DNA from: Actinomycetota bacterium
GTDB taxonomy: Bacteria > Actinomycetota > UBA4738 > HRBIN12
Length of the DNA: 64,000 nt
Assembly (NCBI GenBank): GCA_036505195.1
Contig: DASXTX010000052.1
Coordinates: forward strand, 1,272-65,271
Reading direction: 5' to 3'
The notes under the pieces were generated by a model that saw nothing but the letters and a program-made list of their open reading frames with translations, made no database searches and had not been told where the DNA came from. How positions within the stretch are numbered: position 1 is the first letter of the stretch; every line of letters begins with the position of its first letter. Made by a program: the position numbers and the translations under genes. Of this stretch, positions 1 through 64,000 are shown piece after piece.

Positions 1-601
1 ACGCCACCGTGTCCTCGTCGATCGCGGCCTCGAGCGCGGCTGCGTCGCCGTATGGGACCACCTCGAACCCGGGCGTGAGCGGCCCGAAGTTCCGCCTGGA
101 CGCCTCGTCGGTCGAGAAGCTGATGATCGTGATCGTCCGGCCGTGGAAGTTCCCGCCGGCGACGATCACCCTCGCGCGGTCGGGAGCCACGCCCTTGACC
201 TCGTAGCCCCACTTGCGCGCCGTCTTGATCGCGGTCTCGACGGCCTCGGCGCCGGAGTTCATCAGCAGCGCCATCTCCATCCCGCAGAGCTCGGTCAGGT
301 CGCGCAGGAACGGGCCCATCTGATCGTTGTGGAACGCGCGGCTCGTGAGCGTCACCCGGTCGAGCTGCTCCTTCGCCGCGGCGATCAGCTCGGGATGACG
401 GTGCCCGAAGTTCAGCGCCGAGTACGCCGCCAGCATGTCGAGGTACCGCCTGCCCTCGACGTCGGTGACCCAGCAGCCCTCCGCCTCGGCCACCACGACG
501 GGGAGCGGGTGGTAGTTGTGCGCGGTCGTCCGCTCGACGAGCTCGATGTGCTCCTGCGAGGTTCTCGGTTGAGCCGTGCCGACATGTTCCTGCGTGGTCA
601 C
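1..601 (-). CDS. rocD: ornithine--oxo-acid aminotransferase, N-terminal part (gene runs off the window start)
   Basis: My minus-strand translation from GTG at 601 reads VTTQEH..HNYHPLPVVVAEAEGCWVTDVEGRRYLDMLAAYSALNFGHRHP..LTSRAFHNDQMGPF..NSGAEAVETAIKTARKWGYEVKG..GNFHGRT. This is collinear with RocD/OAT-type class-III aminotransferases. It is absent from the ORF track because it is truncated by the window edge. Confidence 0.8.
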   Translation of the reverse strand, partial: MTTQEHVGTAQPRTSQEHIELVERTTAHNYHPLPVVVAEAEGCWVTDVEGRRYLDMLAAYSALNFGHRHPELIAAAKEQLDRVTLTSRAFHNDQMGPFLRDLTELCGMEMALLMNSGAEAVETAIKTARKWGYEVKGVAPDRARVIVAGGNFHGRTITIISFSTDEASRRNFGPLTPGFEVVPYGDAAALEAAIDEDTVA

Positions 602-632
602 CCTGGCGCCTCCTCGGTCTCCGCGCGTCAGT

Positions 633-1526
633 TTACGGACCCGTTGACGCGGCGGCCTCGAGGAGGTCGTCGAGGATCGCGCCCATCGAACCCACCGCGA
701 GCGAGAGGTGTCCGTGTTCCGGGCGGAGACGGGATCGAGCCGTCGGGATGTGCTCGACCAGCCACTCCCCGTGCGCGAACGGCACCATCAGGTCCTGCTC
801 TCCCTGCCATACCGAGACCGGGACGCCGATCGTCGCGAGCTCGAACCCCCAAGGGCACACGAACGCGAGATCGTCGTCGAACCACCCCCACGGCCCCGCG
901 CGGAACGCTCGATGGAACGACGCTGCCAGGAGCTCGCCGAGCGGGCCGGTCAGCTGCGCCTCGTCCACCTCCGAGATGACGCTTCGGAGCTCGGACACGA
1001 TCTCGTTCGGTTCCACGGCGCCGAGAGCCTCCACCTGCGGCCGCATCCAGCGCAGCAGCTCGTCCGGGTCGCGCGCCGCGAGCGGGTACTCGATCTGGTT
1101 GCTCTCCCCCATCCCCGCCGTCCAGTCCAGGCCCTGCGCGTCGTACGGCGCGACCCCGGCGATCGTCGCCGCGGCGCGGACGCGGTCGGCCAGCAGCGCC
1201 GCGCACGCGAGCGCATGGGGGCCGCCTCCGGACCAGCCCATCGTCAGGAACCGTTCGACCCCCACGTGATCGGCCAGCGCCGCGGCGTCGGTCGCGGCGC
1301 TCGCCACGCTGCGACCCTCGTTCCGGCTCGAGTTCCCGAACCCCGCCCGCGTGTACGTCACCAGCCGGATCCCGCGCTCGGCGGCGGCCCGGTCGAACGG
1401 CTCGAACGGCACCGCCGCGCCGGGGCTGCCGTGATGGAAGACGACCAGCGTCCCGTCCGGATCGCCCTCGTCGACAGCCTCGAGGGCGCGCCCGTCAGGC
1501 AACGCGATCGTGAGCGCGCGGCTCAC
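633..1526 (-). CDS. alpha/beta-fold hydrolase
   Basis: 297-aa ORF with HHGSPG near the N-terminus and a GWSGGG nucleophile elbow (G-x-S-x-G). It overlaps the upstream aminotransferase stop by 4 nt (1523-1526). Confidence 0.75.
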   Translation of the reverse strand: MSRALTIALPDGRALEAVDEGDPDGTLVVFHHGSPGAAVPFEPFDRAAAERGIRLVTYTRAGFGNSSRNEGRSVASAATDAAALADHVGVERFLTMGWSGGGPHALACAALLADRVRAAATIAGVAPYDAQGLDWTAGMGESNQIEYPLAARDPDELLRWMRPQVEALGAVEPNEIVSELRSVISEVDEAQLTGPLGELLAASFHRAFRAGPWGWFDDDLAFVCPWGFELATIGVPVSVWQGEQDLMVPFAHGEWLVEHIPTARSRLRPEHGHLSLAVGSMGAILDDLLEAAASTGP

Positions 1527-2851
1527 CCGGTGACGGCGGTCGCGAACGCGTCGAAAGCCTCGACCGAGCGCGCCAGGTCGTTCTCGGTGTGCGCGATCGA
1601 GATCGTCCAGGGATCACCGGACGGCATGAAGACGCCGGCGTTGAGCTGGAACAGCCACGCGAGGCTCGCGAGCTTCTCGTCGGCGTCGACGGCCTCGCGG
1701 AAGTCCCTCGGGGCCGCCGATCGTTGATGCACGGACCCGCGGCAGCCGACGGCCGAGACCGTCGCCGGCACGCCGTGGCGATCGACGACGTCACGGAGCG
1801 CGGCCGCGTACCCGCGACCCAGGTCCTCGAGCCGGGCGTAGGCGTCCGGTGTCAAGATCTCGGACAGGACGGCGCGCGCCGCCGCCATCGAGAGGGGGTT
1901 GCCGTTGAAGGTCCCCTCCCCCTCCATCGTGCCGTCGGCGAGGACGCGCATCGCCTCTTCGGACCCGCCGACGGCGCCGATCGGCAGGCCGCCGCCGATG
2001 GCCTTCGCGAGCGCGACCACGTCCGGGGTGACACCGAAGCGTTCGGTCGCTCCGCCCGGTGCGATCACGGCCCCGGTCTTCACCTCGTCGAACGCGAGCA
2101 GCGCGCCGTGGCGGTGCAGGAGGTCGGCGAGGCCGGCGAGGTAGCCGGGGTCGGGCTCGATCACGCCCACGTTCATCATCACGGGCTCGAGGATCATGCC
2201 GGCCACCCGGCCGCCCTCCTCGGCCAGCACGCGCTCGACCGCCGCGAGATCGTTGAACGGCACCACGCGGAGCGCCCGTCCGAACACCTCCGCCACGCCC
2301 GCCGTGTTGGGGACGGCGAGCGGACGGTCACGCGGACCCGCGTCGTCGACGTCGATCCAGTACGAGAAGGCGAGCCCGTCCGAGCTCCCGTGGTAGCACC
2401 CTTCGACCTTGATCACGAGGTCGCGGCCGGTCGACGCGCGCATGATCCGGCAGGCGTCCATCGTCGCCTCCGAACCCGAGTTCTTGAACCGCCACAGCGG
2501 CAGACCGAACCGCTCGGCGAGCAGCTCGGCGGCCACGACGGTGTCCTCGACCGGCATCGCGAAGTGCGTCCCGAACGCGACGCGCGCCCGTACCGCCTCG
2601 ACGACCTTGGGGTGCGCGTGCCCCACCACCATGACGCCGTAGCCGTTGTGCAGGTCGACGTACCCGTTGCCGTCGAGGTCCCACAGCCGGGAGCCTTCGC
2701 CGCGATCGCCGTAGATCGTGTACGGGTCCAACGCGTGCCACGAGCACGCCACGCCGCCCGCCAGGCTCTGGCTCGCCCGCTTGGCGAACGCGATCGAGCG
2801 CGGGAGCCGTTCGGACAGGCGTGCCCGTTCGCGTTCGGTGAGGTCGGCCAC
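1523..2851 (-). CDS. class-III (PLP-dependent) aminotransferase, glutamate-1-semialdehyde aminomutase-like paralog
   Basis: 442-aa ORF with DLDGNGYVDLHNGYGVMVVGHAHP, NSGSEATMDACRIMRASTGR, IKVEGCYHG and FDEVKTG motifs. Confidence 0.8.
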   Translation of the reverse strand: MADLTERERARLSERLPRSIAFAKRASQSLAGGVACSWHALDPYTIYGDRGEGSRLWDLDGNGYVDLHNGYGVMVVGHAHPKVVEAVRARVAFGTHFAMPVEDTVVAAELLAERFGLPLWRFKNSGSEATMDACRIMRASTGRDLVIKVEGCYHGSSDGLAFSYWIDVDDAGPRDRPLAVPNTAGVAEVFGRALRVVPFNDLAAVERVLAEEGGRVAGMILEPVMMNVGVIEPDPGYLAGLADLLHRHGALLAFDEVKTGAVIAPGGATERFGVTPDVVALAKAIGGGLPIGAVGGSEEAMRVLADGTMEGEGTFNGNPLSMAAARAVLSEILTPDAYARLEDLGRGYAAALRDVVDRHGVPATVSAVGCRGSVHQRSAAPRDFREAVDADEKLASLAWLFQLNAGVFMPSGDPWTISIAHTENDLARSVEAFDAFATAVTG

Positions 2852-2927
2852 GCGCGCCGGGTCGATCGGGGTCAGCGGGACCTCCTGGTTCGGGAACCGG
2901 AGGATAGGCGGTTTCAGCGAGCGAGGT

Positions 2928-4304
2928 TTACGAGGTGACGGCCCGGGCGAAGGCCTCGAGGTTGTCGACGTACCGCTGCGCGTCCTCGTCGGTGTGGCGA
3001 ACCGAGAGCGTCCAGGTCTCTTGCTTGGACCACGGGGATTTGAACACGCCCCCGTTCTGCTGGAACAGCCACGCGAGGTACGTGATCCGCTCGTCGATGC
3101 CGAGCGAGTCGCGGTACTCCCGGACCGGCGTGGTCGAGTAGATGACCGATCCCTTGGCCCCGATGCCCGTGACGTACGCCGGCAACCGGTATCGCTCGAT
3201 CACCGCGAACAGACGCTCCTTCAGGTAGCCGTCGACGTGGTTCAGCGTCCCGTAGGCGTCTCTCGTGAGGACCTCCGTGAGCGTCGCCCGCATGGCGGCC
3301 ATGGTGAGCGGGTTGCCGTTGAAGGTCCCCGCCATGTCGTACTCGCCGTCGACGACGAGCCGGAACAGCTCCTCGGTCGCGCCGATCGCGCCGCACGGCG
3401 TGCCGCCGCCGATCGCCTTGGCCAGGCACACGATGTCGGGTACGACCCCGAACGCCTCGACCGCGCCGCCGGAGGCGAGGGCCACGCCCGTCTTCACCTC
3501 GTCGAAGGCAAGGTAGGCGCCGAACTCGTGGCACAGATCGGCGAGCCCCTGCAGGTACCCGGGCTCGGGCAGGATGACGCCACAGTTCATCATCGCCGGC
3601 TCGACGATCATGCCTGCCACCTGGCCGGGGTGCTCCTCGAACGCCTGGCGGGCTGCCGCCAGGTCGTTGAACGGCACCACGACCACCAGGTCGGCGAATG
3701 CCTGCGGGATCCCCGGCGCCTGCGGCACCGTGACGGGGTGGTCTCGCGGGCCCATGAGCTCGGGGTCGGGGATCACGCTGAACATCAGCGAGTCGTGGTG
3801 GCCGTGATAGGTGCCCTCGATCTTGATCAGGAGGTCACGACCGGTCTTGGCGCGCATGAGTCGAGCGGCCTCCAGCGTCGCCTCGGTGCCCGAGTTGCAG
3901 AACCGCCACAGCGGGAGCGAGAAGCGCTCGGCGAGGTTCTCCCCGATCACGTCCAGGTGCTTGGTCGGCTGGGCGAAGTGCGTGCCGTTCCGCGCCTGAC
4001 GTTCGATCGCCTCCACGATCGCGGGATGGGCGTGACCGACGACCATCGCGCCGTACCCGAGGTGGTAGTCGACGTACTCGTTGTCGTCGATGTCCCAGAT
4101 ACGGCTCCCGTCGCCGCGCTCGATGAAGATCGGGTGCGGCGGGGCGGCCTGCCACGAGGAGGCGACGCCACCCGCCACGTGGCGCTTGGCCACCTCGCGG
4201 TACGCGATCGAGGCGCGGTGCTTAGGCTCGAGCTCGGCCTCTTGGTCCTCGATCAGGCGGTCCACCCTGCCCATGTCGATCTCGACCGACTCCCGAACCG
4301 CCAT
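2928..4304 (-). CDS. class-III (PLP-dependent) aminotransferase, second GSA-aminomutase-like paralog
   Basis: 458-aa ORF collinear with the 1523-2851 product (DIDDNEYVDYHLGYGAMVVGHAHP, NSGTEATLEAARLMRAKTGR, IKIEGTYHGHHD, FDEVKTG). Confidence 0.8.
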   Translation of the reverse strand: MAVRESVEIDMGRVDRLIEDQEAELEPKHRASIAYREVAKRHVAGGVASSWQAAPPHPIFIERGDGSRIWDIDDNEYVDYHLGYGAMVVGHAHPAIVEAIERQARNGTHFAQPTKHLDVIGENLAERFSLPLWRFCNSGTEATLEAARLMRAKTGRDLLIKIEGTYHGHHDSLMFSVIPDPELMGPRDHPVTVPQAPGIPQAFADLVVVVPFNDLAAARQAFEEHPGQVAGMIVEPAMMNCGVILPEPGYLQGLADLCHEFGAYLAFDEVKTGVALASGGAVEAFGVVPDIVCLAKAIGGGTPCGAIGATEELFRLVVDGEYDMAGTFNGNPLTMAAMRATLTEVLTRDAYGTLNHVDGYLKERLFAVIERYRLPAYVTGIGAKGSVIYSTTPVREYRDSLGIDERITYLAWLFQQNGGVFKSPWSKQETWTLSVRHTDEDAQRYVDNLEAFARAVTS

Positions 4305-4415
4305 GTCCTCGTTCCTCCTGCGCTACGGCTGTTTGAACGGCCATTCAATCATGGCAGAGCGCCGCTGCCTCGACAAGGGCCCGACGAGGCCCCGGGTACA
4401 ATCGCCCTCGAACGC

Positions 4416-4490
4416 GGTGGCCGTAGCTCAAGTGGTCAGAGCACCAGGTTGTGGTCCTGGGGGTTGGGGGTTCGAGTCCCCTCGGTCACC
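4416..4490 (+). tRNA. tRNA-His (anticodon GTG)
   Basis: Hand-folded cloverleaf. Acceptor GTGGCCG/CGGTCAC with an extra G-1 opposite C73, which is the His hallmark. Anticodon arm CCAGG-TTGTGGT-CCTGG. T arm with GGTTCGAGTCC. Confidence 0.85.
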
Positions 4491-4522
4491 CGAAGCCCGA
4501 GGGTCGGTTGCTAAACTGCGCC

Positions 4523-4599
4523 GGGCCTCTAGCTCAATCTGGCAGAGCAACGGACTCTTAATCCGCAGGTTCGGGGTTCGAATCCCCGGGGGCCCACCA
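4523..4599 (+). tRNA. tRNA-Lys (anticodon CTT), CCA encoded
   Basis: Acceptor GGGCCTC/GGGGCCC, D arm TAGCTCAATCTGGCAGAGCA, anticodon loop CTCTTAA, T arm CGGGG-TTCGAAT-CCCCG, then ACCA. Confidence 0.85.
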
Positions 4600-4700
4600 C
4601 AGAGGTGTTCGGTTCCGCCTGACGCGTGACACATCGGCTCCGGCTGAAGGCTTACACGGTTCCGGCTGAGGGGTGACACACCGGCTACTCACGGGATTGG

Positions 4701-5060
4701 TCAGAGCGCTGCACCCAGGTAGACGAGGTGGCCGCCAGGGTCCCGGATCCGAGCGACTCGCTCCCCCCACGGTTGGTCTTCAGGCTCGGCTACCACCGGG
4801 GCACCGGAGGTGCGGAGTCGCTCCAATGTGGAATCCACGTCATCTACGTAGATCCAGAAGCCGAACCGATCCTGCTCGGTTGCGCGGATAGCGCTGATGC
4901 CGATGCTCGAGCTCCCTCGTTCCATCGTCAGATACTCGGGTTCGCCGTCGGGCGGGAATTGGTAGATCGGGGCGAACCCGAGCGTCTCGTAGAAGGCCCG
5001 TACGGCTGGAACGTTCTCGACACCGATGATGGGGAATGCTCGTTCGCTCATGATGGACAT
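4701..5060 (-). CDS. glyoxalase/bleomycin-resistance (VOC) family protein
   Basis: 119-aa ORF with typical VOC layout (..IIGVENVPAVRAFYETLGF.., ..WGERVARIRDPGGHLVYL). Confidence 0.7.
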   Translation of the reverse strand: MSIMSERAFPIIGVENVPAVRAFYETLGFAPIYQFPPDGEPEYLTMERGSSSIGISAIRATEQDRFGFWIYVDDVDSTLERLRTSGAPVVAEPEDQPWGERVARIRDPGGHLVYLGAAL

Positions 5061-5432
5061 ACCCCCCTCCGTTCCCCTCGATGAATGTGCTCTCCGTTGG
5101 ATGGATCACGCGCTCGACGCCCGTCATAAACATGAACCGGGCGCGTCGGCATGACGCCAGCGGCACTCAGGAGCTCGTTCAAGACCTTTGCCGCATCCCC
5201 CCTTCCGATCGGTCTTGCGATCGTGCAGACGGACCGGCATCCCACAACTCATCGGTGGATCCGATTGCCCGCTCGTCTGGCGGCGAGAGCAGGCGAAATG
5301 ACAACGCGGACGGGCCGGCATCCCCGTCTCATCCCCGTGAACGAACGGGAAAGGATGGGGAACGATGGGTACCACTGAGACGCAAGCGGGCACGTCAAAA
5401 GGCGTGCGATGCTGTGACCTGCAGCTTCGCAC

Positions 5433-5480
5433 CAGACTCTTGATCCGCAGTTCGGGGTTTGAATCCCAGGGGGCCCACCA
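5433..5480 (+). pseudogene. degenerate copy of the 3' half of tRNA-Lys (anticodon loop to CCA); att-like remnant
   Basis: cagactcttgatccgcag-ttcggggtttgaatcccagggggcccacca aligns with 4552-4599 of the intact tRNA-Lys with a handful of mismatches and one gap. No acceptor 5' strand or D arm lies upstream, and the T stem is broken. Confidence 0.7.
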
Positions 5481-5545
5481 GCCGATAGCATCCGCCATCA
5501 GGCATTCGCCGCGAGGATGGAACCCCTCAGCGCGGGAGGCGCACG

Positions 5546-7186
5546 ATGGTGGCGGAACCCTCGAACATCGTGATCCGTGGCGGCAGGATCTACACGGTCG
5601 ACGACGCCCAGCCGTGGGCGGAGGCCGTTGCGATCCGAGGTGATCGGATCTCGTGGGTCGGCGACGAAGCGGACGCCGCCGAGCACATCGGGCCGGATAC
5701 CGAGATCATCGAAGGGGACGGCGGCTTGGTCCTGCCGGGGATCATCGACAGCCACAACCACGTGCGGGTCGGCGGCTGGGGCGATAGCTCGCTCGACCTG
5801 CATGGTGCCGCGACCCTCGCGGAGGTCCACGAGCGGTTTGCAGCGTGGCTCCGGGAGCATCCCGACGCCACCTGGATCGAGGCCAACGGTTTGTCGTATG
5901 AAGCGATCCCAGGGGGCGGGATGCCCGCGTCGGAGCATTTCGACGAGCAGGTCACGGATGGTCTCCCGGCGATCGTGCTCACCTATGACGCGCACAACGC
6001 GGTGCTGAACCGCAGCGGCTTGGCGAGGTTCGGGATCACGCGCGACACGGCGCAGACCCCCTTCGGGATCGTCGAGAAGGACCCAACGACCGGAGAGCCG
6101 ACGGGGCTGATCGGCGGCTTCGCGGTGATGGGCATCGAGCGTGCCGGGCACGCGGCGCTCGCCGCGGTCCTGCCCGGCTACTCCCCGGAGAGCCAGTACC
6201 AGGCGCTGATCCGCAACCTCGATCTGGCGATCAGCCTGGGGATCACCACCATCGTCGAACCGCAGAACTCGCTCGACGATCTTCCGCTCTTCGCTCGGGC
6301 GGGAGACGAACGTCTGCGCCCGAGAATCGTGGCGGCGTTGTTCCATCCGCCGTCGACCAGGGACGAGGATCTCGACGCCTTCGCCGCCGCGGCGCGAACG
6401 TACGTCGACGATCGGTTCCGGGTAGGACCTCTCAAGCTCTACATCGACGACGTGGTCGAACCGCACACGGCGGCGTTCTCCGAGCCGTATGCGACGGACC
6501 CCAGGACGCTCGGCGAATCCTTCTACGAGGCCGCCGAGTTTCGCGATCTGATCACGAAGCTCGACGCTCGCGGGTTCCAGACGTTCACGCACGCCATGGG
6601 TGACCGAGGGATCCGGATCGTGCTCGATGCGCACGAGCAGGCGCGTGCCGTCAACGGCGTCCGGGATGCCCGGCACCAACTGGTCCACGTCGAGTGTCCG
6701 CACCCCCACGACGTAGCGCGCTTCTCTGAACTTGGGCTGGTGGCGTGCATGCAGCCCCGCCACTGGGGTCCCGACATCGCTGAGGTCTGGCGTAAGGCGG
6801 TCGGTCCCGAACGCGAGCGCTGGGCCGCGCCGTTCCGGAGCCTCGCCGAGAACGGAGTCACCATCGCCTTCTCGAGCGACTGGGATGTGGCCGAGATGGA
6901 CCCGCTCGTCGGGATCTATTCGGCCCTCACGCGCGCGGATCTCCGTGGCGAGAACGCCTGGGGTGTCGAGCAGACCGTCGACCTTCCCACGGCGATCCGC
7001 GCGTACACGATGGGTGGCGCTTTCGCGAACCATTGCGATACGAATCGCGGATCGGTCAGCCCCGGGAAGTACGCCGACCTCATCGTGCTCTCGGAGGATC
7101 TCTTCGGGCTCGAGCCGACCGCGATCCTCGAGACACGGGTCGTGACGACCATCGTGGGTGGCGAGGTTCAGTTCCGGGGTGCTTAA
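5546..7186 (+). CDS. metal-dependent amidohydrolase (amidohydrolase-3 / YtcJ-like)
   Basis: 546-aa ORF with N-terminal IRGGRIYTVDD..AVAIRGDRISWVG..LPGIIDSHNHV (HxH metal motif) and a C-terminal ..GSVSPGKYADLIVL.. motif. Confidence 0.8.
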   Translation: MVAEPSNIVIRGGRIYTVDDAQPWAEAVAIRGDRISWVGDEADAAEHIGPDTEIIEGDGGLVLPGIIDSHNHVRVGGWGDSSLDLHGAATLAEVHERFAAWLREHPDATWIEANGLSYEAIPGGGMPASEHFDEQVTDGLPAIVLTYDAHNAVLNRSGLARFGITRDTAQTPFGIVEKDPTTGEPTGLIGGFAVMGIERAGHAALAAVLPGYSPESQYQALIRNLDLAISLGITTIVEPQNSLDDLPLFARAGDERLRPRIVAALFHPPSTRDEDLDAFAAAARTYVDDRFRVGPLKLYIDDVVEPHTAAFSEPYATDPRTLGESFYEAAEFRDLITKLDARGFQTFTHAMGDRGIRIVLDAHEQARAVNGVRDARHQLVHVECPHPHDVARFSELGLVACMQPRHWGPDIAEVWRKAVGPERERWAAPFRSLAENGVTIAFSSDWDVAEMDPLVGIYSALTRADLRGENAWGVEQTVDLPTAIRAYTMGGAFANHCDTNRGSVSPGKYADLIVLSEDLFGLEPTAILETRVVTTIVGGEVQFRGA

Positions 7187-7427
7187 GCCACACCCGCCGT
7201 CCAACTAGGTGCGGCTCCTCATGGTTATGGGGGACGGTCGGGGGGCACGTCAGGTGTCGGAGGCTGAGCATCATCGGAAGCGAGCCAGGCCAAGCGGGCG
7301 AGGAACCCGATGCTCAAGAGAAGGGATGATCGTCATCGCCCACCCGCGGGATAGTCGGCGGCGGGAATCGGTGAAGGATGGGTGTCCATGACAGATCGGC
7401 CGATCCGTCTGACCGAGCGGAGGCGAG

Positions 7428-7856
7428 ATGGCAGAGACAGGAAGTTCCGGATCCCGTAGCACGTCCGTCGCTGGTGGAGGGCAAACGGCTCATCGCAACT
7501 GGCTGAATCTGCTGCCCAACCCGGCATTGGCAGAACACGCTCGGGTGCGTGCCGAGAGTGCCCAGAACCGGGTCGCGGACAGGATCACCGTGTTCGCCGG
7601 CTCGATGACCTTCGTCTACATCCACATCATCTGGTTCGGATGCTGGATAGGGTTCGGAGTCGAGGACTATCCGTACGGCCTCTTGACGATGATCGTTTCG
7701 CTCGAGGCGATCTTCCTATCGACCTTCGTGATGATCAGCCAGAACCGCGCGGACGCGAAACGACAGATCGTCGCCGATCAGCAATGGGCAACCGTGCAGG
7801 ACGAAGACAAGCAGAACAAAGAACTGCTCGACTCTCGCGACAGATCCTCGAGTTGA
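7428..7856 (+). CDS. DUF1003-family membrane protein (C-terminus apparently continues in another frame to 7930)
   Basis: ..ITVFAGSMTFVYIHIIWFGCW..LLTMIVSLEAIFLSTFVMISQNR..QQWATVQDEDKQNKELLD is typical DUF1003. The expected continuation LSRQILELTEQLH is present in the frame of ORF 7640-7930. Confidence 0.7.
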   Translation: MAETGSSGSRSTSVAGGGQTAHRNWLNLLPNPALAEHARVRAESAQNRVADRITVFAGSMTFVYIHIIWFGCWIGFGVEDYPYGLLTMIVSLEAIFLSTFVMISQNRADAKRQIVADQQWATVQDEDKQNKELLDSRDRSSS

Positions 7857-7934
7857 CGGAGCAGTTGCACGCGTTCGAAGCACGGCGGTCGGCAGGAGGG
7901 CCCCCTCAGCGTTCGGGGTCGCCGACCTAACGCA

Positions 7935-9239
7935 GTGGACGTTCCGGCGTCACCTGATCCCTTGCCGGAGTTCCGGCTGATCGGGGGTGAAGGCGCAGGT
8001 GAGGCATATCATGCGCCCACCGTGCGCGCGCGCGACCCGAGCGAGCTGGCCGAGCGGGCCGGCGTGCCCACCTCCTATGTCGACCGCCTCATCGAGCTCG
8101 GGATCGTGTCCACGGGCGAGGAGGGGATGTTCTCCGACGCCGACGTCTACCGCGTGCGGTTCGTGTGGGCGTCGGATCGAGGCGGCCTCTCGATCGAGGC
8201 GATCGCCCGCGCCATCCACGACGGCCGCTTCTCGCTTGCGTTCCTGGACGGCTCCCAGTTCCGGTGGGCCCCGCTCTCGCCCCGGACCTACGCGGAGGTC
8301 GCGGATGAGGTCGGCGTCACCCTGGAGTTCGTCCTCGCGTTCGAGGAGGCCTTGGGGAAGGTTCGTCCCGCTCCCGACGACCCGGCTCCCTCGGACCTCG
8401 GGGCGTTGCTCGAGGCCCCGCGCGTGGCGATTGAGGCCGGGGTGATCGACGATCGCACGCACCTGCGCCTCATCGGCGTCTACGCCGACGCGCTCCGCCG
8501 GATCGCCGAGACGGAGGGCGACGTGTTCCATCGGCTCATCGAGGTGCCGCGCCTTGAGGCGGGACTCAGCCACGGAGAGATGCTGGAGGTGGTGAACCGC
8601 ATCGGGGCCGAGCTCACGCCGGGCATGGAGAAGCTCGTCCTCGGGATCTACCGCCGCCAACAGGAGCGTGTGTGGACGGACGACGGCGTTCAGCACATGG
8701 AGAGCGCGATCGAAGCGATGGGGCTGTACGAACGGCCCGAACGCCCGACCGCGTTCTCGTTCCTCGACCTCACGGGCTACACGAGGCTCACCGAAGAACG
8801 CGGCGACGAGGCTGCCGCCGGGCTCGCCGCGGAGCTCACCGAGGTCGTCAAGAGGGAGGTGGGGCGTCGCGACGGGAAGGCGGTCAAGTGGCTCGGCGAC
8901 GGTGTCATGTTCTCGTTCCGCGACTCCGCCGCGGCCGTGCTCGCGACCATCGAGGTGAGCCGCCGAACGGGCGACGTCGGCCTGCCGCCGGCCCACGCCG
9001 GCATCGCGGTCGGGCCCGTGATCTTCCAGGACGGTGACTACTACGGGCGCACCGTGAACCTGGCCTCCCGCCTCGCCGGGGTCGCGGAACCCGGACAGAC
9101 CCTCGTGGACGCCGAGGTCGTCCGCTTCGCCGGCGGCCACGATGACATCGGCTTCCGAAGCCTCGGCAAGGTCTCGTTGAAGGGGATGGCGTCCCCGGTC
9201 GAGGTGTATGAGGCGCGGCCATCTACCGCACGGCGATGA
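7935..9239 (+). CDS. class-III adenylate/guanylate cyclase with N-terminal MerR-like HTH region
   Basis: The N-terminus has SELAERAGVPTSYVDRLIELGIVS (HTH-like). The C-terminus has FSFLDLTGYTRLTEERGD..VKWLGDGVMFSF..GRTVNLASRLAG cyclase-homology motifs. Confidence 0.75.
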   Translation: MDVPASPDPLPEFRLIGGEGAGEAYHAPTVRARDPSELAERAGVPTSYVDRLIELGIVSTGEEGMFSDADVYRVRFVWASDRGGLSIEAIARAIHDGRFSLAFLDGSQFRWAPLSPRTYAEVADEVGVTLEFVLAFEEALGKVRPAPDDPAPSDLGALLEAPRVAIEAGVIDDRTHLRLIGVYADALRRIAETEGDVFHRLIEVPRLEAGLSHGEMLEVVNRIGAELTPGMEKLVLGIYRRQQERVWTDDGVQHMESAIEAMGLYERPERPTAFSFLDLTGYTRLTEERGDEAAAGLAAELTEVVKREVGRRDGKAVKWLGDGVMFSFRDSAAAVLATIEVSRRTGDVGLPPAHAGIAVGPVIFQDGDYYGRTVNLASRLAGVAEPGQTLVDAEVVRFAGGHDDIGFRSLGKVSLKGMASPVEVYEARPSTARR

Positions 9240-9327
9240 GGAAGGCGACGTCGCCAGAAACCACAAGGGCTCAGGCTCTGCCTTGATAGTGGGCCGACTC
9301 CCGGTCGCAGCGGGAGTTCTCCAGACG

Positions 9328-10329
9328 CTACAGCAGGCCGTTCACGGTCAAGAATCCGTTGGCCACGGTGGCCACGTCCTGCCCATCGATCACGACCTTG
9401 CCCACGAGCTCGGTGACGTTCTCCGTCGAGAGTCGAGCGCTCACCGCGTCGAGCAGGGCACGGATCTCGCCGTTCAGCTTCTCGGAGCGGATCAGCGGCG
9501 TGATGTTCTCGGCGTTCTGGAGATGCCTGTCGTCGACAAGCGGCACGAATCCGTTCTGGCCGATGCTCGGGTCGGTCGAGAACAACAGGCCGATCTGGAC
9601 CTCGTCGGCCTTCAGCGCGTCGACGGTCAGCGGCCCTCCCGCGTCCAGCGGCGTGAAGTCGTCGAAGAGGACCCCATAGACCTCGTGCAATCCCGGGAGG
9701 CAGAAGGGCCGTTGGGGGCATTCCGGTGGCCCGCCGAACGTCAGCTGGCCGGAGACGGGGGCGAGGGAGCTCATCGTGGTCAGGTCGAACCGCTGGGCCG
9801 TCTCCGCGTTCGCCACGAACTGATTGGTGTCCTGGGCCGCCGATGGTGTGAGCAACGTGAGCCCTTCGGACCGGAGCAGCCCGGCGGTCTGCCGGGCAAC
9901 ATCGGAGGCATCTGCGGACGCCTCCGCGTTCGGGTCGAGGAACAGCAGCAGCGACGAAAGGTACTCCGGCTTCATGTCGATGACCGCCGCCTCTAGGGCA
10001 TTCTGCGAGCTCTCTCGAGATCGCAGGTCCAGCACTCGCTCGACGGTGTAGCCGGCGTGCTCCAGTACCTGCGCATACATCTCTGCGACGATCTGGTTCT
10101 CGGCGAAGGCGCCCGAGACTCCCACGACGATCACGTCGGAGCCTCCGGTGGAAGGACGCTGCATCCCGCCCACATCCGAGTCGGTGCATCCGGCCACGAG
10201 CGTGCCCAACACCGCCACGACGGCGACCGCGCGCGTCAGGGCGCCTCGGGAGCGTCCGATCAGCCCCTCGAGAGGGAGCGTCCGGATCCATCCGCGGATC
10301 GTTCGGGCGATCGTCCTCGTTGCGGTCAT
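9328..10329 (-). CDS. glycine-betaine/osmoprotectant-type ABC substrate-binding lipoprotein (orphan; no permease or ATPase nearby)
   Basis: Start chosen at MTATR (ATG 10329), which overlaps the stop of the upstream cyclase as ATGA. Lipobox LVAGC. The body (..IVVGVSGAFAENQIVAEMYAQVLEHAGY..GGPPECPQRPFCLPGL..) resembles OpuAC/OpuBC-family binding proteins. Confidence 0.65.
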   Translation of the reverse strand: MTATRTIARTIRGWIRTLPLEGLIGRSRGALTRAVAVVAVLGTLVAGCTDSDVGGMQRPSTGGSDVIVVGVSGAFAENQIVAEMYAQVLEHAGYTVERVLDLRSRESSQNALEAAVIDMKPEYLSSLLLFLDPNAEASADASDVARQTAGLLRSEGLTLLTPSAAQDTNQFVANAETAQRFDLTTMSSLAPVSGQLTFGGPPECPQRPFCLPGLHEVYGVLFDDFTPLDAGGPLTVDALKADEVQIGLLFSTDPSIGQNGFVPLVDDRHLQNAENITPLIRSEKLNGEIRALLDAVSARLSTENVTELVGKVVIDGQDVATVANGFLTVNGLL

Positions 10330-11684
10330 TCGACCTCGGGGGCAAGCGGCGCCATGATGGGGACGTTCTCGTGGCGGCCCCGGAGGACGCGGACGGTCGT
10401 GGGCCCCCGGCCCTTCACCTCGAGGTTCTCGGAGGGCCCGAAGTCGTACCGATCGGCCAGCTCCCTGGCCGTCCACTCCGAGACCAGGAAGCGGCCGGGC
10501 CCCGCGTTCGTCTCGAGCCTGCTCGCGAGATTCACGGTGTCGCCCCACAGGTCGTACGCGAACCTCTGGACCCCGATCACCCCGGCGACGGCCGGCCCTG
10601 TGGCGATCCCGCCGCGCACCACGATCGGGTCGCCCGACGGCCACTTGATCTTCCCGGCCTCGGTGAGGATGTCGACCGCCATCCCGACGGCTGCATCGGC
10701 GTGATCGGCCATGGGGGTCGGCGCGCCGGCGACGGCCATGTACGCGTCCCCGATCGTCTTGATCTTCTCGAGGCCGTGCCGCGCGGCGATCTCGTCGAAG
10801 TGGCTGAAGAGCTCATCCAGGGCATCGGCGAAGGCCTCCGGGGAAGACCGCGCGGCCTGTGCCGTGGATCCGACCGCGTCGGCGAAGAACACGCTCACCT
10901 GATCGAAGTTCTGGGCGATCCGTCCGCCGGAGGAGGTCTTGAGCCGCTCGACGATGGCCACGGGCAGCATGTTGAGCAGGAGCCCGTCGGACCGCGCCCG
11001 TTCCTGCTCGACCTGACGTTCACGGAGGAACAGGTCTCGCGTGAACCGTTCCGTCCGGTAGGCGGCCAGCCCGCCCAGCAGCCCGAACGAGACCAGATAG
11101 AGCATCGCCAGCACCACGCTCACGTCGACGATGTACCGCGCCGTGATGGCGTACGGAAGATACGCGGCGATACCGATCATCGTGACCAGTACGACCAAGA
11201 CGAACCGCAGGCGCAGCAGCGCGTAGGTGAACGCCGTGATCAGGATGACGCCGATGTAGCCGTACTCCGCAGGCAACGTCGAGATGCGCGAGACGTAGAA
11301 GACCCAGAACAGGAGCGTCGCCGTTGCGATGGCGACCGCCACCCATTCCCAGAGGCGCCCGAAGAACCGGGTGTACGTGAGTCCGAAGCCGACGATCAAC
11401 ATGGGGATGAACACGCCGAACCGCATGACCATGTCGAGTCTCTGGTCGGACAGGGCCAGCATGTAGGGGCGCAGGAGCAGGCCCCACGCGACCCAGATGG
11501 CGATCCCGGCCAGGAAGCCGAAGCGGATGTTGCCGAGATCGTGACGGAATCGGTCGGCGCGATACGCCGATTCGAGACCTGGATCGCGGAACTGCAGCCG
11601 CAGCTGGTCCAGCCTGCCCGACCATCGCGACCCTCCTTCAGCTGTCATCGACGTCTTGATCTCGTTCATCACGTCCCTCGCCAA
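10326..11684 (-). CDS. membrane-anchored class-III adenylate cyclase (about 6 TM + CHD)
   Basis: 452-aa ORF with a hydrophobic N-terminal half, then VSVFFADAVGST..KIKTIGDAYMAVAG..RFAYDLWGDTVNLASRLE. Confidence 0.8.
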   Translation of the reverse strand: MARDVMNEIKTSMTAEGGSRWSGRLDQLRLQFRDPGLESAYRADRFRHDLGNIRFGFLAGIAIWVAWGLLLRPYMLALSDQRLDMVMRFGVFIPMLIVGFGLTYTRFFGRLWEWVAVAIATATLLFWVFYVSRISTLPAEYGYIGVILITAFTYALLRLRFVLVVLVTMIGIAAYLPYAITARYIVDVSVVLAMLYLVSFGLLGGLAAYRTERFTRDLFLRERQVEQERARSDGLLLNMLPVAIVERLKTSSGGRIAQNFDQVSVFFADAVGSTAQAARSSPEAFADALDELFSHFDEIAARHGLEKIKTIGDAYMAVAGAPTPMADHADAAVGMAVDILTEAGKIKWPSGDPIVVRGGIATGPAVAGVIGVQRFAYDLWGDTVNLASRLETNAGPGRFLVSEWTARELADRYDFGPSENLEVKGRGPTTVRVLRGRHENVPIMAPLAPEVE

Positions 11685-11773
11685 ACGCTTCCCGGGCCGA
11701 CCCCTGATGATGACCTCTCGAGGCCCGCCTTGTCAGCCGGGAGCCCCCGCACGGTTGGTGGCGGGAGCCAACC

Positions 11774-12343
11774 TCAGCGTTGCGGCTCGTAGTGGAGGAA
11801 CACAGCGCCCGTCTCGTAGGTCCGCACGTTCACGCGTTTGAGCTTCGCGTAGCCCTGAAGACTGGGGAACAACGTTCGCCCGCCCCCAACCAGCGTCGGG
11901 CAGAGCTGGACGTGATACTCGTCAATCAGGTCCGCCGCGACGAGGCTCTGGGCCAGGGTGAGGCTGCCCCACAGGACCATGTGCTTCCCGTCCTGTGCTT
12001 TCATCCGTTCGATCTCAGTCACGGCGTCGCCGTGAACGACTCGCGCCGGGGGCCACGCTCCCCATGGCGCCTCGCTCAGTGTGTTGGAGAAGACGAGCTT
12101 GGGAAGCTCGTTCAGTCGGTCGGCGACGATCTCCTTGTCCGTCGTTGCCGTTGGCCAGAAGTCGACGAACAGCTCATAGGTCCGTCGTCCCAACAGGATC
12201 GTATCGACGCTCTCGAGGAACTCGAGCTGATCTCTGTCCGAGAACCGGTCCGCCTCGCTCGACGGGAAGAAGTCCAACGTCCCTTCCGCGTCCACGGCGA
12301 AGCCATCGAGCGACATCCATTCCTCGAGGATCAGCCTTCTCAT
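11774..12343 (-). CDS. dihydrofolate-reductase-family protein (RibD C-terminal domain type)
   Basis: 189-aa ORF: MRRLILEEWMSLDGF..ILLGRRTYELFVDFWP..MVLWGSLTLAQSLVAADLIDEYHVQLCPTLVGGG. Confidence 0.75.
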   Translation of the reverse strand: MRRLILEEWMSLDGFAVDAEGTLDFFPSSEADRFSDRDQLEFLESVDTILLGRRTYELFVDFWPTATTDKEIVADRLNELPKLVFSNTLSEAPWGAWPPARVVHGDAVTEIERMKAQDGKHMVLWGSLTLAQSLVAADLIDEYHVQLCPTLVGGGRTLFPSLQGYAKLKRVNVRTYETGAVFLHYEPQR

Positions 12344-12463
12344 GGTTGCTCACCTCCATGAACGCCGGTTCGCGCCCGCCGCGCACCGGCGAGTCGGCGG
12401 GCCGCAGCCGCTCGAGGTGCTACTCGTTGAAGAACCCGGGCCCCCCGCCCCAGCGGCCAGCTC

Positions 12464-14002
12464 ATGTCTCGGCACCCGGTTCATGGTGGGCAATCTAGCG
12501 CGGCTCCGTGCATCGTCGGCTCGCTGTTGGTTGTCGTGCCCTTCGGGGACGGCGAAGATGCGCCCGTGGAGGTTCCTGACCCGCACGCGCAGGCCGAGAA
12601 CGAGATCCCGTCACCGGCAGGCACCCGAGGCGAACGACGTGCTGGAGGTGGAGTTCCGCCGCTCGTGACCGAGGCCACAGCCTCGCCGCAGGAGCCGCCC
12701 ACATCGAGGGTCGGCTGGACCGCCAGGGCGACCGCGCGGCTCGCTCGGATCGGCGCGGACCCCCGGGACGACGAGGAGCTGCGCCAGAAGAAGGCGCTGC
12801 TCGTCATGATCGCCGTCCTGATCCTTCCCATCTCCGTCGTATGGGGCAGCCTCTACCTCGGCTTCGGCTCGCCGGCAGGCGTCATCCCCTTCCTCTACTT
12901 CGCCGTCTCGCTCGGCTCGTTGGTGGTCTTCGCGCGAACCGGACGGTTCCACCCCTTCCTCGTCACGCAACTCCTCGACATCCTGTTCTCGCCGACCGCC
13001 GGGATGATGCTGGTCGGCGGGTTCCTTCCCTCCGGGGCGGTCGGGCTCTGGGGCATCCTGGCCCCGCTCGGGGCCCTCGTCTTCCTCGAGGCGCGTCAGG
13101 CCGTGCGTTGGTTCGTCGCGTACGTCCTCGTCTTCCTGCTCCTGGGTCTCGCGGGCGAGGTGCTGTTCCCGGACGCGGACCTCCCGGTGGGGTTCACGAG
13201 CACGATGCTGGCGTTGAACGTCATCGGCGCCGGCGCGGTCGCCTTCACGCTCCTCGCCGTCTTCGCCGACCAGCGCAACGCGGCGCTCTCGGCGCTCCGA
13301 GCCGAGCAGGAGAAGTCCGAGGCCCTCCTCGTGAACATCCTGCCGGGCTCGATCGCCGCCCGACTGAAGGCCGCCGACCAGACGATCGCCGACCACTTCG
13401 ACGCGACCTCCATCCTCTTCGCCGATGTCGTGGACTTCACGCCGCTCTCGCAGCGGCTCTCGCCGGCCGAGACCGTCGACATCCTCGATCGGCTCTTCTC
13501 CCACTTCGACTCGCTGGTGGAGCGGCACGGGCTCGAGAAGATCAAGACGGTCGGCGATTGCTACATGGCGGCCGCCGGCGTGCCGGATCCGCATCGGGAC
13601 CATGCGCGCCGGGCCGCGCTCTTGGCGCTGGACATGCGAGAAGCGGTTGCGACCTCGGCGGTGGCCGGCCGGGAGCGTCTCGAGCTGAGGATCGGCATCA
13701 ACTCGGGACCGGTCGTCGCCGGTGTGATCGGCAGGAAGCGCTTCCTCTACGATCTGTGGAGCGACGCCGTGAACACGGCGAGCCGGATGGAGTCCCACGG
13801 CACGCCCGGCGAGATCCAGATCACGCGCGAGACGTACGAGCTGCTGAAGGACGAGTTCGTCTGCAGGCCACGCGGAACGATCACGGTCAAGGGCAAGGGC
13901 GAGATGGAGACCTGGTACCTCGTCGGGTCGCGGTCGGACGATCGTCGAACGGACGGAGGCGTCGGGTCGGAGGCGGCGACCCACCACCACGACCGCACCT
14001 AG
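12464..14002 (+). CDS. membrane-anchored class-III adenylate cyclase (start uncertain; in-frame GTG at 12665 is plausible)
   Basis: Hydrophobic N-terminal half, then TSILFADVVDFT..KIKTVGDCYMAAAG..RFLYDLWSDAVNTASRME..VKGKGEMETWYL. Confidence 0.8.
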   Translation: MSRHPVHGGQSSAAPCIVGSLLVVVPFGDGEDAPVEVPDPHAQAENEIPSPAGTRGERRAGGGVPPLVTEATASPQEPPTSRVGWTARATARLARIGADPRDDEELRQKKALLVMIAVLILPISVVWGSLYLGFGSPAGVIPFLYFAVSLGSLVVFARTGRFHPFLVTQLLDILFSPTAGMMLVGGFLPSGAVGLWGILAPLGALVFLEARQAVRWFVAYVLVFLLLGLAGEVLFPDADLPVGFTSTMLALNVIGAGAVAFTLLAVFADQRNAALSALRAEQEKSEALLVNILPGSIAARLKAADQTIADHFDATSILFADVVDFTPLSQRLSPAETVDILDRLFSHFDSLVERHGLEKIKTVGDCYMAAAGVPDPHRDHARRAALLALDMREAVATSAVAGRERLELRIGINSGPVVAGVIGRKRFLYDLWSDAVNTASRMESHGTPGEIQITRETYELLKDEFVCRPRGTITVKGKGEMETWYLVGSRSDDRRTDGGVGSEAATHHHDRT

Positions 14003-14024
14003 ATCTGTCCGACGCGTCTCGCCG

Positions 14025-15332
14025 TTGGTAGCGGATGGGTCGGGCTGTCGATCGACGACGCAGCGGGCTGGCTACGATGCCTTCGTGCCGAGGACCTACT
14101 CCGTCGCGGAGGTGGCCACAGAGGCCGCGTGCCCGGAGGAACGGATCCGGTGGATGGCGGGCATCGGCCTGATCGAACCCGACGAGCAGGGCCGGTTCAC
14201 GCGCGGCGCCGTGCTGGCGGTCAAGATGGCGTCGGCGCTGCTCGAGGCGGGCGTGCCGGCCGGATCGATCGAGCGCGCGGCCACGGAAGGACTGCTCTCC
14301 TTCCGGCGAACCGACGAATACCTCCCCCACGAGCCCGGGCCACGGTCGGAGCGGACGTTCGCCGAGTTCCAGGCGAGCGCCGGACCCAGGGCCGAGCTGC
14401 TCCCGGCCGTGTACGAGGTGCTGGGATTGCCCAAGCCCGACCCGTCGGCGCCGATCCACCTCGACGAGGAGGCGATCTTCGAACGCTTCCTCGATGCGTG
14501 GGCGATGTCGCCGGACGAGGACTCGGTGATCCGGGCGGGCCGGCTGATGGCGCAGGGAACGCGCGCCGCGATGCTCGGGTGGATGGATCTCCAAGACGAG
14601 CAACTCGCGGAGCCGGCGCGTGAGCGACTCCTCCGGGGTGAGCTGGAAGAGTTCCCGGACGATGTGCGCCTCGCCTTCATCAAGGCGACAGGACTGGCAC
14701 CGGAGATGTTCACGTGGCTGAGCGCTCGATACCTGGAGCAGCGGAGCGTGAGTGGGATCGTCGAGGGGTTCGAGCGGTTCCTTGCCTCGCGCGGGCTCGC
14801 GCCGATCCCCGAGCCGCCGAGTCCGCCCGCGATCGTCTTCGTCGACCTGTCCGGCTTCACCCGGATGACGCGCGAGCATGGCGATGCGTCCGCGGTCGCC
14901 GCGGCGACGTCGTTGCAGCAACACGCCGACGCCACGGCGACCCGTCACGGCGGGCGTCTCGTGAAGCTCCTCGGTGACGGGGCGATGCTGCGGCTCACCG
15001 ACGCGACCGTCGGCGTCGATGCCGCGCTCGACCTCGTCGAGACGATGAGCGGCCAGGGAGCGCTGTCCTCGCACGCCGGCGTCCACGCCGGACCCGTGAT
15101 CGAGCGCGACCTCGACGTCTTCGGGCAAACCGTGAACCTGGCATCACGGATCGCGGACGCGGCAGGCCCCGGCGAGGTCCTTGCGAGCCAAGCGGTGGCC
15201 GACGTGGCGGGCGACGGGACGTTCGGGTTCGAACGGATGCAGGACGCGGAGCTCAAGGGGCTTCCGGGACCGATCGCCCTCTTCCGGGTCACACGGAGCG
15301 GTCCGACCTCCGAGGCTCTGCGAGGGGGCTGA
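14025..15332 (+). CDS. class-III cyclase with N-terminal MerR-like HTH region (paralog of 7935-9239; alternative GTG start at 14085)
   Basis: YSVAEVATEAACPEERIRWMAGIGLIEPDEQG at the N-terminus. C-terminal IVFVDLSGFTRMTREHGD..VKLLGDGAMLRL..GQTVNLASRIAD. Confidence 0.75.
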   Translation: MVADGSGCRSTTQRAGYDAFVPRTYSVAEVATEAACPEERIRWMAGIGLIEPDEQGRFTRGAVLAVKMASALLEAGVPAGSIERAATEGLLSFRRTDEYLPHEPGPRSERTFAEFQASAGPRAELLPAVYEVLGLPKPDPSAPIHLDEEAIFERFLDAWAMSPDEDSVIRAGRLMAQGTRAAMLGWMDLQDEQLAEPARERLLRGELEEFPDDVRLAFIKATGLAPEMFTWLSARYLEQRSVSGIVEGFERFLASRGLAPIPEPPSPPAIVFVDLSGFTRMTREHGDASAVAAATSLQQHADATATRHGGRLVKLLGDGAMLRLTDATVGVDAALDLVETMSGQGALSSHAGVHAGPVIERDLDVFGQTVNLASRIADAAGPGEVLASQAVADVAGDGTFGFERMQDAELKGLPGPIALFRVTRSGPTSEALRGG

Positions 15333-15429
15333 TCCGAAGGCTCACGAATCGACTCGGCTTTCGGGAGCACACGGAACCAACTCCCCCGATCGGACGTATC
15401 CCGAGCGTCACGAGCGGGAGGATCTCCGC

Positions 15430-16464
15430 ATGGAACGTCGGCACCGTCCGCGAGTGGGCGCGCTGGTCGCGATCCTGGTCGCAGGTTCGTGTACCGCGTC
15501 GTCGCACGCGGACGGCACCGGATCGCCGGCTCCGCACTCGAGCCCGCACGCGAGTCCCGAGCCCTCGGGACCGCCGATCGACTCGCGCGAGCCGGTCCTG
15601 GTGGGACCGCCGATCGACGTCGCCTCGCTCGCCGGCCGCATCGTGCTGTCGTCCGAGGACGACGTGTTCACGGCGAACCTCGACGGCACCGGCCTGGTCC
15701 GAGTCACACGGAAACCGGGTCCCGAGTTCGACCCCGCGTGGTCGCCGGACGGCGAGCGGATCGTGTACCGGGACTCGCGCCGCGGCATCAACCAGGACGA
15801 CGAGATCTACGTCGTGGGGGCCGACGGCACGGGCGCGAGGAACCTCACGAGGGACCCGGGGAACGATTGGGGTCCGGACTGGTCCCCCGACGGCCGCACC
15901 ATCGTGTTCAACTCCGATCGCGACGGGCTGCCCATGGGGGGCTTCCTCATGAACCCCGACGGATCCCATCTCCGTCGGATCGCGACGGACGCGTACGTCG
16001 AGTACCCGGCGTGGTCGACGGACGGAACGCGCATCGCGTTCATGGGTGGGACGAGCGCCGGCGAGTACGACATCTGGGTGGTGGACGTGGACGGGTCGAA
16101 CCTGACCCGGCTCACCGACTCACCAGGCTCCGACGGCTGGCCGGCCTGGTCGCCGGACGGGACCCGGGTCGCGTTCAGCTCGGTGCGGGACGACTGCTCC
16201 TACTCGGATGCCCCAGACTGCCGTTCCACCGGAGACATCGGACCGCATCACGACGTCTGGGTCGTGAACGCGGACGGGTCGGGTCTGACCAGGGTCACGT
16301 CGGAGTTCGGTCAGTTCGTGACGTGGTCCCCGGACGGTGACTACCTGCTGATCTCCGGCTACGACCTGTACGTGATCCGTCCGGACGGCACCGGCCGGGC
16401 GTCACTGGACATCGAGGGGATCCGGGGCGGCCTGTTCCCCGACTGGATCGACCCCGATCGCTAG
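15430..16464 (+). CDS. TolB-like PD40/WD40 beta-propeller lipoprotein
   Basis: Start set at MERRH (ATG 15430, GGGAGG upstream). Lipobox LVAGSC. Repeated blades W-SPDG-x-IVF/AF (DPAWSPDGERIVY, GPDWSPDGRTIVFNSDRDG, YPAWSTDGTRIAF, WPAWSPDGTRVAF, WSPDGDYLL). Confidence 0.75.
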   Translation: MERRHRPRVGALVAILVAGSCTASSHADGTGSPAPHSSPHASPEPSGPPIDSREPVLVGPPIDVASLAGRIVLSSEDDVFTANLDGTGLVRVTRKPGPEFDPAWSPDGERIVYRDSRRGINQDDEIYVVGADGTGARNLTRDPGNDWGPDWSPDGRTIVFNSDRDGLPMGGFLMNPDGSHLRRIATDAYVEYPAWSTDGTRIAFMGGTSAGEYDIWVVDVDGSNLTRLTDSPGSDGWPAWSPDGTRVAFSSVRDDCSYSDAPDCRSTGDIGPHHDVWVVNADGSGLTRVTSEFGQFVTWSPDGDYLLISGYDLYVIRPDGTGRASLDIEGIRGGLFPDWIDPDR

Positions 16465-16814
16465 CGTGGAAGGTGGACTTCGGCCCATCGGCTGATCTGT
16501 GCGAGGGCCGGCAACAGGGCGCGGCCCGCGTCGGTGAGGGCGTAGGTCACGGAGAGCGGCGGCCCCTCCGCGACGGTGCGGGTGACGAGGCCCGCGTCGG
16601 TGAGCTCGCCGAGGCGTTCGGAGAGCACCGAGTCGCTGATCCCCTCGACGGCGCGCCCGAGCGCGCGGAATCCGGTCGTCCCACCGCTCAACGTGCCCAG
16701 CACCACCCCCGTCCAGCGCTTGCCGAGCAGGTCGAACGCGCGCATCAGCGCCCCGTCGGCGCGCCCGCACGCCTCGGCGTCCAGACGCGGAAGCTGCCGG
16801 GTCGATCGGCTCAT
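16461..16814 (-). CDS. HxlR-family transcriptional regulator
   Basis: 117-aa ORF: ..ALMRAFDLLGKRWTGVVLGTL..GFRALGRAVEGISDSVLSERLGELTDAGLVTR..VTYALTDAG. Divergent from the pirin gene. Confidence 0.8.
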   Translation of the reverse strand: MSRSTRQLPRLDAEACGRADGALMRAFDLLGKRWTGVVLGTLSGGTTGFRALGRAVEGISDSVLSERLGELTDAGLVTRTVAEGPPLSVTYALTDAGRALLPALAQISRWAEVHLPR

Positions 16815-16881
16815 GGGAATAACACTAGCAGACTCCTAGTTGCTAGCCGGATAGAAGTTCCCACCCGCCACTCGAAGGGAG

Positions 16882-17709
16882 ATGAGGACCATGCGACAAC
16901 CTGTCGAGGAGACATCGCGAGACGCGATCCTCGTGGAGGATGCGCACGTCCGGCCGATGATGGGCTTCGAGATCCTCGAGCCCCTGCCGGCGCGGAGCGT
17001 GCCGTACGAACGGGTCGATCCCTTCATCCTCGTCCACGAGGCTCGCTTCCGGCTCTCCGAGCTTCAGGACGTCGATACGAAGCATCCCCACCGGGGGTTC
17101 GACAACCTGTGGTACATCCTCCAGGGCTCGGCCAGCACCGGCCACAGCACGGGACCCGGAGGAACGATCGAGCGGGCTCGACTGCCCGAGGGCGCACTCC
17201 TGGCGCTCAGGACCGGGCGTGGGGCGTGGCACGCGGAGGCGATCGGCGCGGAGCAGCGCGAGGAGGGCCTGGGCGACACCGAGTGGCGGAGCGTGTTGTT
17301 CTGGGTGAACCTCGCCCGCAAGGACAAGCAGGCGGAGCCGAGCGCACAGGTGCTGTTGCCGGATCAGATGACGGTTCGGCAGGAGGGGGATGCGACGGTC
17401 AGGGTGCTGGCCGGCGAGGGCTCCCCCGTGGAGCTGGGGACGCCCGCCACCGTCCTCGACGTCGAGCTCCCCGATGGCGGCGAGGTCACGACGCGCGTTC
17501 GATCCGAGTTCCAGGGCTTCGCCTACGTGCTCGACGGCGAGGCCGTGTTCGGAGCCAACCGGCGACCGGCGAGGCCTCCGCAGCTCGTCCTGCTCGGTCC
17601 GGGTGAGGAGCTCACGGTGACCGATGCCGTCCCCGGAACACGGTTCCTGATCATGGCCGGGCAGCCGTACGGAGAGATCCCCGTGTTCAACGGCCCCTAC
17701 GTGGACTAG
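16882..17709 (+). CDS. pirin-family protein
   Basis: 275-aa ORF with ..VDPFILVHE....HPHRGFDNLWYILQG.. (cupin metal-site motif of pirins). Confidence 0.75.
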   Translation: MRTMRQPVEETSRDAILVEDAHVRPMMGFEILEPLPARSVPYERVDPFILVHEARFRLSELQDVDTKHPHRGFDNLWYILQGSASTGHSTGPGGTIERARLPEGALLALRTGRGAWHAEAIGAEQREEGLGDTEWRSVLFWVNLARKDKQAEPSAQVLLPDQMTVRQEGDATVRVLAGEGSPVELGTPATVLDVELPDGGEVTTRVRSEFQGFAYVLDGEAVFGANRRPARPPQLVLLGPGEELTVTDAVPGTRFLIMAGQPYGEIPVFNGPYVD

Positions 17710-17815
17710 ATAGCACGCGCAAGCAAGACCGGAGGGGGACTCCCGCCGAGCCGGTCTCCTGCAGCGGTCCTGCGCGTCGTGATAGGAAGGAGCCGACCTG
17801 ATCGGAGGGGGGACG

Positions 17816-19294
17816 ATGTCGGCTCGAGCTGTTCGACGGACCGCGTTCGCTGCATCGGTGGTCACGGTGCTCGTGCTCGCCTGGGTACTCGTTCGGACCC
17901 TTGACCCGGCTCCGTCCGGTGGCGGCGAGCCGCGGGCCCGGGGCGGCGGCTCGGAGGTCGAGGAGGAGCTGTCCGAGCAGACGGAGGAGCGGCTCGAGGC
18001 GCTCGAGGAAGCGAACGAGCAGGGCGTCCGGTGGCAGGTCCGAACGAAGGCGGCCGCGGCGTCGGCTGCACCGGCGCCGGGCTGGGCCGGCGAGCGCGTC
18101 GCCGATCCGATCGCGGATGATTGGGAGCCCGCGATCGCGGCGGATCCCACGGCCCCGTTCGTGTACCTGATGACGACCCACTTCAGCGACAAGCCCTGTC
18201 CGGGCAACTGCCCGGTGCCGCACATCTCGCTCCACGTCTCCTCGGATGGCGGGAGGACGTGGGCGCCGCAACGACCGCTCTGCGCCTGCAAGGGCTCGTG
18301 GCAGTACGACCCCGTCGTCGAGGTCGTCCCGAACACCGGCGCCGTCTACGCCGCCTACCTGAACGGCTTCAACGTGCTGTTCACGAGGTCGGTCGACCAC
18401 GGCGCCACGTGGTCGGCGCCCGTCAAGACCTACGGCAACGTCTCGTGGAACGACAAGCCGGCGCTCGCCACGAGCGATGACGGCAAGGATGTGTACATCT
18501 CCTGGAACGGCCCGACCGGCGGTGATCCCTGGATGGCCCAGTCACACGACTCCGGGCAGACGTGGACCCAGGCCAAGCTCGTCGACTCACGCCGCTACTT
18601 CTTCGCGTTCGACGCCGACGTGCTGCACGACGGCACCGTCGTCTTCGCCCAGAGCGACATCGACTACTCGGGCCCGGGCGGTGCTCCCGTCGGCGTCGTG
18701 CACCACCACGTGTTCGTCTCGCGAGACACCGGTGCCACGTGGGAGGACCACGTCGTCGACACGGTGGCCGTGGGCGAGCCGTGCATCGCCGAGGGCTGCG
18801 GGCCGGACTTCTACATCGGGCACGACGCCATCTCGGCCGACGACGCCGGGGGCCTCGTCGTGCTCTACGACGGCGCCGCGACCGATCTCGGCCCGCAACG
18901 GATCTTCGCCCGCCGGTCAGCGGACGGCGGCCGCACGTGGAGCGCCCGGGTCGCCCTGTCGGTCGCGGGTGAGAACGCCACCTCGCCGGCGGTCGAGTCC
19001 CGCGGGAGCGGGGACGTCCGTGCCTGGTACATGCGGACCAGCAACGGCGACGACCCCGACGCCTGGAACGTCTTCTACCGGAGCTCGGCCGACGGGGGCG
19101 CCTCGTGGAGCGCCCCGGTCGTGATCTCGGACGTGACGTCCGGAGCCGCGTACAAGCACGCCGACGGGTTCGACGAGGTCTACGGCGACTACGGCGAGAT
19201 CGCCATCACGAGCGAGGGGAAGACGATCGCCACCTGGGGGGAGGGGCTGAGCTGGACCGGGCCCGGCGGGGTGTGGTTCAACCGCCAGAACTGA
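17816..19294 (+). CDS. secreted BNR/Asp-box repeat protein (sialidase-like beta-propeller)
   Basis: N-terminal signal or anchor segment. Six S-x-D-x-G-x-(T/S)-W boxes (SSDGGRTW, SVDHGATW, SHDSGQTW, SRDTGATW, SADGGRTW, SADGGASW). Confidence 0.75.
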   Translation: MSARAVRRTAFAASVVTVLVLAWVLVRTLDPAPSGGGEPRARGGGSEVEEELSEQTEERLEALEEANEQGVRWQVRTKAAAASAAPAPGWAGERVADPIADDWEPAIAADPTAPFVYLMTTHFSDKPCPGNCPVPHISLHVSSDGGRTWAPQRPLCACKGSWQYDPVVEVVPNTGAVYAAYLNGFNVLFTRSVDHGATWSAPVKTYGNVSWNDKPALATSDDGKDVYISWNGPTGGDPWMAQSHDSGQTWTQAKLVDSRRYFFAFDADVLHDGTVVFAQSDIDYSGPGGAPVGVVHHHVFVSRDTGATWEDHVVDTVAVGEPCIAEGCGPDFYIGHDAISADDAGGLVVLYDGAATDLGPQRIFARRSADGGRTWSARVALSVAGENATSPAVESRGSGDVRAWYMRTSNGDDPDAWNVFYRSSADGGASWSAPVVISDVTSGAAYKHADGFDEVYGDYGEIAITSEGKTIATWGEGLSWTGPGGVWFNRQN

Positions 19295-19405
19295 GCTCCC
19301 AAAAGCGTGCCAACGATCCGGGGCACGGCCCTGGTTCACCCCGGACGCCGTCGGGTAACCCCATCCTTGGTGCACCGACCACAGCATTCGGAAGAGGTGG
19401 ACGCG

Positions 19406-19855
19406 ATGACCGAACTTCGGGCCGGTAGGTCGATCTCGATCGACGCACCGATCGACGACGTCTGGAAGGCGATCACGACCCCCGAGCTGATCAAGCGCTG
19501 GTTCTTCGGCGTGGAGACGGAGACCGACTGGAAGCCCGGGAGCGCGCTGATCCATCGGGGCGAGTGGCAGGGCAAGCCGTACGAGGACCGGGGGACGATC
19601 CTGAAGATCGAGCCGCCCACCCTCCTCGTCCACGATCACTGGAGCGAGGTCTCCGGCCTTCCGGACGAGCCCGAGAACTACCAGGAGGTCACCTGGGCGC
19701 TGTCGGAACGCGGCGCGACGACGGAGCTGACGGTCGCCGAACGCAACCTCCCCTCGGAGGAGGCGAGGGACGCATCGGAGCAGGGCTGGGAGACGGCCTT
19801 AGGCGGCTTGAAGGAGATGCTGGAGCGGGAGGGCCGCCGGGCGCGGGCCTCCTGA
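19406..19855 (+). CDS. SRPBCC / Aha1-domain protein
   Basis: Start set at MTELRAGRSI (ATG 19406, GAAGAGG upstream). ..IDAPIDDVWKAITTPELIKRWF... is typical of the AHSA1/SRPBCC family. Confidence 0.65.
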   Translation: MTELRAGRSISIDAPIDDVWKAITTPELIKRWFFGVETETDWKPGSALIHRGEWQGKPYEDRGTILKIEPPTLLVHDHWSEVSGLPDEPENYQEVTWALSERGATTELTVAERNLPSEEARDASEQGWETALGGLKEMLEREGRRARAS

Positions 19856-19874
19856 GATCGGCGCGGGAGCCTCG

Positions 19875-20264
19875 GTGCCCCGCGTCCGCGGGGACGTGGC
19901 GACCGAGGACGGGCCGATGGTGACGATCGACGACGTGCGAGCGTTCGCGATGACCCTGCCGCGCACGACCGAGGCGCTCGTGCGGGACCGGGTCAAGTTC
20001 CGCGTCGGCCGGATCGTCTTCGTGGCCTTCTCGCGCGACGAGACCGAGATGGGCTTCGGGTTCCCGAAGGAGGAGCGCGAGGCGCTGGTCCGCTCCGAGC
20101 CGGACAAGTTCATGCTGCCGGGCAGGGGCGACCTGCGGTACCACTGGGTCGAGTGCCGGCTCGCGGCGCTCGACGAGACCGAGATGCGCGAACTCGTCCT
20201 CGACGCCTGGAGGATGTGCGTCCCCAAGAAGGTGGCCGCCGACTACGACGGCGGGCACTCTTGA
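19875..20264 (+). CDS. MmcQ/YjbR-family protein
   Basis: 129-aa ORF: ..IDDVRAFAMTLPRTTEALVRDRVKFRVGRIVFVAF.. resembles YjbR-like proteins. The start could be the internal MVTIDD. Confidence 0.6.
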   Translation: MPRVRGDVATEDGPMVTIDDVRAFAMTLPRTTEALVRDRVKFRVGRIVFVAFSRDETEMGFGFPKEEREALVRSEPDKFMLPGRGDLRYHWVECRLAALDETEMRELVLDAWRMCVPKKVAADYDGGHS

Positions 20265-20326
20265 GGCTCGGATCCGCCGAGCTTCTTTGGATGGCCGTCG
20301 CATGCCGGTCCCTGTAGCGTTCGCGG

Positions 20327-21160
20327 ATGGACGTCGCTCTCCCCGCTGCGTTCGAACGGTTCCCCCGCCACCGAGCCAAGGCCGAGGCCGCGTGTCGAGC
20401 CGCGCTCGCCGATCCCGACGTCGTGGGGATGGTCGTGACCGGGTCGTTCGCGACCGGAGAAGCGGACGATCTCTCCGACGTCGACCTTCGCGTCTATGTC
20501 CGGCCCGAGGCCGTGGAGGGCGTCGTCGCTCGCATCCCGGACCTCGCCGCCGTCGGGGGACGCGTGGTGGCGCTCTTCGTCGCCGAGCACCTCGGCATCC
20601 CCACCCTCACGATCGTGCTCTACGACGACCTCGTGCACGTGGACTTCGACGTCGTCGCGGCGGACCGGGCGGCCGAGCACAACGACGGACTGCCGGCCGT
20701 CGTGCTGTGGGAGCGCGAGCCGATCTCCGACGCCCTTCCCGGAACCTACGCCCCGGAGGTCGCCGCCGGTGTTCGATGGTTGGAGGCTCGGATCTGGACG
20801 TGGTCCTGGTACATCCAGTCGAAGGTCCTGCGCGGCGAGCTCTACGAAGCCCTGGACGGGCTCCAGTACGTGCGCGACCGGGTGCTGTTCCGTCTGCTGG
20901 CGTTCCACGGTGAACGCCGGCCAGCGGGTGGACGGCGAGCGGAGGCGGTCGTCGGGGATCACGGTGATGCCTTCGCGCGAACGGTTCCGAAGTCGCTGGA
21001 CCCGGCGTCGGTGTTGGCCGCCCTTCGTGAGGAGATCGAGCTGTATCGCCGGCTTGCGGACCCGCTCCTCGAACGGCACGGGGTCGACACCGCCGAGGCG
21101 CGCACGGTCGTCCTCCAGGCCCTCGGCCTCGGCATGGACTGGACACCGCGTTCGACGTGA
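20327..21160 (+). CDS. nucleotidyltransferase-domain protein (aminoglycoside-NT-like fold)
   Basis: 277-aa ORF with GMVVTGSFATGEADDLSDVDLRVYV (G-S-x10-D-x-D minimal NTase motif). Confidence 0.6.
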   Translation: MDVALPAAFERFPRHRAKAEAACRAALADPDVVGMVVTGSFATGEADDLSDVDLRVYVRPEAVEGVVARIPDLAAVGGRVVALFVAEHLGIPTLTIVLYDDLVHVDFDVVAADRAAEHNDGLPAVVLWEREPISDALPGTYAPEVAAGVRWLEARIWTWSWYIQSKVLRGELYEALDGLQYVRDRVLFRLLAFHGERRPAGGRRAEAVVGDHGDAFARTVPKSLDPASVLAALREEIELYRRLADPLLERHGVDTAEARTVVLQALGLGMDWTPRST

Positions 21161-21196
21161 GACCGTGAGCGGGATGCCGCAGGAGCGCACATCCCG

Positions 21197-21827
21197 ATGA
21201 TCAGGCCCCTGACGCGCCGAACGCTCCTGAGCGCGGCCCGCGCGTTGGCGATCGCCGACCCCGCGCTGGCCCGCCTCGGTCGAATGCTTCGGCCCTCCTC
21301 CGCTCTGGGCGCGCGAACCCTCGTTCGCCACGCTCACCCACCTGATCCTGGAACAGCAGGTGTCGCTGGCGTCGGCGCGAGCGGCGTTCGACCGGCTCGA
21401 GGTGGCGCTCGCCGGCGGCATCGAGCCGGCGATGTTCCTCGAGCTGTCGGACGCCGAACTCCGTGCGATCGGGTTCAGCCGCCAGAAGGCGGGCTACGCG
21501 AGGGACCTCGCGACCGGGCTCGCCGACGGGTTCGACCTCGAGGGGTTGGCCGACCTGCCGGACGAGGAAGTCCGCTCGAGCCTGATGCGGCTCCGCGGCA
21601 TCGGTCGCTGGACGGCCGACATCTACCTGATCATGTGCCTGCGCCGCCCCGACGTGTGGCCGCACGGCGACCAGGCCCTCGCGACCGCGGCGCGCGAGCT
21701 CCTCGAGCTGCCGGCTCAGCCGACGTTCGAGGCGCTCGAGATCCGGGCCCGGTCCTGGCGCCCGCACCGAGCGACCGCGGCGAGGATCCTGTGGCACCAC
21801 TACCTGTCGGTGCGCGGCCGCGCCTGA
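21197..21827 (+). pseudogene. DNA-3-methyladenine glycosylase II (AlkA-like, HhH-GPD), interrupted by a +1 frameshift near 21278
   Basis: The N-terminus MIRPLTRRTLLSAARALAIADPALARL is in the 21197 frame. The rest (VECFGPPPLWAREPSFATLTHLILEQQVSLASA..LRGIGRWTADIYL..) is in the 21360-21827 frame. Removing one G of the GG at 21278-21279 joins them. Confidence 0.65.
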
Positions 21828-21837
21828 GGTCGGGCCG

Positions 21838-22335
21838 CTACCGCGCGGCTCGGCGGGCGGCCTTGTCCCTGCGGACGGTCGTCCCGACGACGAGCGCCGC
21901 CGCGATCAGCACGAGGTTCTTCACGACGAACTCGCCTTCGACCGTGAGCAGGAGCGGGTTCCCGTCTCGGAACGTCACGTCCGGCAGCACGATGAAGGTC
22001 AGGAACGTCCCCAGCATCTGCAGCAGGAACAGGAACAGCGTGATTCGGAGCGCCCGGCCGAGCAGCAGGAGCACCCCCACGGTGACCTCGAACGCCCCGA
22101 GCACCGGCACGATGATGTCGGGATCGACCCAGTAGACGGTCCTCGCGACCAGCTCGGAGACCGGGGAGACCTCGAAGATCTTGAGCAGCCCGAACCACAC
22201 GAACACGACGCCGAGCGAGACGCGGAGCATCGGCACCGCGACGCGCCGCAGGAACGGGATCACGACCCGGTCGACGCGTGCGACCCACGACCAGGCCGTG
22301 CGGGTCAGGTTCGTCGTCGGGTTCGCCGATGCCAC
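21838..22335 (-). CDS. DUF417/YkgB-like (DoxX-superfamily) membrane protein
   Basis: 165-aa ORF with four hydrophobic segments and RVSLGVVFVWFGLLKIFE, resembling DUF417. Confidence 0.5.
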   Translation of the reverse strand: MASANPTTNLTRTAWSWVARVDRVVIPFLRRVAVPMLRVSLGVVFVWFGLLKIFEVSPVSELVARTVYWVDPDIIVPVLGAFEVTVGVLLLLGRALRITLFLFLLQMLGTFLTFIVLPDVTFRDGNPLLLTVEGEFVVKNLVLIAAALVVGTTVRRDKAARRAAR

Positions 22336-22395
22336 GGTGGCCTCCGTCGGTTCGAGCGCTCCTCCACCTTACGGACGTGAGCGGGAAACGAGGGG

Positions 22396-23217
22396 CTATT
22401 TGGTGATCAGGACCGGCGTGCCGAGCGGCACGTCGAGCAGCGACCTCAGATCGTCGTTGAAAACGCGGACGCAGCCGTGCGATACGGCGTTGCCGAGGTC
22501 GCTCGGGCTCGAGGTCCCGTGGATCGCCATCCGGCCGCCGCCCGGCCACTCGGAGAGCACCGGCGAGAAGCCCGACAGGCCGAGGGCCCCGATCCCGTAG
22601 GGCTGGTACCGGCTCGCGTAGCGGACCTTGACCCACACGTAGAAGGTGCCTGTGCCGGTGGGGGTAGCGTCGGTGCCGACGCCGACCCTGAAATGCTTCT
22701 TCAAATCGTCGTGAACGTAGTAGCGGAGCGTCCTGTCCGACAGGTCGACCTCGATCCGCTGATCGATCCGGCGAAGCGAGACGTCGCGCTCGCGCACCCA
22801 TGCGGCGGAGCCGTTCGGTCGCAGAGGGAGGAGCACCCGGTACCAGGCTTCCCCGGCCCGCCGTTTCGCGTCCTCGATCAACATAGGGGAGGTCGAACCG
22901 GAAGGGTTCCGCGTGACGAGCCGGAACTCCGCGTGCTCGTTCTTCGGGTGCTCCCACAGCGGGATCACGCGCTCGGCCGGGACCGCCAGGACGTCGACGC
23001 CCTCGGGAAGGAGCGGCGGCTTGGGTTCGGGAACGTGGACGCTCTTCGGCCCGCTCGGGATCGAGATCGGCTCGTCGGTGGCGGCGACGTCGGCCGAGCT
23101 CGGGCTGCAGGCGGCCAGTACCAAGCAGGCGGCCAGGGCGAGGAGGAGCTTGCGGATCACCCCTGGAGCATCCCAGCCCCGGCAATCCCACGGGCCGAAC
23201 CCCGTATCCCGCCTCAT
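22396..23217 (-). CDS. L,D-transpeptidase (YkuD domain) lipoprotein
   Basis: C-terminal MAIHGTSSPSDLGNAVSHGCVRV catalytic motif. Start set at MRRDTG (ATG 23217), followed by lipobox LVLAAC. The longer track ORF (to 23532) would run across the tRNA fragment and is rejected. Confidence 0.75.
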   Translation of the reverse strand: MRRDTGFGPWDCRGWDAPGVIRKLLLALAACLVLAACSPSSADVAATDEPISIPSGPKSVHVPEPKPPLLPEGVDVLAVPAERVIPLWEHPKNEHAEFRLVTRNPSGSTSPMLIEDAKRRAGEAWYRVLLPLRPNGSAAWVRERDVSLRRIDQRIEVDLSDRTLRYYVHDDLKKHFRVGVGTDATPTGTGTFYVWVKVRYASRYQPYGIGALGLSGFSPVLSEWPGGGRMAIHGTSSPSDLGNAVSHGCVRVFNDDLRSLLDVPLGTPVLITK

Positions 23218-23405
23218 GAGGACCCCATCCCCCTGGCGTCGGCGCGCCCGACGGCCGCCTTGAGCGAGCCGGACCGCCGATCGTCGCAGGGCTCGTCGAA
23301 CGCCGTCGCGCGCGGGCTGAGTGGGCCTGCCGCCCTGACCCTCGTTCCGTTCCGCTCGCTCCCGGCCCCTCCCCCACCGTCTACGCTGATGAGCGTTCGA
23401 CCATC

Positions 23406-23443
23406 GCGAGAGTGGCGGAACGGCAGACGCGCCGGACTTAGGA
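23406..23443 (+). pseudogene. 5' half of tRNA-Leu(TAG), acceptor 5' strand through the anticodon loop; left junction (attL-like) of the island
   Basis: gcgagagtggcggaacggcagacgcgccggacttagga is identical to 46527-46564 of the intact tRNA-Leu, and about 14 nt of upstream flank also match. Identity stops after CTTAGGA. Confidence 0.85.
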
Positions 23444-23510
23444 GCACCAACTCCACGTCCTGCGCAAAAGCGCACAGCCTCAAACCGCAGCCTACTGCTA
23501 CGGGCGGCTA
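23432..23510 (+). repeat. cassette-boundary repeat R1 (fused to the tRNA-Leu 5' half)
   Basis: CCGGACTTAGGAGCACCAACTCCACGTCCTGCGCAAAAGCGCACAGCC...CTACTGCTACGGGCGG. Confidence 0.85.
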
Positions 23511-23596
23511 GCGAGAACCTCGAGGGTCGCACTCAGTCAGTTCCTTCCCAACCTGATTCGAAGTCCGCTCTCTCGTTGCCATGTCATCAACTCTCG

Positions 23597-24082
23597 CTAC
23601 GCGGCCTCCTGAGGCAGTTTGGCGTTGAGCTCGCTGGCGATGTTGTCCGCCCTCACCCGCAGGTTCAGCCACTTCGCCAGATTCGATTTCTGCAGTGCGT
23701 TCAACCGGATGACTCGCCCGCCCTTGGTGACGACGACTATGCCGAAGTAGCCGTAGCTCGAATCGAAGCGCTCGATTTCTGACCACGCCAGACGATGGGT
23801 GGAGAAGTAGTTCACGACCGTGAGTCCCATGTCGTCCGCAATCACTCGGAGCTGAGACTGTCGCCACATGAAGGCCGCGAAACCTCCACTCATCAAGGCC
23901 AGGATTAACCATTCGGCAGCCTCGTCCAGCGAGCCTCGGAAGAGGGACACCGCCGACGTGGCGAGAGCGACGAGCGAGAGGCCGCCCGAAGCGACCGCCA
24001 CCACGAGCGAGCAGATAATGAAGACCAACCGTGGTCGGTAAACCACACCGAACTCCCTATCTCTGCTACGAAGCTTCGGCAC
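23597..24082 (-). CDS. cassette 1: membrane protein with bacterial PH-like domain
   Basis: 161-aa ORF with two N-terminal TM segments, then ..GLTVVNYFSTHRLAWSEIERFDSS..GIVVVTKGGRVIRLNAL.., resembling bacterial PH-domain proteins. Confidence 0.5.
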   Translation of the reverse strand: MPKLRSRDREFGVVYRPRLVFIICSLVVAVASGGLSLVALATSAVSLFRGSLDEAAEWLILALMSGGFAAFMWRQSQLRVIADDMGLTVVNYFSTHRLAWSEIERFDSSYGYFGIVVVTKGGRVIRLNALQKSNLAKWLNLRVRADNIASELNAKLPQEAA

Positions 24083-24169
24083 GGTCTCTCATCGGCTGTA
24101 GCTCGTGACAAGGGGCCTCGCGCAGGCAGGAAGACGACTAGGGGCGCTTTTGCATCGCGCACACACACA

Positions 24170-24250
24170 CCGGACTTAGGAGCGCCAACTCCACGTCCTG
24201 CGCAAGGCGCACATCCTCGACCGAAAGCGTACTGCGACGGGCAGCGTCAG
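24170..24250 (+). repeat. cassette-boundary repeat R2
   Basis: CCGGACTTAGGAGCGCCAACTCCACGTCCTGCGCAAGGCGCACATCC...GCGTACTGCGACGGGCAGCGTCAG. Confidence 0.85.
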
Positions 24251-24345
24251 CACATCTCGGATACCCAGGTCGTATCCACAGGAGCACTGGCGTCCTGCGA
24301 GGCCCTCGTCGACCATCTGCTTCGTGACACCAACAACCCCCACAT

Positions 24346-24945
24346 ATGCCCTTGAAGACACTTGGCTGTCCATCGCCCGATAAGCTGGGCGGGTGGCCGT
24401 CGACACATGTGCGTCGCGTCCTGTGCACGCCCGGGGGTGAGATTTCGGTGGCTCAAGCAATCTTCGTTCCCTTCACCTGGCCGAAGCGCTTGGCTCAGAA
24501 CAACACAAGCGGTTCCAAACTCGTTGAACCAGCAGTGCTCAAGGCGCTACGTATCTCGAACAGCTTGCTCAAGACGGAGCGGCCCGATGGCACACCAGAG
24601 AGAAAGGCCGACGGGAGCGTCGGCCAAGCCGAAATTGAAATCTACGCGCCGCGTCCGGACGCGAAGAATCCGAACCTTCTCAATCGTGCGGACGAGAAGA
24701 ACGGACGCATCCGAGTCAAGTCGGGCATCGACCCGAACTACCGGTGCATCATCATCGCCCTGTTGCTTTCCCAGAGTCAGATTGACAGGTTGAAAGTAGA
24801 GACGAGTCCGGATGAGGTCGTCTTTGGGCTTTGGAACGGAAGCTCTCGCTATTCGCTCAGCCTTCACGACGGGACCCCCCTGACTCGTCCGGTCTGGGAC
24901 CAGTTCCTGAAGAATCAGCCGCCAGCTCGTAAGAGCCGCTTCTGA
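24346..24945 (+). CDS. cassette 2: hypothetical protein
   Basis: 199-aa ORF that fills the cassette. No motif recognised. Start uncertain. Confidence 0.45.
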   Translation: MPLKTLGCPSPDKLGGWPSTHVRRVLCTPGGEISVAQAIFVPFTWPKRLAQNNTSGSKLVEPAVLKALRISNSLLKTERPDGTPERKADGSVGQAEIEIYAPRPDAKNPNLLNRADEKNGRIRVKSGIDPNYRCIIIALLLSQSQIDRLKVETSPDEVVFGLWNGSSRYSLSLHDGTPLTRPVWDQFLKNQPPARKSRF

Positions 24946-24988
24946 CACACACCAGACAGCCGCTGGTTCGATTCCACGAAGTTCGGAC

Positions 24989-25064
24989 ACCGGACTTAGG
25001 AGCACCAACTCCACGTCCTGCGCGAAGCGCACAGCCTTTCGCTTGAAGCGTACTGCGACGGGCA
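24989..25064 (+). repeat. cassette-boundary repeat R3
   Basis: CCGGACTTAGGAGCACCAACTCCACGTCCTGCGCGAAGCGCACAGCC...GCGTACTGCGACGGGCAG. Confidence 0.85.
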
Positions 25065-25128
25065 GGTTCGGAGAAGGGCCCAAGGTCAGGCTCTGTCGCT
25101 AGGTGGCCTCCGACGACTGAAGTCGAGC

Positions 25129-25935
25129 TCAGGAAATGCTGCGACCATCCTCGGCGTCACTGGGCGCGTCGACGGTCCCGGGTCTGGATGGCATCACTCT
25201 TGGCGCTTGCCCGTAGTGTTCCACCGCCTGTTCGACGGCTGAGGCGAACTCGTGGAGGTCAGCCACGAGTAGCCTCGAGAAGAGGGTCTCGCTCGAGGGT
25301 GTGTTTGAGTACGCGTCGGCCGACTTGATGTGCGCGATGTCATCCCGAAGGTCCTTCAGCTCAGCCACCCGCTGCCATACCTCAGCTCTCGCCGTCTCAA
25401 GGCTCTCCTTGCCAAGCGCCGCGGGCAAGGCGACGGTCAGCCGTAACTTGATGCCACGCTGCTCGAGGTCATCACGGGAAAGCGTCTGGCCCTTCCACGA
25501 GACGGTGAGCCCCTCCGGCATCGACTCGTTCGCGTAACTGTCCAGCGCCGCATGCAGCAAGAGCACGGCGGCCATGGCCTCCTCGAAGAAGTCGAGAACG
25601 GCCTGGTCGCTCGTAAAGCGACGGTCCATGAAGGGCTTGATGAACCCTCTTTCCGTTGTCTGGCTTGGCAGCTGGAGCTGAAGGCGCATGGCACGCTTCA
25701 CGCGGGGGCTCGCGGCCGACATGAGCAGACGGGCCGGACTGGGCGCGACGAAACCCACCCGACCGAGTTCGGGATGGGTGACCACCTGGACAACCTGTAT
25801 CTCTTCACCGGCTTCGTGAGCTGGCTGACCCTGCGGCCCAGGCGGTACGTCCTTGGTGATGGTTGTGGACCAACGCCTTCGTCGGTCACCGACCCGCTTG
25901 CCGTTTTTCTTGGTTCGTCGTCTGCGACTTGACAA
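25129..25935 (-). CDS. cassette 3: hypothetical protein with a possible HEPN-type R-x4-H motif
   Basis: 268-aa ORF with a basic N-terminus. The helical C-terminal half contains LKDLRDDIAHIK (R-D-x3-H). Confidence 0.5.
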   Translation of the reverse strand: MSSRRRRTKKNGKRVGDRRRRWSTTITKDVPPGPQGQPAHEAGEEIQVVQVVTHPELGRVGFVAPSPARLLMSAASPRVKRAMRLQLQLPSQTTERGFIKPFMDRRFTSDQAVLDFFEEAMAAVLLLHAALDSYANESMPEGLTVSWKGQTLSRDDLEQRGIKLRLTVALPAALGKESLETARAEVWQRVAELKDLRDDIAHIKSADAYSNTPSSETLFSRLLVADLHEFASAVEQAVEHYGQAPRVMPSRPGTVDAPSDAEDGRSIS

Positions 25936-26041
25936 GCCGTCCCTCTCACGTCTGGGGTCTGCCGGTCGGGCCTGGGACCCCGTGACCTAGTCAGCGCCGT
26001 CCCGGACTGTTCGCAGCGCCGCGGCGATGTCATCGGGCTCA

Positions 26042-26123
26042 TCGGACTTAGGAGCACCAACTCCACGTCCTGCGCAAGGCGCACAGCCTGTGGCTGGCAG
26101 CGTACCGCGACGGGCAGCGTCAG
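26042..26123 (+). repeat. cassette-boundary repeat R4
   Basis: TCGGACTTAGGAGCACCAACTCCACGTCCTGCGCAAGGCGCACAGCCTGTGGCTGGCAGCGTACCGCGACGGGCAGCGTCAG. Confidence 0.85.
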
Positions 26124-26211
26124 ACGACGGCCGAAGGTCTGCGGCTGCACGCATACCTCGCGCGCGGCTGATGCCGCAAGCACACAAGTAGGGAGTGGAG
26201 TAAGGGGTGGG

Positions 26212-26552
26212 CTACCGCTCGTTGCCGTTCGGCTCCTTCAGCCTGGCGAAGGCTTCAGCTATTTCGGTGCCCAGGTCCCGGACGATGGTCGACGACCCCT
26301 CCTCCACGAGTCGCATGAGGACGAGCACCCCCTCTTGGGCGGCGTCAGAAGGCCGGAGCCAGCGAGGTCGCAGACGGATTCCGATGAGTGCGGCAAGCAC
26401 CCAGTAGGCGTCTACAAGCTCTCGGACCGCGGCTTCTTCTCCATCCCGAGCCCTGCCGATAGTGCCACAACGTCTCCGTCGAAGTTGAGGGCGAGCTTCG
26501 TGCCCTCCACGAGCGCCTCGACGAACTCGGATTCGGAGTTCTCCGGTCCCAT
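26212..26552 (-). CDS. cassette 4: two short adjacent ORFs (46 aa at 26412-26552 and 62 aa at 26212-26400), possibly one frameshifted gene
   Basis: MGPENSESEFVEALVEGTKLALNFDGDVVALSAGLGMEKK.. is followed in another frame by ..AVRELVDAYWVLAALIGIRL..LMRLVEEGSSTIVRDLGTEIAEAFARLKEP. Both read like real protein sequence. Confidence 0.3.
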
Positions 26553-26648
26553 CACGTCACCTTACGAGTCGCGGACGAGCGCCTGCGAGTCGTACTGCGA
26601 TGGGTGGTGCTGACCAACGGCACGACGCTTCAAGAGGCCGCGGAAGCA

Positions 26649-26760
26649 CCGGACTTAGGAGCACCAACTCCACATCCTGCGCGAAGCGCACAGCCTTCGG
26701 CTGCAAGCCTACTGCGACGGGCGGCTCACTTGCATCCGCCGACGCGACGGGCAGCGTCAG
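26649..26760 (+). repeat. cassette-boundary repeat R5 (right end duplicated)
   Basis: CCGGACTTAGGAGCACCAACTCCACATCCTGCGCGAAGCGCACAGCCTTCGGCTGCAAGCCTACTGCGACGGGCGG...GACGCGACGGGCAGCGTCAG. Confidence 0.85.
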
Positions 26761-26824
26761 GCATCGGCCAACAGGTCACGGAAGCATGAGGCTCACTGTG
26801 AGCTCGGGTCTCTAGAATCGCGCC

Positions 26825-27163
26825 GTGTCAGGCTCAGTGTCTCCTCGGTGGCTACCAATCACGTACCGCGACTTTTACGACATCCCTCGCGCTGTGCTCG
26901 TCCAGTACGAGGGAGAGACCTACCTACTCGACTGCCCCTTCAATGAGCAGGCCGACGAGTACCCAGACGAGTACCCAGATGACTTCGCCGTGTACCGACT
27001 GACGCGGGAGGTTTCCGAGGCTGCTCGACGGCCAACCTCGTCATGGGTCAATCTCAGGGAGGAAGGAACTCTCCTAGGGCGGGTCCCCGTGAAGCTGGTC
27101 CGATTCGATGAGTCGAGGCGCCGCTTCCTTGACTCGGAGGTCTTCGCACTCCTGGACGAGTGA
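26825..27163 (+). CDS. cassette 5, gene 1: hypothetical protein
   Basis: 112-aa ORF with acidic EYPDEYPDD repeats. No family recognised. Confidence 0.45.
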   Translation: MSGSVSPRWLPITYRDFYDIPRAVLVQYEGETYLLDCPFNEQADEYPDEYPDDFAVYRLTREVSEAARRPTSSWVNLREEGTLLGRVPVKLVRFDESRRRFLDSEVFALLDE

Positions 27164-27224
27164 GCTCATTCTGGGCGTCAAGCATCCCCCGAAGGGTCTG
27201 CCTGGTCTGTACCGTTTCTGAGGG

Positions 27225-27662
27225 ATGGGGGCCCAGGAGCATCGGCCGGGCATCACTTGGAAGGCCTTGGCCGCGACGGAGGAGGCGAGCCTTAGCCTCC
27301 CGGGCTCGACCTTTGTAGATGAGGAGCATCACGACGAAGGCGAGGGGTGGGGCTTCGACGCCAGCCAGCTGAGCGCCATGCTCTTTCGCAGTTATGGAGT
27401 GGATGCTCAGCCGAACGAAATCATGAGCTGGTTTGAGGAACAGCTCACCCTGCGGGGATGGGCGCCCAAAGGTGGCGAGCCATTCAAGCCCGGGGTCTCC
27501 ATCGGGTACAGGTCCTACTCTCGGGAACGGCGCAACTTCTTCCTGAGGGTGTGCGGGCGGGCCGAGGAACGGCCCCCTTGGACCTACTGGCGTTCTTCTT
27601 GGAACGAACTGGGAACCCACTACGACATCACGCTCTCAGAGGCCTCGGCCGACGACGCATAG
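27225..27662 (+). CDS. cassette 5, gene 2: hypothetical protein
   Basis: 145-aa ORF, same strand as gene 1. No family recognised. Confidence 0.45.
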   Translation: MGAQEHRPGITWKALAATEEASLSLPGSTFVDEEHHDEGEGWGFDASQLSAMLFRSYGVDAQPNEIMSWFEEQLTLRGWAPKGGEPFKPGVSIGYRSYSRERRNFFLRVCGRAEERPPWTYWRSSWNELGTHYDITLSEASADDA

Positions 27663-27700
27663 GGCCAGAGGTTCATCGAGGAGAAGCCAGGGGACGAGCA

Positions 27701-27775
27701 CCAGACTTAGGAGCACCAACTCCACGTCCTGCGCAAGGCGCACAGCCTTGGGCGTCGATGCTACGCGACGGGCGG
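27701..27775 (+). repeat. cassette-boundary repeat R6
   Basis: CCAGACTTAGGAGCACCAACTCCACGTCCTGCGCAAGGCGCACAGCC...GCTACGCGACGGGCGG. Confidence 0.85.
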
Positions 27776-27816
27776 ACCCACCACAGGCGGATGAGCGCCG
27801 AACGCCGCAGTGCGTG

Positions 27817-28092
27817 TCAGCCCCGTCTGTCCTGGCGGCGCTCCTTGCGGCGTCGGTGACGACGCATGACACCTACCCCGAACCAGACCAACGCCCCCAG
27901 GAACGCGGAGGCCAGCGTCAGCAACCAGAGCGGCCAGGTGAAGCCCCAGAACAGGAAGTCGAGGCGGACGCTCTCGGTGTTCTGGAACATGAAGATGAGC
28001 AGCAGGCCCACTCCGGTAAGCGACGCGATGGCGCCAGCCCCGAGCCCACGTGCTTGGGCCTGGGAGCCGCTGGTATTGGGACCCTCGCGCAT
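27817..28092 (-). CDS. cassette 6: small LapA-domain (DUF1049-like) membrane protein
   Basis: Start set at MREGPN (28092). ..SVRLDFLFWGFTWPLWLLTLASAFLGALVWFGVGVMRRHRRRKERR is typical of LapA-domain proteins. Confidence 0.55.
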   Translation of the reverse strand: MREGPNTSGSQAQARGLGAGAIASLTGVGLLLIFMFQNTESVRLDFLFWGFTWPLWLLTLASAFLGALVWFGVGVMRRHRRRKERRQDRRG

Positions 28093-28190
28093 GACCACTC
28101 CCCCTTTTGGTGAGTCACGGCCGAGCCCGACTTTACGCCAGCGATTCCCGGTGGAGGAGAGGTAGCATTGCTCTGGAACCGTCCCGTGCA

Positions 28191-28265
28191 CCGGGCTTAG
28201 GAGCACTGCTCAGTGTCCGGCAAGGCGCACTTCCTAGTTCAGACCCTACTGGGAGTGGCAGCGAC
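28191..28265 (+). repeat. cassette-boundary repeat R7 (degenerate)
   Basis: CCGGGCTTAGGAGCACTGCTCAGTGTCCGGCAAGGCGCACTTCC...CTACTGGGAGTGGCAGCGAC. Confidence 0.65.
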
Positions 28266-28314
28266 AGCCGCAGCTAGAGTGGACTCGGTGGGTCGGCTGG
28301 GGTAAGTCTATGAC

Positions 28315-29076
28315 GTGCGCGTTGTCACGTGGAACATGGACCACTGGAAGCATCCCAGGAAGTCGAGTGAGGCGTGGGCTTTTCTCCTCGACGAGCTCCG
28401 TCCCGACATAGCCCTGCTGCAAGAGGCGGTGATTCCAGGTGACGTCCGGCATGACCCCCTGTGGACGCACGCTCGTGAGCGAGGGACCTCCTTGAAGGAG
28501 CTTGCGTGGGGCTCAGCCATACTCTCCCGCGTCGGAACGCCGGCTACGCACCTTGTCATCAGCCCCGAGGACATCGCAAAGAGGGGGGCTGTGCAGGTTG
28601 CGAGTTGCAACATCGCCGGAATCGGCGAGACAACCATAGTGAACATCCATTCACGTCTTGATGACGACAAGCGGGCCGTGCAGAAAGTCATACCGAATCT
28701 CCGCAAGACTTTCGAGATGGTTCTCCCAGCCCTGGGCGAGCGATTCATCGTCGGTGGAGACCTCAACACAGCGAGGTCGCTGGACAGGGTATACGGGCAG
28801 AAGTACGGGCACGGGGACTTCTGGCGCGAAATGGACGCGGGCATCCTGAGAGAGTCGCTCCCTGGCGAGAACGGGGAGCGCCAGTCCTATTGGGGAATCG
28901 CCAAGGGGCCGACCGCGGGCATCCTTCAGGATGACCACCTCTTCTTCGATGCCGAGACATTCAAGCTCGTCAGCGAATCCCGCGTTTGGGACACTCCGCA
29001 AATCCGAGAGCTAAGTGACCATGGTCCAATCGTGGTGGACCTCGACCTCAGCGCCGGTCGAGGCTCAGACACGTGA
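28315..29076 (+). CDS. cassette 7, gene 1: endonuclease/exonuclease/phosphatase (EEP, DNase-I-like) family protein
   Basis: 253-aa ORF: MRVVTWNMDHW.., ..DIALLQE.., ..GGDLN.., ..LSDHGPIVVDL (EEP catalytic motifs). Confidence 0.75.
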   Translation: MRVVTWNMDHWKHPRKSSEAWAFLLDELRPDIALLQEAVIPGDVRHDPLWTHARERGTSLKELAWGSAILSRVGTPATHLVISPEDIAKRGAVQVASCNIAGIGETTIVNIHSRLDDDKRAVQKVIPNLRKTFEMVLPALGERFIVGGDLNTARSLDRVYGQKYGHGDFWREMDAGILRESLPGENGERQSYWGIAKGPTAGILQDDHLFFDAETFKLVSESRVWDTPQIRELSDHGPIVVDLDLSAGRGSDT

Positions 29077-29579
29077 CGAGCGACCAAGCCAGCCCGCTGG
29101 TTGGCGACCTGAGAGACACATGGAACTCCCACTACGCGGAGAATCTCTTCGAACACGTATTCATCGCGGAGGTTCTCCAGGAGTGCGCCTTCGTTCGCAA
29201 GCAGAGGGTGGAGGTCCTTCGAGCAGAGGTTGATGAGTCCGGCTATGACCTCGTTCTCTCGCTGGGCAAGGTCACCCGGCACGTTCAACTGAAGGCCAGC
29301 GCCAGGGGTGGCTCAACCAAGTCCGTCATGGTGAACGAGGCTCTTCAAGAGCACATCGGCGGGTGCGTCGTCTGGATGCTTTGGACCGAGGACGAGGACC
29401 ACCGATGCGACTTCACGTACCGCTTCTTCGACACAGCGGTAAAGCCACTCCCCTCAAAGGTCGCGAAGAACCGGAAGACCAAGGAGCCGAAACCCAACAT
29501 GCGGGTCGTCACTCCGTCGCAGTTCGAGAGAGCAAGCACTGTGGGAGAGCTGGCCTTGCTGCTGTTCGGACCACCATGA
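29073..29579 (+). CDS. cassette 7, gene 2: hypothetical protein, possible PD-(D/E)xK-like fold
   Basis: 168-aa ORF overlapping gene 1 by ATGA. ..EVDESGYDLVLSLGKVTRHVQLK.. looks like a D...(E/Q)-x-K nuclease core. Weak. Confidence 0.45.
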   Translation: MTSDQASPLVGDLRDTWNSHYAENLFEHVFIAEVLQECAFVRKQRVEVLRAEVDESGYDLVLSLGKVTRHVQLKASARGGSTKSVMVNEALQEHIGGCVVWMLWTEDEDHRCDFTYRFFDTAVKPLPSKVAKNRKTKEPKPNMRVVTPSQFERASTVGELALLLFGPP

Positions 29580-29722
29580 CCTCGCCATCTTCCCCCGCAT
29601 AGCGCCACCGGGGGACGCGTTCAGAACCGCCGCAGGGGGGCGATACCTCTTCCCTTCCGGTTGTCTTCCCACTCTCGGCACCGACTAGGCTTCATGTGGT
29701 ACGTGATAGCTGGGAGAGCGCG

Positions 29723-30628
29723 ATGCCAGAGATAACTGCAGAACGGACCGGCGAGTTGATGCGAGGAGTGTTTCGCGTGCTGCTCAATGAGCCCGAAGGG
29801 GTGCAAGCACGTGAGGTTCTCCGGCGAGTTGAGCAAGTCATTCCGCCAACTGAGTTCGAAGCCGCCGATTACCCAAATCGCCCCGGAGTAAGGCGGTACG
29901 AGAAGATAGTCCGCTTCGCCTCTATCCGTCCCGTAAAGGCTGGCTGGCTCGTGAAGGATGGAGGGAAATGGACGCTGACGCCCGAGGGGCGTTCGGCCTA
30001 CGAACGCTATTCCGACCCCGGGGCGTTCACGCGTGAAGCAAGGCGGCTGTATCGGGCATGGAGGCTCGAACAGTCTGACGCTTCCGGCGACGTCGCTGAT
30101 ACAGACGAAGAAGCAGCAGACGAAGTAGCCCCCGACCCGAGAACCACGCTAGAGGAAGCCGAAGAGAACGCTTGGAGCGCCATCGCTGATTATCTGGCCC
30201 GTATGCCACCCTTCGAATTCCAAGACCTAGTGGCGGCGTTGCTGCGTGCGATGGGCTACCACATCGCTTGGACGGCGCCGCCTGGGCCAGACCGAGGCAT
30301 AGACATTGTTGCGTTCCAGGACCCCCTTGGCGCGACCAGTCCTCGAATAAAGGTGCAGGTCAAACGACGAGCAGGACGCATCCCCGCCGACGAACTTCGG
30401 TCGTTTATGGCAGTCCTCGGACAAGATGAGGTGGGTATCTACGTCTCAATCGGCGGGTTCACGAGCGACGCGGAGGTCGAGGCGAGAGGCCAAGAGCGCA
30501 GAAGCGTGACGCTGATTGACATGAGGAGACTCGTGAGTCTGTGGATTGAACATTATGACCGACTGATTGAGGAGGACCGCTCGCTTCTCCCATTGAAACC
30601 CGTTCACTTCCTTACCGCTGCGCTGTGA
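29723..30628 (+). CDS. mrr: cassette 7, gene 3: Mrr-family (type IV) restriction endonuclease
   Basis: Start at MPEITAERT (GGGAGAG upstream). N-terminal Mrr_N-like winged helix (..KIVRFASIRPVKAGWLVKDGGKWTLTPEG). C-terminal FEFQDLVAALLRAMGY..GPDRGIDIVAF..IKVQVKR catalytic core. Confidence 0.8.
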   Translation: MPEITAERTGELMRGVFRVLLNEPEGVQAREVLRRVEQVIPPTEFEAADYPNRPGVRRYEKIVRFASIRPVKAGWLVKDGGKWTLTPEGRSAYERYSDPGAFTREARRLYRAWRLEQSDASGDVADTDEEAADEVAPDPRTTLEEAEENAWSAIADYLARMPPFEFQDLVAALLRAMGYHIAWTAPPGPDRGIDIVAFQDPLGATSPRIKVQVKRRAGRIPADELRSFMAVLGQDEVGIYVSIGGFTSDAEVEARGQERRSVTLIDMRRLVSLWIEHYDRLIEEDRSLLPLKPVHFLTAAL

Positions 30629-30683
30629 TTAAGTCGGAACTCGTGCGATTCGGTCGTAGCCAGGAAGCCCTTCCTTCGAGGCA

Positions 30684-30755
30684 CCGGACTTGGGAGCACC
30701 CGCTCCACGTCCAGCGAGGCGCAGCCTTCGGCGCTGAGCGTACTGCGACGGGCAG
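30684..30755 (+). repeat. cassette-boundary repeat R8
   Basis: CCGGACTTGGGAGCACCCGCTCCACGTCCAGCGAGGCGCAGCC...GCGTACTGCGACGGGCAG. Confidence 0.8.
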
Positions 30756-31025
30756 ATTGCCGGGCATCGGCCGAAGGTCGGTGCTGCGCAAGAGCCGAGC
30801 GCACGGCTCGAGTCACCTCCTCCCCTCTGGTCACGTCACTCCGGAGCTTCGTAGGCACGGGCGGTGCCTCAACGGACCACTTCACGATGGGCCACATCGC
30901 AGACCCGGCCTCAGTCCTTCTCGCCTACGTGCCGACGGTTCTATAGTGGCCAACCCAAAGTTCATGACAGGGCGCCCCGAAATGAAGTCACAAATGCCGG
31001 CGAGGCTGACCAGAGGAAGTGGCTG

Positions 31026-31745
31026 ATGAGGCGGACCGACTTTCGCCTTGCCTCCATTTACATCTCGTGCTCTTTGGTCGAGGGAGCGGTCGACGGTCAG
31101 CAGGCCTATAGAGCCCTTCTGACTCAGTTTGGCTCCGAATACGACGGTGAGTCCTTCTCCCTGCCCGTCCCTTCGGAGGTTCCTGTTCCACCCGAGGTGG
31201 CAACCGCCTCCCTTTCGAGCAAGGACAGAACTCAAACCGCGGAGTTCGGGCGTGGCCGGGTAGCGTTTCGCTGGTCAGCGTCCGACGAGACCAGTCCGAC
31301 GCTCCCCACCGTCGCCACGAGCGTTAGAGAACGGCTTGCCGCCTTCATCGCTCCTGATGCCATAGTGGTCAGTCGCATAGGAGTTGTGGTGACCTTCTTC
31401 GCCGAGGTCCAAAGACCCGGCGAAGCAATCGCTGAAGCGTTCGTCGAGTCGAAGTTCCGTTCTCGTGCACTGGATGACATCGGAGCTCTCGAAATTCACG
31501 TCTTTAGGATGCGTTCACTCCTTGACCGCAACGTCGCAACAAACCACTGGACCCGCGTGCGTTCAGTGAAGTCATCAGGCAACGAATATGACGCCATCAC
31601 GTTCGAGCAGGACTTGAACACGCGAACAGAAGACGCGAGCGAAAGTCGGTTCACTATTGCTGATATCAGCGGTTTCGTTTCGGAACTTGACGAAGTAGTG
31701 GAACGGACGTTCTTGGACTATTGGGGAGACGCGACTGATGAGTGA
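31026..31745 (+). CDS. cassette 8, gene A: hypothetical protein
   Basis: Start set at MRRTDF (ATG 31026, GAGGAAG upstream). 239 aa. No family recognised. Confidence 0.5.
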   Translation: MRRTDFRLASIYISCSLVEGAVDGQQAYRALLTQFGSEYDGESFSLPVPSEVPVPPEVATASLSSKDRTQTAEFGRGRVAFRWSASDETSPTLPTVATSVRERLAAFIAPDAIVVSRIGVVVTFFAEVQRPGEAIAEAFVESKFRSRALDDIGALEIHVFRMRSLLDRNVATNHWTRVRSVKSSGNEYDAITFEQDLNTRTEDASESRFTIADISGFVSELDEVVERTFLDYWGDATDE

Positions 31746-32532
31746 GGAAACGCTCACGAAGTCGTTTACTCCCAGTGACTCGGTCTTCCGGGTAGGGGAC
31801 CTGTCTCCTTCGGGTGGTTTCGAGACGGGAAGACCACAACAGGGGGGTGCAATTGCTCTTTGGCATGCAGTCGTCGAGAGACTGGCCTCAGCGCCGCAGG
31901 ATGAGCTAGCTTCCGCCTATGTGAAGGAACTCTTGCCAGACGTGTTAGTCGAACTGGCGAGTTGGAGTCCCGGACAGACTTTCGCGAGGTTTCAGAGGAT
32001 GTGGTCGTCTACACAGCTTCACCGCTCGAGCGCGACCTGGCCCCTTGCACCTCTCGACTTCGACTATGTGAAGTTGGCCTACCGGGTGTTGCAAATTTCG
32101 CGGCGTGAAGCGCACGAGTGGTGGGACCGAGAGAGCACGTCGACAGCGAGCGACTCAGCGGTTCCGCTTGCGAGAAGTTTTCAGCGTCTTGGACAGCTCG
32201 CCCAGCTCGAGCCCAACTGGGACTCATATGGTGGGTTGCCTTTGGCTCAACCCGCAATGGCTGCGGCAGCAAGCCTCGTGCTTCGAGCGAGGGAGGATAG
32301 AGACGCAACAACGGCGGAGCCCTTTCACATCGCCCCGCTGTCTGATGGCGGCATTCAAGTCGAGTGGCGCAGCTTGAGGGGCGCTCTCGAAGTTGACATC
32401 AGTCCGCGGTCTGAGCTTGGTTTCCTCCTGGTCAGAGGCACAGGTGACTCCAGGACATTCGAGGAAGAGGAAGGTGTCACGCCCGACAGGGTTGTGGGCC
32501 TGCTCGAGTGGCTCCTTTCATCCAACGAGTGA
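31738..32532 (+). CDS. cassette 8, gene B: hypothetical protein
   Basis: 264-aa ORF overlapping gene A by 8 nt. No family recognised. Confidence 0.5.
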   Translation: MSEETLTKSFTPSDSVFRVGDLSPSGGFETGRPQQGGAIALWHAVVERLASAPQDELASAYVKELLPDVLVELASWSPGQTFARFQRMWSSTQLHRSSATWPLAPLDFDYVKLAYRVLQISRREAHEWWDRESTSTASDSAVPLARSFQRLGQLAQLEPNWDSYGGLPLAQPAMAAAASLVLRAREDRDATTAEPFHIAPLSDGGIQVEWRSLRGALEVDISPRSELGFLLVRGTGDSRTFEEEEGVTPDRVVGLLEWLLSSNE

Positions 32533-32900
32533 GTGACCCCGAAGTCGTTTTGGTTACTGAAGCCGACGAGCTCTACCGGAGGCTGCATTGGACCGCCGTT
32601 CGAGATGGCGAAGTCCTGTCTGTTGCGTATAAGAGGTCGGGAAAGCCAGCCTCCACGTTCTCAGTCGACATCGCGAGGCTCACCACACCTGAAACCTCCG
32701 TGGGGCTTGGACCTGCGGGCTCGGGAGTGGGGATTTTGGTGGCGGGAGTGCCGATGGGTTTGGGTTTCAGCGTGACTCACTCCCCAGAGATGGGGAACGA
32801 TGCTCACGCAAATGTCACCGGCGACAATACGAAGCAGAAGTGCAGACTACTTGCCGAAGCGACCAACATCCACATCGAACCCGACGCCCCCGAGCAGTAG
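32529..32900 (+). CDS. cassette 8, gene C: hypothetical protein
   Basis: GTG 32529 overlaps the gene B stop as GTGA. The track ORF starts at 32508. About 123 aa. No family recognised. Confidence 0.45.
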   Translation: MSDPEVVLVTEADELYRRLHWTAVRDGEVLSVAYKRSGKPASTFSVDIARLTTPETSVGLGPAGSGVGILVAGVPMGLGFSVTHSPEMGNDAHANVTGDNTKQKCRLLAEATNIHIEPDAPEQ

Positions 32901-33020
32901 CCCGATTATCGCAGGACGTCTGCCTTCAGCTTCGGGACTGCTTGCAACCACCCCCTAGGCATGGCCCTACAGATGGCCCGCCCTCCCCTCCCCAAGCAGA
33001 CAGGAAGCGCGCACCCAAAC

Positions 33021-33087
33021 CACCTGTTCGAACTCCCTGTCCTGCGCAAGGCGCACGCCTACGGTGCCAGAGGTTCTGCGACGGGCA
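33021..33087 (+). repeat. repeat R9 (degenerate; lacks the CCGGACTTAGGA core)
   Basis: ..GAACTCCCTGTCCTGCGCAAGGCGCACGCC...GGTTCTGCGACGGGCAC keeps the central hairpin and the right-end GCGACGGGCA box only. Confidence 0.6.
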
Positions 33088-33198
33088 CCATGCTGAGGCG
33101 CCGTTGACGGCCGAGCACCAGCGGAAGCCGATGCTCAGGCGTTGGCCTGCACATGCCGACGTTTACCGGAAGGGCATCCTCATGCAAGGGGAACGACA

Positions 33199-34962
33199 AT
33201 GGAGACAGGAGCACCCCCGCGGGACCGAATCTCTGAAGGTACGGGCGTTAACGACGGGGGCAATGAGCCGCGAGGCGGATTTACGGAAGAGGAATACGAC
33301 AATCTGGTTTGGAGCCGCGGCATTCGTCGCGAAGTCGCGGAAGGCGCGTTTCTGCGATACCAGCAAGGCGACATCGGCGGGGTCCTGGCCTTCGACCCAA
33401 CCATTGAGCAACGAGAAGCTGAGGAGTTCATCCGCGGGCTAGTGAACAGAGCCCCAGGCCTAGTTCTACGCCGATGGCCTGTACCGGGAGCCGACGAGTT
33501 CATCACAGCTGAACTTCGCCCAGACTGGCCCGTCTGGACCGGAGCAATGCCGTCCTGGACGCGGCGGCATAGTCAACTCGAAGGCCCGGAGCGGTCGAAG
33601 CACGTCATGGGAGACAAGGTGACGGCGGACGACGTTCGAAGGGCTACGACGACCGATGAATACCAGGAGTGGCGAAAGTGGGCACTCGAGAGGTCCTTGT
33701 GCCTAGAGGAGTTCGGAGCCGACCACTTCGGTGTCGACACGGAGGACGACCACCTCCACTTCGGCCCAATCATCGCGAAGTACCTGTTCCAGGCGGCGCC
33801 GCTCATCACCATCGTCGAGCCGGGAACGCCGCACTCCAATGCCGACATGAACGGCTTCTTCCCAAGGTATTACCACCACGAGCGACGGCACACGCGGAAG
33901 AGGACCAGGTCGTTCAAGCACCCGGCCAAGGCCGAGGCGTTCCTGCGAACCGTGCGGGAGAAGTGGTGGGCAAGGCTCGACGAGGTGGTGGGCGCTCGAC
34001 CGTACAAGGTGACGTGGTGGGAGGGCCACTACTCGGACATGGAAGATAAGCGGGAGCTCGCATTCATGGGCGACGTTCTGCACCCGCACTTCATCCGAGT
34101 GAAGGACCGCGACGTTGTGCTGGCGCGAAGGCTGAGCATTCATCCCATGAGCCGAGAGAGGCTGCAGGAGGTCCACCGGGTGTTCTTCGCGTTGGAGGGT
34201 TGCCTAAAGGAGGCGGCGCTCGTCAGCGCTGGCGAGACAACATTCTCCTGCCCGAGCGTGAGCCTGTGGAACGCCTCGGAGCTCGAGAACTTCGCTAGGC
34301 ATCACCTCGGCGGCAAACGCGTATTCGTCGTCTGCGACAGCGATTGGGACCGAGCGGATGACGACTCGGTGGTTCTGCAAGCCCTCCTTGCGCGCGACCG
34401 ACTGAGGTCCTTCGGCATAGACGCTCATGCCGCGGCACCGCCTCCCGGCGGCAAGGCCTGCGAACACAAGGATAAGAAGCACGGAGTGGATGACCACCTG
34501 GGACCATGTCCCGGAGAAGGGACTGTGGACGACTTGCTGGTCATCGTGCGAGAGGCCGCCCAGGGTCTCACGGAGTGGCTGGCCAACCATCCTCCTCGTG
34601 GCGACACAAGGAATCGCGCCGATGGTCGCAAACGTGATGGCTTCATCCTTCGATGGCTGTCGACGCACGCCGGCAGCGACGGGGTCACGACCGTCTCCGA
34701 CGCAACTATTGCCAAAGCGCTCCAGCCGCAACTCGGCTCGCCGACCACCGACGCTGCTCGGCGGGCCGTAGAGCGCGGTATTCGCTCACTCATCAAGCGA
34801 GGAGCCATCGAGGAGGTCGAGCCGCGCAAAGAGCGGGTCCGTTGGCACTTCCGGAAGGAATACCGTGACTGGTCGGCCAAGCTCCGCGTCGCAGAACAGC
34901 TCCGGGGCCGGCAGGCGGTTGTTCGCTTGGGCGATTTTCCCTCGCCGCCGGCCACGCAATAG
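33199..34962 (+). CDS. large element-borne protein with a Toprim/DUF3854-like region; candidate replication/primase protein
   Basis: Start set at METGAPP (ATG 33199, AAGGGGA upstream). The ORF is open from 33142. ..GKRVFVVCDSDWDRADDDSVVLQALLARDRLRSFG.. looks like a Toprim acidic cluster. The C-terminus is wHTH-like (..IAKAL..AARRAVERGIRSLIKRGAIEEV). Confidence 0.5.
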   Translation: METGAPPRDRISEGTGVNDGGNEPRGGFTEEEYDNLVWSRGIRREVAEGAFLRYQQGDIGGVLAFDPTIEQREAEEFIRGLVNRAPGLVLRRWPVPGADEFITAELRPDWPVWTGAMPSWTRRHSQLEGPERSKHVMGDKVTADDVRRATTTDEYQEWRKWALERSLCLEEFGADHFGVDTEDDHLHFGPIIAKYLFQAAPLITIVEPGTPHSNADMNGFFPRYYHHERRHTRKRTRSFKHPAKAEAFLRTVREKWWARLDEVVGARPYKVTWWEGHYSDMEDKRELAFMGDVLHPHFIRVKDRDVVLARRLSIHPMSRERLQEVHRVFFALEGCLKEAALVSAGETTFSCPSVSLWNASELENFARHHLGGKRVFVVCDSDWDRADDDSVVLQALLARDRLRSFGIDAHAAAPPPGGKACEHKDKKHGVDDHLGPCPGEGTVDDLLVIVREAAQGLTEWLANHPPRGDTRNRADGRKRDGFILRWLSTHAGSDGVTTVSDATIAKALQPQLGSPTTDAARRAVERGIRSLIKRGAIEEVEPRKERVRWHFRKEYRDWSAKLRVAEQLRGRQAVVRLGDFPSPPATQ

Positions 34963-35016
34963 ATGTGCAGGACGGCAAAGGGGCAGGACTAGGCCCCCGA
35001 CAGAAGGGAACGGCCA

Positions 35017-35184
35017 TTGGAAGAGCTCGTGGAACTCACGCACGAGGAAGAGCGCACGCTGCTCAAGGAGCGGAACGCGAAGGCCCGCGAGGCCATCAAC
35101 ACGCTCATCGCGGAAAACCAGCGGCTCAAGGCGGAAAACCAGCGGCTCAAGGCGCTGCTCGAGCAGGCGGGGGTGGCGGAGTGA
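35017..35184 (+). CDS. small coiled-coil protein (55 aa, TTG start)
   Basis: My own translation: LEELVELTHEEERTLLKERNAKAREAINTLIAENQRLKAENQRLKALLEQAGVAE. Below the track's size cutoff. Contains a perfect 21-nt tandem duplication. Confidence 0.35.
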   Translation: MEELVELTHEEERTLLKERNAKAREAINTLIAENQRLKAENQRLKALLEQAGVAE

Positions 35185-35297
35185 ACGGCCTCCTGCGGCC
35201 ACCCAGTGTGTCCAAGACTCCGCCAACCCAGGACACTGCGACGCTGGTCTGGGCAACGACCTCATCCTCGGAGTCCTCATAGCTGTTTCTCGTCGGG

Positions 35298-35735
35298 GTG
35301 TTCCTCCTCTACTTCTGGTTCCGCAACTGGTTCGACTCCCGCCCTGCGAGGGTGAAGGCGCGGAACCGGGCGTGGGAGTCCCAGAACCAGAAGCGTGAGG
35401 CTGGACGCCTTGCGCTCATCGCGCAGAGGAAAGCGAGGGACGAGGCCATTGCCAAGCGCCTCGTTGAGCTCAAGGAGGAGACGCATGAGGAGCTGACGAA
35501 ACGACCGGAGATGGCCCCGCGCACGACGTGGGAGGGGTACTCGCGCCGGCGGGCGGAAGCCCGGTTCGCGGCGGAGGAGAAGAACCTGACGCCGCGGAGC
35601 GCGAGAAGGCACAGGAATCTCGGCGCTGGGGGTAGTAGACCGAGACCCGGTGGTCGTGGAGTACGAAGCAGAACTAGAGCGGAAGCGCGTGCGCCGAGCC
35701 GAACGAGCCGCAGGGGAGGCGCGGCGGGCGGATGA
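35298..35735 (+). CDS. hypothetical basic protein
   Basis: 145-aa ORF whose N-terminal 80 aa look protein-like and whose Arg/Gly-rich tail is suspicious. It may continue by frameshift into 35650-35913. Confidence 0.3.
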   Translation: MFLLYFWFRNWFDSRPARVKARNRAWESQNQKREAGRLALIAQRKARDEAIAKRLVELKEETHEELTKRPEMAPRTTWEGYSRRRAEARFAAEEKNLTPRSARRHRNLGAGGSRPRPGGRGVRSRTRAEARAPSRTSRRGGAAGG

Positions 35736-35913
35736 GCGTGCGAGCCGAGGACCAGAAGAGCAAGCGCGCATAGACGAGGCGGTCGAGCGCTACGGCATGC
35801 TCCGTGCGCCGCTGGCCGAGCGCAAGGCCTGGTTCGCGCAGGCCGACGAGGAAGACCGCTGGGAGTTCCTAGCCCAGGGAGGGTTCGACGACGAGGTGTA
35901 TGACGACGCGTAG
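35650..35913 (+). CDS. hypothetical acidic/helical protein
   Basis: 87-aa ORF (GTG start): ..EYEAELERKRVRRAERAAGEARRADE..WFAQADEEDRWEFLAQGGFDDEVYDDA. Confidence 0.3.
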   Translation: MVVEYEAELERKRVRRAERAAGEARRADERASRGPEEQARIDEAVERYGMLRAPLAERKAWFAQADEEDRWEFLAQGGFDDEVYDDA

Positions 35914-36852
35914 GAGGTTCCAGGGCGCGAAGCGCGTTGACGACGCCAGCGAGTAGCGGCTGGCCCCGCCTGCAGGCCATAGGTGTCCTATATGGAAGAA
36001 GGGAAACGGCTGGCCTGCTGGTCGGGCGAACGCCTCGGTTCGCCTCACGGGGCAAACCTCAATGGCAGCCATGACCCGAGGGTACGAACCAGCAGGGCAC
36101 AAATGCCAGGCTCCGTCCGGCTCTTTGAGGACACGGCGGTGGGAGCGGTCTGGGAAACCACGCCCTGTAGAACGTCGCGTCTAGGTTCTGCTCTGACGAC
36201 CTGGACCTCACGAAGTCCGCATTGGCCATAGGTGTCGCTAATTGACGGCGTAGGACTGAAGCAATCGTTCCGAAACACGGCGGGAAGGAGGTTCTCCTGC
36301 TCTAAGCCCTCACAGAAGGGAAGGCCGGACCACAACGCGCACCTCCACGTTAGGGACGGGGATGAAAGGCGCTGGCTGCTCCCCCAAGTCCTGCCCAATG
36401 CGAGCTTTTGAGACTAGGACATTGGAGTTTTTCGGAGTCCTTCTGATGCCACGTAGCGTGGCTCGTCGCTTGCTTCGCACCCTCTCCAACTCAGGCTGTT
36501 GCCCGCTCGGCGCTCGTGCTAAAGGGCGGTGGCGCGGCGCCCGGAGCGCCCAGACTCCCTGCACCAGCCCACATGGACGCTTCCGCTCGCGAGTTTGCGT
36601 GGCGATGGCGCCGATTAGGCCGTCTACTAGGGAAAAGAGCTCCCAAACAGCAGGCGTAAGCTGTGCGCGAACACAGCTCGAAGCAGACGTTGAACATGCC
36701 TCGAACAGGTCGCGAACGAGCGCACCGAGCGTAGGCGATTTCGAATTCGCAAGACGAGGCATCCCGCGACCACGCGAAGACTAGAGCTCCGCGCACGTTG
36801 CGCCAGGCCGCTACCCAGCAGAACGACCGCGCTGGAGCCCCCTAGTCCTTCG

Positions 36853-37500
36853 TCAATTGCCCACCGACCGACGGGGAATGAACATCGCTCGCACAGTGGA
36901 CGGGTACCAACGTCGTCCGCCCTGAGCGGTTGGGACGCCATCCCCGTTCAAGGCCTGGGCGATGGCCGTCCACCCTAGCCCGTTCGCTCTCATACTCTCC
37001 ATTCGCTTCCAGACGTCCTCCGGCGTTGTGACTGGGCGGCCGAGCCTCACTCCCTGAGCCTTCTTGATGGCCAGCGCGACCTTCGTCCGTTCCACGATGA
37101 GGTCGCGCTCGAGCTCGGCGAACACCCCGGCTATGCGAGCCATGGCCTTGCCATGCGGCGTTGTTGTGTCCACACGTAGGTCCAGTGTCACGATTGCCCA
37201 CCCCTCGCGGACGCTACGGTCCATCAGTTCGACTAAGTCGCGGAGGGAACGCGACAAGCGGTCAATCCTCACCGCAACGAGCGCATCGGCCTGGCCCAGC
37301 TCAACGGCTTTGAGAGCTGCCACCAAACCGGGTCGGTCTTTTCGCGACCTCCCTGACGCGACATCCTCACAGATGGCAATCAGGGACCAACCACGCCGCT
37401 TTGCGTCTTCACGAAGGGCCATGCGTTGCGCCTCTAGCCCAATGCCCGAGTTGCTTTGGTCTTCCGTAGAGACGCGCGCATACCCAACTGTCGTAGTCAA
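36853..37500 (-). CDS. serine recombinase (resolvase/invertase family)
   Basis: Start set at TTG 37500 (AAGAGG 6 nt upstream), giving LTTTVGYARVSTEDQ.. The ORF is open to 37632. Motifs ..LVAVRIDRLSRS.. and a C-terminal HTH (..GLGWTAIAQALN). Confidence 0.8.
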   Translation of the reverse strand: MTTTVGYARVSTEDQSNSGIGLEAQRMALREDAKRRGWSLIAICEDVASGRSRKDRPGLVAALKAVELGQADALVAVRIDRLSRSLRDLVELMDRSVREGWAIVTLDLRVDTTTPHGKAMARIAGVFAELERDLIVERTKVALAIKKAQGVRLGRPVTTPEDVWKRMESMRANGLGWTAIAQALNGDGVPTAQGGRRWYPSTVRAMFIPRRSVGN

Positions 37501-37549
37501 GACAGACCTCTTTCGGCGTGCTCCGAAGCACAGACAGGTTGTTCGGCGC

Positions 37550-37594
37550 ATTCCGCAATAGCCAGACAGGGCGTATTCCGCAATAGCCAGACAG
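37550..37594 (+). repeat. two direct copies of ATTCCGCAATAGCCAGACAG (25-bp register) upstream of the serine recombinase gene
   Basis: Copies at 37550-37569 and 37575-37594, read directly. Located in the divergent intergenic region. Confidence 0.8.
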
Positions 37595-37609
37595 AAGGAA
37601 GGAGAAACG

Positions 37610-37831
37610 ATGTCATCTAACGGTCGTCGCATTGGTACACCGACGCATTTGGAGTTGTCCCCCGAAGCTCGCGCAACATACGCCAGGAGTCGAGACGAAG
37701 AAGAGGCCAGATGGCGACGCCAATCCGGCGCCGCTCGAACGCGGCGTGCGTCCGGCGAGGAACTTAGGCGAATTCGAGGCGGCCACTGGCGCCCCGACTC
37801 TGGAAAGAACTCTGCATCAGCGAGAGTGTAA
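37610..37831 (+). CDS. small hypothetical protein, divergent from the serine recombinase
   Basis: 73-aa ORF preceded by a strong AAGGAGA RBS. Confidence 0.35.
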   Translation: MSSNGRRIGTPTHLELSPEARATYARSRDEEEARWRRQSGAARTRRASGEELRRIRGGHWRPDSGKNSASARV

Positions 37832-38440
37832 AGGCCCGAAACGAGGCGATGGTTGGACGGCTATTGGCTGAGTAACCCGTCAAGTCCCCGCGTCGGCCAG
37901 GTGTTCGCGCGAGCCTCTCAATCGAGCCCAGCATCATGGACGGAGACGCTCTAGCCTCTCGGCGCGGCCCGCAGGTTCCCCTCTTTTTTCGTGGAGACGC
38001 GAACGTGGCCAATGAGCGAACCCACGTCAGTGGGAGTTGCCGTCAGTCTGTCTGTGGCCCCCAACCTCGTTTCGTGTCGTCCTTATCGTGGCTTACGAAG
38101 AGAAGGTAGAGCGGGGTGTTCAATGATTGCCCCTTTGTGGCTGAGGCACATACAACATGGGTCCGTTTGCTGTATGGCCGTGCCCGGCGAGCGTGGCTTG
38201 GACTCGCGCACGCCGTCACTTTCGGGACGCGTCCACCACCGCCAACGCCCCCTGCCGAGGAACCTGAGCCCACAAGCCCCCCAAGGACTGCCGTCCGGCG
38301 CTCCCAGAACTGACGGATGACGTCAGCTCGCACGTTGTCCGGTGACATGAGCACTCGCAGAAGGTCGGCGCGGACACCAGGTGCAAGGCGACGCAGACGC
38401 CTTTCGGCTCTTCGGCTCAATCGTCTCCCCCGCCTCGTAC

Positions 38441-40975
38441 TCACGCGATTGGTGGCTGAACGAAGACCATCTCAAGTTCGCTGAGGTCGGACGCATGGAG
38501 CTTCTCGAATTCCTTCTGGGGAACCTTCATGTACGTCCAGGGTTGCCCCGTCAAAAGGGTCGCATTCTCGCACCATATGCTCGCGGCCCTATCCTTGTGC
38601 GCAACTTCGATGTCTTCACGGCCCTTGGTCTCGACGAGGAAGTGTTGGTCAACAGACTTCTTCACGACGAAGTCCGGCTCGTAATACCGGAGGCTTCCCA
38701 CGGAGTCGGTGTACTCGATAGCGAAGCCGAACTGTCTGGGGAGCTTCGCAAAGGACATGACGTCTTTGGCGTTTTCCAAGAAGTTCGCGAAGTCCCGCTC
38801 GAATTGGTTATCGCAGGGGACGAGGTTGTATACGCACTTCTTAGCATCGAAGGTCGGACGCGAATAGGGGAAGGGTGGTGTCTCAGACAGCTTCCGCCCC
38901 TCGCTCAACAGCGTCGGAGACAGTTCCTCGATGACCAACCCACGGAGTGCCTGGGAGAACGCCTTGACGGTTACGTATTGGGCGACGCTTGTTGAGATTG
39001 CACGAATCATCGCCGGCGAGTCGAGCCTCACTGTCTTGCCAAATGCCTTCGTCTCCAGGAACTCGCGCACCTTGGGGGCCAACGCCGAGAACTGCGACGG
39101 CAATTTCACATCGTTCGCCACCCGCCTGGCGTAGTAGCTGATGACTTCCTCAGCCGTCTGCGGCTCGGGAATCGTGTAGTCCCGCTCCACGAGCTTCTGG
39201 AGGCTGATGATGTCGTAGCCCTCGTACTTGAACTTCTGAGCAGCCGCATCTCCTTCACTCTGTGGAAACACGGGGCTCTGGAACCTGGAGACATCGAGAC
39301 CCGCAATCTCCTCAGCCAGCGTCTTCTTGCGAGAGAGGATTGGACTCAGGACGGGAATTGCGATGTCATGTTCCATCTTCTCTTCATCGGGGAAGATGGT
39401 CAGGATGACGAGCTTGTCCCTCTTAAGGTCGAACTCTTGGACCGCGATGTCTTCGTCCTTCTCAAGCTGGTCGATGAACTTGAGGAACGGGCTATTGCCG
39501 ATGACATCGACCCGCTCGACGTAGGCGGACGAGAGACCCCTGAACATCAGCCGCAACCCACGACCAATGGCTTGCTCTGGAAGGATGTTGGCCGAAGCCG
39601 TGAAAGGCCTCAGCCCAACAACCACCGTCACGCTCTGCACATCCCATCCCTCACGAAGCATCAAGACGGAGACGATGGCATTGACCGGGCTCTCGCCTTC
39701 ATCAACCTCCCGAGCAACAGCCCTGGCTTTGTCGAGGTCTTTCCTCGAGACCTCACCCTGATTGTTTGTGTGAATGATGAGTAGCTTGTCGCCGCCGAAC
39801 TCCTGTGGGTACTTCGTCTGCAGGTACCCGCCCACATCTTCGGCGTCAACCGTCGTGTTCATCATCACGAACATGATTGGCTTCTTCTTGACTGGCTTGA
39901 GTTGGTCGCGGTATTCGCGCCACCGCTCGACACCAGCAGTCAAGTAGGCCCTGTACCTCACGCTGGCAACATCTGATGGCTGGTCCTTCATGCCAGCCGC
40001 CACGCCCTTCATGGGGCGCTTGACGACGCTGTCAAGGATGGCTTGTTTCAACGGGTAGTCAAAAACTGTCCAGGTGAACAGGCCACCCTTCGAGTACCTC
40101 GGCGTCGCCGAGAAGTCGAGTTGCGAGGAGATGCCGGGGACAAGTTCGGCACTGAGGGTCCGAATCACCTTGTTCCACTCGTTCTCTTCATCGTGAGTGT
40201 GATGTGCCTCATCGTTCACAACCAAGCATGGCTCGCCACGGGCGAGGATGCGCTCACGGAAGTCCTCGCCCTCTATGAGCTGTGCCGGCGGCTTTGGACC
40301 GAGTACGGCTGTGAGAGCATCAGGCTCGCTCCCATCGCCGTTAGCATCCTTCCTGGCGTACAACTGTTGGATGTTGGTCAGGTACAACGCGCCCTGCGAT
40401 GAAGGCCCCTCGGCGTCGCCACGCATGAAGAAACTCATGTCCCAGAACACCGAGAGCGCAGGAGGGACCAGAGGGTCTGTTCGGAACACACGCCCGCCTT
40501 CGAAATCCAGCCTGAGCCGCTCGAATACGATGACGTTAGGTGCCATCACGAGGAACGTCTTAGCAAAGTCGTCTCGTCCCTCCGCCACCGCGTTGAAGTA
40601 GTGCCAGGCGACGGCGAGTGCCATCACCTTCGTCTTGCCGCTCCCCGTCGCCATCTTGATGCAGTACCTGGCGAAGTTGTCACGTTGAAGAAGTGCGATG
40701 TCAGCTTGGCCAGTGGCGAACGTTTCGAGCAGGGTCCTGTGGCGACGCACGGCGACAACTTCGTAGAGATAGATGAGCGTCTCGATGGCCTCGCGCTGGA
40801 AATGGTGGTACCGGAACGTTGAGCCAGATGGGAGGCGATGTTCGGTTCCGAACCAGTGCTTGAGGAGCGTTCGCGTCGTGTCTGTTACGCCCCTATAACC
40901 GTTCGCCCGCCACTCTTCCACCGCTAGCCTGATGGCTGGTACGCAGGGCGCTGTCGTGACCTTTGCTTCGAGCAA
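38441..40975 (-). CDS. res: Type III restriction enzyme, Res subunit (SF2 helicase + C-terminal PD-(D/E)xK nuclease)
   Basis: 844-aa ORF with Walker A MATGSGKTKV, DEAH box VVNDEAHHT, and a C-terminal YEPDFVV...FLVETKG nuclease motif. Directly downstream of mod. Confidence 0.85.
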   Translation of the reverse strand: MLEAKVTTAPCVPAIRLAVEEWRANGYRGVTDTTRTLLKHWFGTEHRLPSGSTFRYHHFQREAIETLIYLYEVVAVRRHRTLLETFATGQADIALLQRDNFARYCIKMATGSGKTKVMALAVAWHYFNAVAEGRDDFAKTFLVMAPNVIVFERLRLDFEGGRVFRTDPLVPPALSVFWDMSFFMRGDAEGPSSQGALYLTNIQQLYARKDANGDGSEPDALTAVLGPKPPAQLIEGEDFRERILARGEPCLVVNDEAHHTHDEENEWNKVIRTLSAELVPGISSQLDFSATPRYSKGGLFTWTVFDYPLKQAILDSVVKRPMKGVAAGMKDQPSDVASVRYRAYLTAGVERWREYRDQLKPVKKKPIMFVMMNTTVDAEDVGGYLQTKYPQEFGGDKLLIIHTNNQGEVSRKDLDKARAVAREVDEGESPVNAIVSVLMLREGWDVQSVTVVVGLRPFTASANILPEQAIGRGLRLMFRGLSSAYVERVDVIGNSPFLKFIDQLEKDEDIAVQEFDLKRDKLVILTIFPDEEKMEHDIAIPVLSPILSRKKTLAEEIAGLDVSRFQSPVFPQSEGDAAAQKFKYEGYDIISLQKLVERDYTIPEPQTAEEVISYYARRVANDVKLPSQFSALAPKVREFLETKAFGKTVRLDSPAMIRAISTSVAQYVTVKAFSQALRGLVIEELSPTLLSEGRKLSETPPFPYSRPTFDAKKCVYNLVPCDNQFERDFANFLENAKDVMSFAKLPRQFGFAIEYTDSVGSLRYYEPDFVVKKSVDQHFLVETKGREDIEVAHKDRAASIWCENATLLTGQPWTYMKVPQKEFEKLHASDLSELEMVFVQPPIA

Positions 40976-41015
40976 GCTCTCTTGACCTTGCGACTTCCTC
41001 TTAGCGGGAGACAGG

Positions 41016-42971
41016 TCACATCACCTCGATATCGAGGGACTTCGTCGTGTCGTTCCCGAGGATGTCGATGACCTTCACGACGACCCGGTACGTACCGGGA
41101 GCCGGATACTCGTTGCTTGTCTGGACCTCCAGCTTCTCCCTATTGCGGGAGCGGAAGGCCTGCCACTCGTTGTGAAACGCATCGCCTTTGTTGTCCCAAT
41201 CCACGGCCCAGTAGTCAATCCACTCCGACCACTTCTTGATTGTCCTCTGAACGTCATCGGGTACATCGTCCACAGGAATGACGAAGTCGGTCAGCATGAG
41301 TGACACGATGCGCCTCTTGACCTTGACATCGACGGCGAGAGCAGCGAGTTCGAAAAACGCCACATCACCCTGCTCGACCGCGCGCTTGTCGAGAACTTCT
41401 CTCGGAATTCTGACGAATCGAAGGGCGATGTTGGCCTCAGCAGCCTTCTGCGAGGCGACCTCATGGACCTCGAAGGCGAAGTCCCAGCCCAGAACGTCGA
41501 TGGCAGGAGTCTTGGTGGTTTTGATAGATGAACCGGCTACCTTCCTCGTCTCGGCAATGACGTTCGTCACGTCACTCATGGTGACCGGTGCATCAACCGA
41601 GCCTACATGGACCATCGCGCCTGCCTTTACTCCTTGAAGCCATACGTAGCCCTCGACGGGAGTTGCGTGATAGAGGTCTAGGATGAGCTTCCGGTACGCT
41701 GCCGTCCGCGGCCCAGCGTCCTTGCCGAACTCGGCCTCCTGCCAAAGTTGTCGTTCGTACTTGCCGAGGTTCTGGACCTCGAAGGGCGTGACATTTTCGA
41801 TTCGCAATAGACGCTTGCGAGTCGTGTGAATTGCGAAGCGCCCAAGGTCCGACGCTATCCAACGACGGCCCAGTTTCTCTGCAACCACTGCCGTTGTGCC
41901 CGACCCGCAAACACAATCCAGGACGAGGTCTCCTGGGTCCGTTGAAGACTCGATGATTCGTTGCAGAAGCGACTCAGGTTTCTGCGTTGGGTAACCCACC
42001 CGCTCGACTGCTTGCGAGTTGATGGGTGGAATGTCATCCCAGAGGCTGTCAACCGTTTCCCCTTCAAGTTCATCGAGGTATCTCTTGCGCTGAATTCGCC
42101 TGTTGGGGTCGTCAGGAATGAATAGCCGACCCTCCGCATCCATTGCCTCCATCCGTTCCCGCGACACAGCCCAGCCCTTGGGAGGTGGGAGGTGGCCCTT
42201 GTACTCATAGACGAGATTCTGGCGAAAGGAAGGGCTTGTGATGTTGTCCAGCCGATACCTTCTCCCATCGGGGCCCTGATGCACGAACTTCGACGCGATG
42301 TAGTCAACGTTGCTCTCTCGATATTGGCGCCGCAGTCGGGTCGAACTGCCCTTTGCATAGAACAGAATCACGTCCGCCGTGACGCCAAAGCGAATTGCCG
42401 GAGCGTTGGTTTCTCCCCGCCCCGCCTTACGCTTCCAGACAATCTCATTGCGGAAGTTCTCCATCCCGAAGATGCTGTCAAGCACCGTCTTCACGTAGTG
42501 CGAGACCCCTGGGTCTAGATGAACAAACAGACTCCCGGTCTCAGCCAGCAATTCCCGAAAGTACGTGGCCATGTCGTGGAACCACGCTAGGTAAGAATCG
42601 AGTCCCTTCGCCCACGTGTCCCGGTACGCCTTCACCTCGATGACCGACGGCGGCTTGACGAACTCATCGTCGATGATTCGAACGGGCAAAGAGAAGTCTT
42701 GGCCCGTGGCGAATGGTGGGTCAATGTAGATGAGGTTGATACGTCCGGCGAACTCGTTCAGCAGCGCTGGAAGAACGTACTTCTTGTCACCCCAGATGAG
42801 ACGGTTTCGCCACTCCGAGTCTCGGCTTGCAGCGAAGAGGTCGAGAGCATGCTGGCGCTGCTGGGCGGACTCGTTGACCGTCTCCACGGTCTGGAAGGGT
42901 AAGGCCACCTTGAGTGGTGCCTTACGGTGCCCCCCGGAGTCGTACTTTCCCTCCCATAACAGTTCAACCAA
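41016..42971 (-). CDS. mod: Type III R-M Mod subunit (beta-class N6-A/N4-C DNA methyltransferase)
   Basis: 651-aa ORF. Motif IV LIYIDPPFATG lies N-terminal to motif I LVLDCVCGSGTTAVVAEKLGRRWIASDL (beta-class order). Confidence 0.85.
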   Translation of the reverse strand: MVELLWEGKYDSGGHRKAPLKVALPFQTVETVNESAQQRQHALDLFAASRDSEWRNRLIWGDKKYVLPALLNEFAGRINLIYIDPPFATGQDFSLPVRIIDDEFVKPPSVIEVKAYRDTWAKGLDSYLAWFHDMATYFRELLAETGSLFVHLDPGVSHYVKTVLDSIFGMENFRNEIVWKRKAGRGETNAPAIRFGVTADVILFYAKGSSTRLRRQYRESNVDYIASKFVHQGPDGRRYRLDNITSPSFRQNLVYEYKGHLPPPKGWAVSRERMEAMDAEGRLFIPDDPNRRIQRKRYLDELEGETVDSLWDDIPPINSQAVERVGYPTQKPESLLQRIIESSTDPGDLVLDCVCGSGTTAVVAEKLGRRWIASDLGRFAIHTTRKRLLRIENVTPFEVQNLGKYERQLWQEAEFGKDAGPRTAAYRKLILDLYHATPVEGYVWLQGVKAGAMVHVGSVDAPVTMSDVTNVIAETRKVAGSSIKTTKTPAIDVLGWDFAFEVHEVASQKAAEANIALRFVRIPREVLDKRAVEQGDVAFFELAALAVDVKVKRRIVSLMLTDFVIPVDDVPDDVQRTIKKWSEWIDYWAVDWDNKGDAFHNEWQAFRSRNREKLEVQTSNEYPAPGTYRVVVKVIDILGNDTTKSLDIEVM

Positions 42972-43088
42972 CCTGGCTGCCTCCCTCTGAAAGCGCCGAG
43001 GGGGATGTTATCGGGCACTGCTCATGAAGCGCCGCAGCATCGAGCGTTGCAAAGAGCCGTGCTCCCGCACTACACGCCCCTCCGGGGC

Positions 43089-44129
43089 TCAAGCGGGTCT
43101 CAGCTCATCTGGCACCTTCTCAAGCGTCCACACGCGTCCCCTGTAGTAGTCGAAGAGCCACAGAAAGCCGCGCACGAGCCGAAGGACATCCTCTAACTCG
43201 TGGAGGTCGATGCGCGCTCGACCGGAATGGGAGACCACGTTTCGCACCCCGGTCCAGTCGCGCACGGTGTTGAGGAAGCTCTTCGGAGGAGCACCTGCAT
43301 GTCCATTCACCGGGAGCCGGGCGGGGAGGAGAGGCAGGTACTCACCTAGCAGGCGATGGAGCGGCGGCGTCTGGATATTTTCAACGAGCCATCGAGCATT
43401 TGGAACCAGGTCAGCAACCAGCTCCTTGAACCCAACCTCAAGAGCGGCCATGCCCACCACGACAGCACTCCTAGGGTTCGTGAGCCGCTGCTCCCACGCT
43501 TCTCGATAGAGCGTATGACCAAGCGGTTCCGAGCCTCCATCGGCCACGATGTTTCTCACGTCATCTTCCACTTCTGGCCCGACGCTCAGATTCCCTCGGC
43601 TCAAAACAAAGACATCTCCCGCTACTGAGAGCGGATGGAAGTCTTCGCCGTCGAACGACCACTCCACGCCCTTCGATGAGAATGGAGAATGGACTCCCTC
43701 AGTTCCGGTCCGCCACCTTAGAACGAGCACCGTTCGGCGGAGGACGTCGACAAGCTCCAGCCAGGACTGCCTTGTGAAGTCCTGCCACGGTTGCGGCATG
43801 AAACGCGGCGGAACGAGGAACCCCGGTGTGATGTTGCCTTCCGGGTCAATGTCCTCAGACCAGGGCCACTCCAGCGGCTCCGGTGGCGCTTCCGGAAGTC
43901 GGTTGTTCAGCAGCGATTTGAACATCTCCATGATTCGCTGACTGGCTTCCAAGACAGACGTCGCAACGACGAAAGCGTCTTCGCGCCTGTGACCGACCCC
44001 TAACTCGTCGTCAGTCGGCAGACGGATTTCGACCCGAACGTGATGAGGCCCCCCGAGGTCGAACACTAGGGGTTCCTGCTCGTCTCGAAGCCACAGCTCC
44101 GAGGCGATGTACGTGGCGCGAAAGTGCAT
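43089..44129 (-). CDS. hypothetical protein with C-terminal HEPN-type RNxxxH motif
   Basis: 346-aa ORF. ..TVRDWTGVRNVVSHSGRARIDLHELEDVLRLVRGFLWLF.. carries the canonical R-N-x3-H in a helical C-terminal region. The N-terminal 250 aa are unassigned. Confidence 0.55.
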   Translation of the reverse strand: MHFRATYIASELWLRDEQEPLVFDLGGPHHVRVEIRLPTDDELGVGHRREDAFVVATSVLEASQRIMEMFKSLLNNRLPEAPPEPLEWPWSEDIDPEGNITPGFLVPPRFMPQPWQDFTRQSWLELVDVLRRTVLVLRWRTGTEGVHSPFSSKGVEWSFDGEDFHPLSVAGDVFVLSRGNLSVGPEVEDDVRNIVADGGSEPLGHTLYREAWEQRLTNPRSAVVVGMAALEVGFKELVADLVPNARWLVENIQTPPLHRLLGEYLPLLPARLPVNGHAGAPPKSFLNTVRDWTGVRNVVSHSGRARIDLHELEDVLRLVRGFLWLFDYYRGRVWTLEKVPDELRPA

Positions 44130-44383
44130 GTCCGCTCCTAAGGTTCGGGCCTTCGGCTCTCAGCCTAGTGCGGCGTCGAACTGCCGACGCACCAGCTCGC
44201 CGCTCAATGATGTCGCAAAGACAGGGGGCAGCGGCGTCACGCGGCATCGTACGGCCCTGCGAGACTGACCGGCCGACCAGGGAAGGAGGCCTCCGATGAA
44301 CCCGGCACGGTTCAGTCACCCGAGCAGAGCGACCGCTGCAACAAACCGCTCGTGAGGGTCGCGTGCGCGACGCGATGCTGCCA

Positions 44384-45448
44384 TCACCACCCTCCTACCG
44401 GGGGCCATGTCATGACGGCATGCACATCTGACCGGAAGGCCTTGAACGTCGCGCTCCTCGCTGCGCCTTCCAAAGCGCCATCAGCCAGAGCCTGGTAGCG
44501 GAGGATGACCGGCGCGGTGTCCTTGAGTCGACTGACTTGCCGACGGTACCAAGGTACATCCTCCTCAGGCGGGCTCAGCGGGGGCGTCCGCCGGAGTGTT
44601 CGCGTCAGGAAGGTGGTCACAGCCTCGTGGGGTCCTTCGTGCTGGATGATGGCCAGTCCGAATTCGTCAATCATTGCCTGGAACTCCCCACCGTCGATGT
44701 CGGGGTTAAAGACTTGGCTTCCCAGGTAACAGCAAAAGAAGCCGATGTCCTTCGCAAGCTGGTTCGTCTGATAGGCGGCTCTGACGCACACGAGGAGCGG
44801 GAGCACGTCCGTCTGCTCGGCGAACTCGGCAGCTTTAACAAGGAGCTCCCAGAGCTCCGATGTCCAGGGGTAGACCCAGGAGTGGATGTTCTTAACCTCT
44901 ATGACCAGCGTGGCGTCCGCTCGAGGCTCGGGAATGGCGAGGACGTGGGCAAGCACATCAAGCGGGCCCCGGGACAGGGCGATGCCGTTGACCTCATTTA
45001 GTTGTCCAACTCTTTGTGGTGGGACCCAAAGCCCGGCCTCGGACGCAACAGCCGACGCAGACTCAAGTACGACACGTTCTGCATGCTTTCCGCATAGATT
45101 GCCGTCCTGCGCCCACGCAATGTATCGCCTGTAGTCTTTTCGGCGCTTGCCGCGCAGCCGCTCCAGTTCTCGTTTCCGGCCAGCCTCGAACGGCAGTCGG
45201 ACTGTCGTTACGGGCAGTTCGTGCTCGGTCGTCTCTTCGACGATGAGCCCCTCGTCAACCAGCGCGCGCCTCGCGCCGTTGAGCTGCAGCGGCTGCACCG
45301 GTTCGTACTCTTTCCATCCGCGAAATGAGATGCGAGCTTCCGCCTCGGGCCAAGGCACTACATGACGGTCGCTGAGGAGGTCGAGCAGGGCTGCCCGGCC
45401 GATTTCGCGCCATTCGTCAGGGCTGTGCTTCCTCTGCGCTCGCGCCAT
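44384..45448 (-). CDS. hypothetical protein with PD-(D/E)xK nuclease-like core
   Basis: 354-aa ORF. ..GKHAERVVLES..GPLDVLAHV...ATLVIEVKNIHSWVYP.. gives an E...D...E-V-K arrangement. Confidence 0.5.
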   Translation of the reverse strand: MARAQRKHSPDEWREIGRAALLDLLSDRHVVPWPEAEARISFRGWKEYEPVQPLQLNGARRALVDEGLIVEETTEHELPVTTVRLPFEAGRKRELERLRGKRRKDYRRYIAWAQDGNLCGKHAERVVLESASAVASEAGLWVPPQRVGQLNEVNGIALSRGPLDVLAHVLAIPEPRADATLVIEVKNIHSWVYPWTSELWELLVKAAEFAEQTDVLPLLVCVRAAYQTNQLAKDIGFFCCYLGSQVFNPDIDGGEFQAMIDEFGLAIIQHEGPHEAVTTFLTRTLRRTPPLSPPEEDVPWYRRQVSRLKDTAPVILRYQALADGALEGAARSATFKAFRSDVHAVMTWPPVGGW

Positions 45449-45630
45449 ATGGAGCCACTCGCGACGTTAAATAGGAGTTTGTCCCGGCAGTCGCGCCCTC
45501 AGCTCCTACAGGGCCGTGTGGCGCTGGTCAAGTTGACACGGGGGTGGGCACGGAGGTGGGCAGACAGACAAGCATCCCACCCGGAGTGAATAGTAGGGTT
45601 AGTGTGAAAGCGCAGGTCAGCGACATCGCG

Positions 45631-45688
45631 TGCACCCGCGAGCCGTCCGGAAGTCGCGCGTCCACCCAAGGTGACGATTCATCGACCC
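45631..45688 (+). repeat. 58-bp repeat, copy A (just 3' of the integrase stop)
   Basis: TGCACCCGCGAGCCGTCCGGAAGTCGCGCGTCCACCCAAGGTGACG.. matches 57121-57178 with a few mismatches. Confidence 0.8.
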
Positions 45689-45695
45689 TACGCCT

Positions 45696-46460
45696 TCATC
45701 CGAGCAAGGCCACCGCTGCCACCAGGCGCTCGTCGCTGACGGCTAGATACCGCATCGTCGTCTGGATGTTCGTGTGCCCCATCAGCTCCTGAACGGTGCG
45801 GATGTCCACGCCCCGCTGGAGCATGTGGGTTGCGAAGGTCGCTCGGAACTTGTGGGCGTGGGTCCGGATGCCCGTACGCCGTTGTAGCTCCCGCATCCAG
45901 TCCTGAACCCGGTGCTGACACGCCACGATGAGTGTGTTCCGCTTGCCCGGAGGCAGCTGGCTCAGCTCGATGACGGCGGCTCGGCTGACCGGTCCAAGCG
46001 GAACCGCTCGGTGGACCTGGAGGCCGCCTGGGCGCCGCTTCGTGTCTCTCAGGATGATGTGGGTGTCCTTGACGTCCTCGAGAGAGATGCCACAAACCTC
46101 CTGGAGACGAGCGCCCGTCGAGTAGAGAAGGTCGATGACTGGGCGGCATCGACGATGCACGTCGAGCGCCTCCTCACGGATGGTCGCCAACTCCTCGACC
46201 GAGAACGCGCTCGGGACGGGTTGATGCATCGGGCGGACCCAGGGGATGTCCAGCGTCCTCCCCAGGTTCACCCTGAAGTGCCACACGAGCCCAGCACGAG
46301 CGTTCCGTCTGGTCGCCTCGGACGAGCGCTCGCTGACCCATGTAACTGGGTCTGGCTGCCCGTCTCGCATCCATCGCTCGACCACCTGACGGTAGTCCCT
46401 CTCGGTCCTGGGTGAGAGCACCCCGACCACCTCCTCGTTGGTCCGGTGCGCCTCACGCAC
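45696..46460 (-). CDS. short tyrosine recombinase/integrase (Xer-like, no obvious arm-binding domain)
   Basis: 254-aa ORF (GTG start). ..[11 protein letters not shown].., ..[14 protein letters not shown].., ..[14 protein letters not shown].. supply the catalytic R, H-x-x-R and H...Y. Confidence 0.85.
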
Positions 46461-46526
46461 GTCCGGTGCGTCACTTGTTTCCAGGCCCCTCCCTCAGCCT
46501 TTACGCTGGTCAGCGCTTCGACCATC

Positions 46527-46609
46527 GCGAGAGTGGCGGAACGGCAGACGCGCCGGACTTAGGATCCGGTGCCCGAAAGGGCGTGGGAGTTCGACTCTCC
46601 CCTCTCGCA
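46527..46609 (+). tRNA. tRNA-Leu (anticodon TAG), intact, long variable arm
   Basis: Acceptor GCGAGAG/CTCTCGC. Anticodon arm CCGGA-CTTAGGA-TCCGG. Variable arm GCCC-GAAA-GGGC. T arm GGGAG-TTCGACT-CTCCC. Discriminator A. Confidence 0.85.
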
Positions 46610-47174
46610 CCCCCCTCTTGCTCCAGACCTACTCGGTTGGGGGCGTCCCAGGCCGAGGTGGCAGCCGATGTCGTCCCAACCCAACGGATGGCGGAAAGGT
46701 TCCCGGACGTCATTGGTGGACGCGTTGTCGGGACAGCCAAGTGCTCGGTGACCTCGCGGTGCTGCCATCGCCCGGACATCGCAGGACAGCATGCCCGATC
46801 TCGGAACCTCGTTCACACGGCGTGACGTCTGGAATCGTCCGGATCGTGTTGGTGCAAGCCACGGCACATTCCACGAGTGAAGGCCAGCGCGTTTGACAAG
46901 CCATCATCGCGGGTGTTCGGTCCGCGTTAACGGCGCCGGGGGAGAAATGAAGGGAACGCGCCTCGGAGTGGGCTTCGCCGACCGACTCCTTTGCTTCCTC
47001 GGCCCCGGTTCCGACGAGCCGCTGCTCTCCTCCGCTCCCGATCGCGATCCATTTCGGCCGAACCGGTCGAGCGACATCTCGACGCCGTGGCCTGGACGCG
47101 GGCAGCCAGAGGAGGTTGCCAGCGGCGACTCGTAAGCCAGTGGGCCAAGACGGGGCCAAGACGGGAGCGAAGAC

Positions 47175-50100
47175 ATGAACGAGAGCCCGAACGAGCAGGG
47201 ATTTCGCACCCAGACAGTCGTCGACGGACACGACCCCGCCCCGCGGTTGAGGCGACGTCCGTGGCTCTTCCGCACGCTCAGGTTCGCCCCGCTCGCATTG
47301 GCTGTCGCGCTCGCGTTCCTGGCGAATGTGCTGCAGGCCGTGCCGCCTTCCGAGCGGTCCCGTGTCCTGCTCGACGGATCCACCACGAGACTGGTCTCGC
47401 ACAACGACCCGACCCCGTCGGGGGCCGATCCCCTGTACCCCCTGAACCACACGGTCGACGGCAAGACCGAGTCCGTCGGCACGCCCCCAGCCAACTCCGG
47501 GTTCGAGCAGGCCGGCGGGCTGGTGGGGACCCCGCCCGTCAACCACGACCTGCAGACGGCTCCGGTCGACTCGGTGACCGTCCCCAACGGGGACTTCGAG
47601 ACGGGCACGTTCGCGAACTGGACGTTGACGGGCTCGCCCACGATCTCCTCGGATCAGACCCGCGGGTACTGGGCCAGCCTGGGGTCCGGCCATGTCATCA
47701 CCAGCTCGGCCATCGCGGTCCCCTCCTCCGCCCAGGCCCTCACCTACCAGGTCGGGTACCTGACCACCAACAACTACAGCTGGGTCAAGGTGTACGTGGT
47801 GAGCGGCGCGGACTTCGCGACCTCGACGCTCGTCAAGGACGACTACTGCTTCCGATGCGGCTATTGGTCCACCAACACGCTCGATCTAGGGGCCTACCGT
47901 GGCCAGACGATCAAGCTCAAGTTCTCCCAGTACTCCGGGACGATCGGGATCAACGACGTCAAGGTCCAACAGGTCTTCCCGGGCTTCGACGTCTCCGGGA
48001 CGTACTTCCGGGCCTTGGACGGCACCGACGCATACGCGTGGATCCAATCGGGGGGCTGGCTGACCACGGCCCAGCCGTTCGCGGTGCACCCAGACGCCCA
48101 GTCCGGCACCGTGGAGATGAAGGGGAATATCGCAAGCAGCCAGTACCAGATCCAGATCGCGACGGGACCGAACTTCTCGACGTACACGACTGTGGCCTCG
48201 GGCATCGCGCCCGCCTCGTGGCAGGGGGTCCGGTTCTACCTCGGCACGACGTACGCGGGGCAGCAGATCAAGCTCCGGGTGAGGTCGGCATACAACTGGA
48301 TCGCCGTCGACGACCTCGGGATCCAGCAGCAGGACCTGCCCGGCTGGAGCACGAGCGGGGACACAAGGAGGATCGACGACGGGTCCGGCAACCACTACGC
48401 CACGACCAACGGGACGATCACCTCGAGCGCGTTCCAGATCCCGGCCAACGCCGAGAACCTGAGCTTCCGGATCCGCTCCGAAGGCGACGTCACGCAGACC
48501 ACCGTAAACCTGCTGCGCGGGACAGATTTCTCCACGGTGACCCAGATCCACTACGATGCTGCCACCCCCACCTGGAAGACCGTGATCAGCGGGGTGGCCC
48601 CCTTCGCCGGGGAGACCGTGAAGCTCCGGTTCGTCAAGGGCATCGGGGGCAGGCTGGCCGTCGACGACGCCGGGCTCATGGAGTCGGTGCTCCCCGGGTG
48701 GACGCCCAACTCTGCCGATGCCCTGGCCACGGGAGAGAACGCGAACGGCACCTTCGCCACGCCGGCCGGCGACGACTCGGCGATGTTCCTCCGGTCCAGC
48801 TGGATCTCCACGGCGATCGTCGATCGGACCGGCTTCGCCGAAATGCGCCAGTACGCGATCTCGTACGAGTTCGGCTCCGGCGGAGGGCTGCTCCAGCTGT
48901 TCTGGGTCGACGCCGGCGGGAGCTTGAACGTCTTCCAGGACGCGGCCAACGGCGCGACCGCGTATCGGACCCGCTACTTCTGGCTCGCGGACTTTATGGC
49001 GCAGCGCGGCCACTTCGTGGTGAAGCTCACGGGTTCCGGCAGCAAGTTCTACTCGATCGCCGACAACGTCGCCCGCCAACAGCTGTCCGAGCCCTTCTCG
49101 CGTAAGGTCGGCCTGGGGATCGACACCACCACCGGATCGGTGGCCTTCGCCGAGAACGGCATCACCATCCCGGGCCCGATCCCGCTGTCGTTCACCCGCT
49201 ACTACAACGCCCACGCCGACCGCAGGGGACCGCTCGGGTACCGATGGTCCCACACCTACGAGACGCACCTGGAGATCCTGGCCGACGGGGATGCCGGGGC
49301 GGTGTACGGATCCGGTCGCGAGGAGTTCTTCAACCTCAACACGTTCAACGGGACATTCGCCCCCGCCGACTCGAGGGTGCACTCCACCCTGGTCAAGAAC
49401 GCCGACGGAACGTACGCCCTTACCACGAAGGCCAACCTGATCTATCGGTTCACCTCCACCGGCGTGCTGAGCGCGATCGAGGACTTGAACGGGAACACGG
49501 TGAGCCTGGCGTACGACCCTGAGGGGCGGCTGTGGACCGTGACGGGGGCGGGCGGCACGAGCCTCACTTTCAGTTACGACGCACAGAGCCGGCTTTCCAC
49601 CGTGACCGATCCCGCCAACGCGACCTACACGTTCGGGTACGACGCGAACAACGACCTGGTCTCGGTGACGGACCCGCTGAACGGGGTCCGGAGCTATGTC
49701 TACAACCACCACCGGCTCACGCGTGTGACCGACGAGAACGGCGACCTCGTCGTGGACAACACCTACGACGACTACCACCGTGTCATCTCGCAAACCGACG
49801 CGGCGAACAAGACGATCTCGCTCGCATACGACACGCCGGGCATGGGTGCGACGACGGTGACCTTCCCCGACCAGGGGATCGGGAAGTTCTACTTTGACCG
49901 CTTCGGCCGCACGACCGACACGATCGACCCCACCGACCGTCGGACCAGGTTCCTGTACGACTCAAACGGCAACCTGGACAAGATCGTTGACTCGGGCAAC
50001 GCGGCCTGGGACATGGCCTTCGACGCGTCGGCGGACCTCACCTCGGCCACCGACCCACTCGGCAACCCGATCTCGCTCGCCTACAACGCCAAACACCTGC

Positions 50101-53100
50101 CTACCTCGATCACCGACGCCCGCGGCAACACGACGACGATGACCTACGACGCCGACGGGAACATGACCTCGCTCACGAACCCGCTCAACAAGACCTGGAC
50201 CTACACCTACGACGTAGCGGGCTACCTGCTCACTGAAACCGACCCACTTGACAAGACCACTACGTACACGTACGACTCCGCCGGGAACCGTCTGACCAAG
50301 ACCGATCCCCTGAACCACACGTGGACCTACACGTACGACGCGGCGAACCGGCTGAAGACCGAGACGGATCCCCTCGGCAACACGACAACGTACTTCTACG
50401 ACCTCCTCGGCCGGATCGTGTCAGTCCGAGACCCCTTGAATCGAGAGGCCACGTTCCTGTACGACCTCGCCGGGCACCTGCTCCGGGCCACCGATCCGCT
50501 CGGCAACCAGACGAATTGGGCCTACGACGACCGCGGCCTCGTCAGCACCAAGACCGACCCAGCGGACAAGGTCTGGAGCTACACGTACGACGAGAACCGC
50601 AACATGACCTCGGTCACCGACCCGCTCAACAAGACGACGACGTACGGCTTCGACGACGCGAACCGGTTGACGTCGATCAGGGACCCGCTCGGGAGCAATA
50701 CGACCTATTCATACGACGCAGCCGGCAGGCTCGCATCGACGACCGACCCCCTGAACCGTGTCACGTCATACACCTATGACGCAGCTGGACATCTCAGCCA
50801 GACCACTCTGCCCAACATCGCGACACTCGGATACGCCTACGACGCGAACGGCAACTTAACCTCGGTCACGGATGAGCTCGGCAACGCTAATACCAGCGCC
50901 TACGACGCCGCGAACCGGCTGACGTCGACCACCGATCCCTTGAACAAGACCACGTCCTACGGCTACGACGCCGCGGACCGACGTACTTCGGTGACCGACC
51001 CGCTCAACCGCACGACCGTCTTCGCCTACGATGCGGCCGGACGGCTGGTCTCAACGACGGATCCCCTCAACAAGACCACAACGTACGGGTACGACATCGC
51101 CGACCGGCGGATCTCCGTCACCGATCCGACGAACCGAACGACGACAGTCGGCTACGACGCGGCCGGGCAGCTCCTCGCGGTAACCGACCCGGGCGGCAGG
51201 ACGACGACGAGCGCGTATGATGCCGCAGGCCGCCTGGCCTCCGTCACGGAGCCATCGGGAGCGGTGACGAGCTACGGCTACAACAGCCGCGGTCTGCTGA
51301 CCTCGGTCACCGACCCGCTGTTCAAGGTCACGACCTACGGCTACGACGACGCCGGCCGGATGAGCTCGGAGACCGACCCGCTCAACAACGCGACGACCTA
51401 TAGGTACGACGGCGCGGGGCGGCTGGCCACGATCACAGATGCCCTCGGAGGGGTGGTCACCCTCGGCTACGACGCCGCCTCGCAGCTCACCTCCGTCACG
51501 GACACCCGCAGCAAGACGTGGAGCTACGGGTACAACGCCCTCGGAATCCGCAACTCCGTCACGGACCCGCTGAACCGACAGACCACCTGGGGCTACAACG
51601 CGGCCGGCCAGCTCACGAGCCGAACCGACGCCCGGGGGATCCAGACCAGCTACGGGTACGACGCCGCCCGCCGGCAGACCTCGGTCGCCTACCCGGGTGG
51701 CTCGGTCGGCTACACCTACAACGACGCGGGCGAGCGCACCCAGATGGCCGACCCCACCGGCCAAACCACGTCCACCTACGACGCGGCAGGCCGTATCACG
51801 GCCGTGAGTTCGCCGCGGGGCCAGATCACTTACACGTACGACTCGGCCGGACGACGGGCGTCGATGACGCTTCCTGGCAACCGTACGCTGACCTACGACT
51901 ACAACGCTCGGGGCCTGCTTTCCTCGCTCACGGACTGGCAGGGCAGTGTCACGAGCTTCGACTACGACTCCGACGGCAACCGCACCAAGATCACCCGTCC
52001 GAACGGCGTCGAGTCGGACTACGCCTACGACTCGGCCGGCCACGTGACCTCGATCACACACACGAAGGGCGCGACCACGCTGCTGTCGTTCGCATACACG
52101 TACGACGACGCCGGCCGAAGGACCAGCGTCACTACGCCCGAGGGCACCGAGAGCTACTCCTATGACTCGCTCGGGCGCCTCACGCAGGTGAGCTACCCCG
52201 GCGGCCCGACCGTGTCCTACACCTACGACGGCGCCGGCAACCGGAAGACCGAAACGCGAGGCGGGAATCCGACGAACTACGATTACGACGCCGCTGGCCA
52301 GCTCCTGACTGTCGGGAACAAGATCTACACGTACGACGCGAACGGGAACCTGACCCAGGCCGGCAGTGACTCGTTCACGTGGGACTATGACAACCGTCTA
52401 ACGCAGGCCACAATCGGGACCCACACCGCGTCCTACGCCTATGACGGCGACGGCGTCCGCTCCCGGGCGACAGTCGACGGGAACCAGTCGAACTTCCTCG
52501 TCGACACGCTGGACGGCCTGCCGACGCTCGTCGACGATGGGTCGAAGGCCTACCTACACGCCGATGGGGCGCTCTCCGAGATCAGTGCCGGCGGCGCAAC
52601 GCAGGTGCTCGCTGACGGGCTCGGGTCCGTCCGCGGGCTGGCCGACACGAATGGCAGCCTCGTCGCCTCACAATCCTACGAGGCGTTCGGGACGCCACGG
52701 ACGACGAGCGGTACGTCGAGCCTGTTCGGGTTCACGGGCGAGCCGACCGATGCGACGGGGCTCGTCTATCTCCGAGCTCGTTCGTTCGATCCATCTATGG
52801 GGCGTTTGCTCTCGGCCGACACCGTGCAACCGAACGCCAACGGAACGCAGGGCTACAACCTGTATGCGTACGTAGCGAACAACCCAGCGACCTGGGTAGA
52901 TCCGTCTGGCCATTCCTTCGACGTCGATCAGGTTGATGACTTGCTCTATTACTACGCAACCCACCCCGAGGCTCTTGCCGCGTCGATTGCGGCAATCGAA
53001 GCGTACGCGAATTCCGGTGCCATTCAGGCGGGCGGAGCTGGTGCGGCGATCATCATTACAGTCATCGCGTTCATCCTGACCGCCGCCGTCCTTATGTGCT

Positions 53101-53669
53101 TCACGCTCGGCCCGTGCGACATAAGAAGCACGCAAACGGCCATCGACAGGCAAGGCTCAGCGTGGCCAGGTGATCGTGTTTGGACGGCGGCCGACCTTCT
53201 CGAAGCGGCCAAGGAGTGGCCCGCGCCAGCAACTGTCGCGGATCCGACGCCCGATCCTGTACCCGGACCTGAACCCAGGCGCCGCCCCAGAGCTGGTGAG
53301 AGTGTCTATAGAGTGTGGGGTGGGCAACGAGGGCCGTTTGGGGCATCGTGGACACCCGATGACCCACAACAGTTCGGACCCGAAAAGTTCCGAGATCTTG
53401 CTGGCCTCCCGGATCGCGTCAATCACGGCAACTTCATCACTGTCGCCATCCTCAAGGACCCCCGAGTTGTGCCACCGTCGGGTTCGCATCCGTCGCTTCC
53501 GATGCCCGAGGGCCCCGATGCATGGTGCGATTACCAGGGGATTGAGGTGTGGGAGTATGAAATCCCGAACGCAGCAGCGGCCATCGCGAGCGGCAAAATC
53601 GTGATCGTGAATGTCCTTGGGCCCCTAAACCCCCCATATGGCGGGCGACCACCGAATGGCTGCCCGTGA
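47175..53669 (+). CDS. RHS/YD-repeat polymorphic toxin (2164 aa)
   Basis: N-terminal TM or signal anchor, then four ~120-aa tandem modules, then dozens of YD repeats (..YxYDxxGxL..). RHS core end ..GEPTDATGLVYLRARSFDPSMGRLLSADT..YAYVANNPATWVDPSGH, followed by a ~260-aa variable C-terminus. Confidence 0.9.
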   Translation: MNESPNEQGFRTQTVVDGHDPAPRLRRRPWLFRTLRFAPLALAVALAFLANVLQAVPPSERSRVLLDGSTTRLVSHNDPTPSGADPLYPLNHTVDGKTESVGTPPANSGFEQAGGLVGTPPVNHDLQTAPVDSVTVPNGDFETGTFANWTLTGSPTISSDQTRGYWASLGSGHVITSSAIAVPSSAQALTYQVGYLTTNNYSWVKVYVVSGADFATSTLVKDDYCFRCGYWSTNTLDLGAYRGQTIKLKFSQYSGTIGINDVKVQQVFPGFDVSGTYFRALDGTDAYAWIQSGGWLTTAQPFAVHPDAQSGTVEMKGNIASSQYQIQIATGPNFSTYTTVASGIAPASWQGVRFYLGTTYAGQQIKLRVRSAYNWIAVDDLGIQQQDLPGWSTSGDTRRIDDGSGNHYATTNGTITSSAFQIPANAENLSFRIRSEGDVTQTTVNLLRGTDFSTVTQIHYDAATPTWKTVISGVAPFAGETVKLRFVKGIGGRLAVDDAGLMESVLPGWTPNSADALATGENANGTFATPAGDDSAMFLRSSWISTAIVDRTGFAEMRQYAISYEFGSGGGLLQLFWVDAGGSLNVFQDAANGATAYRTRYFWLADFMAQRGHFVVKLTGSGSKFYSIADNVARQQLSEPFSRKVGLGIDTTTGSVAFAENGITIPGPIPLSFTRYYNAHADRRGPLGYRWSHTYETHLEILADGDAGAVYGSGREEFFNLNTFNGTFAPADSRVHSTLVKNADGTYALTTKANLIYRFTSTGVLSAIEDLNGNTVSLAYDPEGRLWTVTGAGGTSLTFSYDAQSRLSTVTDPANATYTFGYDANNDLVSVTDPLNGVRSYVYNHHRLTRVTDENGDLVVDNTYDDYHRVISQTDAANKTISLAYDTPGMGATTVTFPDQGIGKFYFDRFGRTTDTIDPTDRRTRFLYDSNGNLDKIVDSGNAAWDMAFDASADLTSATDPLGNPISLAYNAKHLPTSITDARGNTTTMTYDADGNMTSLTNPLNKTWTYTYDVAGYLLTETDPLDKTTTYTYDSAGNRLTKTDPLNHTWTYTYDAANRLKTETDPLGNTTTYFYDLLGRIVSVRDPLNREATFLYDLAGHLLRATDPLGNQTNWAYDDRGLVSTKTDPADKVWSYTYDENRNMTSVTDPLNKTTTYGFDDANRLTSIRDPLGSNTTYSYDAAGRLASTTDPLNRVTSYTYDAAGHLSQTTLPNIATLGYAYDANGNLTSVTDELGNANTSAYDAANRLTSTTDPLNKTTSYGYDAADRRTSVTDPLNRTTVFAYDAAGRLVSTTDPLNKTTTYGYDIADRRISVTDPTNRTTTVGYDAAGQLLAVTDPGGRTTTSAYDAAGRLASVTEPSGAVTSYGYNSRGLLTSVTDPLFKVTTYGYDDAGRMSSETDPLNNATTYRYDGAGRLATITDALGGVVTLGYDAASQLTSVTDTRSKTWSYGYNALGIRNSVTDPLNRQTTWGYNAAGQLTSRTDARGIQTSYGYDAARRQTSVAYPGGSVGYTYNDAGERTQMADPTGQTTSTYDAAGRITAVSSPRGQITYTYDSAGRRASMTLPGNRTLTYDYNARGLLSSLTDWQGSVTSFDYDSDGNRTKITRPNGVESDYAYDSAGHVTSITHTKGATTLLSFAYTYDDAGRRTSVTTPEGTESYSYDSLGRLTQVSYPGGPTVSYTYDGAGNRKTETRGGNPTNYDYDAAGQLLTVGNKIYTYDANGNLTQAGSDSFTWDYDNRLTQATIGTHTASYAYDGDGVRSRATVDGNQSNFLVDTLDGLPTLVDDGSKAYLHADGALSEISAGGATQVLADGLGSVRGLADTNGSLVASQSYEAFGTPRTTSGTSSLFGFTGEPTDATGLVYLRARSFDPSMGRLLSADTVQPNANGTQGYNLYAYVANNPATWVDPSGHSFDVDQVDDLLYYYATHPEALAASIAAIEAYANSGAIQAGGAGAAIIITVIAFILTAAVLMCFTLGPCDIRSTQTAIDRQGSAWPGDRVWTAADLLEAAKEWPAPATVADPTPDPVPGPEPRRRPRAGESVYRVWGGQRGPFGASWTPDDPQQFGPEKFRDLAGLPDRVNHGNFITVAILKDPRVVPPSGSHPSLPMPEGPDAWCDYQGIEVWEYEIPNAAAAIASGKIVIVNVLGPLNPPYGGRPPNGCP

Positions 53670-53686
53670 GCGGATCGACGGCCTAA

Positions 53687-54577
53687 ATGACCAATTTGAC
53701 GCTACTCGGCAGAAGGGTCGTTTCACGACATCACCATGAGCTCCTGCTGTTCGATGCAGACTCTACGGATCTTCTGAGCTTCCACATCGCGGGGGTATTG
53801 TGGACCGACGTCGTGCGTGTGGCGGAGCGCTCCGGAATCATGGAAGCACAAGACGCAGTGACGAGTCACCCGGTTCTCCTGGTGATCCGCCTCGCCCCAC
53901 GATTCGAAATCACGGGGCGGCTCGAGTTCGCCCCCACACCGACTTGGGATGGATGGCCGGAATCGTGGCGAGCATTGCCAGCGGCATACGCGACGAATGT
54001 CAACGGGCGCGACAGGATGTTGTTCTTGCTCGGACACGACGTTAAGGCCACGCGCCGCATTCAACTACCACTCAATCCCGGGGAGGCCGAGGCCGAAGGC
54101 GTTCCGTTCGCTGTCCAGCTCCCAGACGCTGAGTCGATTGTCGTGTGTACAGGCGGAGGCCGGTATGTAACACGAATCTCGGCGACTACTGGGGAGGTGC
54201 AGCAGGTTCTCGAAACGCCCAGCTCACTGCTTTCACGACCGTGCCCGATCGTTCTGGACGACACGCTCTGGGTCGCGGCGTGGGATGCCGTGTTGCGGAT
54301 CGATACGGAGTCCGGGGAAATCCAGCGTCTACCTGTGGCCCGCCTCCGGGAGGATCAGGTGATCGACTTCGCACTTGATCCCTCGCAACGTCGGGGCGCG
54401 GTTGCGCTAGCCTCCTCGGGCGCAATCGTCCTCTTTGACATTGATGCCATGGAGATATTGAGAGTCGCTGACACGGCCGAATCTCTGCAGAGGATATGGA
54501 TCGTCGATGACTGGCGGTATGTAGCGCAGGTATGGGGTGAGCCCCGATTCGTGACCGGCTCGTTCCGCGACACTTGA
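53687..54577 (+). CDS. hypothetical protein; candidate RHS-toxin immunity protein (by position only)
   Basis: 296-aa ORF beginning 18 nt after the RHS stop, same strand. No family recognised. Confidence 0.45.
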   Translation: MTNLTLLGRRVVSRHHHELLLFDADSTDLLSFHIAGVLWTDVVRVAERSGIMEAQDAVTSHPVLLVIRLAPRFEITGRLEFAPTPTWDGWPESWRALPAAYATNVNGRDRMLFLLGHDVKATRRIQLPLNPGEAEAEGVPFAVQLPDAESIVVCTGGGRYVTRISATTGEVQQVLETPSSLLSRPCPIVLDDTLWVAAWDAVLRIDTESGEIQRLPVARLREDQVIDFALDPSQRRGAVALASSGAIVLFDIDAMEILRVADTAESLQRIWIVDDWRYVAQVWGEPRFVTGSFRDT

Positions 54578-54869
54578 CCCACCGGGTTGCGACGTTTCTC
54601 GCTCGTCATGATCCCGGATCGGCGTGTCGATGCCCCCGGACGGATGTCCACGGGTTGCCGCGTTTCTAGGCCGCTAACTGTTCTCCCGTCACGTGGAGGA
54701 CGGGTTAGGAGATAGGGCCCCTCGAAACGGCACTCTGCGCCGAAGTGCAACCAACCTGTGAGCCTGGGCCCGCGGAACGGCACCCCTGCGCGCAGGCGGG
54801 AAGCAACTGCTGGGCGAGCCCAGGACTATCCTCGCGGAACCGTCGAGATCAATCACTGGTCTTAGAGCC

Positions 54870-56084
54870 ATGAGGCGATCCGCTGCGCTCCTGCTTGTCG
54901 TCTTGGTTGCCCTACTCGCCTGCGAGGCCCGCAGTCCTCAGGACCAGGAGTCGGCCACCCCGTCGGCAGGTGCCTCAACCGAGCCGTGGTCGGAGTACCC
55001 GGTGGGGTGGACGAGGTTCCCAACCCCTCCCGAGCAGCGGAGCGGCGACACGTGGGTCTGGGCGGGCTCCGAGCTACTCGTTGCTGGCGGCTGCGATCCC
55101 AATCAGGTCGAGGATCGCTGTCGTGAGACGAAGACGGTTTATGCGTTCGATCCAGCGATCGGCTCCTGGGGAAGCGTTCAGCCCTCCCTGTTGTCCATGG
55201 CAGACGCCGAGGGCGTGTGGACGGGCAGGGAGGCGATCTTTCTTGAGACGGTCGGCGGAGCGGGACCGATCGTCGGTCAGGCATATGAACCCAGCTCAGA
55301 CAGCTGGCGGTCCATCGAGCAGGCTCCGATCGGCCGTGCCTACGGCACCGTCCTCGTCTGGACGGGGGACGAGCTCATCGTCTGGGGCGGAGGCGATCGC
55401 GGCGACGACCGGACGAGTCAGGGTGCTGCGTACGACCCCACATCGGACAGCTGGCGGCGGATCGCGGATCCCCCGATCGGGTTCAACTTGGCGAGCGGTA
55501 TCTGGACCGGCAGGGAGATGATCGTCTTCGGGTCACTGCTGAGTCACGCCAACAGGGCGTCGTCATCGACCTCACTCGGAGAGGCGTATGACCCGACATC
55601 GGACACCTGGCGCGAACTCCCGGCCTCCACGCTCTCGCCCCAGGCGACGTCCGCGGCCTTCGTCGATGGTCGGATGGTCGCATGGGACTATGAGGCCCAC
55701 TCGCAGGCGTACAACCCGACCACGGATCACTGGACAGATCCTCAGCGGCTGCCTTTCGTCGGCAGCGAGTGCTACCCGGACAGCGCCGTCGTTGCGGGTC
55801 TGCTGTTCGCCTGGTTCTGCGGGAAGGCAGCCCTCTTCGACGCGGCCGCATCGACGTGGCAGCAGGTCGCAGGCGGTCCGCTCGACGAGACGATCTACTC
55901 GAACGCGTACAAGACTGACATCCATCTCTGGCGATTCGCCGACCTCGTCGCTGCCGGACCAGTGGTCGTGATGCCGATGGAAGGGATCACACTCAACAAC
56001 CGTGGTATTGCGTGCTACGGATGCCCAGGCTCGCCCACGTCGTTCTGGGTCTACCGACCGCCTGAGGAGATCGTCTCGACCTAA
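54870..56084 (+). CDS. Kelch-like beta-propeller lipoprotein
   Basis: Lipobox LVALLAC. Repeated blades ..AYDP(T/S)SD(S/T)WR.. and ..VWTG.E.IV.GG.. Confidence 0.6.
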   Translation: MRRSAALLLVVLVALLACEARSPQDQESATPSAGASTEPWSEYPVGWTRFPTPPEQRSGDTWVWAGSELLVAGGCDPNQVEDRCRETKTVYAFDPAIGSWGSVQPSLLSMADAEGVWTGREAIFLETVGGAGPIVGQAYEPSSDSWRSIEQAPIGRAYGTVLVWTGDELIVWGGGDRGDDRTSQGAAYDPTSDSWRRIADPPIGFNLASGIWTGREMIVFGSLLSHANRASSSTSLGEAYDPTSDTWRELPASTLSPQATSAAFVDGRMVAWDYEAHSQAYNPTTDHWTDPQRLPFVGSECYPDSAVVAGLLFAWFCGKAALFDAAASTWQQVAGGPLDETIYSNAYKTDIHLWRFADLVAAGPVVVMPMEGITLNNRGIACYGCPGSPTSFWVYRPPEEIVST

Positions 56085-56300
56085 CTCGTCACAGACTCAC
56101 GTACACCGCCCTGGTATAGGCCGAGAGCACTGGGCGCGTGAGGCCTCCGTCAAGGACAAGCCGCGCGGTCGCCAAGCGTGCTCGGCGACGTTCTTCGTGC
56201 CCGTGCCCCCCCCACCCCTCGTGATTCGCGGACAACGTTTCACGTACACATGGGTGCACGCGACGGCGCCGTTCTCGCTCACAGCTTGCTCACGACGGAA

Positions 56301-56346
56301 CGACACCGGATGGCACAGGTCGACACCGGACGACACAGGACGACAC
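56301..56346 (+). promoter_or_regulatory. four direct CGACAC repeats 30-80 bp left of the attR-like core; candidate recombinase arm sites
   Basis: CGACAC at 56301, 56321, 56331 and 56341. The first two are CGACACCGGA and so share CACCGGA with the repeat cores. Confidence 0.4.
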
Positions 56347-56379
56347 GTAGAGCCGGGATCTGTGCCTGGCTGCAGCAAC

Positions 56380-56431
56380 CTTAGGATCCGGTGCCCGAAA
56401 GGGCGTGGGAGTTCGACTCTCCCCTCTCGCA
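56380..56431 (+). pseudogene. 3' half of tRNA-Leu(TAG), anticodon loop to discriminator; right junction (attR-like) of the island
   Basis: cttaggatccggtgcccgaaagggcgtgggagttcgactctcccctctcgca is identical to 46558-46609. The match continues a few nt into the 3' flank (ccccc..tc), and the left flank is unrelated (gcagcaac). Confidence 0.85.
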
Positions 56432-56601
56432 CCCCCTCATGAACTGCGCATCTTTGCCCTGAAGCCTTGAGAGGGGCATCTCGGGAAGGCCCCATTGCTC
56501 ACGCTTGCTCACGGAACGTGGCGGATGCGTCCACACCTACCTTCAGACGCGGTGGCGCTGCATCTTCCAGAACGTCTGAGGACTCGACCGACCGCGCACT
56601 C

Positions 56602-56928
56602 TCAGAAGTCTCGCCATCGCTTCGAAGTGACCACCGCAAGGATTCGGAGGGGCAACATGTCTGACCGCAAGTACGGCGCTGCGCCCGCAGGACGCTGCGC
56701 ACGCATGAGCGCCGACGGTTCCACCGCGGTTACGTCACGGCCGGGGGGCTCGTAGGAGCCGGTGCCAGCCCCGACATTCAATACCGTCCGTGCATCGCCG
56801 AGCGCAGCCCAGATCCTTGCGGCGATCCGAGGCTCTGTGCGCCGCGTCACGGTGTACGCGGGTCCGATGGTGTCATACAACTGCGGGCCGGACATGTCGC
56901 TGACTCCCTGGCTGTCACCGTCCCCCAC
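56602..56928 (-). pseudogene. class-I SAM-dependent methyltransferase, N-terminal fragment only
   Basis: ..QLYDTIGPAYTVTRRTEPRIAARIWAALGDARTVLNVGAGTGSYEP..VTAVEPS..MRAQRPAGAAP, after which the family-typical continuation is missing. Confidence 0.4.
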
Positions 56929-57120
56929 GCAGCGCAGGTGGCCCTGGATACTTGGTCACTCGCGCACTAATCTACCTATCGTTGACGAATCGTCTTCAGG
57001 TGAGGCCTGACGGCTTCTAGGGCTCCCTATTAGTGGACCCCCTCGTCGTTGACGAGTCAAGTCGCCGGGTCTGTAGGTGGTCGGGTCGGCCTGCGCAAAA
57101 GGGGTGCTAAGAGATTTGGT

Positions 57121-57178
57121 CTGCACCCGAGAGCCGTCCGGAAGTCGCGCGTCCACCCAAGGTGACGTTGCGTCGACC
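57121..57178 (+). repeat. 58-bp repeat, copy B
   Basis: TGCACCCGAGAGCCGTCCGGAAGTCGCGCGTCCACCCAAGGTGACG.. matches 45631-45688. Confidence 0.8.
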
Positions 57179-57410
57179 CGGAGACGCAAGGGCACCACGA
57201 TACGCTCGAATCACGTGGAGGAGGGATAGGCCATAGGCCGCTCGGGAATCGGACCTCGTGTCGCAACGCGTCTGCTGGCGCTTCAGACTTCGAGAGCGGG
57301 GTTAAGCCCTGGCCGGCCCTCCTCGACGCGACATGCCGACCGGGACCGGTGAGCCGCCGTGGTCGACCCTCGCGCGGAGGGACGCCGTGCAGCCCTACAA
57401 GATCGTCTCG

Positions 57411-57947
57411 CTAACGTTGCTGGCTCAGCCACTCATCCTTCTCTGCGGAGTACCAGACGCAGTCCACGTCCCGCCAGCGGATCGTCCCCTGACGCTTCAG
57501 ACCGCACTTCTCCATGACACGCCAGGACGCGACATTCTTCGGCGTCGTCACGCTGATGATTCGAGGCAAGTCGAGTTCCGCGAAGCCATGATGGATCGCT
57601 GCCGTGCCGCCCTCAGTAGCCAGCCCCCGGCCCCAGAACTCAGGGTCGAGTTGCCATCCCACTTCGGTCTTGTCCTCACCAGACCAATCCTCGTGGACCA
57701 TGAGACCGATCTTTCCGACCCAACGGCCCGTCTCCTTGTGGATGGCCGCGAAGGGTCCGTATCCGTACCTCGTCCAACAGGCTAGGTTCCGGTCGAGTGC
57801 GCTGACGGCCCATTCTGGCTGCATTGGGTCCTCCATCAGCGCGAGGTACTGCGTGACGCGTGGATCGCCGAAGAGCTCGACGAACTGAGGTTGGTCGTCC
57901 TTGGTGAGCGGTCTCAGGCGTAGTCGTGGCGTGTCGATTTCGATCAC
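57411..57947 (-). CDS. GNAT-family N-acetyltransferase (RimJ/RimL-like)
   Basis: Start set at GTG 57947 (VIEIDTPRLRLRPLT..). ..EVGWQLDPEFWGRGLATEG..ISVTTPKNVASWRVMEKCGL.. Confidence 0.75.
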   Translation of the reverse strand: MIEIDTPRLRLRPLTKDDQPQFVELFGDPRVTQYLALMEDPMQPEWAVSALDRNLACWTRYGYGPFAAIHKETGRWVGKIGLMVHEDWSGEDKTEVGWQLDPEFWGRGLATEGGTAAIHHGFAELDLPRIISVTTPKNVASWRVMEKCGLKRQGTIRWRDVDCVWYSAEKDEWLSQQR

Positions 57948-58162
57948 CGGCCTACGGTAATAGGCTTGCGATACCACGACGATAAGAGTCCTTCTCCCAT
58001 GGGAAACGATCTGCTGTCCTCGCCAATCCTGAGTGCGCCACGCAATCGCCACGCAATAAGGATGGAAGGGAGTCAGCGTGTCGAAGGCTGTCGCGCTCAG
58101 CCACTGTCCGGCGGCGCTGGCGCGTGCACGCACAAGTCGCCGGGCTCAGCACTGAGCCACGG

Positions 58163-58539
58163 CTAAGGCCCCGGTTCGAGGTCACGGCCCTGGGTGAGGC
58201 CATAGATGTTGCCGTCTGGGGCACGGAAATGCACCCAGGCGACGTCGTCCTCGCCTTCCCAGTAGACGGGTCCCGAGACGATGGGCACGCCCTCCGCCCG
58301 AAGTTCCCGTGTAGCGGCCGCGACGTCATCGATGAGGAATTCCACCACCGGACCTGTGGTGAAGTGCTCGTTTTCCGAGGGTCTGAAAACCTCGACCTTG
58401 CTCCCATCGGGCAGCTGGAACACCCAGACGCCGTCGCCGCTGTGGCTGAACCGCAGTCCCAAGACACGCTCGAAGAAGTCGGCCGTGGCCTCGGGTTCTC
58501 AGTCCGGGTTCCCACCCATCCGATCTTGAGCAGCTTCAC
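58163..58539 (-). pseudogene. glyoxalase/VOC-family protein with an apparent 1-nt deletion near 58490
   Basis: The N-terminus (V)KLLKIGWVGTRTENP is in the frame opening at 58539. The rest, EATADFFERVLGLRFSHSGDGVWVF..VHFRAPDGNIYGL, is in the frame that includes the track ORF 58163-58462. Confidence 0.6.
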
Positions 58540-58640
58540 GACTGGACGTCTCCCACTCTTGGTGGGATCAGTATCCCGCCGAGACCGGATGAGGCGACGA
58601 AGTCCAGCCTGCGACCCCCTCTGGAGTCCTATCCGGGACG

Positions 58641-59916
58641 ATGCTTCCTACGAGGTTGACGGCTACGATGCGACGACGTAGCAGACCGGCGGGCGTGAAC
58701 TTGCTGCTCAAAGAGCGAGACTTCCGTCTGATCGTCGTCGCGGTGGGACTGTCGTCGTTTGGCGACGTGCTCGCGGCGGTGGCCCTCACCATCCGGGTTC
58801 ACGATCTGACCGGCTCGGGGCTGGCTGTCGCGGCATTGCTGCTGGCCGATCTGGCGGCCCATGTCGTGCTCGCTCCGTGGGCAGGGATGCTCGTGGACCG
58901 GGTGGAGACCCGCCGTGTGTTGGTTGCGGTCTCGCTCGGGCAAGCTGCGGTGGCGGTAGCCCTCGCCTTCGCCCATTCGGTCCCGCTCATAGTTGGGCTC
59001 CTGGCCTTGCTGGGCGCGGGGGCCACCGTTGTGAACCCGGCGGTGCTTGCCCTCGTCCCGAAGGTGGTGGGAAGGGATCGGACCACGCCCGCGAACGCCT
59101 CGCTGGAGATCGCCCGCTACGCGGGCGCGACCGCTGGTCCGGTGGTCGCCGGGGTGCTCGCCGCGGCCCTCGGCGCGGGTTCCGCTCTCCTCGTGGACGC
59201 CGGTTCCTTCGCAGTTCTTGCCATCGCCGCCGCGGCGCTCCGTGTGCGCAGACCCCCGGAGGAAGCGGGATGGGAGGAAGGGGAGGCGGGGTTCGCGGCC
59301 TGGCCGAGCCCGTGAGGGATTCTCGTTCCTGTGGGGTGATCCGGTCCTCCGGCTGGCAGCAGTGGTGCTCACGATCACGGTGATGTTCGCCGTCATGGAC
59401 AACGTCGCCCTGGTGTTCTTCGCCAAGGACACCCTGGAGGCGGGCGATGGCGGCTACGGAGTCTTGGTCTCGGTCTGGACCGCGGGGATGGTGGCGGGGA
59501 TTTTCCTGGTGGCTCGGCGCCTCAGCACGCAGGCTTTGGCCCCCGGGGTGATCCTCGCCGACGCGAGTACCGGGGTGGCCGTGCTGGCCGCGGCCGCCTG
59601 GCCGGTGTTCGGCTGGGCCATCGGGCTGTTCGTGGTGGGCGGCGCGGGCAACGGCATCGGGAACGTCGCCCGCCGTAGCCTGATCCACCACCGCACCCCG
59701 GACCGTCTCCACGGCAGTGTCTTCGCCGCGAATTCGGCGCTGCTCAGCTCGGGGCAGATCGCCGCCGTCGCCCTCGGGGGCATCTTCGTCGAGGCGATAG
59801 GACCGAGGGTCACGCTCCTGATCGCGGGCACGGGCACGGTCGCCGTGAGCATCGTCGGGTTGGTGGCCTACGCGAGCCTGCCAGTTGAGGTCAGGAGAAG
59901 AGACCTTGTGCCATGA
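58641..59916 (+). pseudogene. MFS transporter (EntS/MFS_3-like) split by a frameshift near 59270-59310
   Basis: The N-terminal six-TM half is in ORF 58641-59315 (..FRLIVVAVGLSSFGDVLAAVAL..). The C-terminal half (REGFSFLWGDPVLRL...) is in the frame of ORF 59047-59916. Confidence 0.6.
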
Positions 59917-59975
59917 CGATGTCGCCTCGTGACGAAAGCGACATCAGGCTTGCCTGCACTACCAGGCGCGACGGG

Positions 59976-61061
59976 CTAGGACTCGCAAGCCATGACGGCC
60001 TCACCCTTCACGCAGACGTCGCTTCCGACACCTCCATTGAGAGCGTCCGTATCTTGTCCCCCGTCCAAGAAGTCGTCTCCGGCATCGCCCACGAGGTAGT
60101 CGTCGCCTTCTTCGCCGGACATCCTGTCGTTACCCTCACCGCCCGAAATCTCATTCGCGTTCGAGTCTCCGGTCAATGAGTCGTCGTAGGGCGAACCGAC
60201 CAGGTGTTCAACGCCGACCATCATGTCCGAGCCATTGCCCGTGGCCTTGCCCGTTGCGAGATCGGCCGTGACGGGTCCGTGTGAGGCGCCGTAATCCACT
60301 CGGTCGATGCCATCGTTCCCAACCAACTCGTCATCGCCACTACCTCCATCGAGCGTGTCGTCGCCAGCGTCCCCCAAGAGACGATCGCGCCCAGCGCCAC
60401 CAACCAGCAGGTCATCGCCGAAGCCACCTTCGAGACGTTCCGGCCCCTCGTCGCCGATGATGATGTCGTCGAGCAGAGAACCCACCACCAGCTCCACTGA
60501 GTGGAGGCGGTCACGGCCCCAGCCTCTCGCCACGCCCGCGTCCAGATTCACCCTGATCCCGTCGGCCTCCCAATAGGCCACGCCGTCTCGACCGGTCCCG
60601 CCGCGGATCAGGTCTTGACCGTCTCTCGGGTTGAACAGATCAGATCCACCTCCCCCCAAGAGGACGTCGTTGCCGGACGCGTTGAAGGCATCCCCCCAGA
60701 GGCTGTCGGCGCCGGGACCCCCAAGAAATCTGTCGTCGCCGCTGCCCGCGTTGCCCCGGTCGTCCCCGACTCCACCGTCCACCAGATCACGCCCTGGCCC
60801 GGCCAGCAGCACATCGTTCCCCCGGCCTCCGCAGATGCGGTCGATTCCGCCCAGGCCCTGGATCCGGTCGTCGCCGCCCCGTCCGGCGATCACATCGGGT
60901 CCAGGGGTGCCCACCAGACGGCCTCCCTCTGCCGACCCGACGATCGTGGGAGCTCGACCGCGGCAGAGTGCGGTCGCACTGGTTGGGAACGGCGCGGCGA
61001 GCGAGTGGACTATCACGGCGAGCGCCATCGACGCCGGCAGTTTCGACGTTCGGAAATTCAT
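59976..61061 (-). CDS. secreted calcium-binding protein with hemolysin-type (RTX) nonapeptide repeats
   Basis: Start set at MNFRTSKLPASMALAV (signal-like). Many GGxGxD repeats (GGAGRDRLLGDAGDDTLDGGSGDDELVGNDG..). Confidence 0.75.
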   Translation of the reverse strand: MNFRTSKLPASMALAVIVHSLAAPFPTSATALCRGRAPTIVGSAEGGRLVGTPGPDVIAGRGGDDRIQGLGGIDRICGGRGNDVLLAGPGRDLVDGGVGDDRGNAGSGDDRFLGGPGADSLWGDAFNASGNDVLLGGGGSDLFNPRDGQDLIRGGTGRDGVAYWEADGIRVNLDAGVARGWGRDRLHSVELVVGSLLDDIIIGDEGPERLEGGFGDDLLVGGAGRDRLLGDAGDDTLDGGSGDDELVGNDGIDRVDYGASHGPVTADLATGKATGNGSDMMVGVEHLVGSPYDDSLTGDSNANEISGGEGNDRMSGEEGDDYLVGDAGDDFLDGGQDTDALNGGVGSDVCVKGEAVMACES

Positions 61062-61310
61062 CGCCTCTAAGCCCCTACAGGTGCTATGGGCTTGCCCTCC
61101 GCCAGGAGACACCACCGCGGCCGCTCGGGTTCCCGAGCACCCGCACAAAATGCTCACAGTCAGGATGTTGGTTGGTAACGAAAGCGAGTGCCTCCGCGGC
61201 CGTCACGGGGCGACTACGATCGAACCGTGCTTACGGGCGGCGGTGAAGTGATGTGTGGTCGTGCCGCTGCTGGCTGGATGCTCAAGCTCGGGGGGCGACA
61301 CGGGCGCGCA

Positions 61311-62450
61311 TCACCGAACCGCCGTGATCCGGCTGAGAATCCCGTCGTAGTAGTCGGCCACCCAGACGCTCCCTTCGTCCTCCGCGAGCGCGATCGGTTG
61401 CAAATCGTCGAGCGCGACGGACTCACCGATCACACGGTTGGTTGTGGGATCGATCCGCACAACCCCGGCGGTGCCCGCGATCGGGTAGAAGAGCGTCGGG
61501 TCGCTGGAGCGGGGCGAAACGAGGACCCACACCGTCGACCCGTCCATGACCACGTCCTGGGCTCGTGCGATCGGGATCGTGGCCTGCACGGCCCCCGAGT
61601 CGGGATCGATCCGCAGGACGGAGTCGCCGGTCACCCCCCACAGTGACCCGTCACCGACGGCCTGCACGCTCGGGACGTCGAGCGTGTCGACGACGTCTCC
61701 GGTCGCCGGATCGACCTCGGTCACGGAACCGCCCGCCCACGAGTTGGTGATCCACACCGACCCTTCGCCGTAGACGACGGGCCCCCCTCCCTCGGCCGCC
61801 GGAACGCTGCTCAGCACCCGATTCGATGTCGGGTCGATGCGAAAGACCGTGCTGGCCCCCGAGTCCGGCAGGGTCACCCACACCGAACCGCCGCCGACAG
61901 CCACCCCCCCGATCGGACCGCCGAGGTGGATCGTGGCCGCGATGTTGTTGATGGCAGGATCGATGCGGACGAGATTCCCCCTCGATCCGTCTGGCCGCAG
62001 CTCCGGCGCGGTCACCCACACCGAACCCTCCCCGACCGCGATGGTGCTGTGGTCGCCCGTTCCTGGGACGCGGATCTCGGCGACGATCTGGTCCGTCGTC
62101 GGATCCACGCGCACGACCCCTTCGTTGCCGGTGACCCACACGCCCCCAAAGCCGGTCACGACATCGGTGATCCCGGGAGCAAGTGGTACGCGAGCCGACA
62201 CGATCAGCTGGCCCGGCTCCGTCCCAAAGACGCCCCTCGGCTCGTGATTCCGGTCACCGAGAGGTGAAAGCAGAACCAGAGGCACACTCAGGGCGACGAT
62301 CCCGAGCGCGGCGATGAACGCTCCGACGGCCCGGCGCCGGCGCCGCAGGCTCCTGGCGCGACGGATGACCGGGTCCACCTGGGTAGGGGGCGGTTCCACG
62401 CTCTGGAGCGATCGCTCGAGCCGATCCCTGATCTGTTCGTCGATGCGCAT
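61311..62450 (-). CDS. single-pass membrane protein with extracytoplasmic beta-propeller repeats; probable anti-sigma factor
   Basis: Start set at MRIDEQ (ATG 62450, 2 nt after the sigma stop). One TM (AVGAFIAALGIVALSVPLVLL). Six or more repeats of the h-x-R-(I/V)-DP-x-(T/S) type with G-x-GSVWVT. Confidence 0.6.
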   Translation of the reverse strand: MRIDEQIRDRLERSLQSVEPPPTQVDPVIRRARSLRRRRRAVGAFIAALGIVALSVPLVLLSPLGDRNHEPRGVFGTEPGQLIVSARVPLAPGITDVVTGFGGVWVTGNEGVVRVDPTTDQIVAEIRVPGTGDHSTIAVGEGSVWVTAPELRPDGSRGNLVRIDPAINNIAATIHLGGPIGGVAVGGGSVWVTLPDSGASTVFRIDPTSNRVLSSVPAAEGGGPVVYGEGSVWITNSWAGGSVTEVDPATGDVVDTLDVPSVQAVGDGSLWGVTGDSVLRIDPDSGAVQATIPIARAQDVVMDGSTVWVLVSPRSSDPTLFYPIAGTAGVVRIDPTTNRVIGESVALDDLQPIALAEDEGSVWVADYYDGILSRITAVR

Positions 62451-62452
62451 CT

Positions 62453-62944
62453 TCAACCATCCTCCTGACGAGCCTCCGACGGCTCCAGCAGCCGAGCGAG
62501 TCTGCGCCGACCTCGATCGAGGTGGGCCTTCGCGGTTCCCTCCCGGCACCCCATCACCTCCGCGACCTGGGCAACGGGCAGATCGATGAGGTAGTGGAGG
62601 ACCACCGCCTGCGCCTGCCGCTTGGGGAACTCCTTGATCGCTCGCCACAGATCCAAAGCCCCCTCAGGTTCGGTTTCGGGGGAATGGAGCCCTTCAACCT
62701 CATGGGAGAGCTCGGCCGTTCGCCTCCCCGTTCTCCGAAGGATGTTCAGGGTGGTGGCGACGATCCACCCGACGATCCACGGCTCTCCCCGCAGACGACC
62801 CCAGCGCTCGAACGCTCTCGCGAAGGCCTCCTGAACGGCGTCCTCGGCGGTCTCGCGACGCCCCGAGAAGCGATACGCGACCCGATAGACGACCGGGAAC
62901 GCCTGCTCGTACACGTGCCGGAAGTCCGCCTCGTCAGAAGACAC
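62453..62944 (-). CDS. ECF (sigma-70 family, group IV) RNA polymerase sigma factor
   Basis: 163-aa ORF. Region 2 ..FPVVYRVAYRFSGRRETAEDAVQEAF.. and region 4 ..VVLHYLIDLPVAQVAEVMGCREGTAKAHLDRGRRRL. Confidence 0.85.
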   Translation of the reverse strand: MSSDEADFRHVYEQAFPVVYRVAYRFSGRRETAEDAVQEAFARAFERWGRLRGEPWIVGWIVATTLNILRRTGRRTAELSHEVEGLHSPETEPEGALDLWRAIKEFPKRQAQAVVLHYLIDLPVAQVAEVMGCREGTAKAHLDRGRRRLARLLEPSEARQEDG

Positions 62945-63141
62945 CCATCAACGACCCTCCATCCCCCTAGAGTCTCGAGCGGACCAACCCGGTTTACCTC
63001 CATCGACACGATTCCTCACCGGTGACGCTCGTCTGAATTCGTCACCGGTCGCATCCCAGGGTCCACTCGTAGAGGGACATGACAGCGTGGGGGATGCCCT
63101 TCACGCTCGATTCAATCGACCGCAGCCGTGTAGGTTGATCG

Positions 63142-63609
63142 ATGGCGATGGAGGCGACGGCTCGGCGGGCGATCGAGGAACGAAATCACGCAGCGCTGGA
63201 TCGGCTGCGGGCATTGGGCGTGCGGCTCTCGGATGAGGAACTCGGTCAGACCATCGACCCGCCATGGACCGCCGCGGCGCTCTTTGCCCATATGGCGTTT
63301 TGGGATCGATTCGTTCGCGCCAGGTGGGTGCTCGCCTCCACCATGGGGAGTCGTACACCTCTTCCTTTCGACGACGCTCTTCTGGAACTGATCAATGACT
63401 CGTCCCTGCAACAATGGGCAGTCATCCCGCCGCGAACCGCCGTCCAGGATTGCCTGGCAGCGGCTGCAGAGATCGATGCCCTCATAGGGTCGCTCGAAGC
63501 CGATGTCGTGTCGCAGGTTGTGCGGGAGGGGCGAGAGCGCCTGGTGGACCGCTCGCTTCATCGAGGTGAACACCTCAGCACCATCGAGGCAACCTTCCTC
63601 TCCCCATGA
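63142..63609 (+). CDS. DinB-family (DinB_2-like) four-helix-bundle protein
   Basis: 155-aa ORF with ..TAAALFAHMAFWDRF.. and ..HRGEHLSTI.. His motifs typical of DinB-like proteins. Confidence 0.55.
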   Translation: MAMEATARRAIEERNHAALDRLRALGVRLSDEELGQTIDPPWTAAALFAHMAFWDRFVRARWVLASTMGSRTPLPFDDALLELINDSSLQQWAVIPPRTAVQDCLAAAAEIDALIGSLEADVVSQVVREGRERLVDRSLHRGEHLSTIEATFLSP

Positions 63610-64000
63610 ATGTCCGAGTGACCATCGTGACGATCGCAGATCTGTGTCCCGACCTCACAGATGGAGGACCTGCCCGACCTTCGTTGCGCCGGCTGCCTGC
63701 GCCGGGCGCGTGGACCTTCCGCCAGCTAGACAGGGCTACGGCTCACTCCGGTGGATCAACCTCGAGGGTGGACAGAACCGCCTCGGCCTTCGTCCTGACT
63801 CCGGTCGAGAGGTCCCGCATACGGTCGAGCCCGTTCGATTGTCCACACCACGAGCAGAAAATCGAACGACGAGCGAAGCGGCAATAGAGATACCCAAGGC
63901 CGTAGATCACGACGAGCGAAATCACCAGGAAACGCAACCCGCCCACCTGCCTAGTCCATCTTCGTATCCTCCTCGGCCTTGTCGGGGACCGGCTGAAGAT

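Follow-up and report, generated by a model that had tools for sequence, protein, structure and literature searches.

Structure of the island and the repeat array

The window (the whole stretch of 64,000 nucleotides that we analysed, from a soil bacterium) contains a low-GC island of 23.2 kb, with a GC content of 0.57–0.66 versus ~0.70 (Table 1). Its left part is an array of nine co-oriented repeats of ~80 bp on the + strand (23430–33092), and its right end is formed by a tyrosine recombinase gene and an intact tRNA-Leu(TAG) gene (site type T). The left end is the displaced 5' half of tRNA-Leu(TAG) (site type H), with a promoter-like region upstream of it (~23366–23405); the ~40 nt before this half also resemble the sequence upstream of the intact tRNA-Leu(TAG). 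By its sequence, 23406–46611 is an integrative element whose insertion site is the tRNA-Leu(TAG) anticodon loop, and the intact tRNA gene receives its 5' half and promoter from the island. The gene at the right end is intact because the element brings along a promoter and a tRNA 5'-half copy of its own. That the array is one end of this island had been given too little weight in the original prediction.

All nine repeats of that prediction were recovered, in the same orientation and within 1–3 nt of the predicted positions. A 34-nt core pattern had 6 matches at ≤3 mismatches, against 0.00 expected from shuffles. Copies 7–9 were more diverged than the rest, and copy 9 had lost the core. The proposed link to the tRNA was also recovered: the first 12 nt of the repeat (CCGGACTTAGGA) are the anticodon 5' stem and loop of tRNA-Leu(TAG), and tRNA positions 1–38 lie in front of copy 1.

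Table 1. Features of the island and their positions in the window.
Feature	Position	Strand	Remarks
Displaced chromosomal 5' half of tRNA-Leu(TAG), positions 1–38	23406–23443	+	100% match to tRNA positions 1–38
Repeat 1	23430–23510	+	Core CGCCGGACTTAGGA and ~65-nt arm, fused in register to tRNA 5' half
Unit c0, bacterial PH domain protein	23597–24082	-	bPH_6 (Pfam), E 8.6e-7
Repeat 2	24168–24248	+	
Unit c1	24346–24945	+	No family match
Repeat 3	24988–25068	+	Arm near-identical to that of homologous unit in L137
Unit c2, 268 aa	25129–25935	-	No family match
Repeat 4	26040–26121	+	
Unit c3, candidate gene	26335–26613	+	Uncertain call
Repeat 5	26647–26726	+	
Unit c4, two genes	26825–27662	+	26825–27163, 27225–27662
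Repeat 6	27699–27776	+	
Unit c5, LapA-domain membrane protein	27817–28206	-	LapA_dom (Pfam), E 3.9e-12
Repeat 7	28189–28264	+	Diverged
Unit c6, three genes: EEP nuclease/phosphatase, unknown, Mrr-type restriction endonuclease	28315–30628	+	Exo_endo_phos, E 8.8e-9; Mrr_cat, E 7e-23 (Pfam)
Repeat 8	30682–30758	+	
Unit c7, three overlapping co-oriented genes	30864–32900	+	No family match
Repeat 9	33012–33092	+	Arm conserved, core decayed; left end of integrase-bearing unit
Cargo of integrase-bearing unit	33093–45695	.	Also includes two further unknowns
606-aa unknown	33142–34962		Integrase-unit cargo
Serine recombinase (resolvase-type)	36853–37632	-	Integrase-unit cargo
Type III restriction subunit	38441–40975	-	Integrase-unit cargo
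Type III methylase	41016–42971	-	Integrase-unit cargo
Small Xer-like tyrosine recombinase	45696–46460	-	PF00589, E 1.4e-25; beside intact tRNA-Leu
Intact tRNA-Leu(TAG)	46527–46611	+	Right island end

Similarity among the repeats starts abruptly at CA+CCGGA. In the unique internal copies of all loci (n=107), conservation was at background upstream of the core (≤50% consensus) and rose to ≥90% at the core, which is the sharp boundary that had been claimed. Within the arm there are short hairpins rich in GC (GCGC AAG GCGC; CAGCC TTCG GCTG) and conserved blocks around a variable stretch, features that would suit a transcription signal or functional RNA, such as a terminator, an insulator or a small RNA, rather than a recombination site. 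We consider this very improbable: the repeats folded no better than shuffles (z -1.2 to -1.9), their hairpins showed no covariation and were lost in many copies, and no Rfam match was found. Moreover, repeat orientation stays constant despite mixed gene orientation, the first 12 nt are the tRNA crossover core, and units are exchanged exactly at the repeat.

The eight intervals between repeats hold 1–3 genes each and no recombinase among them, as had been stated, and the Pfam searches agreed with four of the earlier functional guesses (bPH_6, LapA_dom, Exo_endo_phos and Mrr_cat).

Comparison with related arrays

Besides the window, our set of repeat-bearing sequences (n=65) comprised 58 metagenome contigs from soil and sediment, and six further contigs found via integrase homologues; the hosts are probably high-GC Actinomycetota, an inference from flanking gene order. 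These sequences contained 163 repeats, co-oriented in every locus, with at least two repeats in 43 loci and 10 within 9.2 kb in L185. The repeat was never scattered or inverted, which refutes a REP/MITE-type element. The order tRNA half (H), repeats, integrase, intact tRNA (T) recurred in L128, L129/130, L165/192 and others; L165 has 7 repeats and then the integrase alone, so that in L165 and L192 the integrase directly adjoins the last repeat.

The arrays yielded 81 non-redundant units of 0.18–2.5 kb (median 0.8 kb) in 64 families, 65 of the 81 with a single gene. Unit genes lie on either strand while the repeats keep their orientation, and the cargo is mixed and accessory (GNATs, methyltransferases, small unknowns and some defence genes). 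Five units of the window (c0, c2, c3, c5 and half of c4) recur elsewhere with 89–95% identity and unrelated neighbours. Unit c0, first in the window array, is 92% identical to c1 of L160, where it is second; c3 is 92% identical to c0 of L151, with different neighbours on both sides; and c5 is 94% identical to c0 of L154. Unit c2 is 94.8% identical to c2 of L137 (neighbours unrelated), and its protein is 97% identical to P0074, located in the related arrays L201–203. It is the only cassette that the window has in common with L137, although the two share the 606-aa protein at the same position of the integrase-bearing unit (83% aa identity). The second half of c4 is 89% identical to the entire single-gene unit c0 of L165, and a faint arm remnant lies near 27180–27200, so c4 probably represents two fused units. 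The homology of shared units begins and ends at the core CACCGGACTTAGGA (it starts CACCGGA and stops at the next core), and the repeat arm moves together with the unit to its right.

The left chromosomal flank of the window, up to the tRNA half, is 94–95% identical in four contigs (L145, L179, L183 and L197), which carry 1 repeat versus 9 in the window; differing cassette content at the orthologous tRNA-Leu had been predicted. As far as sequence comparison can tell, the anatomy of the arrays, the discreteness of their units, the recurrence of these units in varied contexts and orders, and the hypervariability of the orthologous locus are established.

The comparative data are mostly short-read metagenome contigs, in which 80-bp repeats can give chimeric joins; identical arrays that were assembled independently (L165, L192 and L176; L137 and L138; L201, L202 and L203) count against chimeras. 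Homologous recombination between the 80-bp repeats could also explain deletions. Neither circular contigs nor empty junctions were found among the sequences searched.

The tyrosine recombinase

The predicted product of 45696–46460, with its true start probably at codon 11 or 14, is an arm-less, Xer-like tyrosine recombinase of ~241 aa, and it is our candidate integrase for both cassettes and island, a role inferred and not demonstrated by recombination. Its best solved relative is XerA (4a8e), to which its catalytic motifs align, and Gp33 (PDB 5vfz) gave a weak match. Homologues of 240–244 aa occupy the same position in L128, L129 and L165, and relatives with 47–60% identity were found in phage-like contigs. 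The integrase family is small as well as distinct: 26 of 1.84 billion cluster representatives matched at E 1e-30 or better.

Integrons are the system with which bacteria collect and shuffle genes, and a small-cassette array with a tyrosine recombinase of the broad Xer/IntI group could be a classical integron or CALIN that had been missed. We rejected this candidate and give it virtually no weight. The integron-integrase model scored 71.5 bits (cut-off 265) and matched only residues 184–243; the protein lacks the ~80 aa of extra length that the IntI-specific insertion would require; the repeat consensus has no RYYYAAC/GTTRRRY boxes, and no attC-like hairpin was found in it; and the genes are in mixed orientation. 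The original prediction had drawn the same distinction from the missing boxes, the lack of an adjacent IntI and the mixed orientation. It can be refined in that a dedicated integrase exists, which adjoins the array in L165 and L192.

The arrays are constantly associated with this integrase family, though the link to this particular integrase is not absolute. The tRNA anchor does not hold in one lineage (L137/L201/L207), whose array lies on a deoC-anchored island, without tRNA, beside a 42–44% identical integrase; a 74% homologue of the integrase is present there but truncated. Elsewhere, the integrase is truncated or absent in L150, L154, L158, L167, L173, L179, L183, L184 and L197, with N-terminal stubs beside the tRNA in L167, L173, L183 and L197. 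This counts against our candidate, and in arrays without intact integrase the activity would have to be in trans, or past.

These same gaps, the different family member beside the deoC-anchored arrays, and a resolvase-type gene in the island (with similar genes in L132 and L201) leave room for mobile cassettes moved by another enzyme: the island serine recombinase, a recombinase encoded elsewhere or host Xer. We find this improbable, as the resolvase is absent from the array-bearing L128, L129 and L165, and the repeat core is the exact island-tRNA joining sequence, joining being the job of the adjacent tyrosine recombinase.

Proposed mechanism

We regard it as likely that a tRNA-inserted integrative element, through an integrase that recombines core-sharing sites, builds and shuffles the cassette array. 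The enzyme would recombine sites having the core CCGGACTTAGGA in common, of which there would be three kinds: the tRNA; the site belonging to the element, with a copy of the tRNA 5' half, the core and the ~65-nt arm; and the cassette sites, with only CA, core and arm. Lacking the tRNA 5' half, cassette sites could insert harmlessly only into H or another cassette site, and not into a live tRNA. Rounds of insertion, of excision between direct repeats and of renewed insertion would build up and reorder a series of small self-contained units, located between H and the integrase. In the excised circle, the integrase would be followed by the tRNA-half site and then by the cassettes from the first onwards, an integron-like topology in which the integrase adjoins the array. 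Catalysis by this integrase, circle intermediates and double-stranded substrates are inferred, without direct evidence of recombination, and the cleavage positions, mapped only to CACCGGACTTAGGAGCA, are likewise an inference. Against the mechanism, no counterpart of the tRNA's inverted half-site is present at normal spacing to the right of the core in the cassette site, which leaves binding by a simple recombinase unexplained.

Accretion and decay alone might also produce such an array, if each unit were the remnant of a full element that had integrated in turn and lost its integrase and tRNA copy, with array differences due to deletions and homologous recombination and not to single-cassette movement. 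CIME tandems are classically explained in this way (PMC5704250), and integrase-type units with the full tRNA 5' half accrete and also decay: internal copies with that half occur in L150, L155 and L190, some preceded by integrase remnants, and the stubs described above fit as well. We nevertheless think it unlikely, if worth keeping in mind. The 107 unique internal junctions start at the same nucleotide without trace of tRNA half or integrase, which random deletions would not produce, and a given unit keeps the same ends in unrelated contexts. Furthermore, family F8 precedes F24 in L170 whereas in L185 F24 comes first, with F8 further along, a reversal that is impossible by deletion alone. This reversal and the five units with unrelated neighbours support repeated insertion of cassettes, as first proposed; the placing of the newest cassette beside the tRNA half is a conjecture of that proposal.

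Comparison with known systems

We found no published description of a tRNA-anchored cassette array. The known systems closest to it are dif modules, integrons and CIMEs, integrase-less elements that accrete in tandem. Elements that replace the 5' part of a tRNA, and not its 3' part, are rare but known (PMC6563490), and the island resembles 5'-tRNA-targeting elements in this respect (Zhao and Williams 2002). Its integrase resembles arm-less phage integrases (e.g. Brujita Int), which are also small and without arm-binding domain. We know of no cassette array in either group.

In tandem accretion of integrative and cis-mobilizable elements (CIMEs), one tRNA attachment site is re-used to give tandem units split by partial tRNA copies, and units without integrase rely on a neighbour's enzyme (PMC5704250; bioRxiv 10.1101/2020.12.28.424599; PMC6563490). 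Tycheposon islands in Prochlorococcus are a similar tRNA-site tandem case. The Dehalococcoides ssrA islands are reportedly another, as the title of PMC3146451 indicates. The units of such tandems are elements, whole or decayed, that measure several kb to tens of kb and are usually few, whereas the units described here have a median of 0.8 kb, can reach 10 or more in an array, show a minimal left arm (~7 nt) without decay remnants, and are discrete modules exchanged between arrays.

The dif modules of Acinetobacter plasmids and the IMEX elements are small accessory-gene modules with short Xer-type sites, heavily shuffled between replicons (PMC13141974, PMC6449649). They use host XerC/XerD and 28-bp dif-like sites, on plasmids. 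Those sites alternate in orientation. Here, in contrast, there is a dedicated small recombinase, the ~80-bp sites are all direct, and the anchor is a chromosomal tRNA.

With integrons the array shares an Xer-like tyrosine recombinase and a fixed primary site; small, mostly single-gene, integrase-less cassettes with one recombination site each; and mixed accessory cargo whose content and order vary among close relatives. The integrase-less arrays are comparable to CALINs. Unlike in integrons, the integrase has no IntI hallmarks, the site has no R/L boxes or sign of a folded hairpin, the core is a tRNA anticodon stem-loop, the platform is itself an integrative island and restores the 5' half of the tRNA, and a common promoter is unlikely because genes lie in both orientations. 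Since the modules and their order differ among related genomes, the system has the appearance of an integron counterpart that has not been described before.

Repeat array and island in the window

The repeat finder and alignment recovered all nine same-orientation repeats of the original prediction, each of ~80 nt. Similarly, the 34-nt core pattern (the core being the 5' anticodon-stem and loop sequence that opens each repeat) matched six times in the window at ≤3 mismatches, with none expected from shuffles. The window repeats open with (C)ACCGGACTTAGGA, and the predicted link to the tRNA held: CCGGACTTAGGA equals the 5' strand of the anticodon stem and the loop in tRNA-Leu, and copy 1 is fused to the 5' half of that tRNA (H), whose positions 1-38 precede it at 100% identity. 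The ~40 nt before this displaced half were similar to the sequence upstream of the intact tRNA-Leu (T). The diverged copies were 7-9, and the core was gone in copy 9. As predicted, the eight intervals carried 1-3 genes each (with the families bPH_6, LapA_dom, Exo_endo_phos and Mrr_cat) and none contained a recombinase.

Features of the window; c4 is one of the eight inter-repeat units, H and T mark the two ends of the island
Feature	Position	Strand	Remarks
tRNA-His(GTG) and tRNA-Lys(CTT)	4417-4599		side by side; no sign of repeats or islands
H, displaced chromosomal tRNA 5' half	23406-23443	+	fused to repeat 1
Nine repeats (starts)	23430, 24168, 24988, 26040, 26647, 27699, 28189, 30682, 33012		same orientation
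Eight small units	between H/repeat 1 and repeat 9
Unit c4	26647-27698		two genes
Integrase-bearing unit	13.5 kb, from decayed repeat 9		type III restriction-modification system, serine recombinase
606-aa protein	33142-34962	+	VVCDSDWD motif
Resolvase-type serine recombinase	36853-37632	-	inside integrase-bearing unit
Type III restriction-modification pair (Res, Mod)	38441-42971	-	inside integrase-bearing unit
Tyrosine recombinase (integrase)	45696-46460	-	PF00589, E 1.4e-25; divergent from intact tRNA, ~70-105 nt apart
T, intact tRNA-Leu(TAG)	46527-46611	+	the only intact copy (ARAGORN)
Second island	46612-56431		3' side of tRNA-Leu
RHS-repeat toxin, 2164 aa	47175-53669		second island
Kelch-repeat protein	54870-56084		second island
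Exact 52-nt copy of tRNA positions 32-83	56380-56431		end of second island

We consider 23406-46611 to be one island, because the GC content is low (0.57-0.66 across 23.4-46.6 kb vs ~0.70 outside) and the integrase lies beside the intact tRNA at the other end. The island meets the criteria for tRNA-targeting islands, namely an integrase beside a tRNA, tRNA positions 1-38 repeated at the far end, and deviant GC. The repeated part is the 5' half, which is the rarer orientation for such islands; an element that replaces the 5' part of a tRNA is rare, yet known (PMC6563490). The left chromosomal flank was 94-95% identical in five other contigs right up to H itself; therefore H is chromosomal, and the 5' half and promoter of T come from the island.

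Within the integrase-bearing unit, the 606-aa protein and the other unknown proteins had no match in Pfam, NCBIfam or PHROGs. The 606-aa protein was 83% identical to the first gene past the last repeat in the related contig L137, and it may serve platform maintenance or replication. Resolvase genes were also present in the matching units of L132 and L201. In the second island we saw no integrase. The anticodon loop is the starting point of both islands, and 3' partial tRNA copies like that of the second island were also found in L167, L179 and L182.

Sequence and folding of the site

Across 126 unique copies the consensus reads CACCGGACTTAGGAGCACCAACTCCACGTCCGGCAAGGCGCACAGCC, ~15 variable nt, GTACTGCGACGGGCAG, and it lacks RYYYAAC/GTTRRRY boxes, as had been claimed. 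The arm, i.e. the ~65 nt right of the core, has two conserved blocks, GTCCGGCAAGGCGCACAGCC and GTACTGCGACGGGCAG. The left part of the site forms a nested imperfect palindrome, CCGGAC TTA GGAG - 4-6 variable nt - CTCC AC GTCCGG (CCGGACTTAGGAG / CTCCACGTCCGG), in which the anticodon-stem halves CCGGA/TCCGG are 21 nt apart vs 7. Neither RNAalifold (with 9 or with 126 copies) nor single-strand DNA folding nor folding of the variable stretch copy by copy gave a significant fold or covariation; the fold z-scores of the repeats were -1.2 to -1.9 without a consensus structure, and the short hairpin of the variable stretch was frequently lost among copies. An attC-like folded site is thus unsupported, with neither significant structure nor covariation. 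The Rfam scan detected only the tRNA itself.

The boundary is sharp, as anticipated, with conservation starting abruptly at the core in 107 unique internal copies. The H and T junctions place the exchange at or left of ...CTTAGGA. Polymorphisms in shared units narrow it only to CACCGGACTTAGGAGCA, and the two single informative cases disagree in direction; the anticodon loop and the surroundings of the variable stretch are both possible places of exchange. The arms of L141 c2 and L185 c0 (two units of related contigs) are identical while their variable stretches differ.

The arm (e.g. 25002-25068) comprises a 14-nt insertion, TCC(T/G)G, which equals the anticodon 3' stem, and two short hairpins (GCGC AAG GCGC and CAGCC TTCG GCTG). 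The arm may be a decayed tRNA 3' half, undetected by the Rfam tRNA model.

Related arrays in other contigs

A strict pattern scan of metagenome contigs gave 58 loci. Together with the window and six of the ten contigs reached through integrase homologues, these made up 65 repeat-bearing sequences, in which a profile built from the nine window copies identified 163 repeats. The repeats were co-oriented within every one of the 65 loci, 43 of which had at least two repeats, and 19 unique copies were fused to a tRNA half. This profile search, proposed as a check, did find arrays with different cassette content. L128 and L129-131, whose integrase homologues are 87-89% identical, share the architecture but have two repeats and other cargo, and the five contigs that share the left flank of the window have one repeat vs nine, so that an invariant array, which would have refuted the original prediction, was not seen. 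The second refuting outcome, scatter of a REP/MITE-type element, was likewise absent from the 64-kb window and the 65 sequences: a dispersed repeat was rejected with 9/9 window copies lying in one 9.7-kb block and none elsewhere in the 64 kb.

The loci consistently ran from H through the internal repeats and an oppositely oriented integrase to T. L185 had ten repeats within 9.2 kb, and L165/L192 had seven repeats followed by the integrase alone, while in many loci the integrase was absent or reduced to an N-terminal stub. A few internal copies keep the full tRNA half, some after an integrase stub (L150, L155, L190); therefore, integrase-type units also accrete and decay. Most contigs are short-read assemblies, in which 80-bp repeats could give chimeric joins; independent samples gave identical assemblies for several arrays (L165=L192=L176; L137=L138; L201=L202=L203). 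We found no circular contigs. In reference genome contigs, nhmmer detected no repeat in the ≥119 chance loci matched by a loose pattern, and the same pattern gave only single chance matches in viral contigs.

The flanks of L128 (murI, an MBL-fold gene, rph, rdgB) and of the L137/L207 islands (phoH, ybeY, corC ... recO, uppS, glyS) follow orders that we take to match actinobacterial synteny. This synteny and the 65-70% GC suggest that the array hosts are soil Actinomycetota.

Exchange of units between arrays

Between the repeats lay 98 units, which ranged from 178 to 2546 bp with a median of 823; 81 of them were non-redundant at 98% identity and formed 64 families. Single-gene units were the majority (65/81). 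The mixed gene orientation of the original prediction was confirmed (with respect to the repeat, 52 genes were on the - strand and 47 on the +). The cargo was mixed, with methyltransferases, GNAT acetyltransferases, a chromate transporter, SnoaL-like proteins, a short-chain dehydrogenase, an APH(6)-type kinase, Mrr, ArsR-type regulators and many unknowns; few matched defence models.

Five units of the window recurred elsewhere between unrelated neighbours: c0 in L160 c1 (92% identity), c2 in L137 c2 (94.8%), c3 in L151 c0 (92%), c5 in L154 c0 (94%) and the second half of c4 in L165 c0 (89%). Homology of shared units began at CACCGGA and ended at the next core in pairwise alignments, and the arm right of the core moves with the unit on its right. 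The window and L137 match at 83% (aa) in the first gene of the integrase unit and have only one cassette in common; the protein of that cassette is 97% identical to P0074, a protein of the related arrays L201-203. In L170, unit family F8 is directly followed by F24, while L185 has F24 and, further along, F8; this reversal cannot be explained by deletion alone. As for c4, its second half equals the single-gene unit of L165 and a faint remnant of the arm 3' block lies near 27180-27200; it looks like two cassettes fused through decay of the repeat between them.

The predicted tRNA anchor stood in the window and in consistent maps elsewhere, but not in L137/L138/L201-203/L207, where deoC and a ~58-nt duplicate of its 3' end bound an island with 6-7 repeats. 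These islands adjoin a 42-44% identical integrase (L137 9935-10720; L201 16717-17469; L207 4600-5424); tRNA-Leu is absent and a 74% homologue of the window integrase is cut short. The integration module appears to have been swapped here, and a tRNA anchor is thus not universal among arrays.

The integrase and its relatives

The integrase has a length of 241-254 aa, and its R, H-x-x-R and H...Y motifs align with those of its best solved relatives, archaeal XerA (4a8e, E 5e-18), XerD and IntI4. All NCBIfam Xer and integron-integrase models scored far under their cut-offs. We detected 73 relatives at E ≤1e-10, nearly all metagenomic, of ~240 aa and many of them fragments; at E 1e-30 there were only 26 cluster representatives among 1.84 billion. 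No relative above 35% identity was found in cultivated phages or plasmids. Two relatives, 60% (L198) and 47% (L200) identical, were in phage-like contigs. Relatives of 55-57% identity (L132, L133, L199; integrase ~9665-10723) sit divergently beside tRNA-Arg(ACG), as in the window; near them we found no tRNA-Arg half or cassette array within the available DNA, which does not reach the far end. On sequence grounds, the integrase is small, arm-less and Xer-like, of phage or island ancestry.

Both phage-like contigs, L198 and L200, have the integrase at 10001 and carry DNA polymerase A, primase, DnaB, lysin and a giant tail-type protein. In L200, a complete tRNA-Gln(CTG) lies 250 nt upstream of the integrase. 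In L198, the 3' fragment of a tRNA runs in the same direction as the integrase; after it comes GCGACGGGCGG, a sequence that the repeat arm also has in its conserved 3' block.

Proposed mechanism and significance

The anatomy of the array and its comparative pattern are shown by the sequences. We lean, if only slightly, towards an integron-like system of gene capture that evolved independently in uncultivated soil bacteria of high GC. In it, a small Xer-like integrase, with the tRNA-Leu anticodon stem-loop as primary site, would insert, excise and reshuffle self-contained single-gene cassettes (core plus ~65-nt arm) on a platform that is mobile in its own right and restores the tRNA into which it inserts. 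Three site classes share one common core. Cassette sites lack the tRNA 5' half, so that H and other cassette sites would be the only places to tolerate them. If the whole island were excised (H x T), the tRNA would be intact again, and the excised circle would have the integron-like order of integrase, primary site and cassettes. Catalysis, circular intermediates and strandedness are inferred.

If this is true, the array is a second, unrelated solution and would show that ordinary tRNA-targeting integrases give rise to cassette platforms by convergent evolution. It would differ from integrons in integrase lineage, in its tRNA-derived site and in apparently double-stranded sites. As a marker, the 80-bp site would open the accessory genes of uncultivated soil bacteria to mining, and the integrase, which is small and arm-less and has a defined core of 12-17 bp, would be a possible tool. 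The system also bears on the open question of cassette origin: since the same arrays contain both minimal cassettes and units of the integrase type, it may be possible to observe intermediates.

Comparison with known systems

As the original prediction had supposed, we found no described system with this architecture in the full-text literature. The ssrA islands of Dehalococcoides are reportedly formed by re-use of a tRNA/tmRNA site by larger, decayed or whole elements. CIME accretion (CIMEs being integrase-less cis-mobilizable elements) and tycheposon islands also re-use a tRNA/tmRNA site with such elements (PMC5704250; bioRxiv 10.1101/2020.12.28.424599). The array resembles a CIME tandem in having integrase-less units bounded by the attachment sites of a neighbouring integrase-bearing element, but 107 unique internal copies have a sharp boundary and no tRNA half or integrase remnant, and CIME-like decay remnants occur only in a minority of internal copies, those of L150, L155 and L190 noted among the related arrays.

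Dif modules have alternating site orientation; unlike these and IMEX, all sites of the array are in direct orientation. Dif modules are small shuffled modules with Xer-type sites (PMC13141974, PMC6449649). They use host Xer proteins, which act at dif-like 11-6-11 sites; the imperfect palindrome in the core region of the array leaves some likeness to such sites possible. The array lies beside its own integrase. Identity of that integrase with host XerC or XerD was rejected (91 bits vs a cut-off of 335 and 84 vs 330, respectively).

To our knowledge, only integrons are well established as a system in which single-gene cassettes are accumulated and reordered by site-specific recombination, and we know of essentially none in Actinomycetota. 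Their hallmarks are an IntI of ~320 aa with an extra domain, attC sites that are imperfect palindromes folding as single strands, and co-oriented, mostly promoterless cassettes with a common promoter. The predicted absence of an adjacent IntI stood in that the integron-integrase models fell far under their cut-offs (TIGR02249, 71.5 bits vs 265, residues 184-243 only; PRK15417, 47.9 vs 435); a non-IntI tyrosine recombinase does, however, adjoin the intact tRNA. The array therefore fails as an integron on integrase, site and gene orientation, but the functional logic is alike, with discrete cassettes in different arrays and orders, and we place it, pending experiment, with the cassette platforms of site-specific recombination.

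Follow-up and report, generated by a model that had tools for sequence, protein, structure and literature searches.

A split tRNA-Leu(TAG) gene in an actinobacterium flanks a candidate integron-like cassette array and an integrase-less right-hand unit

Introduction

Tandem arrays at tRNAs are documented (PMC4383910; 10.1101/2020.12.28.424599), tRNA-dependent lysogeny exists in actinobacteriophages (PMC10865867), and islands whose identity segment covers the 5' half of the tRNA are uncommon, as an earlier note on the DNA studied here had remarked (159 of 3919 in Islander; PMC4383910). We describe a 33-kb region, within a 64,000-nucleotide stretch of actinobacterial DNA (the window), that is bounded by the halves of a split tRNA-Leu(TAG) gene. 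Sequence comparison leads us to regard this region as probably made up of two site-specific recombination systems that are unrelated to each other and both cross over in the 7-nt anticodon loop CTTAGGA; its left part, which resembles an integron in being an array of single-gene cassettes, is apparently undescribed and comes from a soil actinobacterium. With its cassettes and integrase module the left array would work much as an integron does, although its recombinase is Xer-like rather than an integron integrase and its sites are not attC hairpins. The right-hand att region, with arm-type repeats and the tRNA 3' half, fits expectation for a lambda-type integrase with an arm-binding domain.

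Results

A single intact tRNA-Leu(tag) is called in the window, at 46527-46611 or 46527-46609 (ARAGORN and Rfam, 56 bits), and exact repeats link it to both ends of the region. A 48-nt repeat (23396-23443 and 46517-46564) comprises 10 nt of upstream flank and tRNA nt 1-38, the latter at 46527-46564 and again at 23406-23443, whilst a 57-nt repeat (46558-46614 and 56380-56436) runs from the anticodon loop to the tRNA 3' end plus 3 nt. A 23-mer across the left junction matches seven times in the window against 0.00 expected, and exact repeats of this length cannot have arisen by chance. The earlier note had claimed a tRNA split around an intact copy, with nt 1-38 at the left junction and the anticodon loop onwards at the right; the repeats and tRNA calls bear this out, and its junction strings, CCGGA-CTTAGGA-GCACC (left) and GCAAC-CTTAGGA-TCCGG (right), match the sequence exactly. 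The shared upstream flank that it reported also exists, but "about 14 nt" was too short: 23334-23443 aligns with 46451-46564 over 114 nt at 82% identity, so that the intact tRNA has a diverged copy of the promoter region. Assembly duplication, which the note had entertained, is excluded because the same architecture recurs in over 20 independent contigs, which come from various samples and were built by different assemblers.

The features of the region are as follows, L-type denoting sites of the left-junction kind and R-type the right-hand system.

23334-23405, +: native DNA upstream of tRNA-Leu (its promoter region), which the displaced 5' half still follows; L104 has 94% identical sequence at this place
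23406-23443, +: displaced native tRNA-Leu(TAG) 5' half, nt 1-38, left terminus of the array; exact repeat of 46527-46564, ending in the crossover core CTTAGGA (23437-23443)
23430-23508, +: L-type site 1, CGCCGGA-CTTAGGA-GCACCAACTCC... plus arm, fused to the tRNA 5' half (nhmmer 78, alignment)
23509-24167, -: body of cassette u1 (unit 23430-24167), 161-aa bacterial PH-domain protein at 23597-24082 (Pfam bPH_6)
24168-24987, +: cassette u2, L-type site 24168-24246 and 199-aa ORF 24346-24945 (nhmmer 86; ORF, GC3)
24988-26039, -: cassette u3, L-type site 24988-25066 and 268-aa ORF 25129-25935 (match to L051)
26040-26646, no strand: cassette u4, L-type site 26040-26118 and a small ORF (unit found in L065)
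26647-27698, +: cassette u5, L-type site 26647-26725 and 145-aa ORF 27225-27662 (nhmmer 85)
27699-28188, -: cassette u6, L-type site 27699-27777 and a LapA-domain membrane protein gene (Pfam LapA_dom)
28189-30681, +: unit u7, weak site 28189-28267 (nhmmer 21), with genes for an EEP-family nuclease/phosphatase, a 168-aa ORF and an Mrr-type restriction endonuclease, 29696-30628 (Pfam; PADLOC PDC-S02, mREase_IV)
30682-33011, +: unit u8, degenerate site 30682-30760 with core CTTGGGA (nhmmer 46), and three ORFs of 293, 264 and 130 aa, the 264-aa ORF a weak PADLOC PDC-M32A match
33012-45695, no strand: integrase-proximal backbone (Pfam, NCBIfam, PADLOC), opening with a decayed site (33012-33090; arm retained, core gone) and encoding a 606-aa ORF, a serine-recombinase fragment (36853-37632), 346-aa and 354-aa ORFs, and a type III restriction enzyme and methylase (38441-42971)
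45696-46460, -: L-integrase (L-Int), 254-aa ORF, small Xer-like tyrosine recombinase (PF00589, E = 1.4e-25)
46441-46526, +: imported upstream region of the intact tRNA, conserved in L045, L075, L104, L105, L107 and L119
46527-46611, +: intact tRNA-Leu(TAG), presumably functional, core CTTAGGA at 46558-46564 (ARAGORN, Rfam)
46612-56270, +: R-type unit cargo (Pfam), a 2164-aa RHS/YD-repeat toxin (47175-53669), a 296-aa beta-propeller-like protein and a Kelch-repeat protein (54870-56084)
56271-56379, +: R-type att arm, 87.5% identical to the L077 arm
56380-56436, +: displaced tRNA 3' part, core CTTAGGA to discriminator plus 3 nt, right terminus; exact repeat of 46558-46614
56437-56525, +: DNA next to the tRNA 3' end prior to insertion of the right-hand unit, aligning with L104, L106, L107, L068 and L113; holds two TTGCTCAC repeats (56495-56512)

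The earlier note described the left-junction sequence and missed its membership of a repeat family. That sequence, the half-site C(A/G)CCGGA followed by the core CTTAGGA and an arm of ~75 nt with two further conserved blocks, occurs in nine copies at 23.4-33.1 kb, with cores at 23437, 24175, 24995, 26047, 26654 and 27706, a weak one at 28196 and degenerate ones at 30689 and 33019. All nine are co-oriented and confined to the stretch between the displaced 5' half and the integrase, and the units that they bound hold one or a few ORFs each. The exact 22-nt site is present in 51 metagenome contigs from ~30 datasets, and a profile search (nhmmer) of 61 sequences, these 51 among them, returned 149 matches to the ~85-nt site, 114 of them non-redundant (84 internal and 30 fused to a tRNA 5' half), in which the left half-site CCGGA is near-invariable. 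Within a contig every copy shares the direction of the tRNA; the arrays sit between a displaced tRNA 5' half and an intact tRNA, with a median site spacing of 800 nt (range 192-2546) and, at the densest, 10 sites in 9.2 kb. In the L-type core the right half (GCACC...) does not repeat the left half-site in inverted form.

L-Int adjoins the intact tRNA and is divergent from it, its start probably lying ~13 codons into the ORF. Its catalytic R, HxxR, H and Y align to XerA (4a8e); it falls below every NCBIfam cut-off, the best matches being XerA, XerC, XerD and IntI. The family is tiny (26 representatives at E <= 1e-30) and takes in phage integrases and tRNA-Arg-adjacent genes. Homologues lie beside the tRNA in L045 and L075/L100, where the complete order of displaced 5' half, sites, L-Int and tRNA is found; in the window the 13-kb backbone separates the array from L-Int. 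The module also contains two direct GTCCGGTGCG repeats (46441-46450 and 46461-46470) holding the half-site TCCGGTG, followed by a promoter-like stretch. These repeats are kept in the six contigs listed for the imported upstream region and missing from native upstream regions; 23334-23405, which is ~70% identical to the upstream region of the intact copy, is without the GGTCCGGTGCG repeats of the latter. Many arrays have no intact integrase (L064, L068, L093/L104) or only stubs of one (L077, L099, L105), so present mobility may be low or rely on an enzyme acting in trans. Extra 5' halves or integrase remnants in L069, L099 and L064 indicate that whole-module accretion also contributes. In L051/L052 the integrase beside the array is 43% identical, its relative orientation is reversed and no tRNA adjoins, an arrangement outside the reach of the model proposed below.

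The two systems are independent of each other. The left occurs with the right segment absent in L045, L075/L100 and L104; L113/L114 and L115 have a native tRNA, no left array and an R-type unit with the shared arm and 3' half; both systems are present in L077, L092 and L119. Relatives with only one part thus support the earlier note's suggestion of two tandem elements, the left with a 5'-half and the right with a 3'-half identity segment, with two amendments: the left is a cassette array plus integrase module rather than a simple island, and the right lacks an integrase and has its junction inside a ~250-bp arm-type att region. On the left, the DNA flanking the displaced 5' half is 94% identical to that in L104 and adjoins YkuD-DoxX genes, as in L113/L115, and the flank past 56436 matches the post-tRNA sequence of relatives, whilst neither flank of the intact tRNA is the one found beside the tRNA in relatives. 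We therefore infer that the intact tRNA is a chimera, nt 1-31 coming from the L-integrase module and nt 39-85 from the right-hand unit; the two imported halves would form a working tRNA, and both native halves are now 33 kb apart. The methyltransferase/GNAT synteny that the earlier note expected on the right found no confirmation, as only ~120 nt past 56436 match relatives; close relatives have a methyltransferase gene to the left of the tRNA, which it separates from the L,D-transpeptidase gene. No synteny with relatives was found in the window right of ~56.55 kb, and the variable region may reach further.

The right-hand stretch at 46.6-56.4 kb, itself without an integrase, belongs to a conventional family of elements with arm-binding integrases. 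The arm, whose layout was compared with that of L121, carries a TTGCTCAC motif and CGACAC direct repeats, and has in place of tRNA nt 1-31 a 31-nt segment ending ...GTGCCTGGCTGCAGCAAC. Its counterpart in L077 encloses an unrelated 1-kb cargo, and its last ~20 nt are conserved in L113/L114/L115. The family, which occurs alone in relatives, has an integrase with Arm-DNA-bind and SAM-like domains, on the 3' side of this tRNA in L107, L119 and L121; the window's unit gave no tblastn match to either integrase family.

Cassettes are discrete and have been re-assorted between arrays. Thirteen unit families are common to non-duplicate contigs, and in 12 of the 13 the neighbours differ; units 12 and 10, adjacent in L080, occur in L095 in reversed order with three units between them. 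From the window, u1 recurs in L070 (92-94% identity) and u4 in L065 (93-96%), both with unrelated flanks; u3 corresponds to u3 of L051 (14807-15858; 94.6% over 1055 bp), with different neighbours and an integrase nearby that is 43% identical to L-Int; and u6, found also in L068 and L106, is the sole cassette of the close relative L104 (96%). The body of a shared unit and its own left site are equally conserved, and homology is at background 80 nt upstream and past the next site in 20 of 21 unit pairs. The 606-aa backbone gene is 87% identical to the gene at the equivalent position in L051.

Discussion

We propose that the L-Int module, carrying the recombinase, two TCCGGTG half-site repeats, a tRNA promoter and tRNA nt 1-38, would recombine with the chromosomal tRNA, displacing the native promoter and 5' half (now 23334-23443) and rebuilding a working gene. 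The units between the displaced half and the module, themselves integrase-less and with one L-type site and usually one gene each, would be substrates of L-Int, which may act on L-type sites to excise them as circles via two direct sites. Such circles could re-enter at any L-type site, among them the hybrid one at the displaced 5' half; entry there would leave the tRNA undamaged. Were this so, excision and reinsertion would shuffle, gain and lose cassettes. The right-hand unit of the window would be either a copy mobilised in trans or a decayed element.

It is unlikely, in our judgement, that the left array instead consists of serially integrated and decayed elements, each once equipped with an integrase and a tRNA 5' half, whose units were never singly mobile, a tandem accretion comparable to tycheposon islands and CIME formation. 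Serial integration does happen here, since in L099 and L064 the DNA left of a 5' half holds a degenerate site together with the remains of an integrase N-terminus, and L069 has two sites bearing 5' halves; integrase stubs occur at many loci, and ordinary deletions remodel arrays, only the first integrase codons being left in L104 and L105. However, the 84 internal sites start sharply at C(A/G)CCGGA with no residue of 5' half or promoter, whereas random decay would leave no uniform edge, and the sites are conserved over ~85 nt amid unrelated DNA. The units are mostly of one ORF (median length 800 nt), and shared units stand at different ranks and in different orders across arrays, with homology stopping exactly at the sites. 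Tandems of at least three number 4 cases in 3919 islands (Islander, PMC4383910), whereas 7-10 units are common here.

The other reading in the earlier note, a single 33-kb element with attP GCAAC-CTTAGGA-GCACC that split the tRNA without rebuilding it and complemented the loss with its own full tRNA-Leu gene, is very improbable, and we reject it. It would resemble tRNA-dependent lysogeny, its outer junctions recombine on paper into a plausible attB and attP, and some related elements apparently carry whole tRNAs beside their att region or integrase (tRNA-Gln in L117; an R-type arm fused to a full tRNA-Leu in L121). Nevertheless, the left and right parts are found separately in relatives, and the intact tRNA marks the very point at which they adjoin, with L-module repeats upstream and non-ancestral DNA downstream, as a gene rebuilt at the junction rather than separately carried. 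Moreover, GCAAC (56375-56379) is unusable as a left half-site by the standard of the 114 sites with CCGGA, and the arm left of 56380 has a different att architecture, common to R-only loci.

It is scarcely credible that the ~85-nt repeat, instead of being a recombination site, is dispersed with a structural or regulatory role (as a REP-like element, a terminator or a small RNA) and resembles the anticodon arm by chance: despite its intergenic placement and short hairpins (GGAG/CTCC, GCGC-GAA-GCGC, CAGCC-TTCG-GCTG), it has no Rfam match even at E <= 1, folding energies no better than shuffles (z about -1) and no compensatory covariation, a terminator or leader role does not fit flanking genes in both orientations (29 plus, 34 minus), and it is confined to the stretch between a split half and the tRNA, whose direction it always shares, joins the 5' half in register precisely at the core in 30 non-redundant cases, and bounds the homology blocks between arrays.

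The split tRNA gene and its two flanking systems

The window holds a single intact tRNA-Leu(TAG) gene (46527-46611; ARAGORN, and 56 bits in Rfam), with exact repeats of its two parts bracketing 33 kb: positions 23396-23443 are identical to 46517-46564 (48 nt), and 46558-46614 to 56380-56436 (57 nt). The displacement of the two tRNA halves, reported in an earlier note on this DNA, is real, and the junctions read as written there. The upstream flank is likewise shared with the intact copy, but its extent had been underestimated: homology reaches to about 23334 (82% over 114 nt) and takes in both promoter region and 5' half, which argues that the intact copy carries a diverged version of the putative tRNA promoter region.

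As in the 5'-tDNA islands of Islander and TIGER, the intact tDNA is accompanied by a co-oriented, displaced fragment, a tyrosine integrase lies inside the island beside the intact tDNA, the crossover falls on the anticodon loop and the element provides the missing part of the gene; here, too, element-borne sequence is predicted to restore the tRNA gene. The same layout is found in the related loci L045 and L075/L100. The scarcity of islands of the 5' type, also remarked upon in the note, is borne out by Islander, in which they make up 4% (159 of 3919) and tandems of three or more occur only four times (PMC4383910).

Two readings had been offered: one 33-kb element that brought its own tRNA copy, or two elements in tandem. 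The second is supported by the existence of three kinds of locus, those with only the left system, those with only the right one and those with both. The first has a published analogue in tRNA-dependent lysogeny (PMC10865867), with which the left system shares a short core within a tRNA, an actinobacterial host and a tyrosine integrase, and insertion of a cassette into an intact tRNA gene would disrupt it likewise. The single-element reading is rejected, however, because the two parts occur independently, the conserved half-site is not GCAAC, and the junction is where the gene is rebuilt. Unlike in tRNA-dependent lysogeny, no separate complementing tRNA is involved: the intact gene is found where the two systems meet, rebuilt there with the 5' half and promoter of the integrase module, its upstream region being the integrase-module version and not the native one.

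Organisation of the left-hand array

In one of its two readings, the earlier note correctly took the displaced 5' half as the boundary of a left element (23.4-46.6 kb here) but missed the repetition of the left-junction sequence. Nine co-oriented copies of approximately 85 nt (hereafter L-type sites) were located in the window by repeat search, 23-mer search and an nhmmer profile, the 23-mer search giving 7 matches in the window against 0 expected. Their cores are as follows.

23437, 24175, 24995, 26047, 26654 and 27706: L-type cores
28196: weak L-type core
30689 and 33019: decayed L-type cores

Each site consists of a half-site, a core and an arm, in the order C(A/G)CCGGA-CTTAGGA-GCACCAACTCC, followed by two conserved blocks, ..GTCC(T/G)GCG..GGCGCACAGCC and TACTGCGACGGGCA. 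The core is asymmetric in its right half. To the left of C(A/G)CCGGA there is no conservation in 84 non-redundant internal copies from all loci, and internal units keep only C(A/G)CCGGACTTAGGA of the tRNA (12-13 nt). Descriptively, the site is an anticodon stem-loop in which 14 extra nt precede the 3' strand of the stem, CCGGA-CTTAGGA-[14]-TCC(G/T)G. Reading the arm as a degenerate tRNA 3' half, or the 14 nt as an intron-like insert, was discarded, as relaxed ARAGORN calls on the real sequences and on insert-deleted constructs were scattered and inconsistent. Rfam searches of the array and of an 82-nt repeat near the integrase (see below), at gathering thresholds and at E ≤ 1, returned nothing.

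Intervals between sites in the window contain one or a few ORFs on either strand, GC content is about 0.70 in the left flank and falls to about 0.60 inside, and 13 kb separate the array from the integrase. At 44130-44180 a core on the opposite strand (CTCCTAAG) is followed directly by an arm-like fragment on the plus strand (GCCTTCGGCTCTCAGCCTAGTGCGGCG), just upstream of a 346-aa ORF; this may be a rearranged or inverted L-type site.

Recurrence and re-assortment of cassettes

The array is not peculiar to the window. A metagenome scan with a 22-nt site identified 51 contigs from about 30 datasets, and the profile gave 149 site matches in the 61 sequences searched, co-oriented within every contig and with a median spacing of 800 nt (range 192-2546). 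The densest array has ten sites in 9.2 kb (contig L095), and a complete element with seven sites (L075/L100) runs in the order 5' half, sites, integrase, tRNA. A tRNA-Leu 5' half is joined in register to thirty non-redundant sites, as it is to the window site at 23437. The locus L045, with an integrase 87% identical to that of the window, comprises tRNA-Leu, the divergent integrase, small ORFs, a site, a gene and then a site joined to another copy of the tRNA 5' half with upstream DNA. A scan with an arm 19-mer (CCAACTCCACRTCCTGCGC) found the repeat to be absent from GTDB species representatives; the 44 matches to this 19-mer in the genome collection are all chance, because they are singletons in unrelated phyla and have no extended context.

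For clustering, a unit was taken as running from one site start to the next. Thirteen unit families are common to non-duplicate contigs, and four of the eight window units (u1-u8) are found elsewhere: u1 in L070, u3 in L051, u4 in L065, and u6 in both L068 and L104. Unit order varies, families 12 and 10 being adjacent in L080 and separated in L095, where 10 is followed by three other units and then by 12. Unit u3 is 94.6% identical to its L051 counterpart over 1055 bp, with nearby integrases that are 43% identical and neighbouring units that differ. Homology breaks off at the sites: for 20 of the 21 pairs, identity is at background level (0.31-0.60) both in the 80 nt upstream and past the next site, and the body of a unit shares one identity level with its own left site (e.g. 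0.93/0.90), the next site being similar only at family level, which argues for a mobile unit composed of core, arm and body. Equal unit lengths (1052/1052, 1948/1948) proved a coincidence, the sequence in common being the site only.

Cargo comprises a chromate transporter, SAM methyltransferases, GNATs, SnoaL-like proteins, an SDR, an APH(6) kinase, ArsR, LapA-domain proteins, beta-propellers and many unknowns, together with Mrr-type and type III restriction genes in the window. A further six-site L-type array, at 10001-18030 of L051/L052 (GCA_040961635.1, GCA_040960995.1), lies beside the 43%-identical integrase, which is oriented opposite to the sites and has no adjoining tRNA, an arrangement unexplained by the model presented here; one cassette and a 606-aa gene are in common with the window.

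Native and imported halves of the tRNA gene

Homologues of the flanking DoxX gene carry 'Actinomycetota bacterium' as their sole organism label, and the lineage is an uncultured soil Actinomycetota group. Two close relatives, L093 and L104, share the left flank of the window (94% nucleotide identity for L104), with left-flank proteins 88-98% identical across both; they comprise a displaced 5' half, one cassette (the LapA unit of the window, at 96%), a stub of the integrase-upstream region and an intact tRNA. In L113/L114 and L115, with flanks about 80% identical, DoxX-YkuD is followed by a native tRNA-Leu and no array.

Flank comparisons with these loci argue that the native halves are the two outer copies, and that the predicted working tRNA gene is built from imported halves. 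Upstream of the intact tRNA of the window lie two GGTCCGGTGCG repeats (alignment A4) that also occur in L045 and L075, loci whose flanks are otherwise unrelated, and that are missing from native upstream regions; their sequence includes TCCGGTG, which is the cassette half-site CACCGGA in reverse complement. On the other side, DNA past 56436 matches the sequence downstream of the intact tRNA in L104, L106, L107, L068 and L113, whereas that downstream of the window's own intact tRNA has no such match to relatives (alignment A3).

Right-flank synteny with relatives, at nucleotide or protein level, was not found past about 120 nt, i.e. right of approximately 56.55 kb (tblastx was useless for this purpose at such GC content), so that a hypervariable region may reach past the right boundary drawn in the note. 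The region 56440-64000, which encodes a GNAT, an MFS protein, an RTX-repeat protein and others (GC 0.62-0.70), is without nucleotide or protein synteny to the tRNA-downstream DNA of the close relatives.

In three further loci with left flanks about 95% identical (L105, L106 and L107), the L,D-transpeptidase gene and the tRNA have a SAM-methyltransferase gene between them, which in L106 is within a one-site array; L105 and L107 have no displaced 5' half. The window has no copy of this gene, and array content therefore varies between strains.

The recombinase of the left system

The integrase that adjoins the intact tRNA, here termed L-Int, is as follows.

45696-46460, minus strand: L-Int, 254-aa tyrosine recombinase (PF00589), divergent from the adjoining intact tRNA

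Its catalytic Arg, His-x-x-Arg, His and Tyr align with those of XerA (4a8e), and the best-scoring models are those of XerA, XerC, XerD and the integron integrases, all far under their curated cut-offs. The scores of 95 bits for XerA (cut-off 220), 91 for XerC (335) and 84 for XerD (330) fall below the equivalog thresholds for the dimer resolvases, and the gene is part of a mobile module that adjoins a tRNA. The family is tiny, with 26 representatives at E ≤ 1e-30 among 1.84 billion, and almost wholly metagenomic; further members come from apparent phage genomes (L116, L117) or adjoin tRNA-Arg(ACG) (L046, L118). Viral contigs contain only distant integrase relatives and no L-type site.

Several smaller observations concern this family. 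Many database relatives of L-Int are truncated or chimeric (e.g. P0017 is 97% identical over 63% of the query, yet 239 aa long), which suggests that the gene is often disrupted, or recombined within, in natural populations. A short serine-recombinase gene at 36853-37632 of the window (Resolvase and partial Recombinase domains) is 74% identical at nucleotide level to 12448-13110 of L046, a tRNA-Arg-associated element that also has restriction-modification genes, suggesting a backbone common to elements of the L-Int family. In the phage-like contig L117 a full tRNA-Gln (9678-9749) lies upstream of an L-family integrase, and in L121 (10558-10704) the arm repeats of the right-hand system are fused directly to a full tRNA-Leu, as compared with a 31-nt non-tRNA segment in the window; both seem to have a whole tRNA in or near the att region.

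An 82-nt repeat (45607-45688 and 57098-57179, 82% identical) has one copy just downstream of the L-Int stop codon and the other 0.7 kb past the right junction. It also lies beside an integrase or remnant in L075 (89%) and L119 (98%), and a related motif, CCGGAAGTCGCGCG, occurs upstream of the right-hand-type integrase in L107. A regulatory role for the repeat is possible; alternatively, what is left of a second integrase module may lie in the right flank. The proteins that flank its two copies show no hidden homology to one another, and neither do the window and L045 GNATs.

Comparison with integrons and other mobile elements

Integrons are the textbook system for stockpiling genes and reshuffling them singly, and are, with tandem tDNA islands and tycheposons, CIMEs and pdif modules, the closest known systems. 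As in integrons, the units of the left system are co-oriented, integrase-less and mostly of a single gene, have one recombination site each and re-assort, so that the same units appear in different arrays and orders; cargo is of varied accessory and defence type, each platform has one Xer-related tyrosine recombinase, and many arrays are without an intact integrase, like CALINs.

The left array is nevertheless not an integron, as the IntI insertion, attC folds and attI/Pc are all missing. L-Int scores 71.5 bits against the IntI model TIGR02249 (cut-off 265) and 47.9 against PRK15417 (cut-off 435), is shorter than IntI (254 versus about 320 aa), lacks the IntI-specific insertion, and aligns with IntI4 (2a3v) only at residues 190-244 (the last 55). 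No attC-like hairpin was found: single-strand folds of the site, on both strands, were not better than shuffles (z of about -0.4 to -1.5), and folding of the alignment gave -1.5 kcal for the top strand and -3.2 kcal for the bottom, with no compensatory double changes in 98 sites. Instead of attC, the site joins a tRNA anticodon stem-loop core to a one-sided 75-nt arm; in place of attI and Pc, the anchor is the anticodon loop of a tRNA that must be rebuilt. Cassette genes point either way (29 ORFs on the plus strand, 34 on the minus), so there is no Pc-type expression logic. No complete integrons were found in any Actinobacteria genome analysed by Cury et al. (PMC4889954).

The left system differs from the Islander class in that its internal units have no integrases, only 12-13 nt of the tRNA are kept, and the imported part includes a promoter. 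Tycheposons are similar in being tyrosine-recombinase elements that form hypervariable islands at specific tRNAs, with serial integrations and remnants; their arrays in Prochlorococcus, however, consist of integrase-bearing elements with partial tRNAs between them (10.1101/2020.12.28.424599). This identity was rejected for the left array, whose internal units lack an integrase and retain only the C(A/G)CCGGACTTAGGA portion of the tRNA; the single-gene units are bounded by a conserved non-tRNA arm, and recombinase family and host phylum also differ. CIMEs and pdif modules resemble the cassettes in being integrase-less modules with att or dif-like bounds, found in varied contexts and served by a recombinase encoded elsewhere. 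CIMEs are large and few in number and derive from ICEs or IMEs by deletion, and pdif modules have inverted XerC/D sites, lie on plasmids and use the host XerCD, whereas the arrays of the left system are long, direct and made of single genes, lie at one chromosomal tRNA and have a dedicated recombinase. The left system thus lacks the defining features of integrons and of tycheposons, yet works like an integron.

A proposed mechanism and its implications

In the mechanism that we propose, L-Int would bind the CACCGGA/TCCGGTG half-sites and recombine a module (repeats, promoter, 5' half, core and arm) with the chromosomal tRNA, and would excise and insert cassettes between direct L-type sites. 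Insertion at the hybrid site of the displaced 5' half, or at internal sites, would spare the tRNA. Whole-module serial integration also occurs (L064, L069, L099), and both arrays and integrases are worn down by ordinary deletions (L104, L105).

In our judgement the odds are evenly balanced that the left system is a counterpart of the integron that arose independently, by convergence, i.e. a dedicated platform for capturing and shuffling cassettes in uncultured soil Actinomycetota. Such a platform would combine a small, phage-related Xer-like recombinase with double-stranded sites derived from a tRNA anticodon stem-loop, and the tRNA gene would be its docking site, kept alive by the promoter and 5' half on the integrase module. 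If so, it would be a new class of mobile genetic element with its own cassette pool; that it deserves a name as such we consider to have about an even chance. Arrays of this kind are not described in the literature searched, which took in a minority of subscription journals.

Integron-like logic built from unrelated parts, in abundant uncultured soil actinobacteria, suggests that cassette platforms evolved more than once. Gene pools of this sort would escape surveys that rely on attC and IntI, and software that detects islands by matching a tDNA to its fragments would report a single 33-kb island, or two, and overlook the array. A 240-aa enzyme and a site of about 85 bp with a 7-bp core form a testable pair that could serve as a genetic tool in high-GC bacteria. 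The locus also presents a tRNA gene used as a landing pad from both sides at once, giving a chimera of two imported halves.

The right-hand unit

The second system lies on the 3' side of the intact tRNA.

46612-56379: right-hand unit, encoding a 2164-aa RHS toxin, a 296-aa protein and a Kelch protein
56271-56379: right-end arm, with TTGCTCAC and CGACAC repeats, in which a 31-nt segment replaces tRNA nt 1-31

The unit resembles lambda-type (actinomycete integrative) elements in its identity block, the 57-nt direct repeat of the 3' part that runs from the anticodon loop past the 3' end, and in its arm-type direct repeats by the core (CGACAC and TTGCTCAC at 56286-56346 and 56495-56512). The arm recurs at 87.5% over 184 nt in L077, where it closes an unrelated 1-kb unit, and its last 20 nt or so are conserved in L113/L114/L115, where the units measure 1.9 kb (a single NHL-repeat gene) and about 5 kb; in L092 the arm is of another kind.

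In L107, L119 and L121 the 3' side of the same tRNA is occupied by another integrase, of about 390 aa with Arm-DNA-bind_4 and SAM-like domains and 24% identical to L-Int; these loci are lambda-like in combining an arm-binding integrase with Xis-like HTH and Prim-Pol functions, L119 having Xis-like HTH proteins and Prim-Pol/AAA_25 genes, and on its 5' side L-type sites and an L-Int remnant. The window unit, unlike lambda-type elements, has no excisionase or replication genes and carries only the RHS toxin locus and two beta-propeller genes, and tblastn detected no integrase of either family within it. Its relatives L107, L119 and L121 having such an integrase, it is a non-autonomous or decayed member of the lambda-type family.

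Two features of its interior may be added. A conserved piece of about 60 nt at 54580-54700, with a repeated GGGTTGCGRCGTTTCTCGCTCG-like motif, is also present near the right-hand junctions of L077 and L084 (88%) and may mark an internal boundary in right-hand units. Over 49400-52400 the RHS/YD-repeat gene has a strong 63-nt periodicity (families D1-D5, 14-20 copies each; 29 RHS repeats in Pfam), and the small genes downstream of it may include an immunity gene.

Follow-up and report, generated by a model that had tools for sequence, protein, structure and literature searches.

Three overlapping genes in a repeat-bounded cassette

The window analysed here is a stretch of 64,000 nucleotides from an Actinomycetota bacterium (contig DASXTX010000052.1 of assembly GCA_036505195.1). 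It contains a low-GC tRNA-Leu island of a soil bacterium that encodes Mrr, a type III restriction-modification system, an integrase and a serine recombinase, in agreement with the defence-rich mobile setting described in an earlier sequence-only reading. A repeat search located an element of about 80-95 nt at positions 23430, 24167, 24988, 26040, 26647, 27699, 30681 and 33011. The last two copies enclose cassette 8, the subject of this work, and their interval (30681-33011, 2330 nt) is the second longest repeat spacing, which makes it the second-largest cassette of the array, as had been stated. The features of the cassette are the following.

30681-30776, plus strand: upstream cassette-bounding repeat copy, 69% identical to the reference copy
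31026-31745, plus strand: gene A, ATG start, 239 aa; ORF table and sequence, with a coding GC pattern
31738-32532, plus strand: gene B, ATG start, 264 aa; ORF table and sequence, with a coding GC pattern
32140-32529, plus strand: C-terminal 'WDSYG' domain of gene B, residues ~135-264, conserved, pLDDT 87-99
32529-32900, plus strand: gene C, GTG start, 123 aa; ORF table and sequence
33011-33106, plus strand: downstream cassette-bounding repeat copy, 65% identical to the reference copy

The repeat was aligned as nine copies together with tRNA-Leu, and the copy at 30681 opens with a 12-nt core common to the tRNA-Leu anticodon loop. The repeat matched no Rfam family, and its alifold structure has one covarying pair out of 17. 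In contigs assembled from four soil or sediment runs, the stretch was recovered from its probable source sample and pieces of it elsewhere; in runs X3 and X5 parts of it were without cover, and neither these gaps nor the short-sided joints at the repeats were interpretable.

The three same-strand reading frames and both junctions claimed earlier were borne out by the ORF table and the sequence. Genes A and B overlap by 8 nt (31738-31745), the TGA stop of A (31743-31745) being placed inside the start region of B, while B and C share the 4-nt GTGA at 32529-32532, in which the GTG of C (32529-32531) and the TGA of B (32530-32532) are interlocked. Shine-Dalgarno-like motifs lie 8 nt upstream of the ATG of A (GAGGA, 31013-31017) and 8 nt upstream of that of B (GGAGA). 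GC content by codon position follows a high-low-high pattern in all three genes (A.60/.48/.63, B.63/.51/.63, C.62/.48/.68). The ATG of A is nested in a longer GTG-started frame opening at 30864, whose additional 162 nt are devoid of this pattern (.57/.61/.61), and an alternative GTG at 32508 would give C a length of 130 aa; public gene calls include A as a 223-aa version, 100% identical, and C as 123 aa. Between 30500 and 33400 no promoter-like sites were detected, and terminator-like sites were no more frequent than expected by chance. The overlaps, the Shine-Dalgarno-like motifs and the conserved pairing of B and C presented below are consistent with the operon with coupled translation that had been suggested.

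That these are chance ORFs or decayed genes without function could be argued from gene A, which is without homologue, and from the fact that no RNA sequencing run is listed for the locus. Such a reading is extremely improbable in view of the coding GC pattern of all three frames, the confident models, the precise overlaps and the conservation of B and C homologues with invariant residues.

Predicted folds of C and B and the conserved B-C pair

No match at E<=1 was obtained for A, B or C against Pfam, SecB included, or against NCBIfam. The statement that the genes show no recognisable domains is therefore valid for these two collections, but not for the PADLOC HMMs, with which partial matches were found, nor for structure prediction, which gave C an ADP-ribosyltransferase (ART) fold. 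The PADLOC check proposed earlier returned weak and partial hits to the two components of PDC-M32: B matched PDC-M32A (E 9.6e-8, model positions 262-338 of 375; a second PDC-M32A model, E 2e-6) and C matched PDC-M32B (E 8.2e-4, model positions 3-49 of 123, C residues 11-57). PDC-M32 is a PADLOC candidate, and the only paper found to name it does so in listing a PADLOC hit in Sinorhizobium prophages (PMC12429752). The likeness lies in the C-terminal domain of B, to which positions ~260-350 of the PDC-M32A model correspond, in the 123 positions of the PDC-M32B model, equal to the length of C, and in the arrangement as an adjacent gene pair in defence contexts. On the other hand, the match takes in no more than about a quarter of PDC-M32A and the 264-aa B has a different N-terminus; full-length PDC-M32A was not found among 301 genomes of the phylum.

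The AF2 model of C has a pLDDT of 95.3. Its best Foldseek matches were KptA/Tpt1 (9ldi, E 0.086, prob 0.97), AvrPphF ORF2, TreTu, pierisin and ParT. With VIA-align only 151 of 48,161 chains reached Z>=2, headed by 9ld3_A (Z 7.8, rmsd 3.5, 93 aa) and 1s21_A (Z 7.5); of the best 50 of these 151 rows, almost all belong to the ART superfamily, among them diphtheria-type toxins, Tse2, TreX, TreTu, Tne2, DarT, ParT, RES, pertussis and others. Since all structural Z-scores in this study are below 8, a range that the tool calls common, the fold call derives from the consistency of the list and not from any one match. On this modelling, C is predicted to be a minimal ART-fold protein with a split beta-sheet. 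Structure prediction followed by Foldseek, advised in the sequence-only reading, was thus informative for C, whereas the model of B had no PDB match at E<=0.001.

Six residues of C (R17, R18, S45, V46, H93 and G98) are invariant in 14 homologues. The invariant residues map to strands 1, 2 and 5 of the AF2 model (14-19, 43-48 and 93-97), the strands that carry the triad in ARTs (PMC9825190). The putative triad positions are R17/R18 for strand 1, S45 for strand 2 and H93 for strand 5. The Arg and Ser fit the R-S-E clade, and H93 fits none of the named clades (R-S-E, H-Y-[EDQ], H-H-h). Catalysis by C is consequently termed putative, the third triad position being His instead of Glu/Asp/Gln or a hydrophobic residue; unorthodox ART triads exist, for instance in TreTu (PMC9825190).

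The model of B is of lower quality (mean pLDDT 73.8), with a helical, low-confidence N-terminal half followed by the well-modelled WDSYG domain. This domain was found in 1879 representative clusters (50% identity) at E<=1e-3, nearly always at the C-terminus of the protein among the 150 best of these clusters, and its invariant residues are W161, P195, P200 and W210. Its best solved match is TriTu (7zhm_D) at a modest Z of 7.2 (rmsd 2.6, 79 of 87 residues). The N-termini of B relatives are variable, with DUF433 and UPF0175 each in 1 of 99, which looks like an antitoxin-type make-up on the basis of sequence. Viral contigs and the BFVD library also often contain the domain on its own, as a small protein; one such viral gene lies beside a Macro-domain gene (L070) and another beside an RNA ligase gene, hinting at counter-defence. 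Together with the complex prediction given below, these features point to B as a putative antitoxin or immunity protein in which the WDSYG domain is the predicted toxin-binding module.

Close relatives of the two genes are sparse. A word-indexed protein search gave three true homologues of C and four partial matches to B; a C homologue is present in one other of 400 genomes of the phylum (2/401 overall), and a search of 60 related genomes gave no B. Neither C nor the B domain matched phage or plasmid records by tblastn. Profiles of B, C and TIGR04255 (A3, A5 and A8 alignments, respectively), compared with PDB sequences, returned only spurious low-complexity rows or rows at E>0.6.

A C homologue is present at 12 loci, 10 of which are informative by having upstream DNA. 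In all 10 the gene immediately upstream, on the same strand as the C homologue, encodes the B domain, and the C homologues are free-standing ORFs of ~117-147 aa. The conserved core of the cassette is the pair B-C. Co-conservation of the complete triad, an earlier expectation, holds for this pair but not for the first gene, which varies between loci and has in A no sequence homologue. The layout is that of a type II toxin-antitoxin module, with adjacent, co-oriented and co-conserved small genes, the neutraliser first.

A complex of B (residues 135-264) with C was predicted with an ipSAE of 0.87 in three of three runs, the best control reaching 0.40; of 157 solved complexes 116 attained the ipSAE mark, against 2 of 215 mismatched pairs. 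Agreement between the runs extended to at least 92% of contacts, with a partner pLDDT of at least 89. The predicted interface involves residues 160-164 of B (NWDSY motif) and R18, F44 and S45 of C and extends to residues 196-209 of B and 101-106 of C, so that the WDSYG domain is predicted to sit on the cleft of C. Because TriTu-TreTu is a solved complex, this prediction could partly mirror the likeness of the pair to it.

The matches of C to KptA/Tpt1, which fall on the NAD+-binding lobe of these enzymes and are its best, raise the question of whether C might instead be a non-toxic NAD+-dependent enzyme that modifies or repairs nucleic-acid ends, kin to Tpt1/KptA, with B as a regulatory subunit. 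We regard this as highly unlikely: only the C-terminal lobe aligns (9ld3_A residues 59-180), the 123-aa C leaves no room for the Tpt1 N-terminal lobe and the predicted contacts of B on conserved cleft residues fit inhibition. The mobile island, the sporadic distribution and the antitoxin-type N-termini of B relatives also fit a conflict module better.

The best match of the B domain to TriTu and the matches of C to TreTu and TreX, both Rhs toxin tips, lead to another reading, namely an orphan polymorphic-toxin/immunity cassette in which C is a detachable tip for a nearby Rhs protein and B the immunity protein. A 2164-aa Rhs/YD-repeat protein (47175-53669) is encoded 14 kb from the cassette; its gene lies beyond the bounding repeat of the island (46517-46564). 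The order of neutraliser then toxin is the reverse of that of TreTu/TriTu (PMC9825190), C begins at strand 1 (residue 14) with neither pre-toxin nor recombination stub, and its homologues are free-standing after B at every informative locus, which leaves this reading quite improbable.

Gene A and TIGR04255-headed operons

The only match of A in a search of 5.8 billion proteins was itself. In 400 genomes of the phylum no convincing match was obtained, the best (4.5e-4 per genome) being in a frame with four stops, and tblastn against phage records gave none. A did not reach the cut-off of the NCBIfam family of unknown function TIGR04255 (30 bits), and hhalign against seven TIGR04255 proteins was not significant (prob 0.2). 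By contrast, in a single ESM Atlas lookup the model of A (pTM 0.82) matched a TIGR04255 cluster, and not a SecB-named one, at TM 0.72/0.69 over 218 residues. A thus differs from the family by HMM and profile comparison and resembles it by the alignment of the Atlas model and by position, genuine TIGR04255 genes being found in the place of A before B-C-like pairs. On the predicted fold, A is a putative accessory protein with a TIGR04255-like structure. No paper mentioning TIGR04255 was found in the literature searched.

B-C-like operons headed by a true TIGR04255 gene were found in six genomes of actinobacteria, in an acidobacterial MAG and on a viral contig. Among the 27 TIGR04255 loci of the phylum (in 25 of 401 genomes), six have a B-domain gene directly downstream. 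The third gene of these operons is C-like by HMM at one locus (L039, 2.5e-7) and by hhalign at three (L017/L024/L025, prob 93.1, E 3.1e-7); the same triad occurs at L012 (TIGR04255 match 3.3e-28) and on the viral contig L084, where it adjoins an integrase, and the triad L050 is also beside an integrase. The third genes of L086, L040 and L038 are C-like by eye, with co-linear motifs, but hhalign gave a prob of only 1.7-8.9, and their kinship to C is suggestive.

At the 10 loci of the closest relatives of C, the first gene is TIGR04255 in one, DUF6941 in one, an unrelated ~102-aa protein in three and nothing obvious in five. As the first gene varies in this way, A may be dispensable or unrelated. 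TIGR04255 itself is found repeatedly as the first of three genes in operons whose other two genes are exchangeable. In those of HTH type, the third genes seem by eye to carry a 'QGD...CD' motif; among 11 of them, BLASTP connected no more than two groups of three.

Two candidate relationships were tried and rejected. Kinship to TIGR04255 or to A found no support for the first genes of ~102 aa in the cyanobacterial triads or for the 220-aa first gene of L086 (hhalign/BLASTP prob <=0.3, E>=0.2). The idea that PDC-M32A is a fusion of TIGR04255 with the B domain was not supported either, since four TIGR04255 proteins had no PADLOC match and 15 longer B-domain proteins no NCBIfam match.

Proposed mechanism and relation to known systems

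Taken together, cassette 8 is probably a tripartite module of ART toxin, neutraliser and accessory protein, a counterpart of CmdTAC made from different protein families, serving in defence or in cassette addiction. Free C would be toxic, most likely using NAD+ either to ADP-ribosylate an essential protein or nucleic-acid target or to destroy NAD+ itself. B, made just before C by coupled translation, would neutralise it, its WDSYG domain capping the catalytic cleft as TriTu caps TreTu. A, translated first and coupled to B, would be the accessory partner and, by analogy with the CmdTAC chaperone, may control the stability of B or sense a trigger such as phage infection or loss of the cassette. 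Riding as one cargo cassette in the tRNA-Leu island, the module could abort phage infection or make the cassette or island hard to lose, and one mechanism would serve both outcomes.

The two purposes are compatible with each other. A purely addictive function with the same B-C mechanism, by which the cassette or island would be stabilised without any anti-phage role, is a less likely but serious alternative. Toxin-antitoxin cassettes stabilise chromosomal integron arrays; here the tRNA-Leu island encodes an integrase and contains the module as a single unit of its repeat-bounded array, the antitoxin-first order of the module is typical of type II modules, and the triads L084 and L050 are found beside integrases. 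A defensive role is favoured over addiction alone by the weak and partial matches of B and C to a PADLOC candidate defence system, by the restriction-type defence encoded in neighbouring cassettes and by the viral stand-alone B-domain genes near Macro-domain and RNA ligase genes, with their hint of counter-defence.

The candidacy of the cassette as an immunity or addiction system, raised in the sequence-only reading, fits the B-C pairing, the predicted ART fold and B-C binding, and the recurring triads. Its presentation as a new kind of system was less well founded, given that an ART toxin with a neighbouring neutraliser is an established theme (DarTG, ParST, CmdTAC, TreTu/TriTu). CmdTAC, a toxin-antitoxin-chaperone phage defence with an mRNA ADP-ribosyltransferase, likewise has three genes, for an ART-fold toxin, the antitoxin that neutralises it and a further protein controlling that antitoxin; as it is described in PMC11618068, it differs in the H-Y-[EDQ] triad of CmdT and its resemblance to exotoxin A (123 aa and R/S/H here), in a largely unstructured CmdA (a folded beta-rich domain in the neutraliser here), in a SecB-like CmdC (TIGR04255-like here) and in the order T-A-C (accessory-neutraliser-toxin here).

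TreTu and TriTu are the ART toxin and immunity protein of a Salmonella Rhs system (PDB 7zhl/7zhm; PMC9825190). According to that source, the ART domain of TreTu is small (~113 aa) and has an unorthodox triad, and TriTu forms a beta 'lid' over its cleft; comparably, the predicted B-C interface covers cleft residues of C, which matches TreTu (Z 4.4) as the B domain matches TriTu (Z 7.2). At the sequence level the pairs are not similar (the structural alignments show 8% and 15% identity), and TreTu forms the tip of a secreted Rhs protein and is followed by its immunity gene (PMC9825190), whereas C is free-standing and follows its neutraliser. The DarT-DarG, ParT-ParS and RES-Xre/MbcT-MbcA systems also consist of an NAD+-using toxin of the same superfamily restrained by the product of an adjacent gene, and DarT, ParT and RES structures appear in the match list of C at Z 3.0-3.7. 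They differ in that no Pfam sequence match to these families was found here, the neutraliser belongs neither to the macrodomain nor to the Xre/DUF2384 proteins and a third gene is present.

A broader proposal, which we consider tentative and rather doubtful, is that TIGR04255-type proteins, orphan look-alikes such as A included, might commonly head a widespread, as yet undescribed class of modular three-gene conflict systems composed of an accessory or sensor protein, a neutraliser and a swappable effector. The present cassette would be their ART-armed version, in other versions unrelated effectors would accompany an Xre-type HTH protein, and the stand-alone WDSYG copies of phages would be antidotes to the ART toxin.

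If C is one more toxin of a toxin-antitoxin pair, the outcome is a useful annotation and no surprise. At 123 aa it is among the smallest predicted ART-like domains met here, with unusual Arg/Ser/His triad positions and no Pfam model. The WDSYG neutraliser domain, very common and without a Pfam name, is a lead for phage antidotes against ART toxins. The operons described here give the TIGR04255 family a first functional context and, if A-type proteins are sensors or stabilisers, they would represent a second three-part toxin-control architecture, independent of SecB-type chaperones.

Gene anatomy of the cassette and the island around it

The cassette under study lies in a contig of a soil MAG (3.2 Mb, 272 contigs) and holds three overlapping genes.

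31026-31745, + strand: gene A, 239 aa, ATG start, GAGGA 8 nt before the ATG
31738-32532, + strand: gene B, 264 aa, ATG start, GGAGA 8 nt before the ATG
32529-32900, + strand: gene C, 123 aa, GTG start

The end of A and the start of B have 8 nt in common, and the stop of B overlaps the start of C in GTGA. Codon-position GC is high-low-high in the frames of A, B and C alike and lacks this pattern in the 162-nt stretch 5' of the ATG of A, and public gene calls agree with A (as a 223-aa version) and C (123 aa). The three overlapping ORFs that a sequence-only reading had placed here were thus confirmed by the ORF table, the sequence, coding GC and public calls, and its description of the surroundings as a defence-rich mobile array is a fair one, given the restriction-type cassettes, recombinase and integrase of the island.

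GC content is 0.68-0.74 over the first 23 kb of the window and 0.57-0.66 from 24 to 46 kb, with its lowest bin (0.573) at 31-32 kb. The low-GC island of about 23 kb (23396-46611) carries a perfect 48-nt direct repeat at both ends (23396-23443 = 46517-46564), which spans the 5' part of a tRNA-Leu(TAG) gene. Eight copies of an internal repeat of about 80-95 nt, starting with a 12-nt anticodon-loop core, divide its left half into gene cassettes, and a degenerate ninth copy lies near 44104.

23430, 24167, 24988, 26040, 26647, 27699, 30681, 33011: starts of the eight internal repeat copies
28315-30628: neighbouring cassette of three coupled genes (EEP-family nuclease, 168-aa ORF, Mrr-type restriction enzyme)
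45696-46460: tyrosine integrase gene, adjoining the tRNA-Leu(TAG) gene
46527-46611: tRNA-Leu(TAG) gene

The interval from the copy at 30681 to that at 33011 has no plausible genes other than A, B and C. The island resembles an integron-like or tRNA-targeted array of cassettes, and its internal repeat is common to many other cassettes in these soils, because in metagenome contigs the copy at about 27.5-27.8 kb has a word depth of 160-190x (about 9x for unique DNA) and many differing loose ends. In the neighbouring cassette the endonuclease/exonuclease/phosphatase-family protein (E 8.8e-9) and the Mrr-type enzyme (Mrr_cat 7e-23; PADLOC PDC-S02 1.4e-41) were recognised, the 168-aa ORF gave no family match, and a serine recombinase and a type III R-M pair lie farther right in the island. 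On its right the cassette adjoins a 606-aa ORF (33142-34962) with no Pfam, NCBIfam or PADLOC match, whose start is probably later, because only the longest frame runs into the repeat copy at 33011-33106. Just beyond the island, 47175-54577 encodes an Rhs/YD-repeat protein of 2164 aa, with 28 RHS repeats and DUF6531, and after it an ORF of 296 aa that has no Pfam match and may be the immunity gene of this Rhs protein.

Gene C and the WDSYG domain of gene B

Gene C has no match in Pfam or NCBIfam, and the PADLOC model PDC-M32B meets it over residues 11-57 (E 8.2e-4). Its homologues are few: three by word-indexed protein search and twelve loci in one-genome-per-species contigs, mostly of Cyanobacteria and Chloroflexota, with one other of 400 genomes in the phylum of the window. 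In a 14-sequence alignment R17, R18, A33, S45, V46, H93, G98, L108 and A109 are invariant, and the AlphaFold2 model made on it (pLDDT 95.3) has six strands (14-19, 43-48, 66-71, 81-84, 93-97 and 113-116). Foldseek returned nothing at E<=0.001 for this model; its best row was KptA/Tpt1 (9ldi, E 0.086, prob 0.97), followed among the top rows by AvrPphF ORF2, TreTu, pierisin, ParT and cholera toxin. When compared by VIA-align with 48,161 representative chains, just 151 reached Z>=2, led by 9ld3_A (Z 7.8, rmsd 3.5 A, 93 residues) and 1s21_A (Z 7.5), and ADP-ribosyltransferase (ART) superfamily proteins make up nearly all of the best 50 of these 151 rows. No single Z is decisive, all of them falling below 8, a range that VIA-align itself flags as common. 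According to the excerpted text of PMC9825190, ART catalytic triads sit on strands 1, 2 and 5. The ART fold of the C model is accepted because the match list is uniform and conserved residues lie on these same strands. The third triad position of C is a His, matching none of the named ART clades, so that its enzymatic activity is one that we only infer.

The model of B is helical and of low confidence in its N-terminal half, while residues ~140-264 (pLDDT 87-99) form two helices, five strands and one helix. This conserved C-terminal region (~135-264), here called the WDSYG domain, is the part by which B is related to other proteins: exhaustive HMMER over 1.84 billion representatives gave 1879 proteins at E<=1e-3, 338 of them at E<=1e-10, and in the best 150 of the 1879 the matched part of the query starts at 74-156 and ends at 233-264, close to the relative's own C-terminus in nearly all (lengths 91-358 aa). 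W161, P195, P200 and W210 are invariant, and D-S-Y-G after W161 nearly so. Among the 99 relatives scanned no Pfam model covers the common domain, and antitoxin-type N-terminal domains occur in two, DUF433 in one and UPF0175 in another. PADLOC PDC-M32A meets only this C-terminal domain (E 9.6e-8, model positions 262-338 of 375). Foldseek found no match for B in the PDB, and the best VIA-align row was TriTu, immunity protein of the Salmonella Rhs ART toxin TreTu (7zhm_D, rmsd 2.6 A, 79/87 residues), at a Z of 7.2 that is within the noise range on its own. TreTu itself, the toxin partner of TriTu in the solved complex (7zhl_A), turns up in the match lists of C.

Upstream DNA is present in 10 of the 12 C-homologue loci, and in all ten a same-strand ORF with the WDSYG domain lies directly upstream (HMM E 1e-31 to 1e-55). 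The predicted complex of B(135-264) with C reached ipSAE 0.87 in all three runs (best control 0.40). Of 157 solved complexes 116 attain that mark, as do 2 of 215 mismatched pairs; both counts apply only roughly, because the alignments used here were our own. The runs agree in at least 92% of contacts with partner pLDDT of at least 89, and the interface joins the NWDSY loop 160-164 and strands 196-209 of B to R18, F44, S45 and helix 101-106 of C. This prediction supports binding of B to C, part of the score possibly reflecting likeness to TreTu-TriTu because that complex is solved. In the excerpted text of PMC9825190 TriTu is a beta-lid covering the catalytic cleft, and the predicted B-C arrangement is of the same character. 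With good confidence, B and C are read as a neutraliser and toxin pair of the ART type.

Gene A and the variable first position

Gene A had itself as sole match among 5.8 billion clusters; nothing convincing turned up in 400 other genomes of the phylum, and phage records gave no match. Its ESM Atlas model (pTM 0.82) has among its structural neighbours a TIGR04255-family cluster (TM 0.72 by query, 0.69 by target, 218 residues aligned), from which A probably shares the TIGR04255 fold. Membership of the family was rejected, as NCBIfam gave no match and hhalign against seven TIGR04255 proteins a prob of 0.2.

TIGR04255 genes occur in 25 of 401 sampled genomes of the phylum, the window's own genome having none, and in six of 27 such loci (L017, L024, L025, L038, L039 and L040) the next gene carries the WDSYG domain and overlaps by 4-25 nt. 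In L039 an HMM marks the third gene as C-like (2.5e-7), and in L017, L024 and L025 profile comparison does so (prob 93.1, E 3.1e-7, 90 columns); in L038 and L040 the likeness is only suggestive. The B alignment itself matches seven of the 401 genomes, and five of the six others are these same TIGR04255 loci. Outside the phylum, a Thermoanaerobaculia MAG (L012) has TIGR04255 (3.3e-28), B and a decayed C, and a viral contig (L084) an integrase, TIGR04255 (6e-48), B and a C-like gene (3e-13). The three-gene form thus recurs with a genuine TIGR04255 gene at the position of A.

Other loci differ in their first gene, which is DUF6941 in L008, an unrelated ORF of ~102 aa, likewise overlapping B by 8 nt, in L003, L004 and L006, and an SDH-type ClpP-like serine protease (PF01972, 6.7e-17) in the IMG/VR locus L067:302-2330, followed there by B (208 aa) and a close C homologue (123 aa); five of ten close loci have nothing obvious at this position. 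Since the first gene varies, the conserved core is B-C and the first position a variable accessory slot; a functional role of A as third partner is as likely as not.

The TIGR04255 genes compared (L016-L043) mostly head small operons. Where the second gene is not of the B type, an Xre-type HTH was found in six of 13 scanned (HTH_3, E 6e-9 to 9e-3), followed by proteins of 177-295 aa without Pfam match, which BLASTP joins into two groups of three. A short 'QGD...CD' motif was seen in these third-gene proteins, by eye only. The operons suggest that TIGR04255 proteins stand first in modular units of three genes whose neutraliser/effector pair can be exchanged.

Proposed mechanism, viral copies and known systems

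In the mechanism that we infer, one message with coupled translation would yield A, B and C, and C would stay inert with its NAD+ cleft capped by the WDSYG domain of B, A stabilising or monitoring B. Once B is lost or displaced, C would ADP-ribosylate an essential target or burn NAD+, and the cell would stop. Possible triggers are phage infection, a halt of expression on cassette loss, or a protease (compare the SDH protease of L067), and the module would serve defence or addiction; anti-phage defence as its main role is possible, if somewhat doubtful. Computation underpins the gene anatomy, the joint conservation of B and C, the ART fold, the predicted interface and the recurring three-gene form; toxicity, NAD+ chemistry, the target, the part played by A and the choice between defence and addiction belong to the proposal.

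When IMG/VR was scanned with the B alignment, 20 loci came out, all with a WDSYG-domain ORF, and a C-like third gene was not seen in 17 of them. These viral ORFs are mostly short and stand-alone (77-169 aa), a few being longer (up to 451 aa). In one 192-kb contig (L070:2974-3862) a Macro-domain gene (PF01661, 6.9e-10) comes next, overlapping the end of B, and in L076:2863-4268 an RNA ligase gene (2e-13) directly follows. The best BFVD matches of the B model are small uncharacterised phage proteins, of which the first alone meets E<=0.001 (2.4e-4, TM 0.78 by target, 114 aa), the next three lying at 1.4e-3 to 1.4e-2. These single cases fit phage WDSYG genes as antidotes to an ADP-ribosylating toxin, and a counter-defence role of the stand-alone copies, directed at ADP-ribosylating or RNA-damaging toxins, is possible.

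Among named entities the PADLOC candidate PDC-M32 comes nearest, by a weak and partial match, and in the literature searched it came up in a single paper, as a listed match. The best functional analogue is CmdTAC, in the excerpted text of PMC11618068 an ART toxin and antitoxin with a SecB-like chaperone sensing capsid protein, although none of its three families is common to A-B-C. TreTu/TriTu is the closest structural analogue, and with DarTG, ParST and RES-Xre only the superfamily is in common. TIGR04255 and DUF6941 were mentioned nowhere in the literature searched, and supplementary tables of surveys may carry the family under another name.

Taken together, A-B-C is a real, coherent three-gene module whose ART-fold toxin with neutraliser is already known as a kind, and what it adds as new is an accessory partner not described before and a very common neutraliser domain that has no name.
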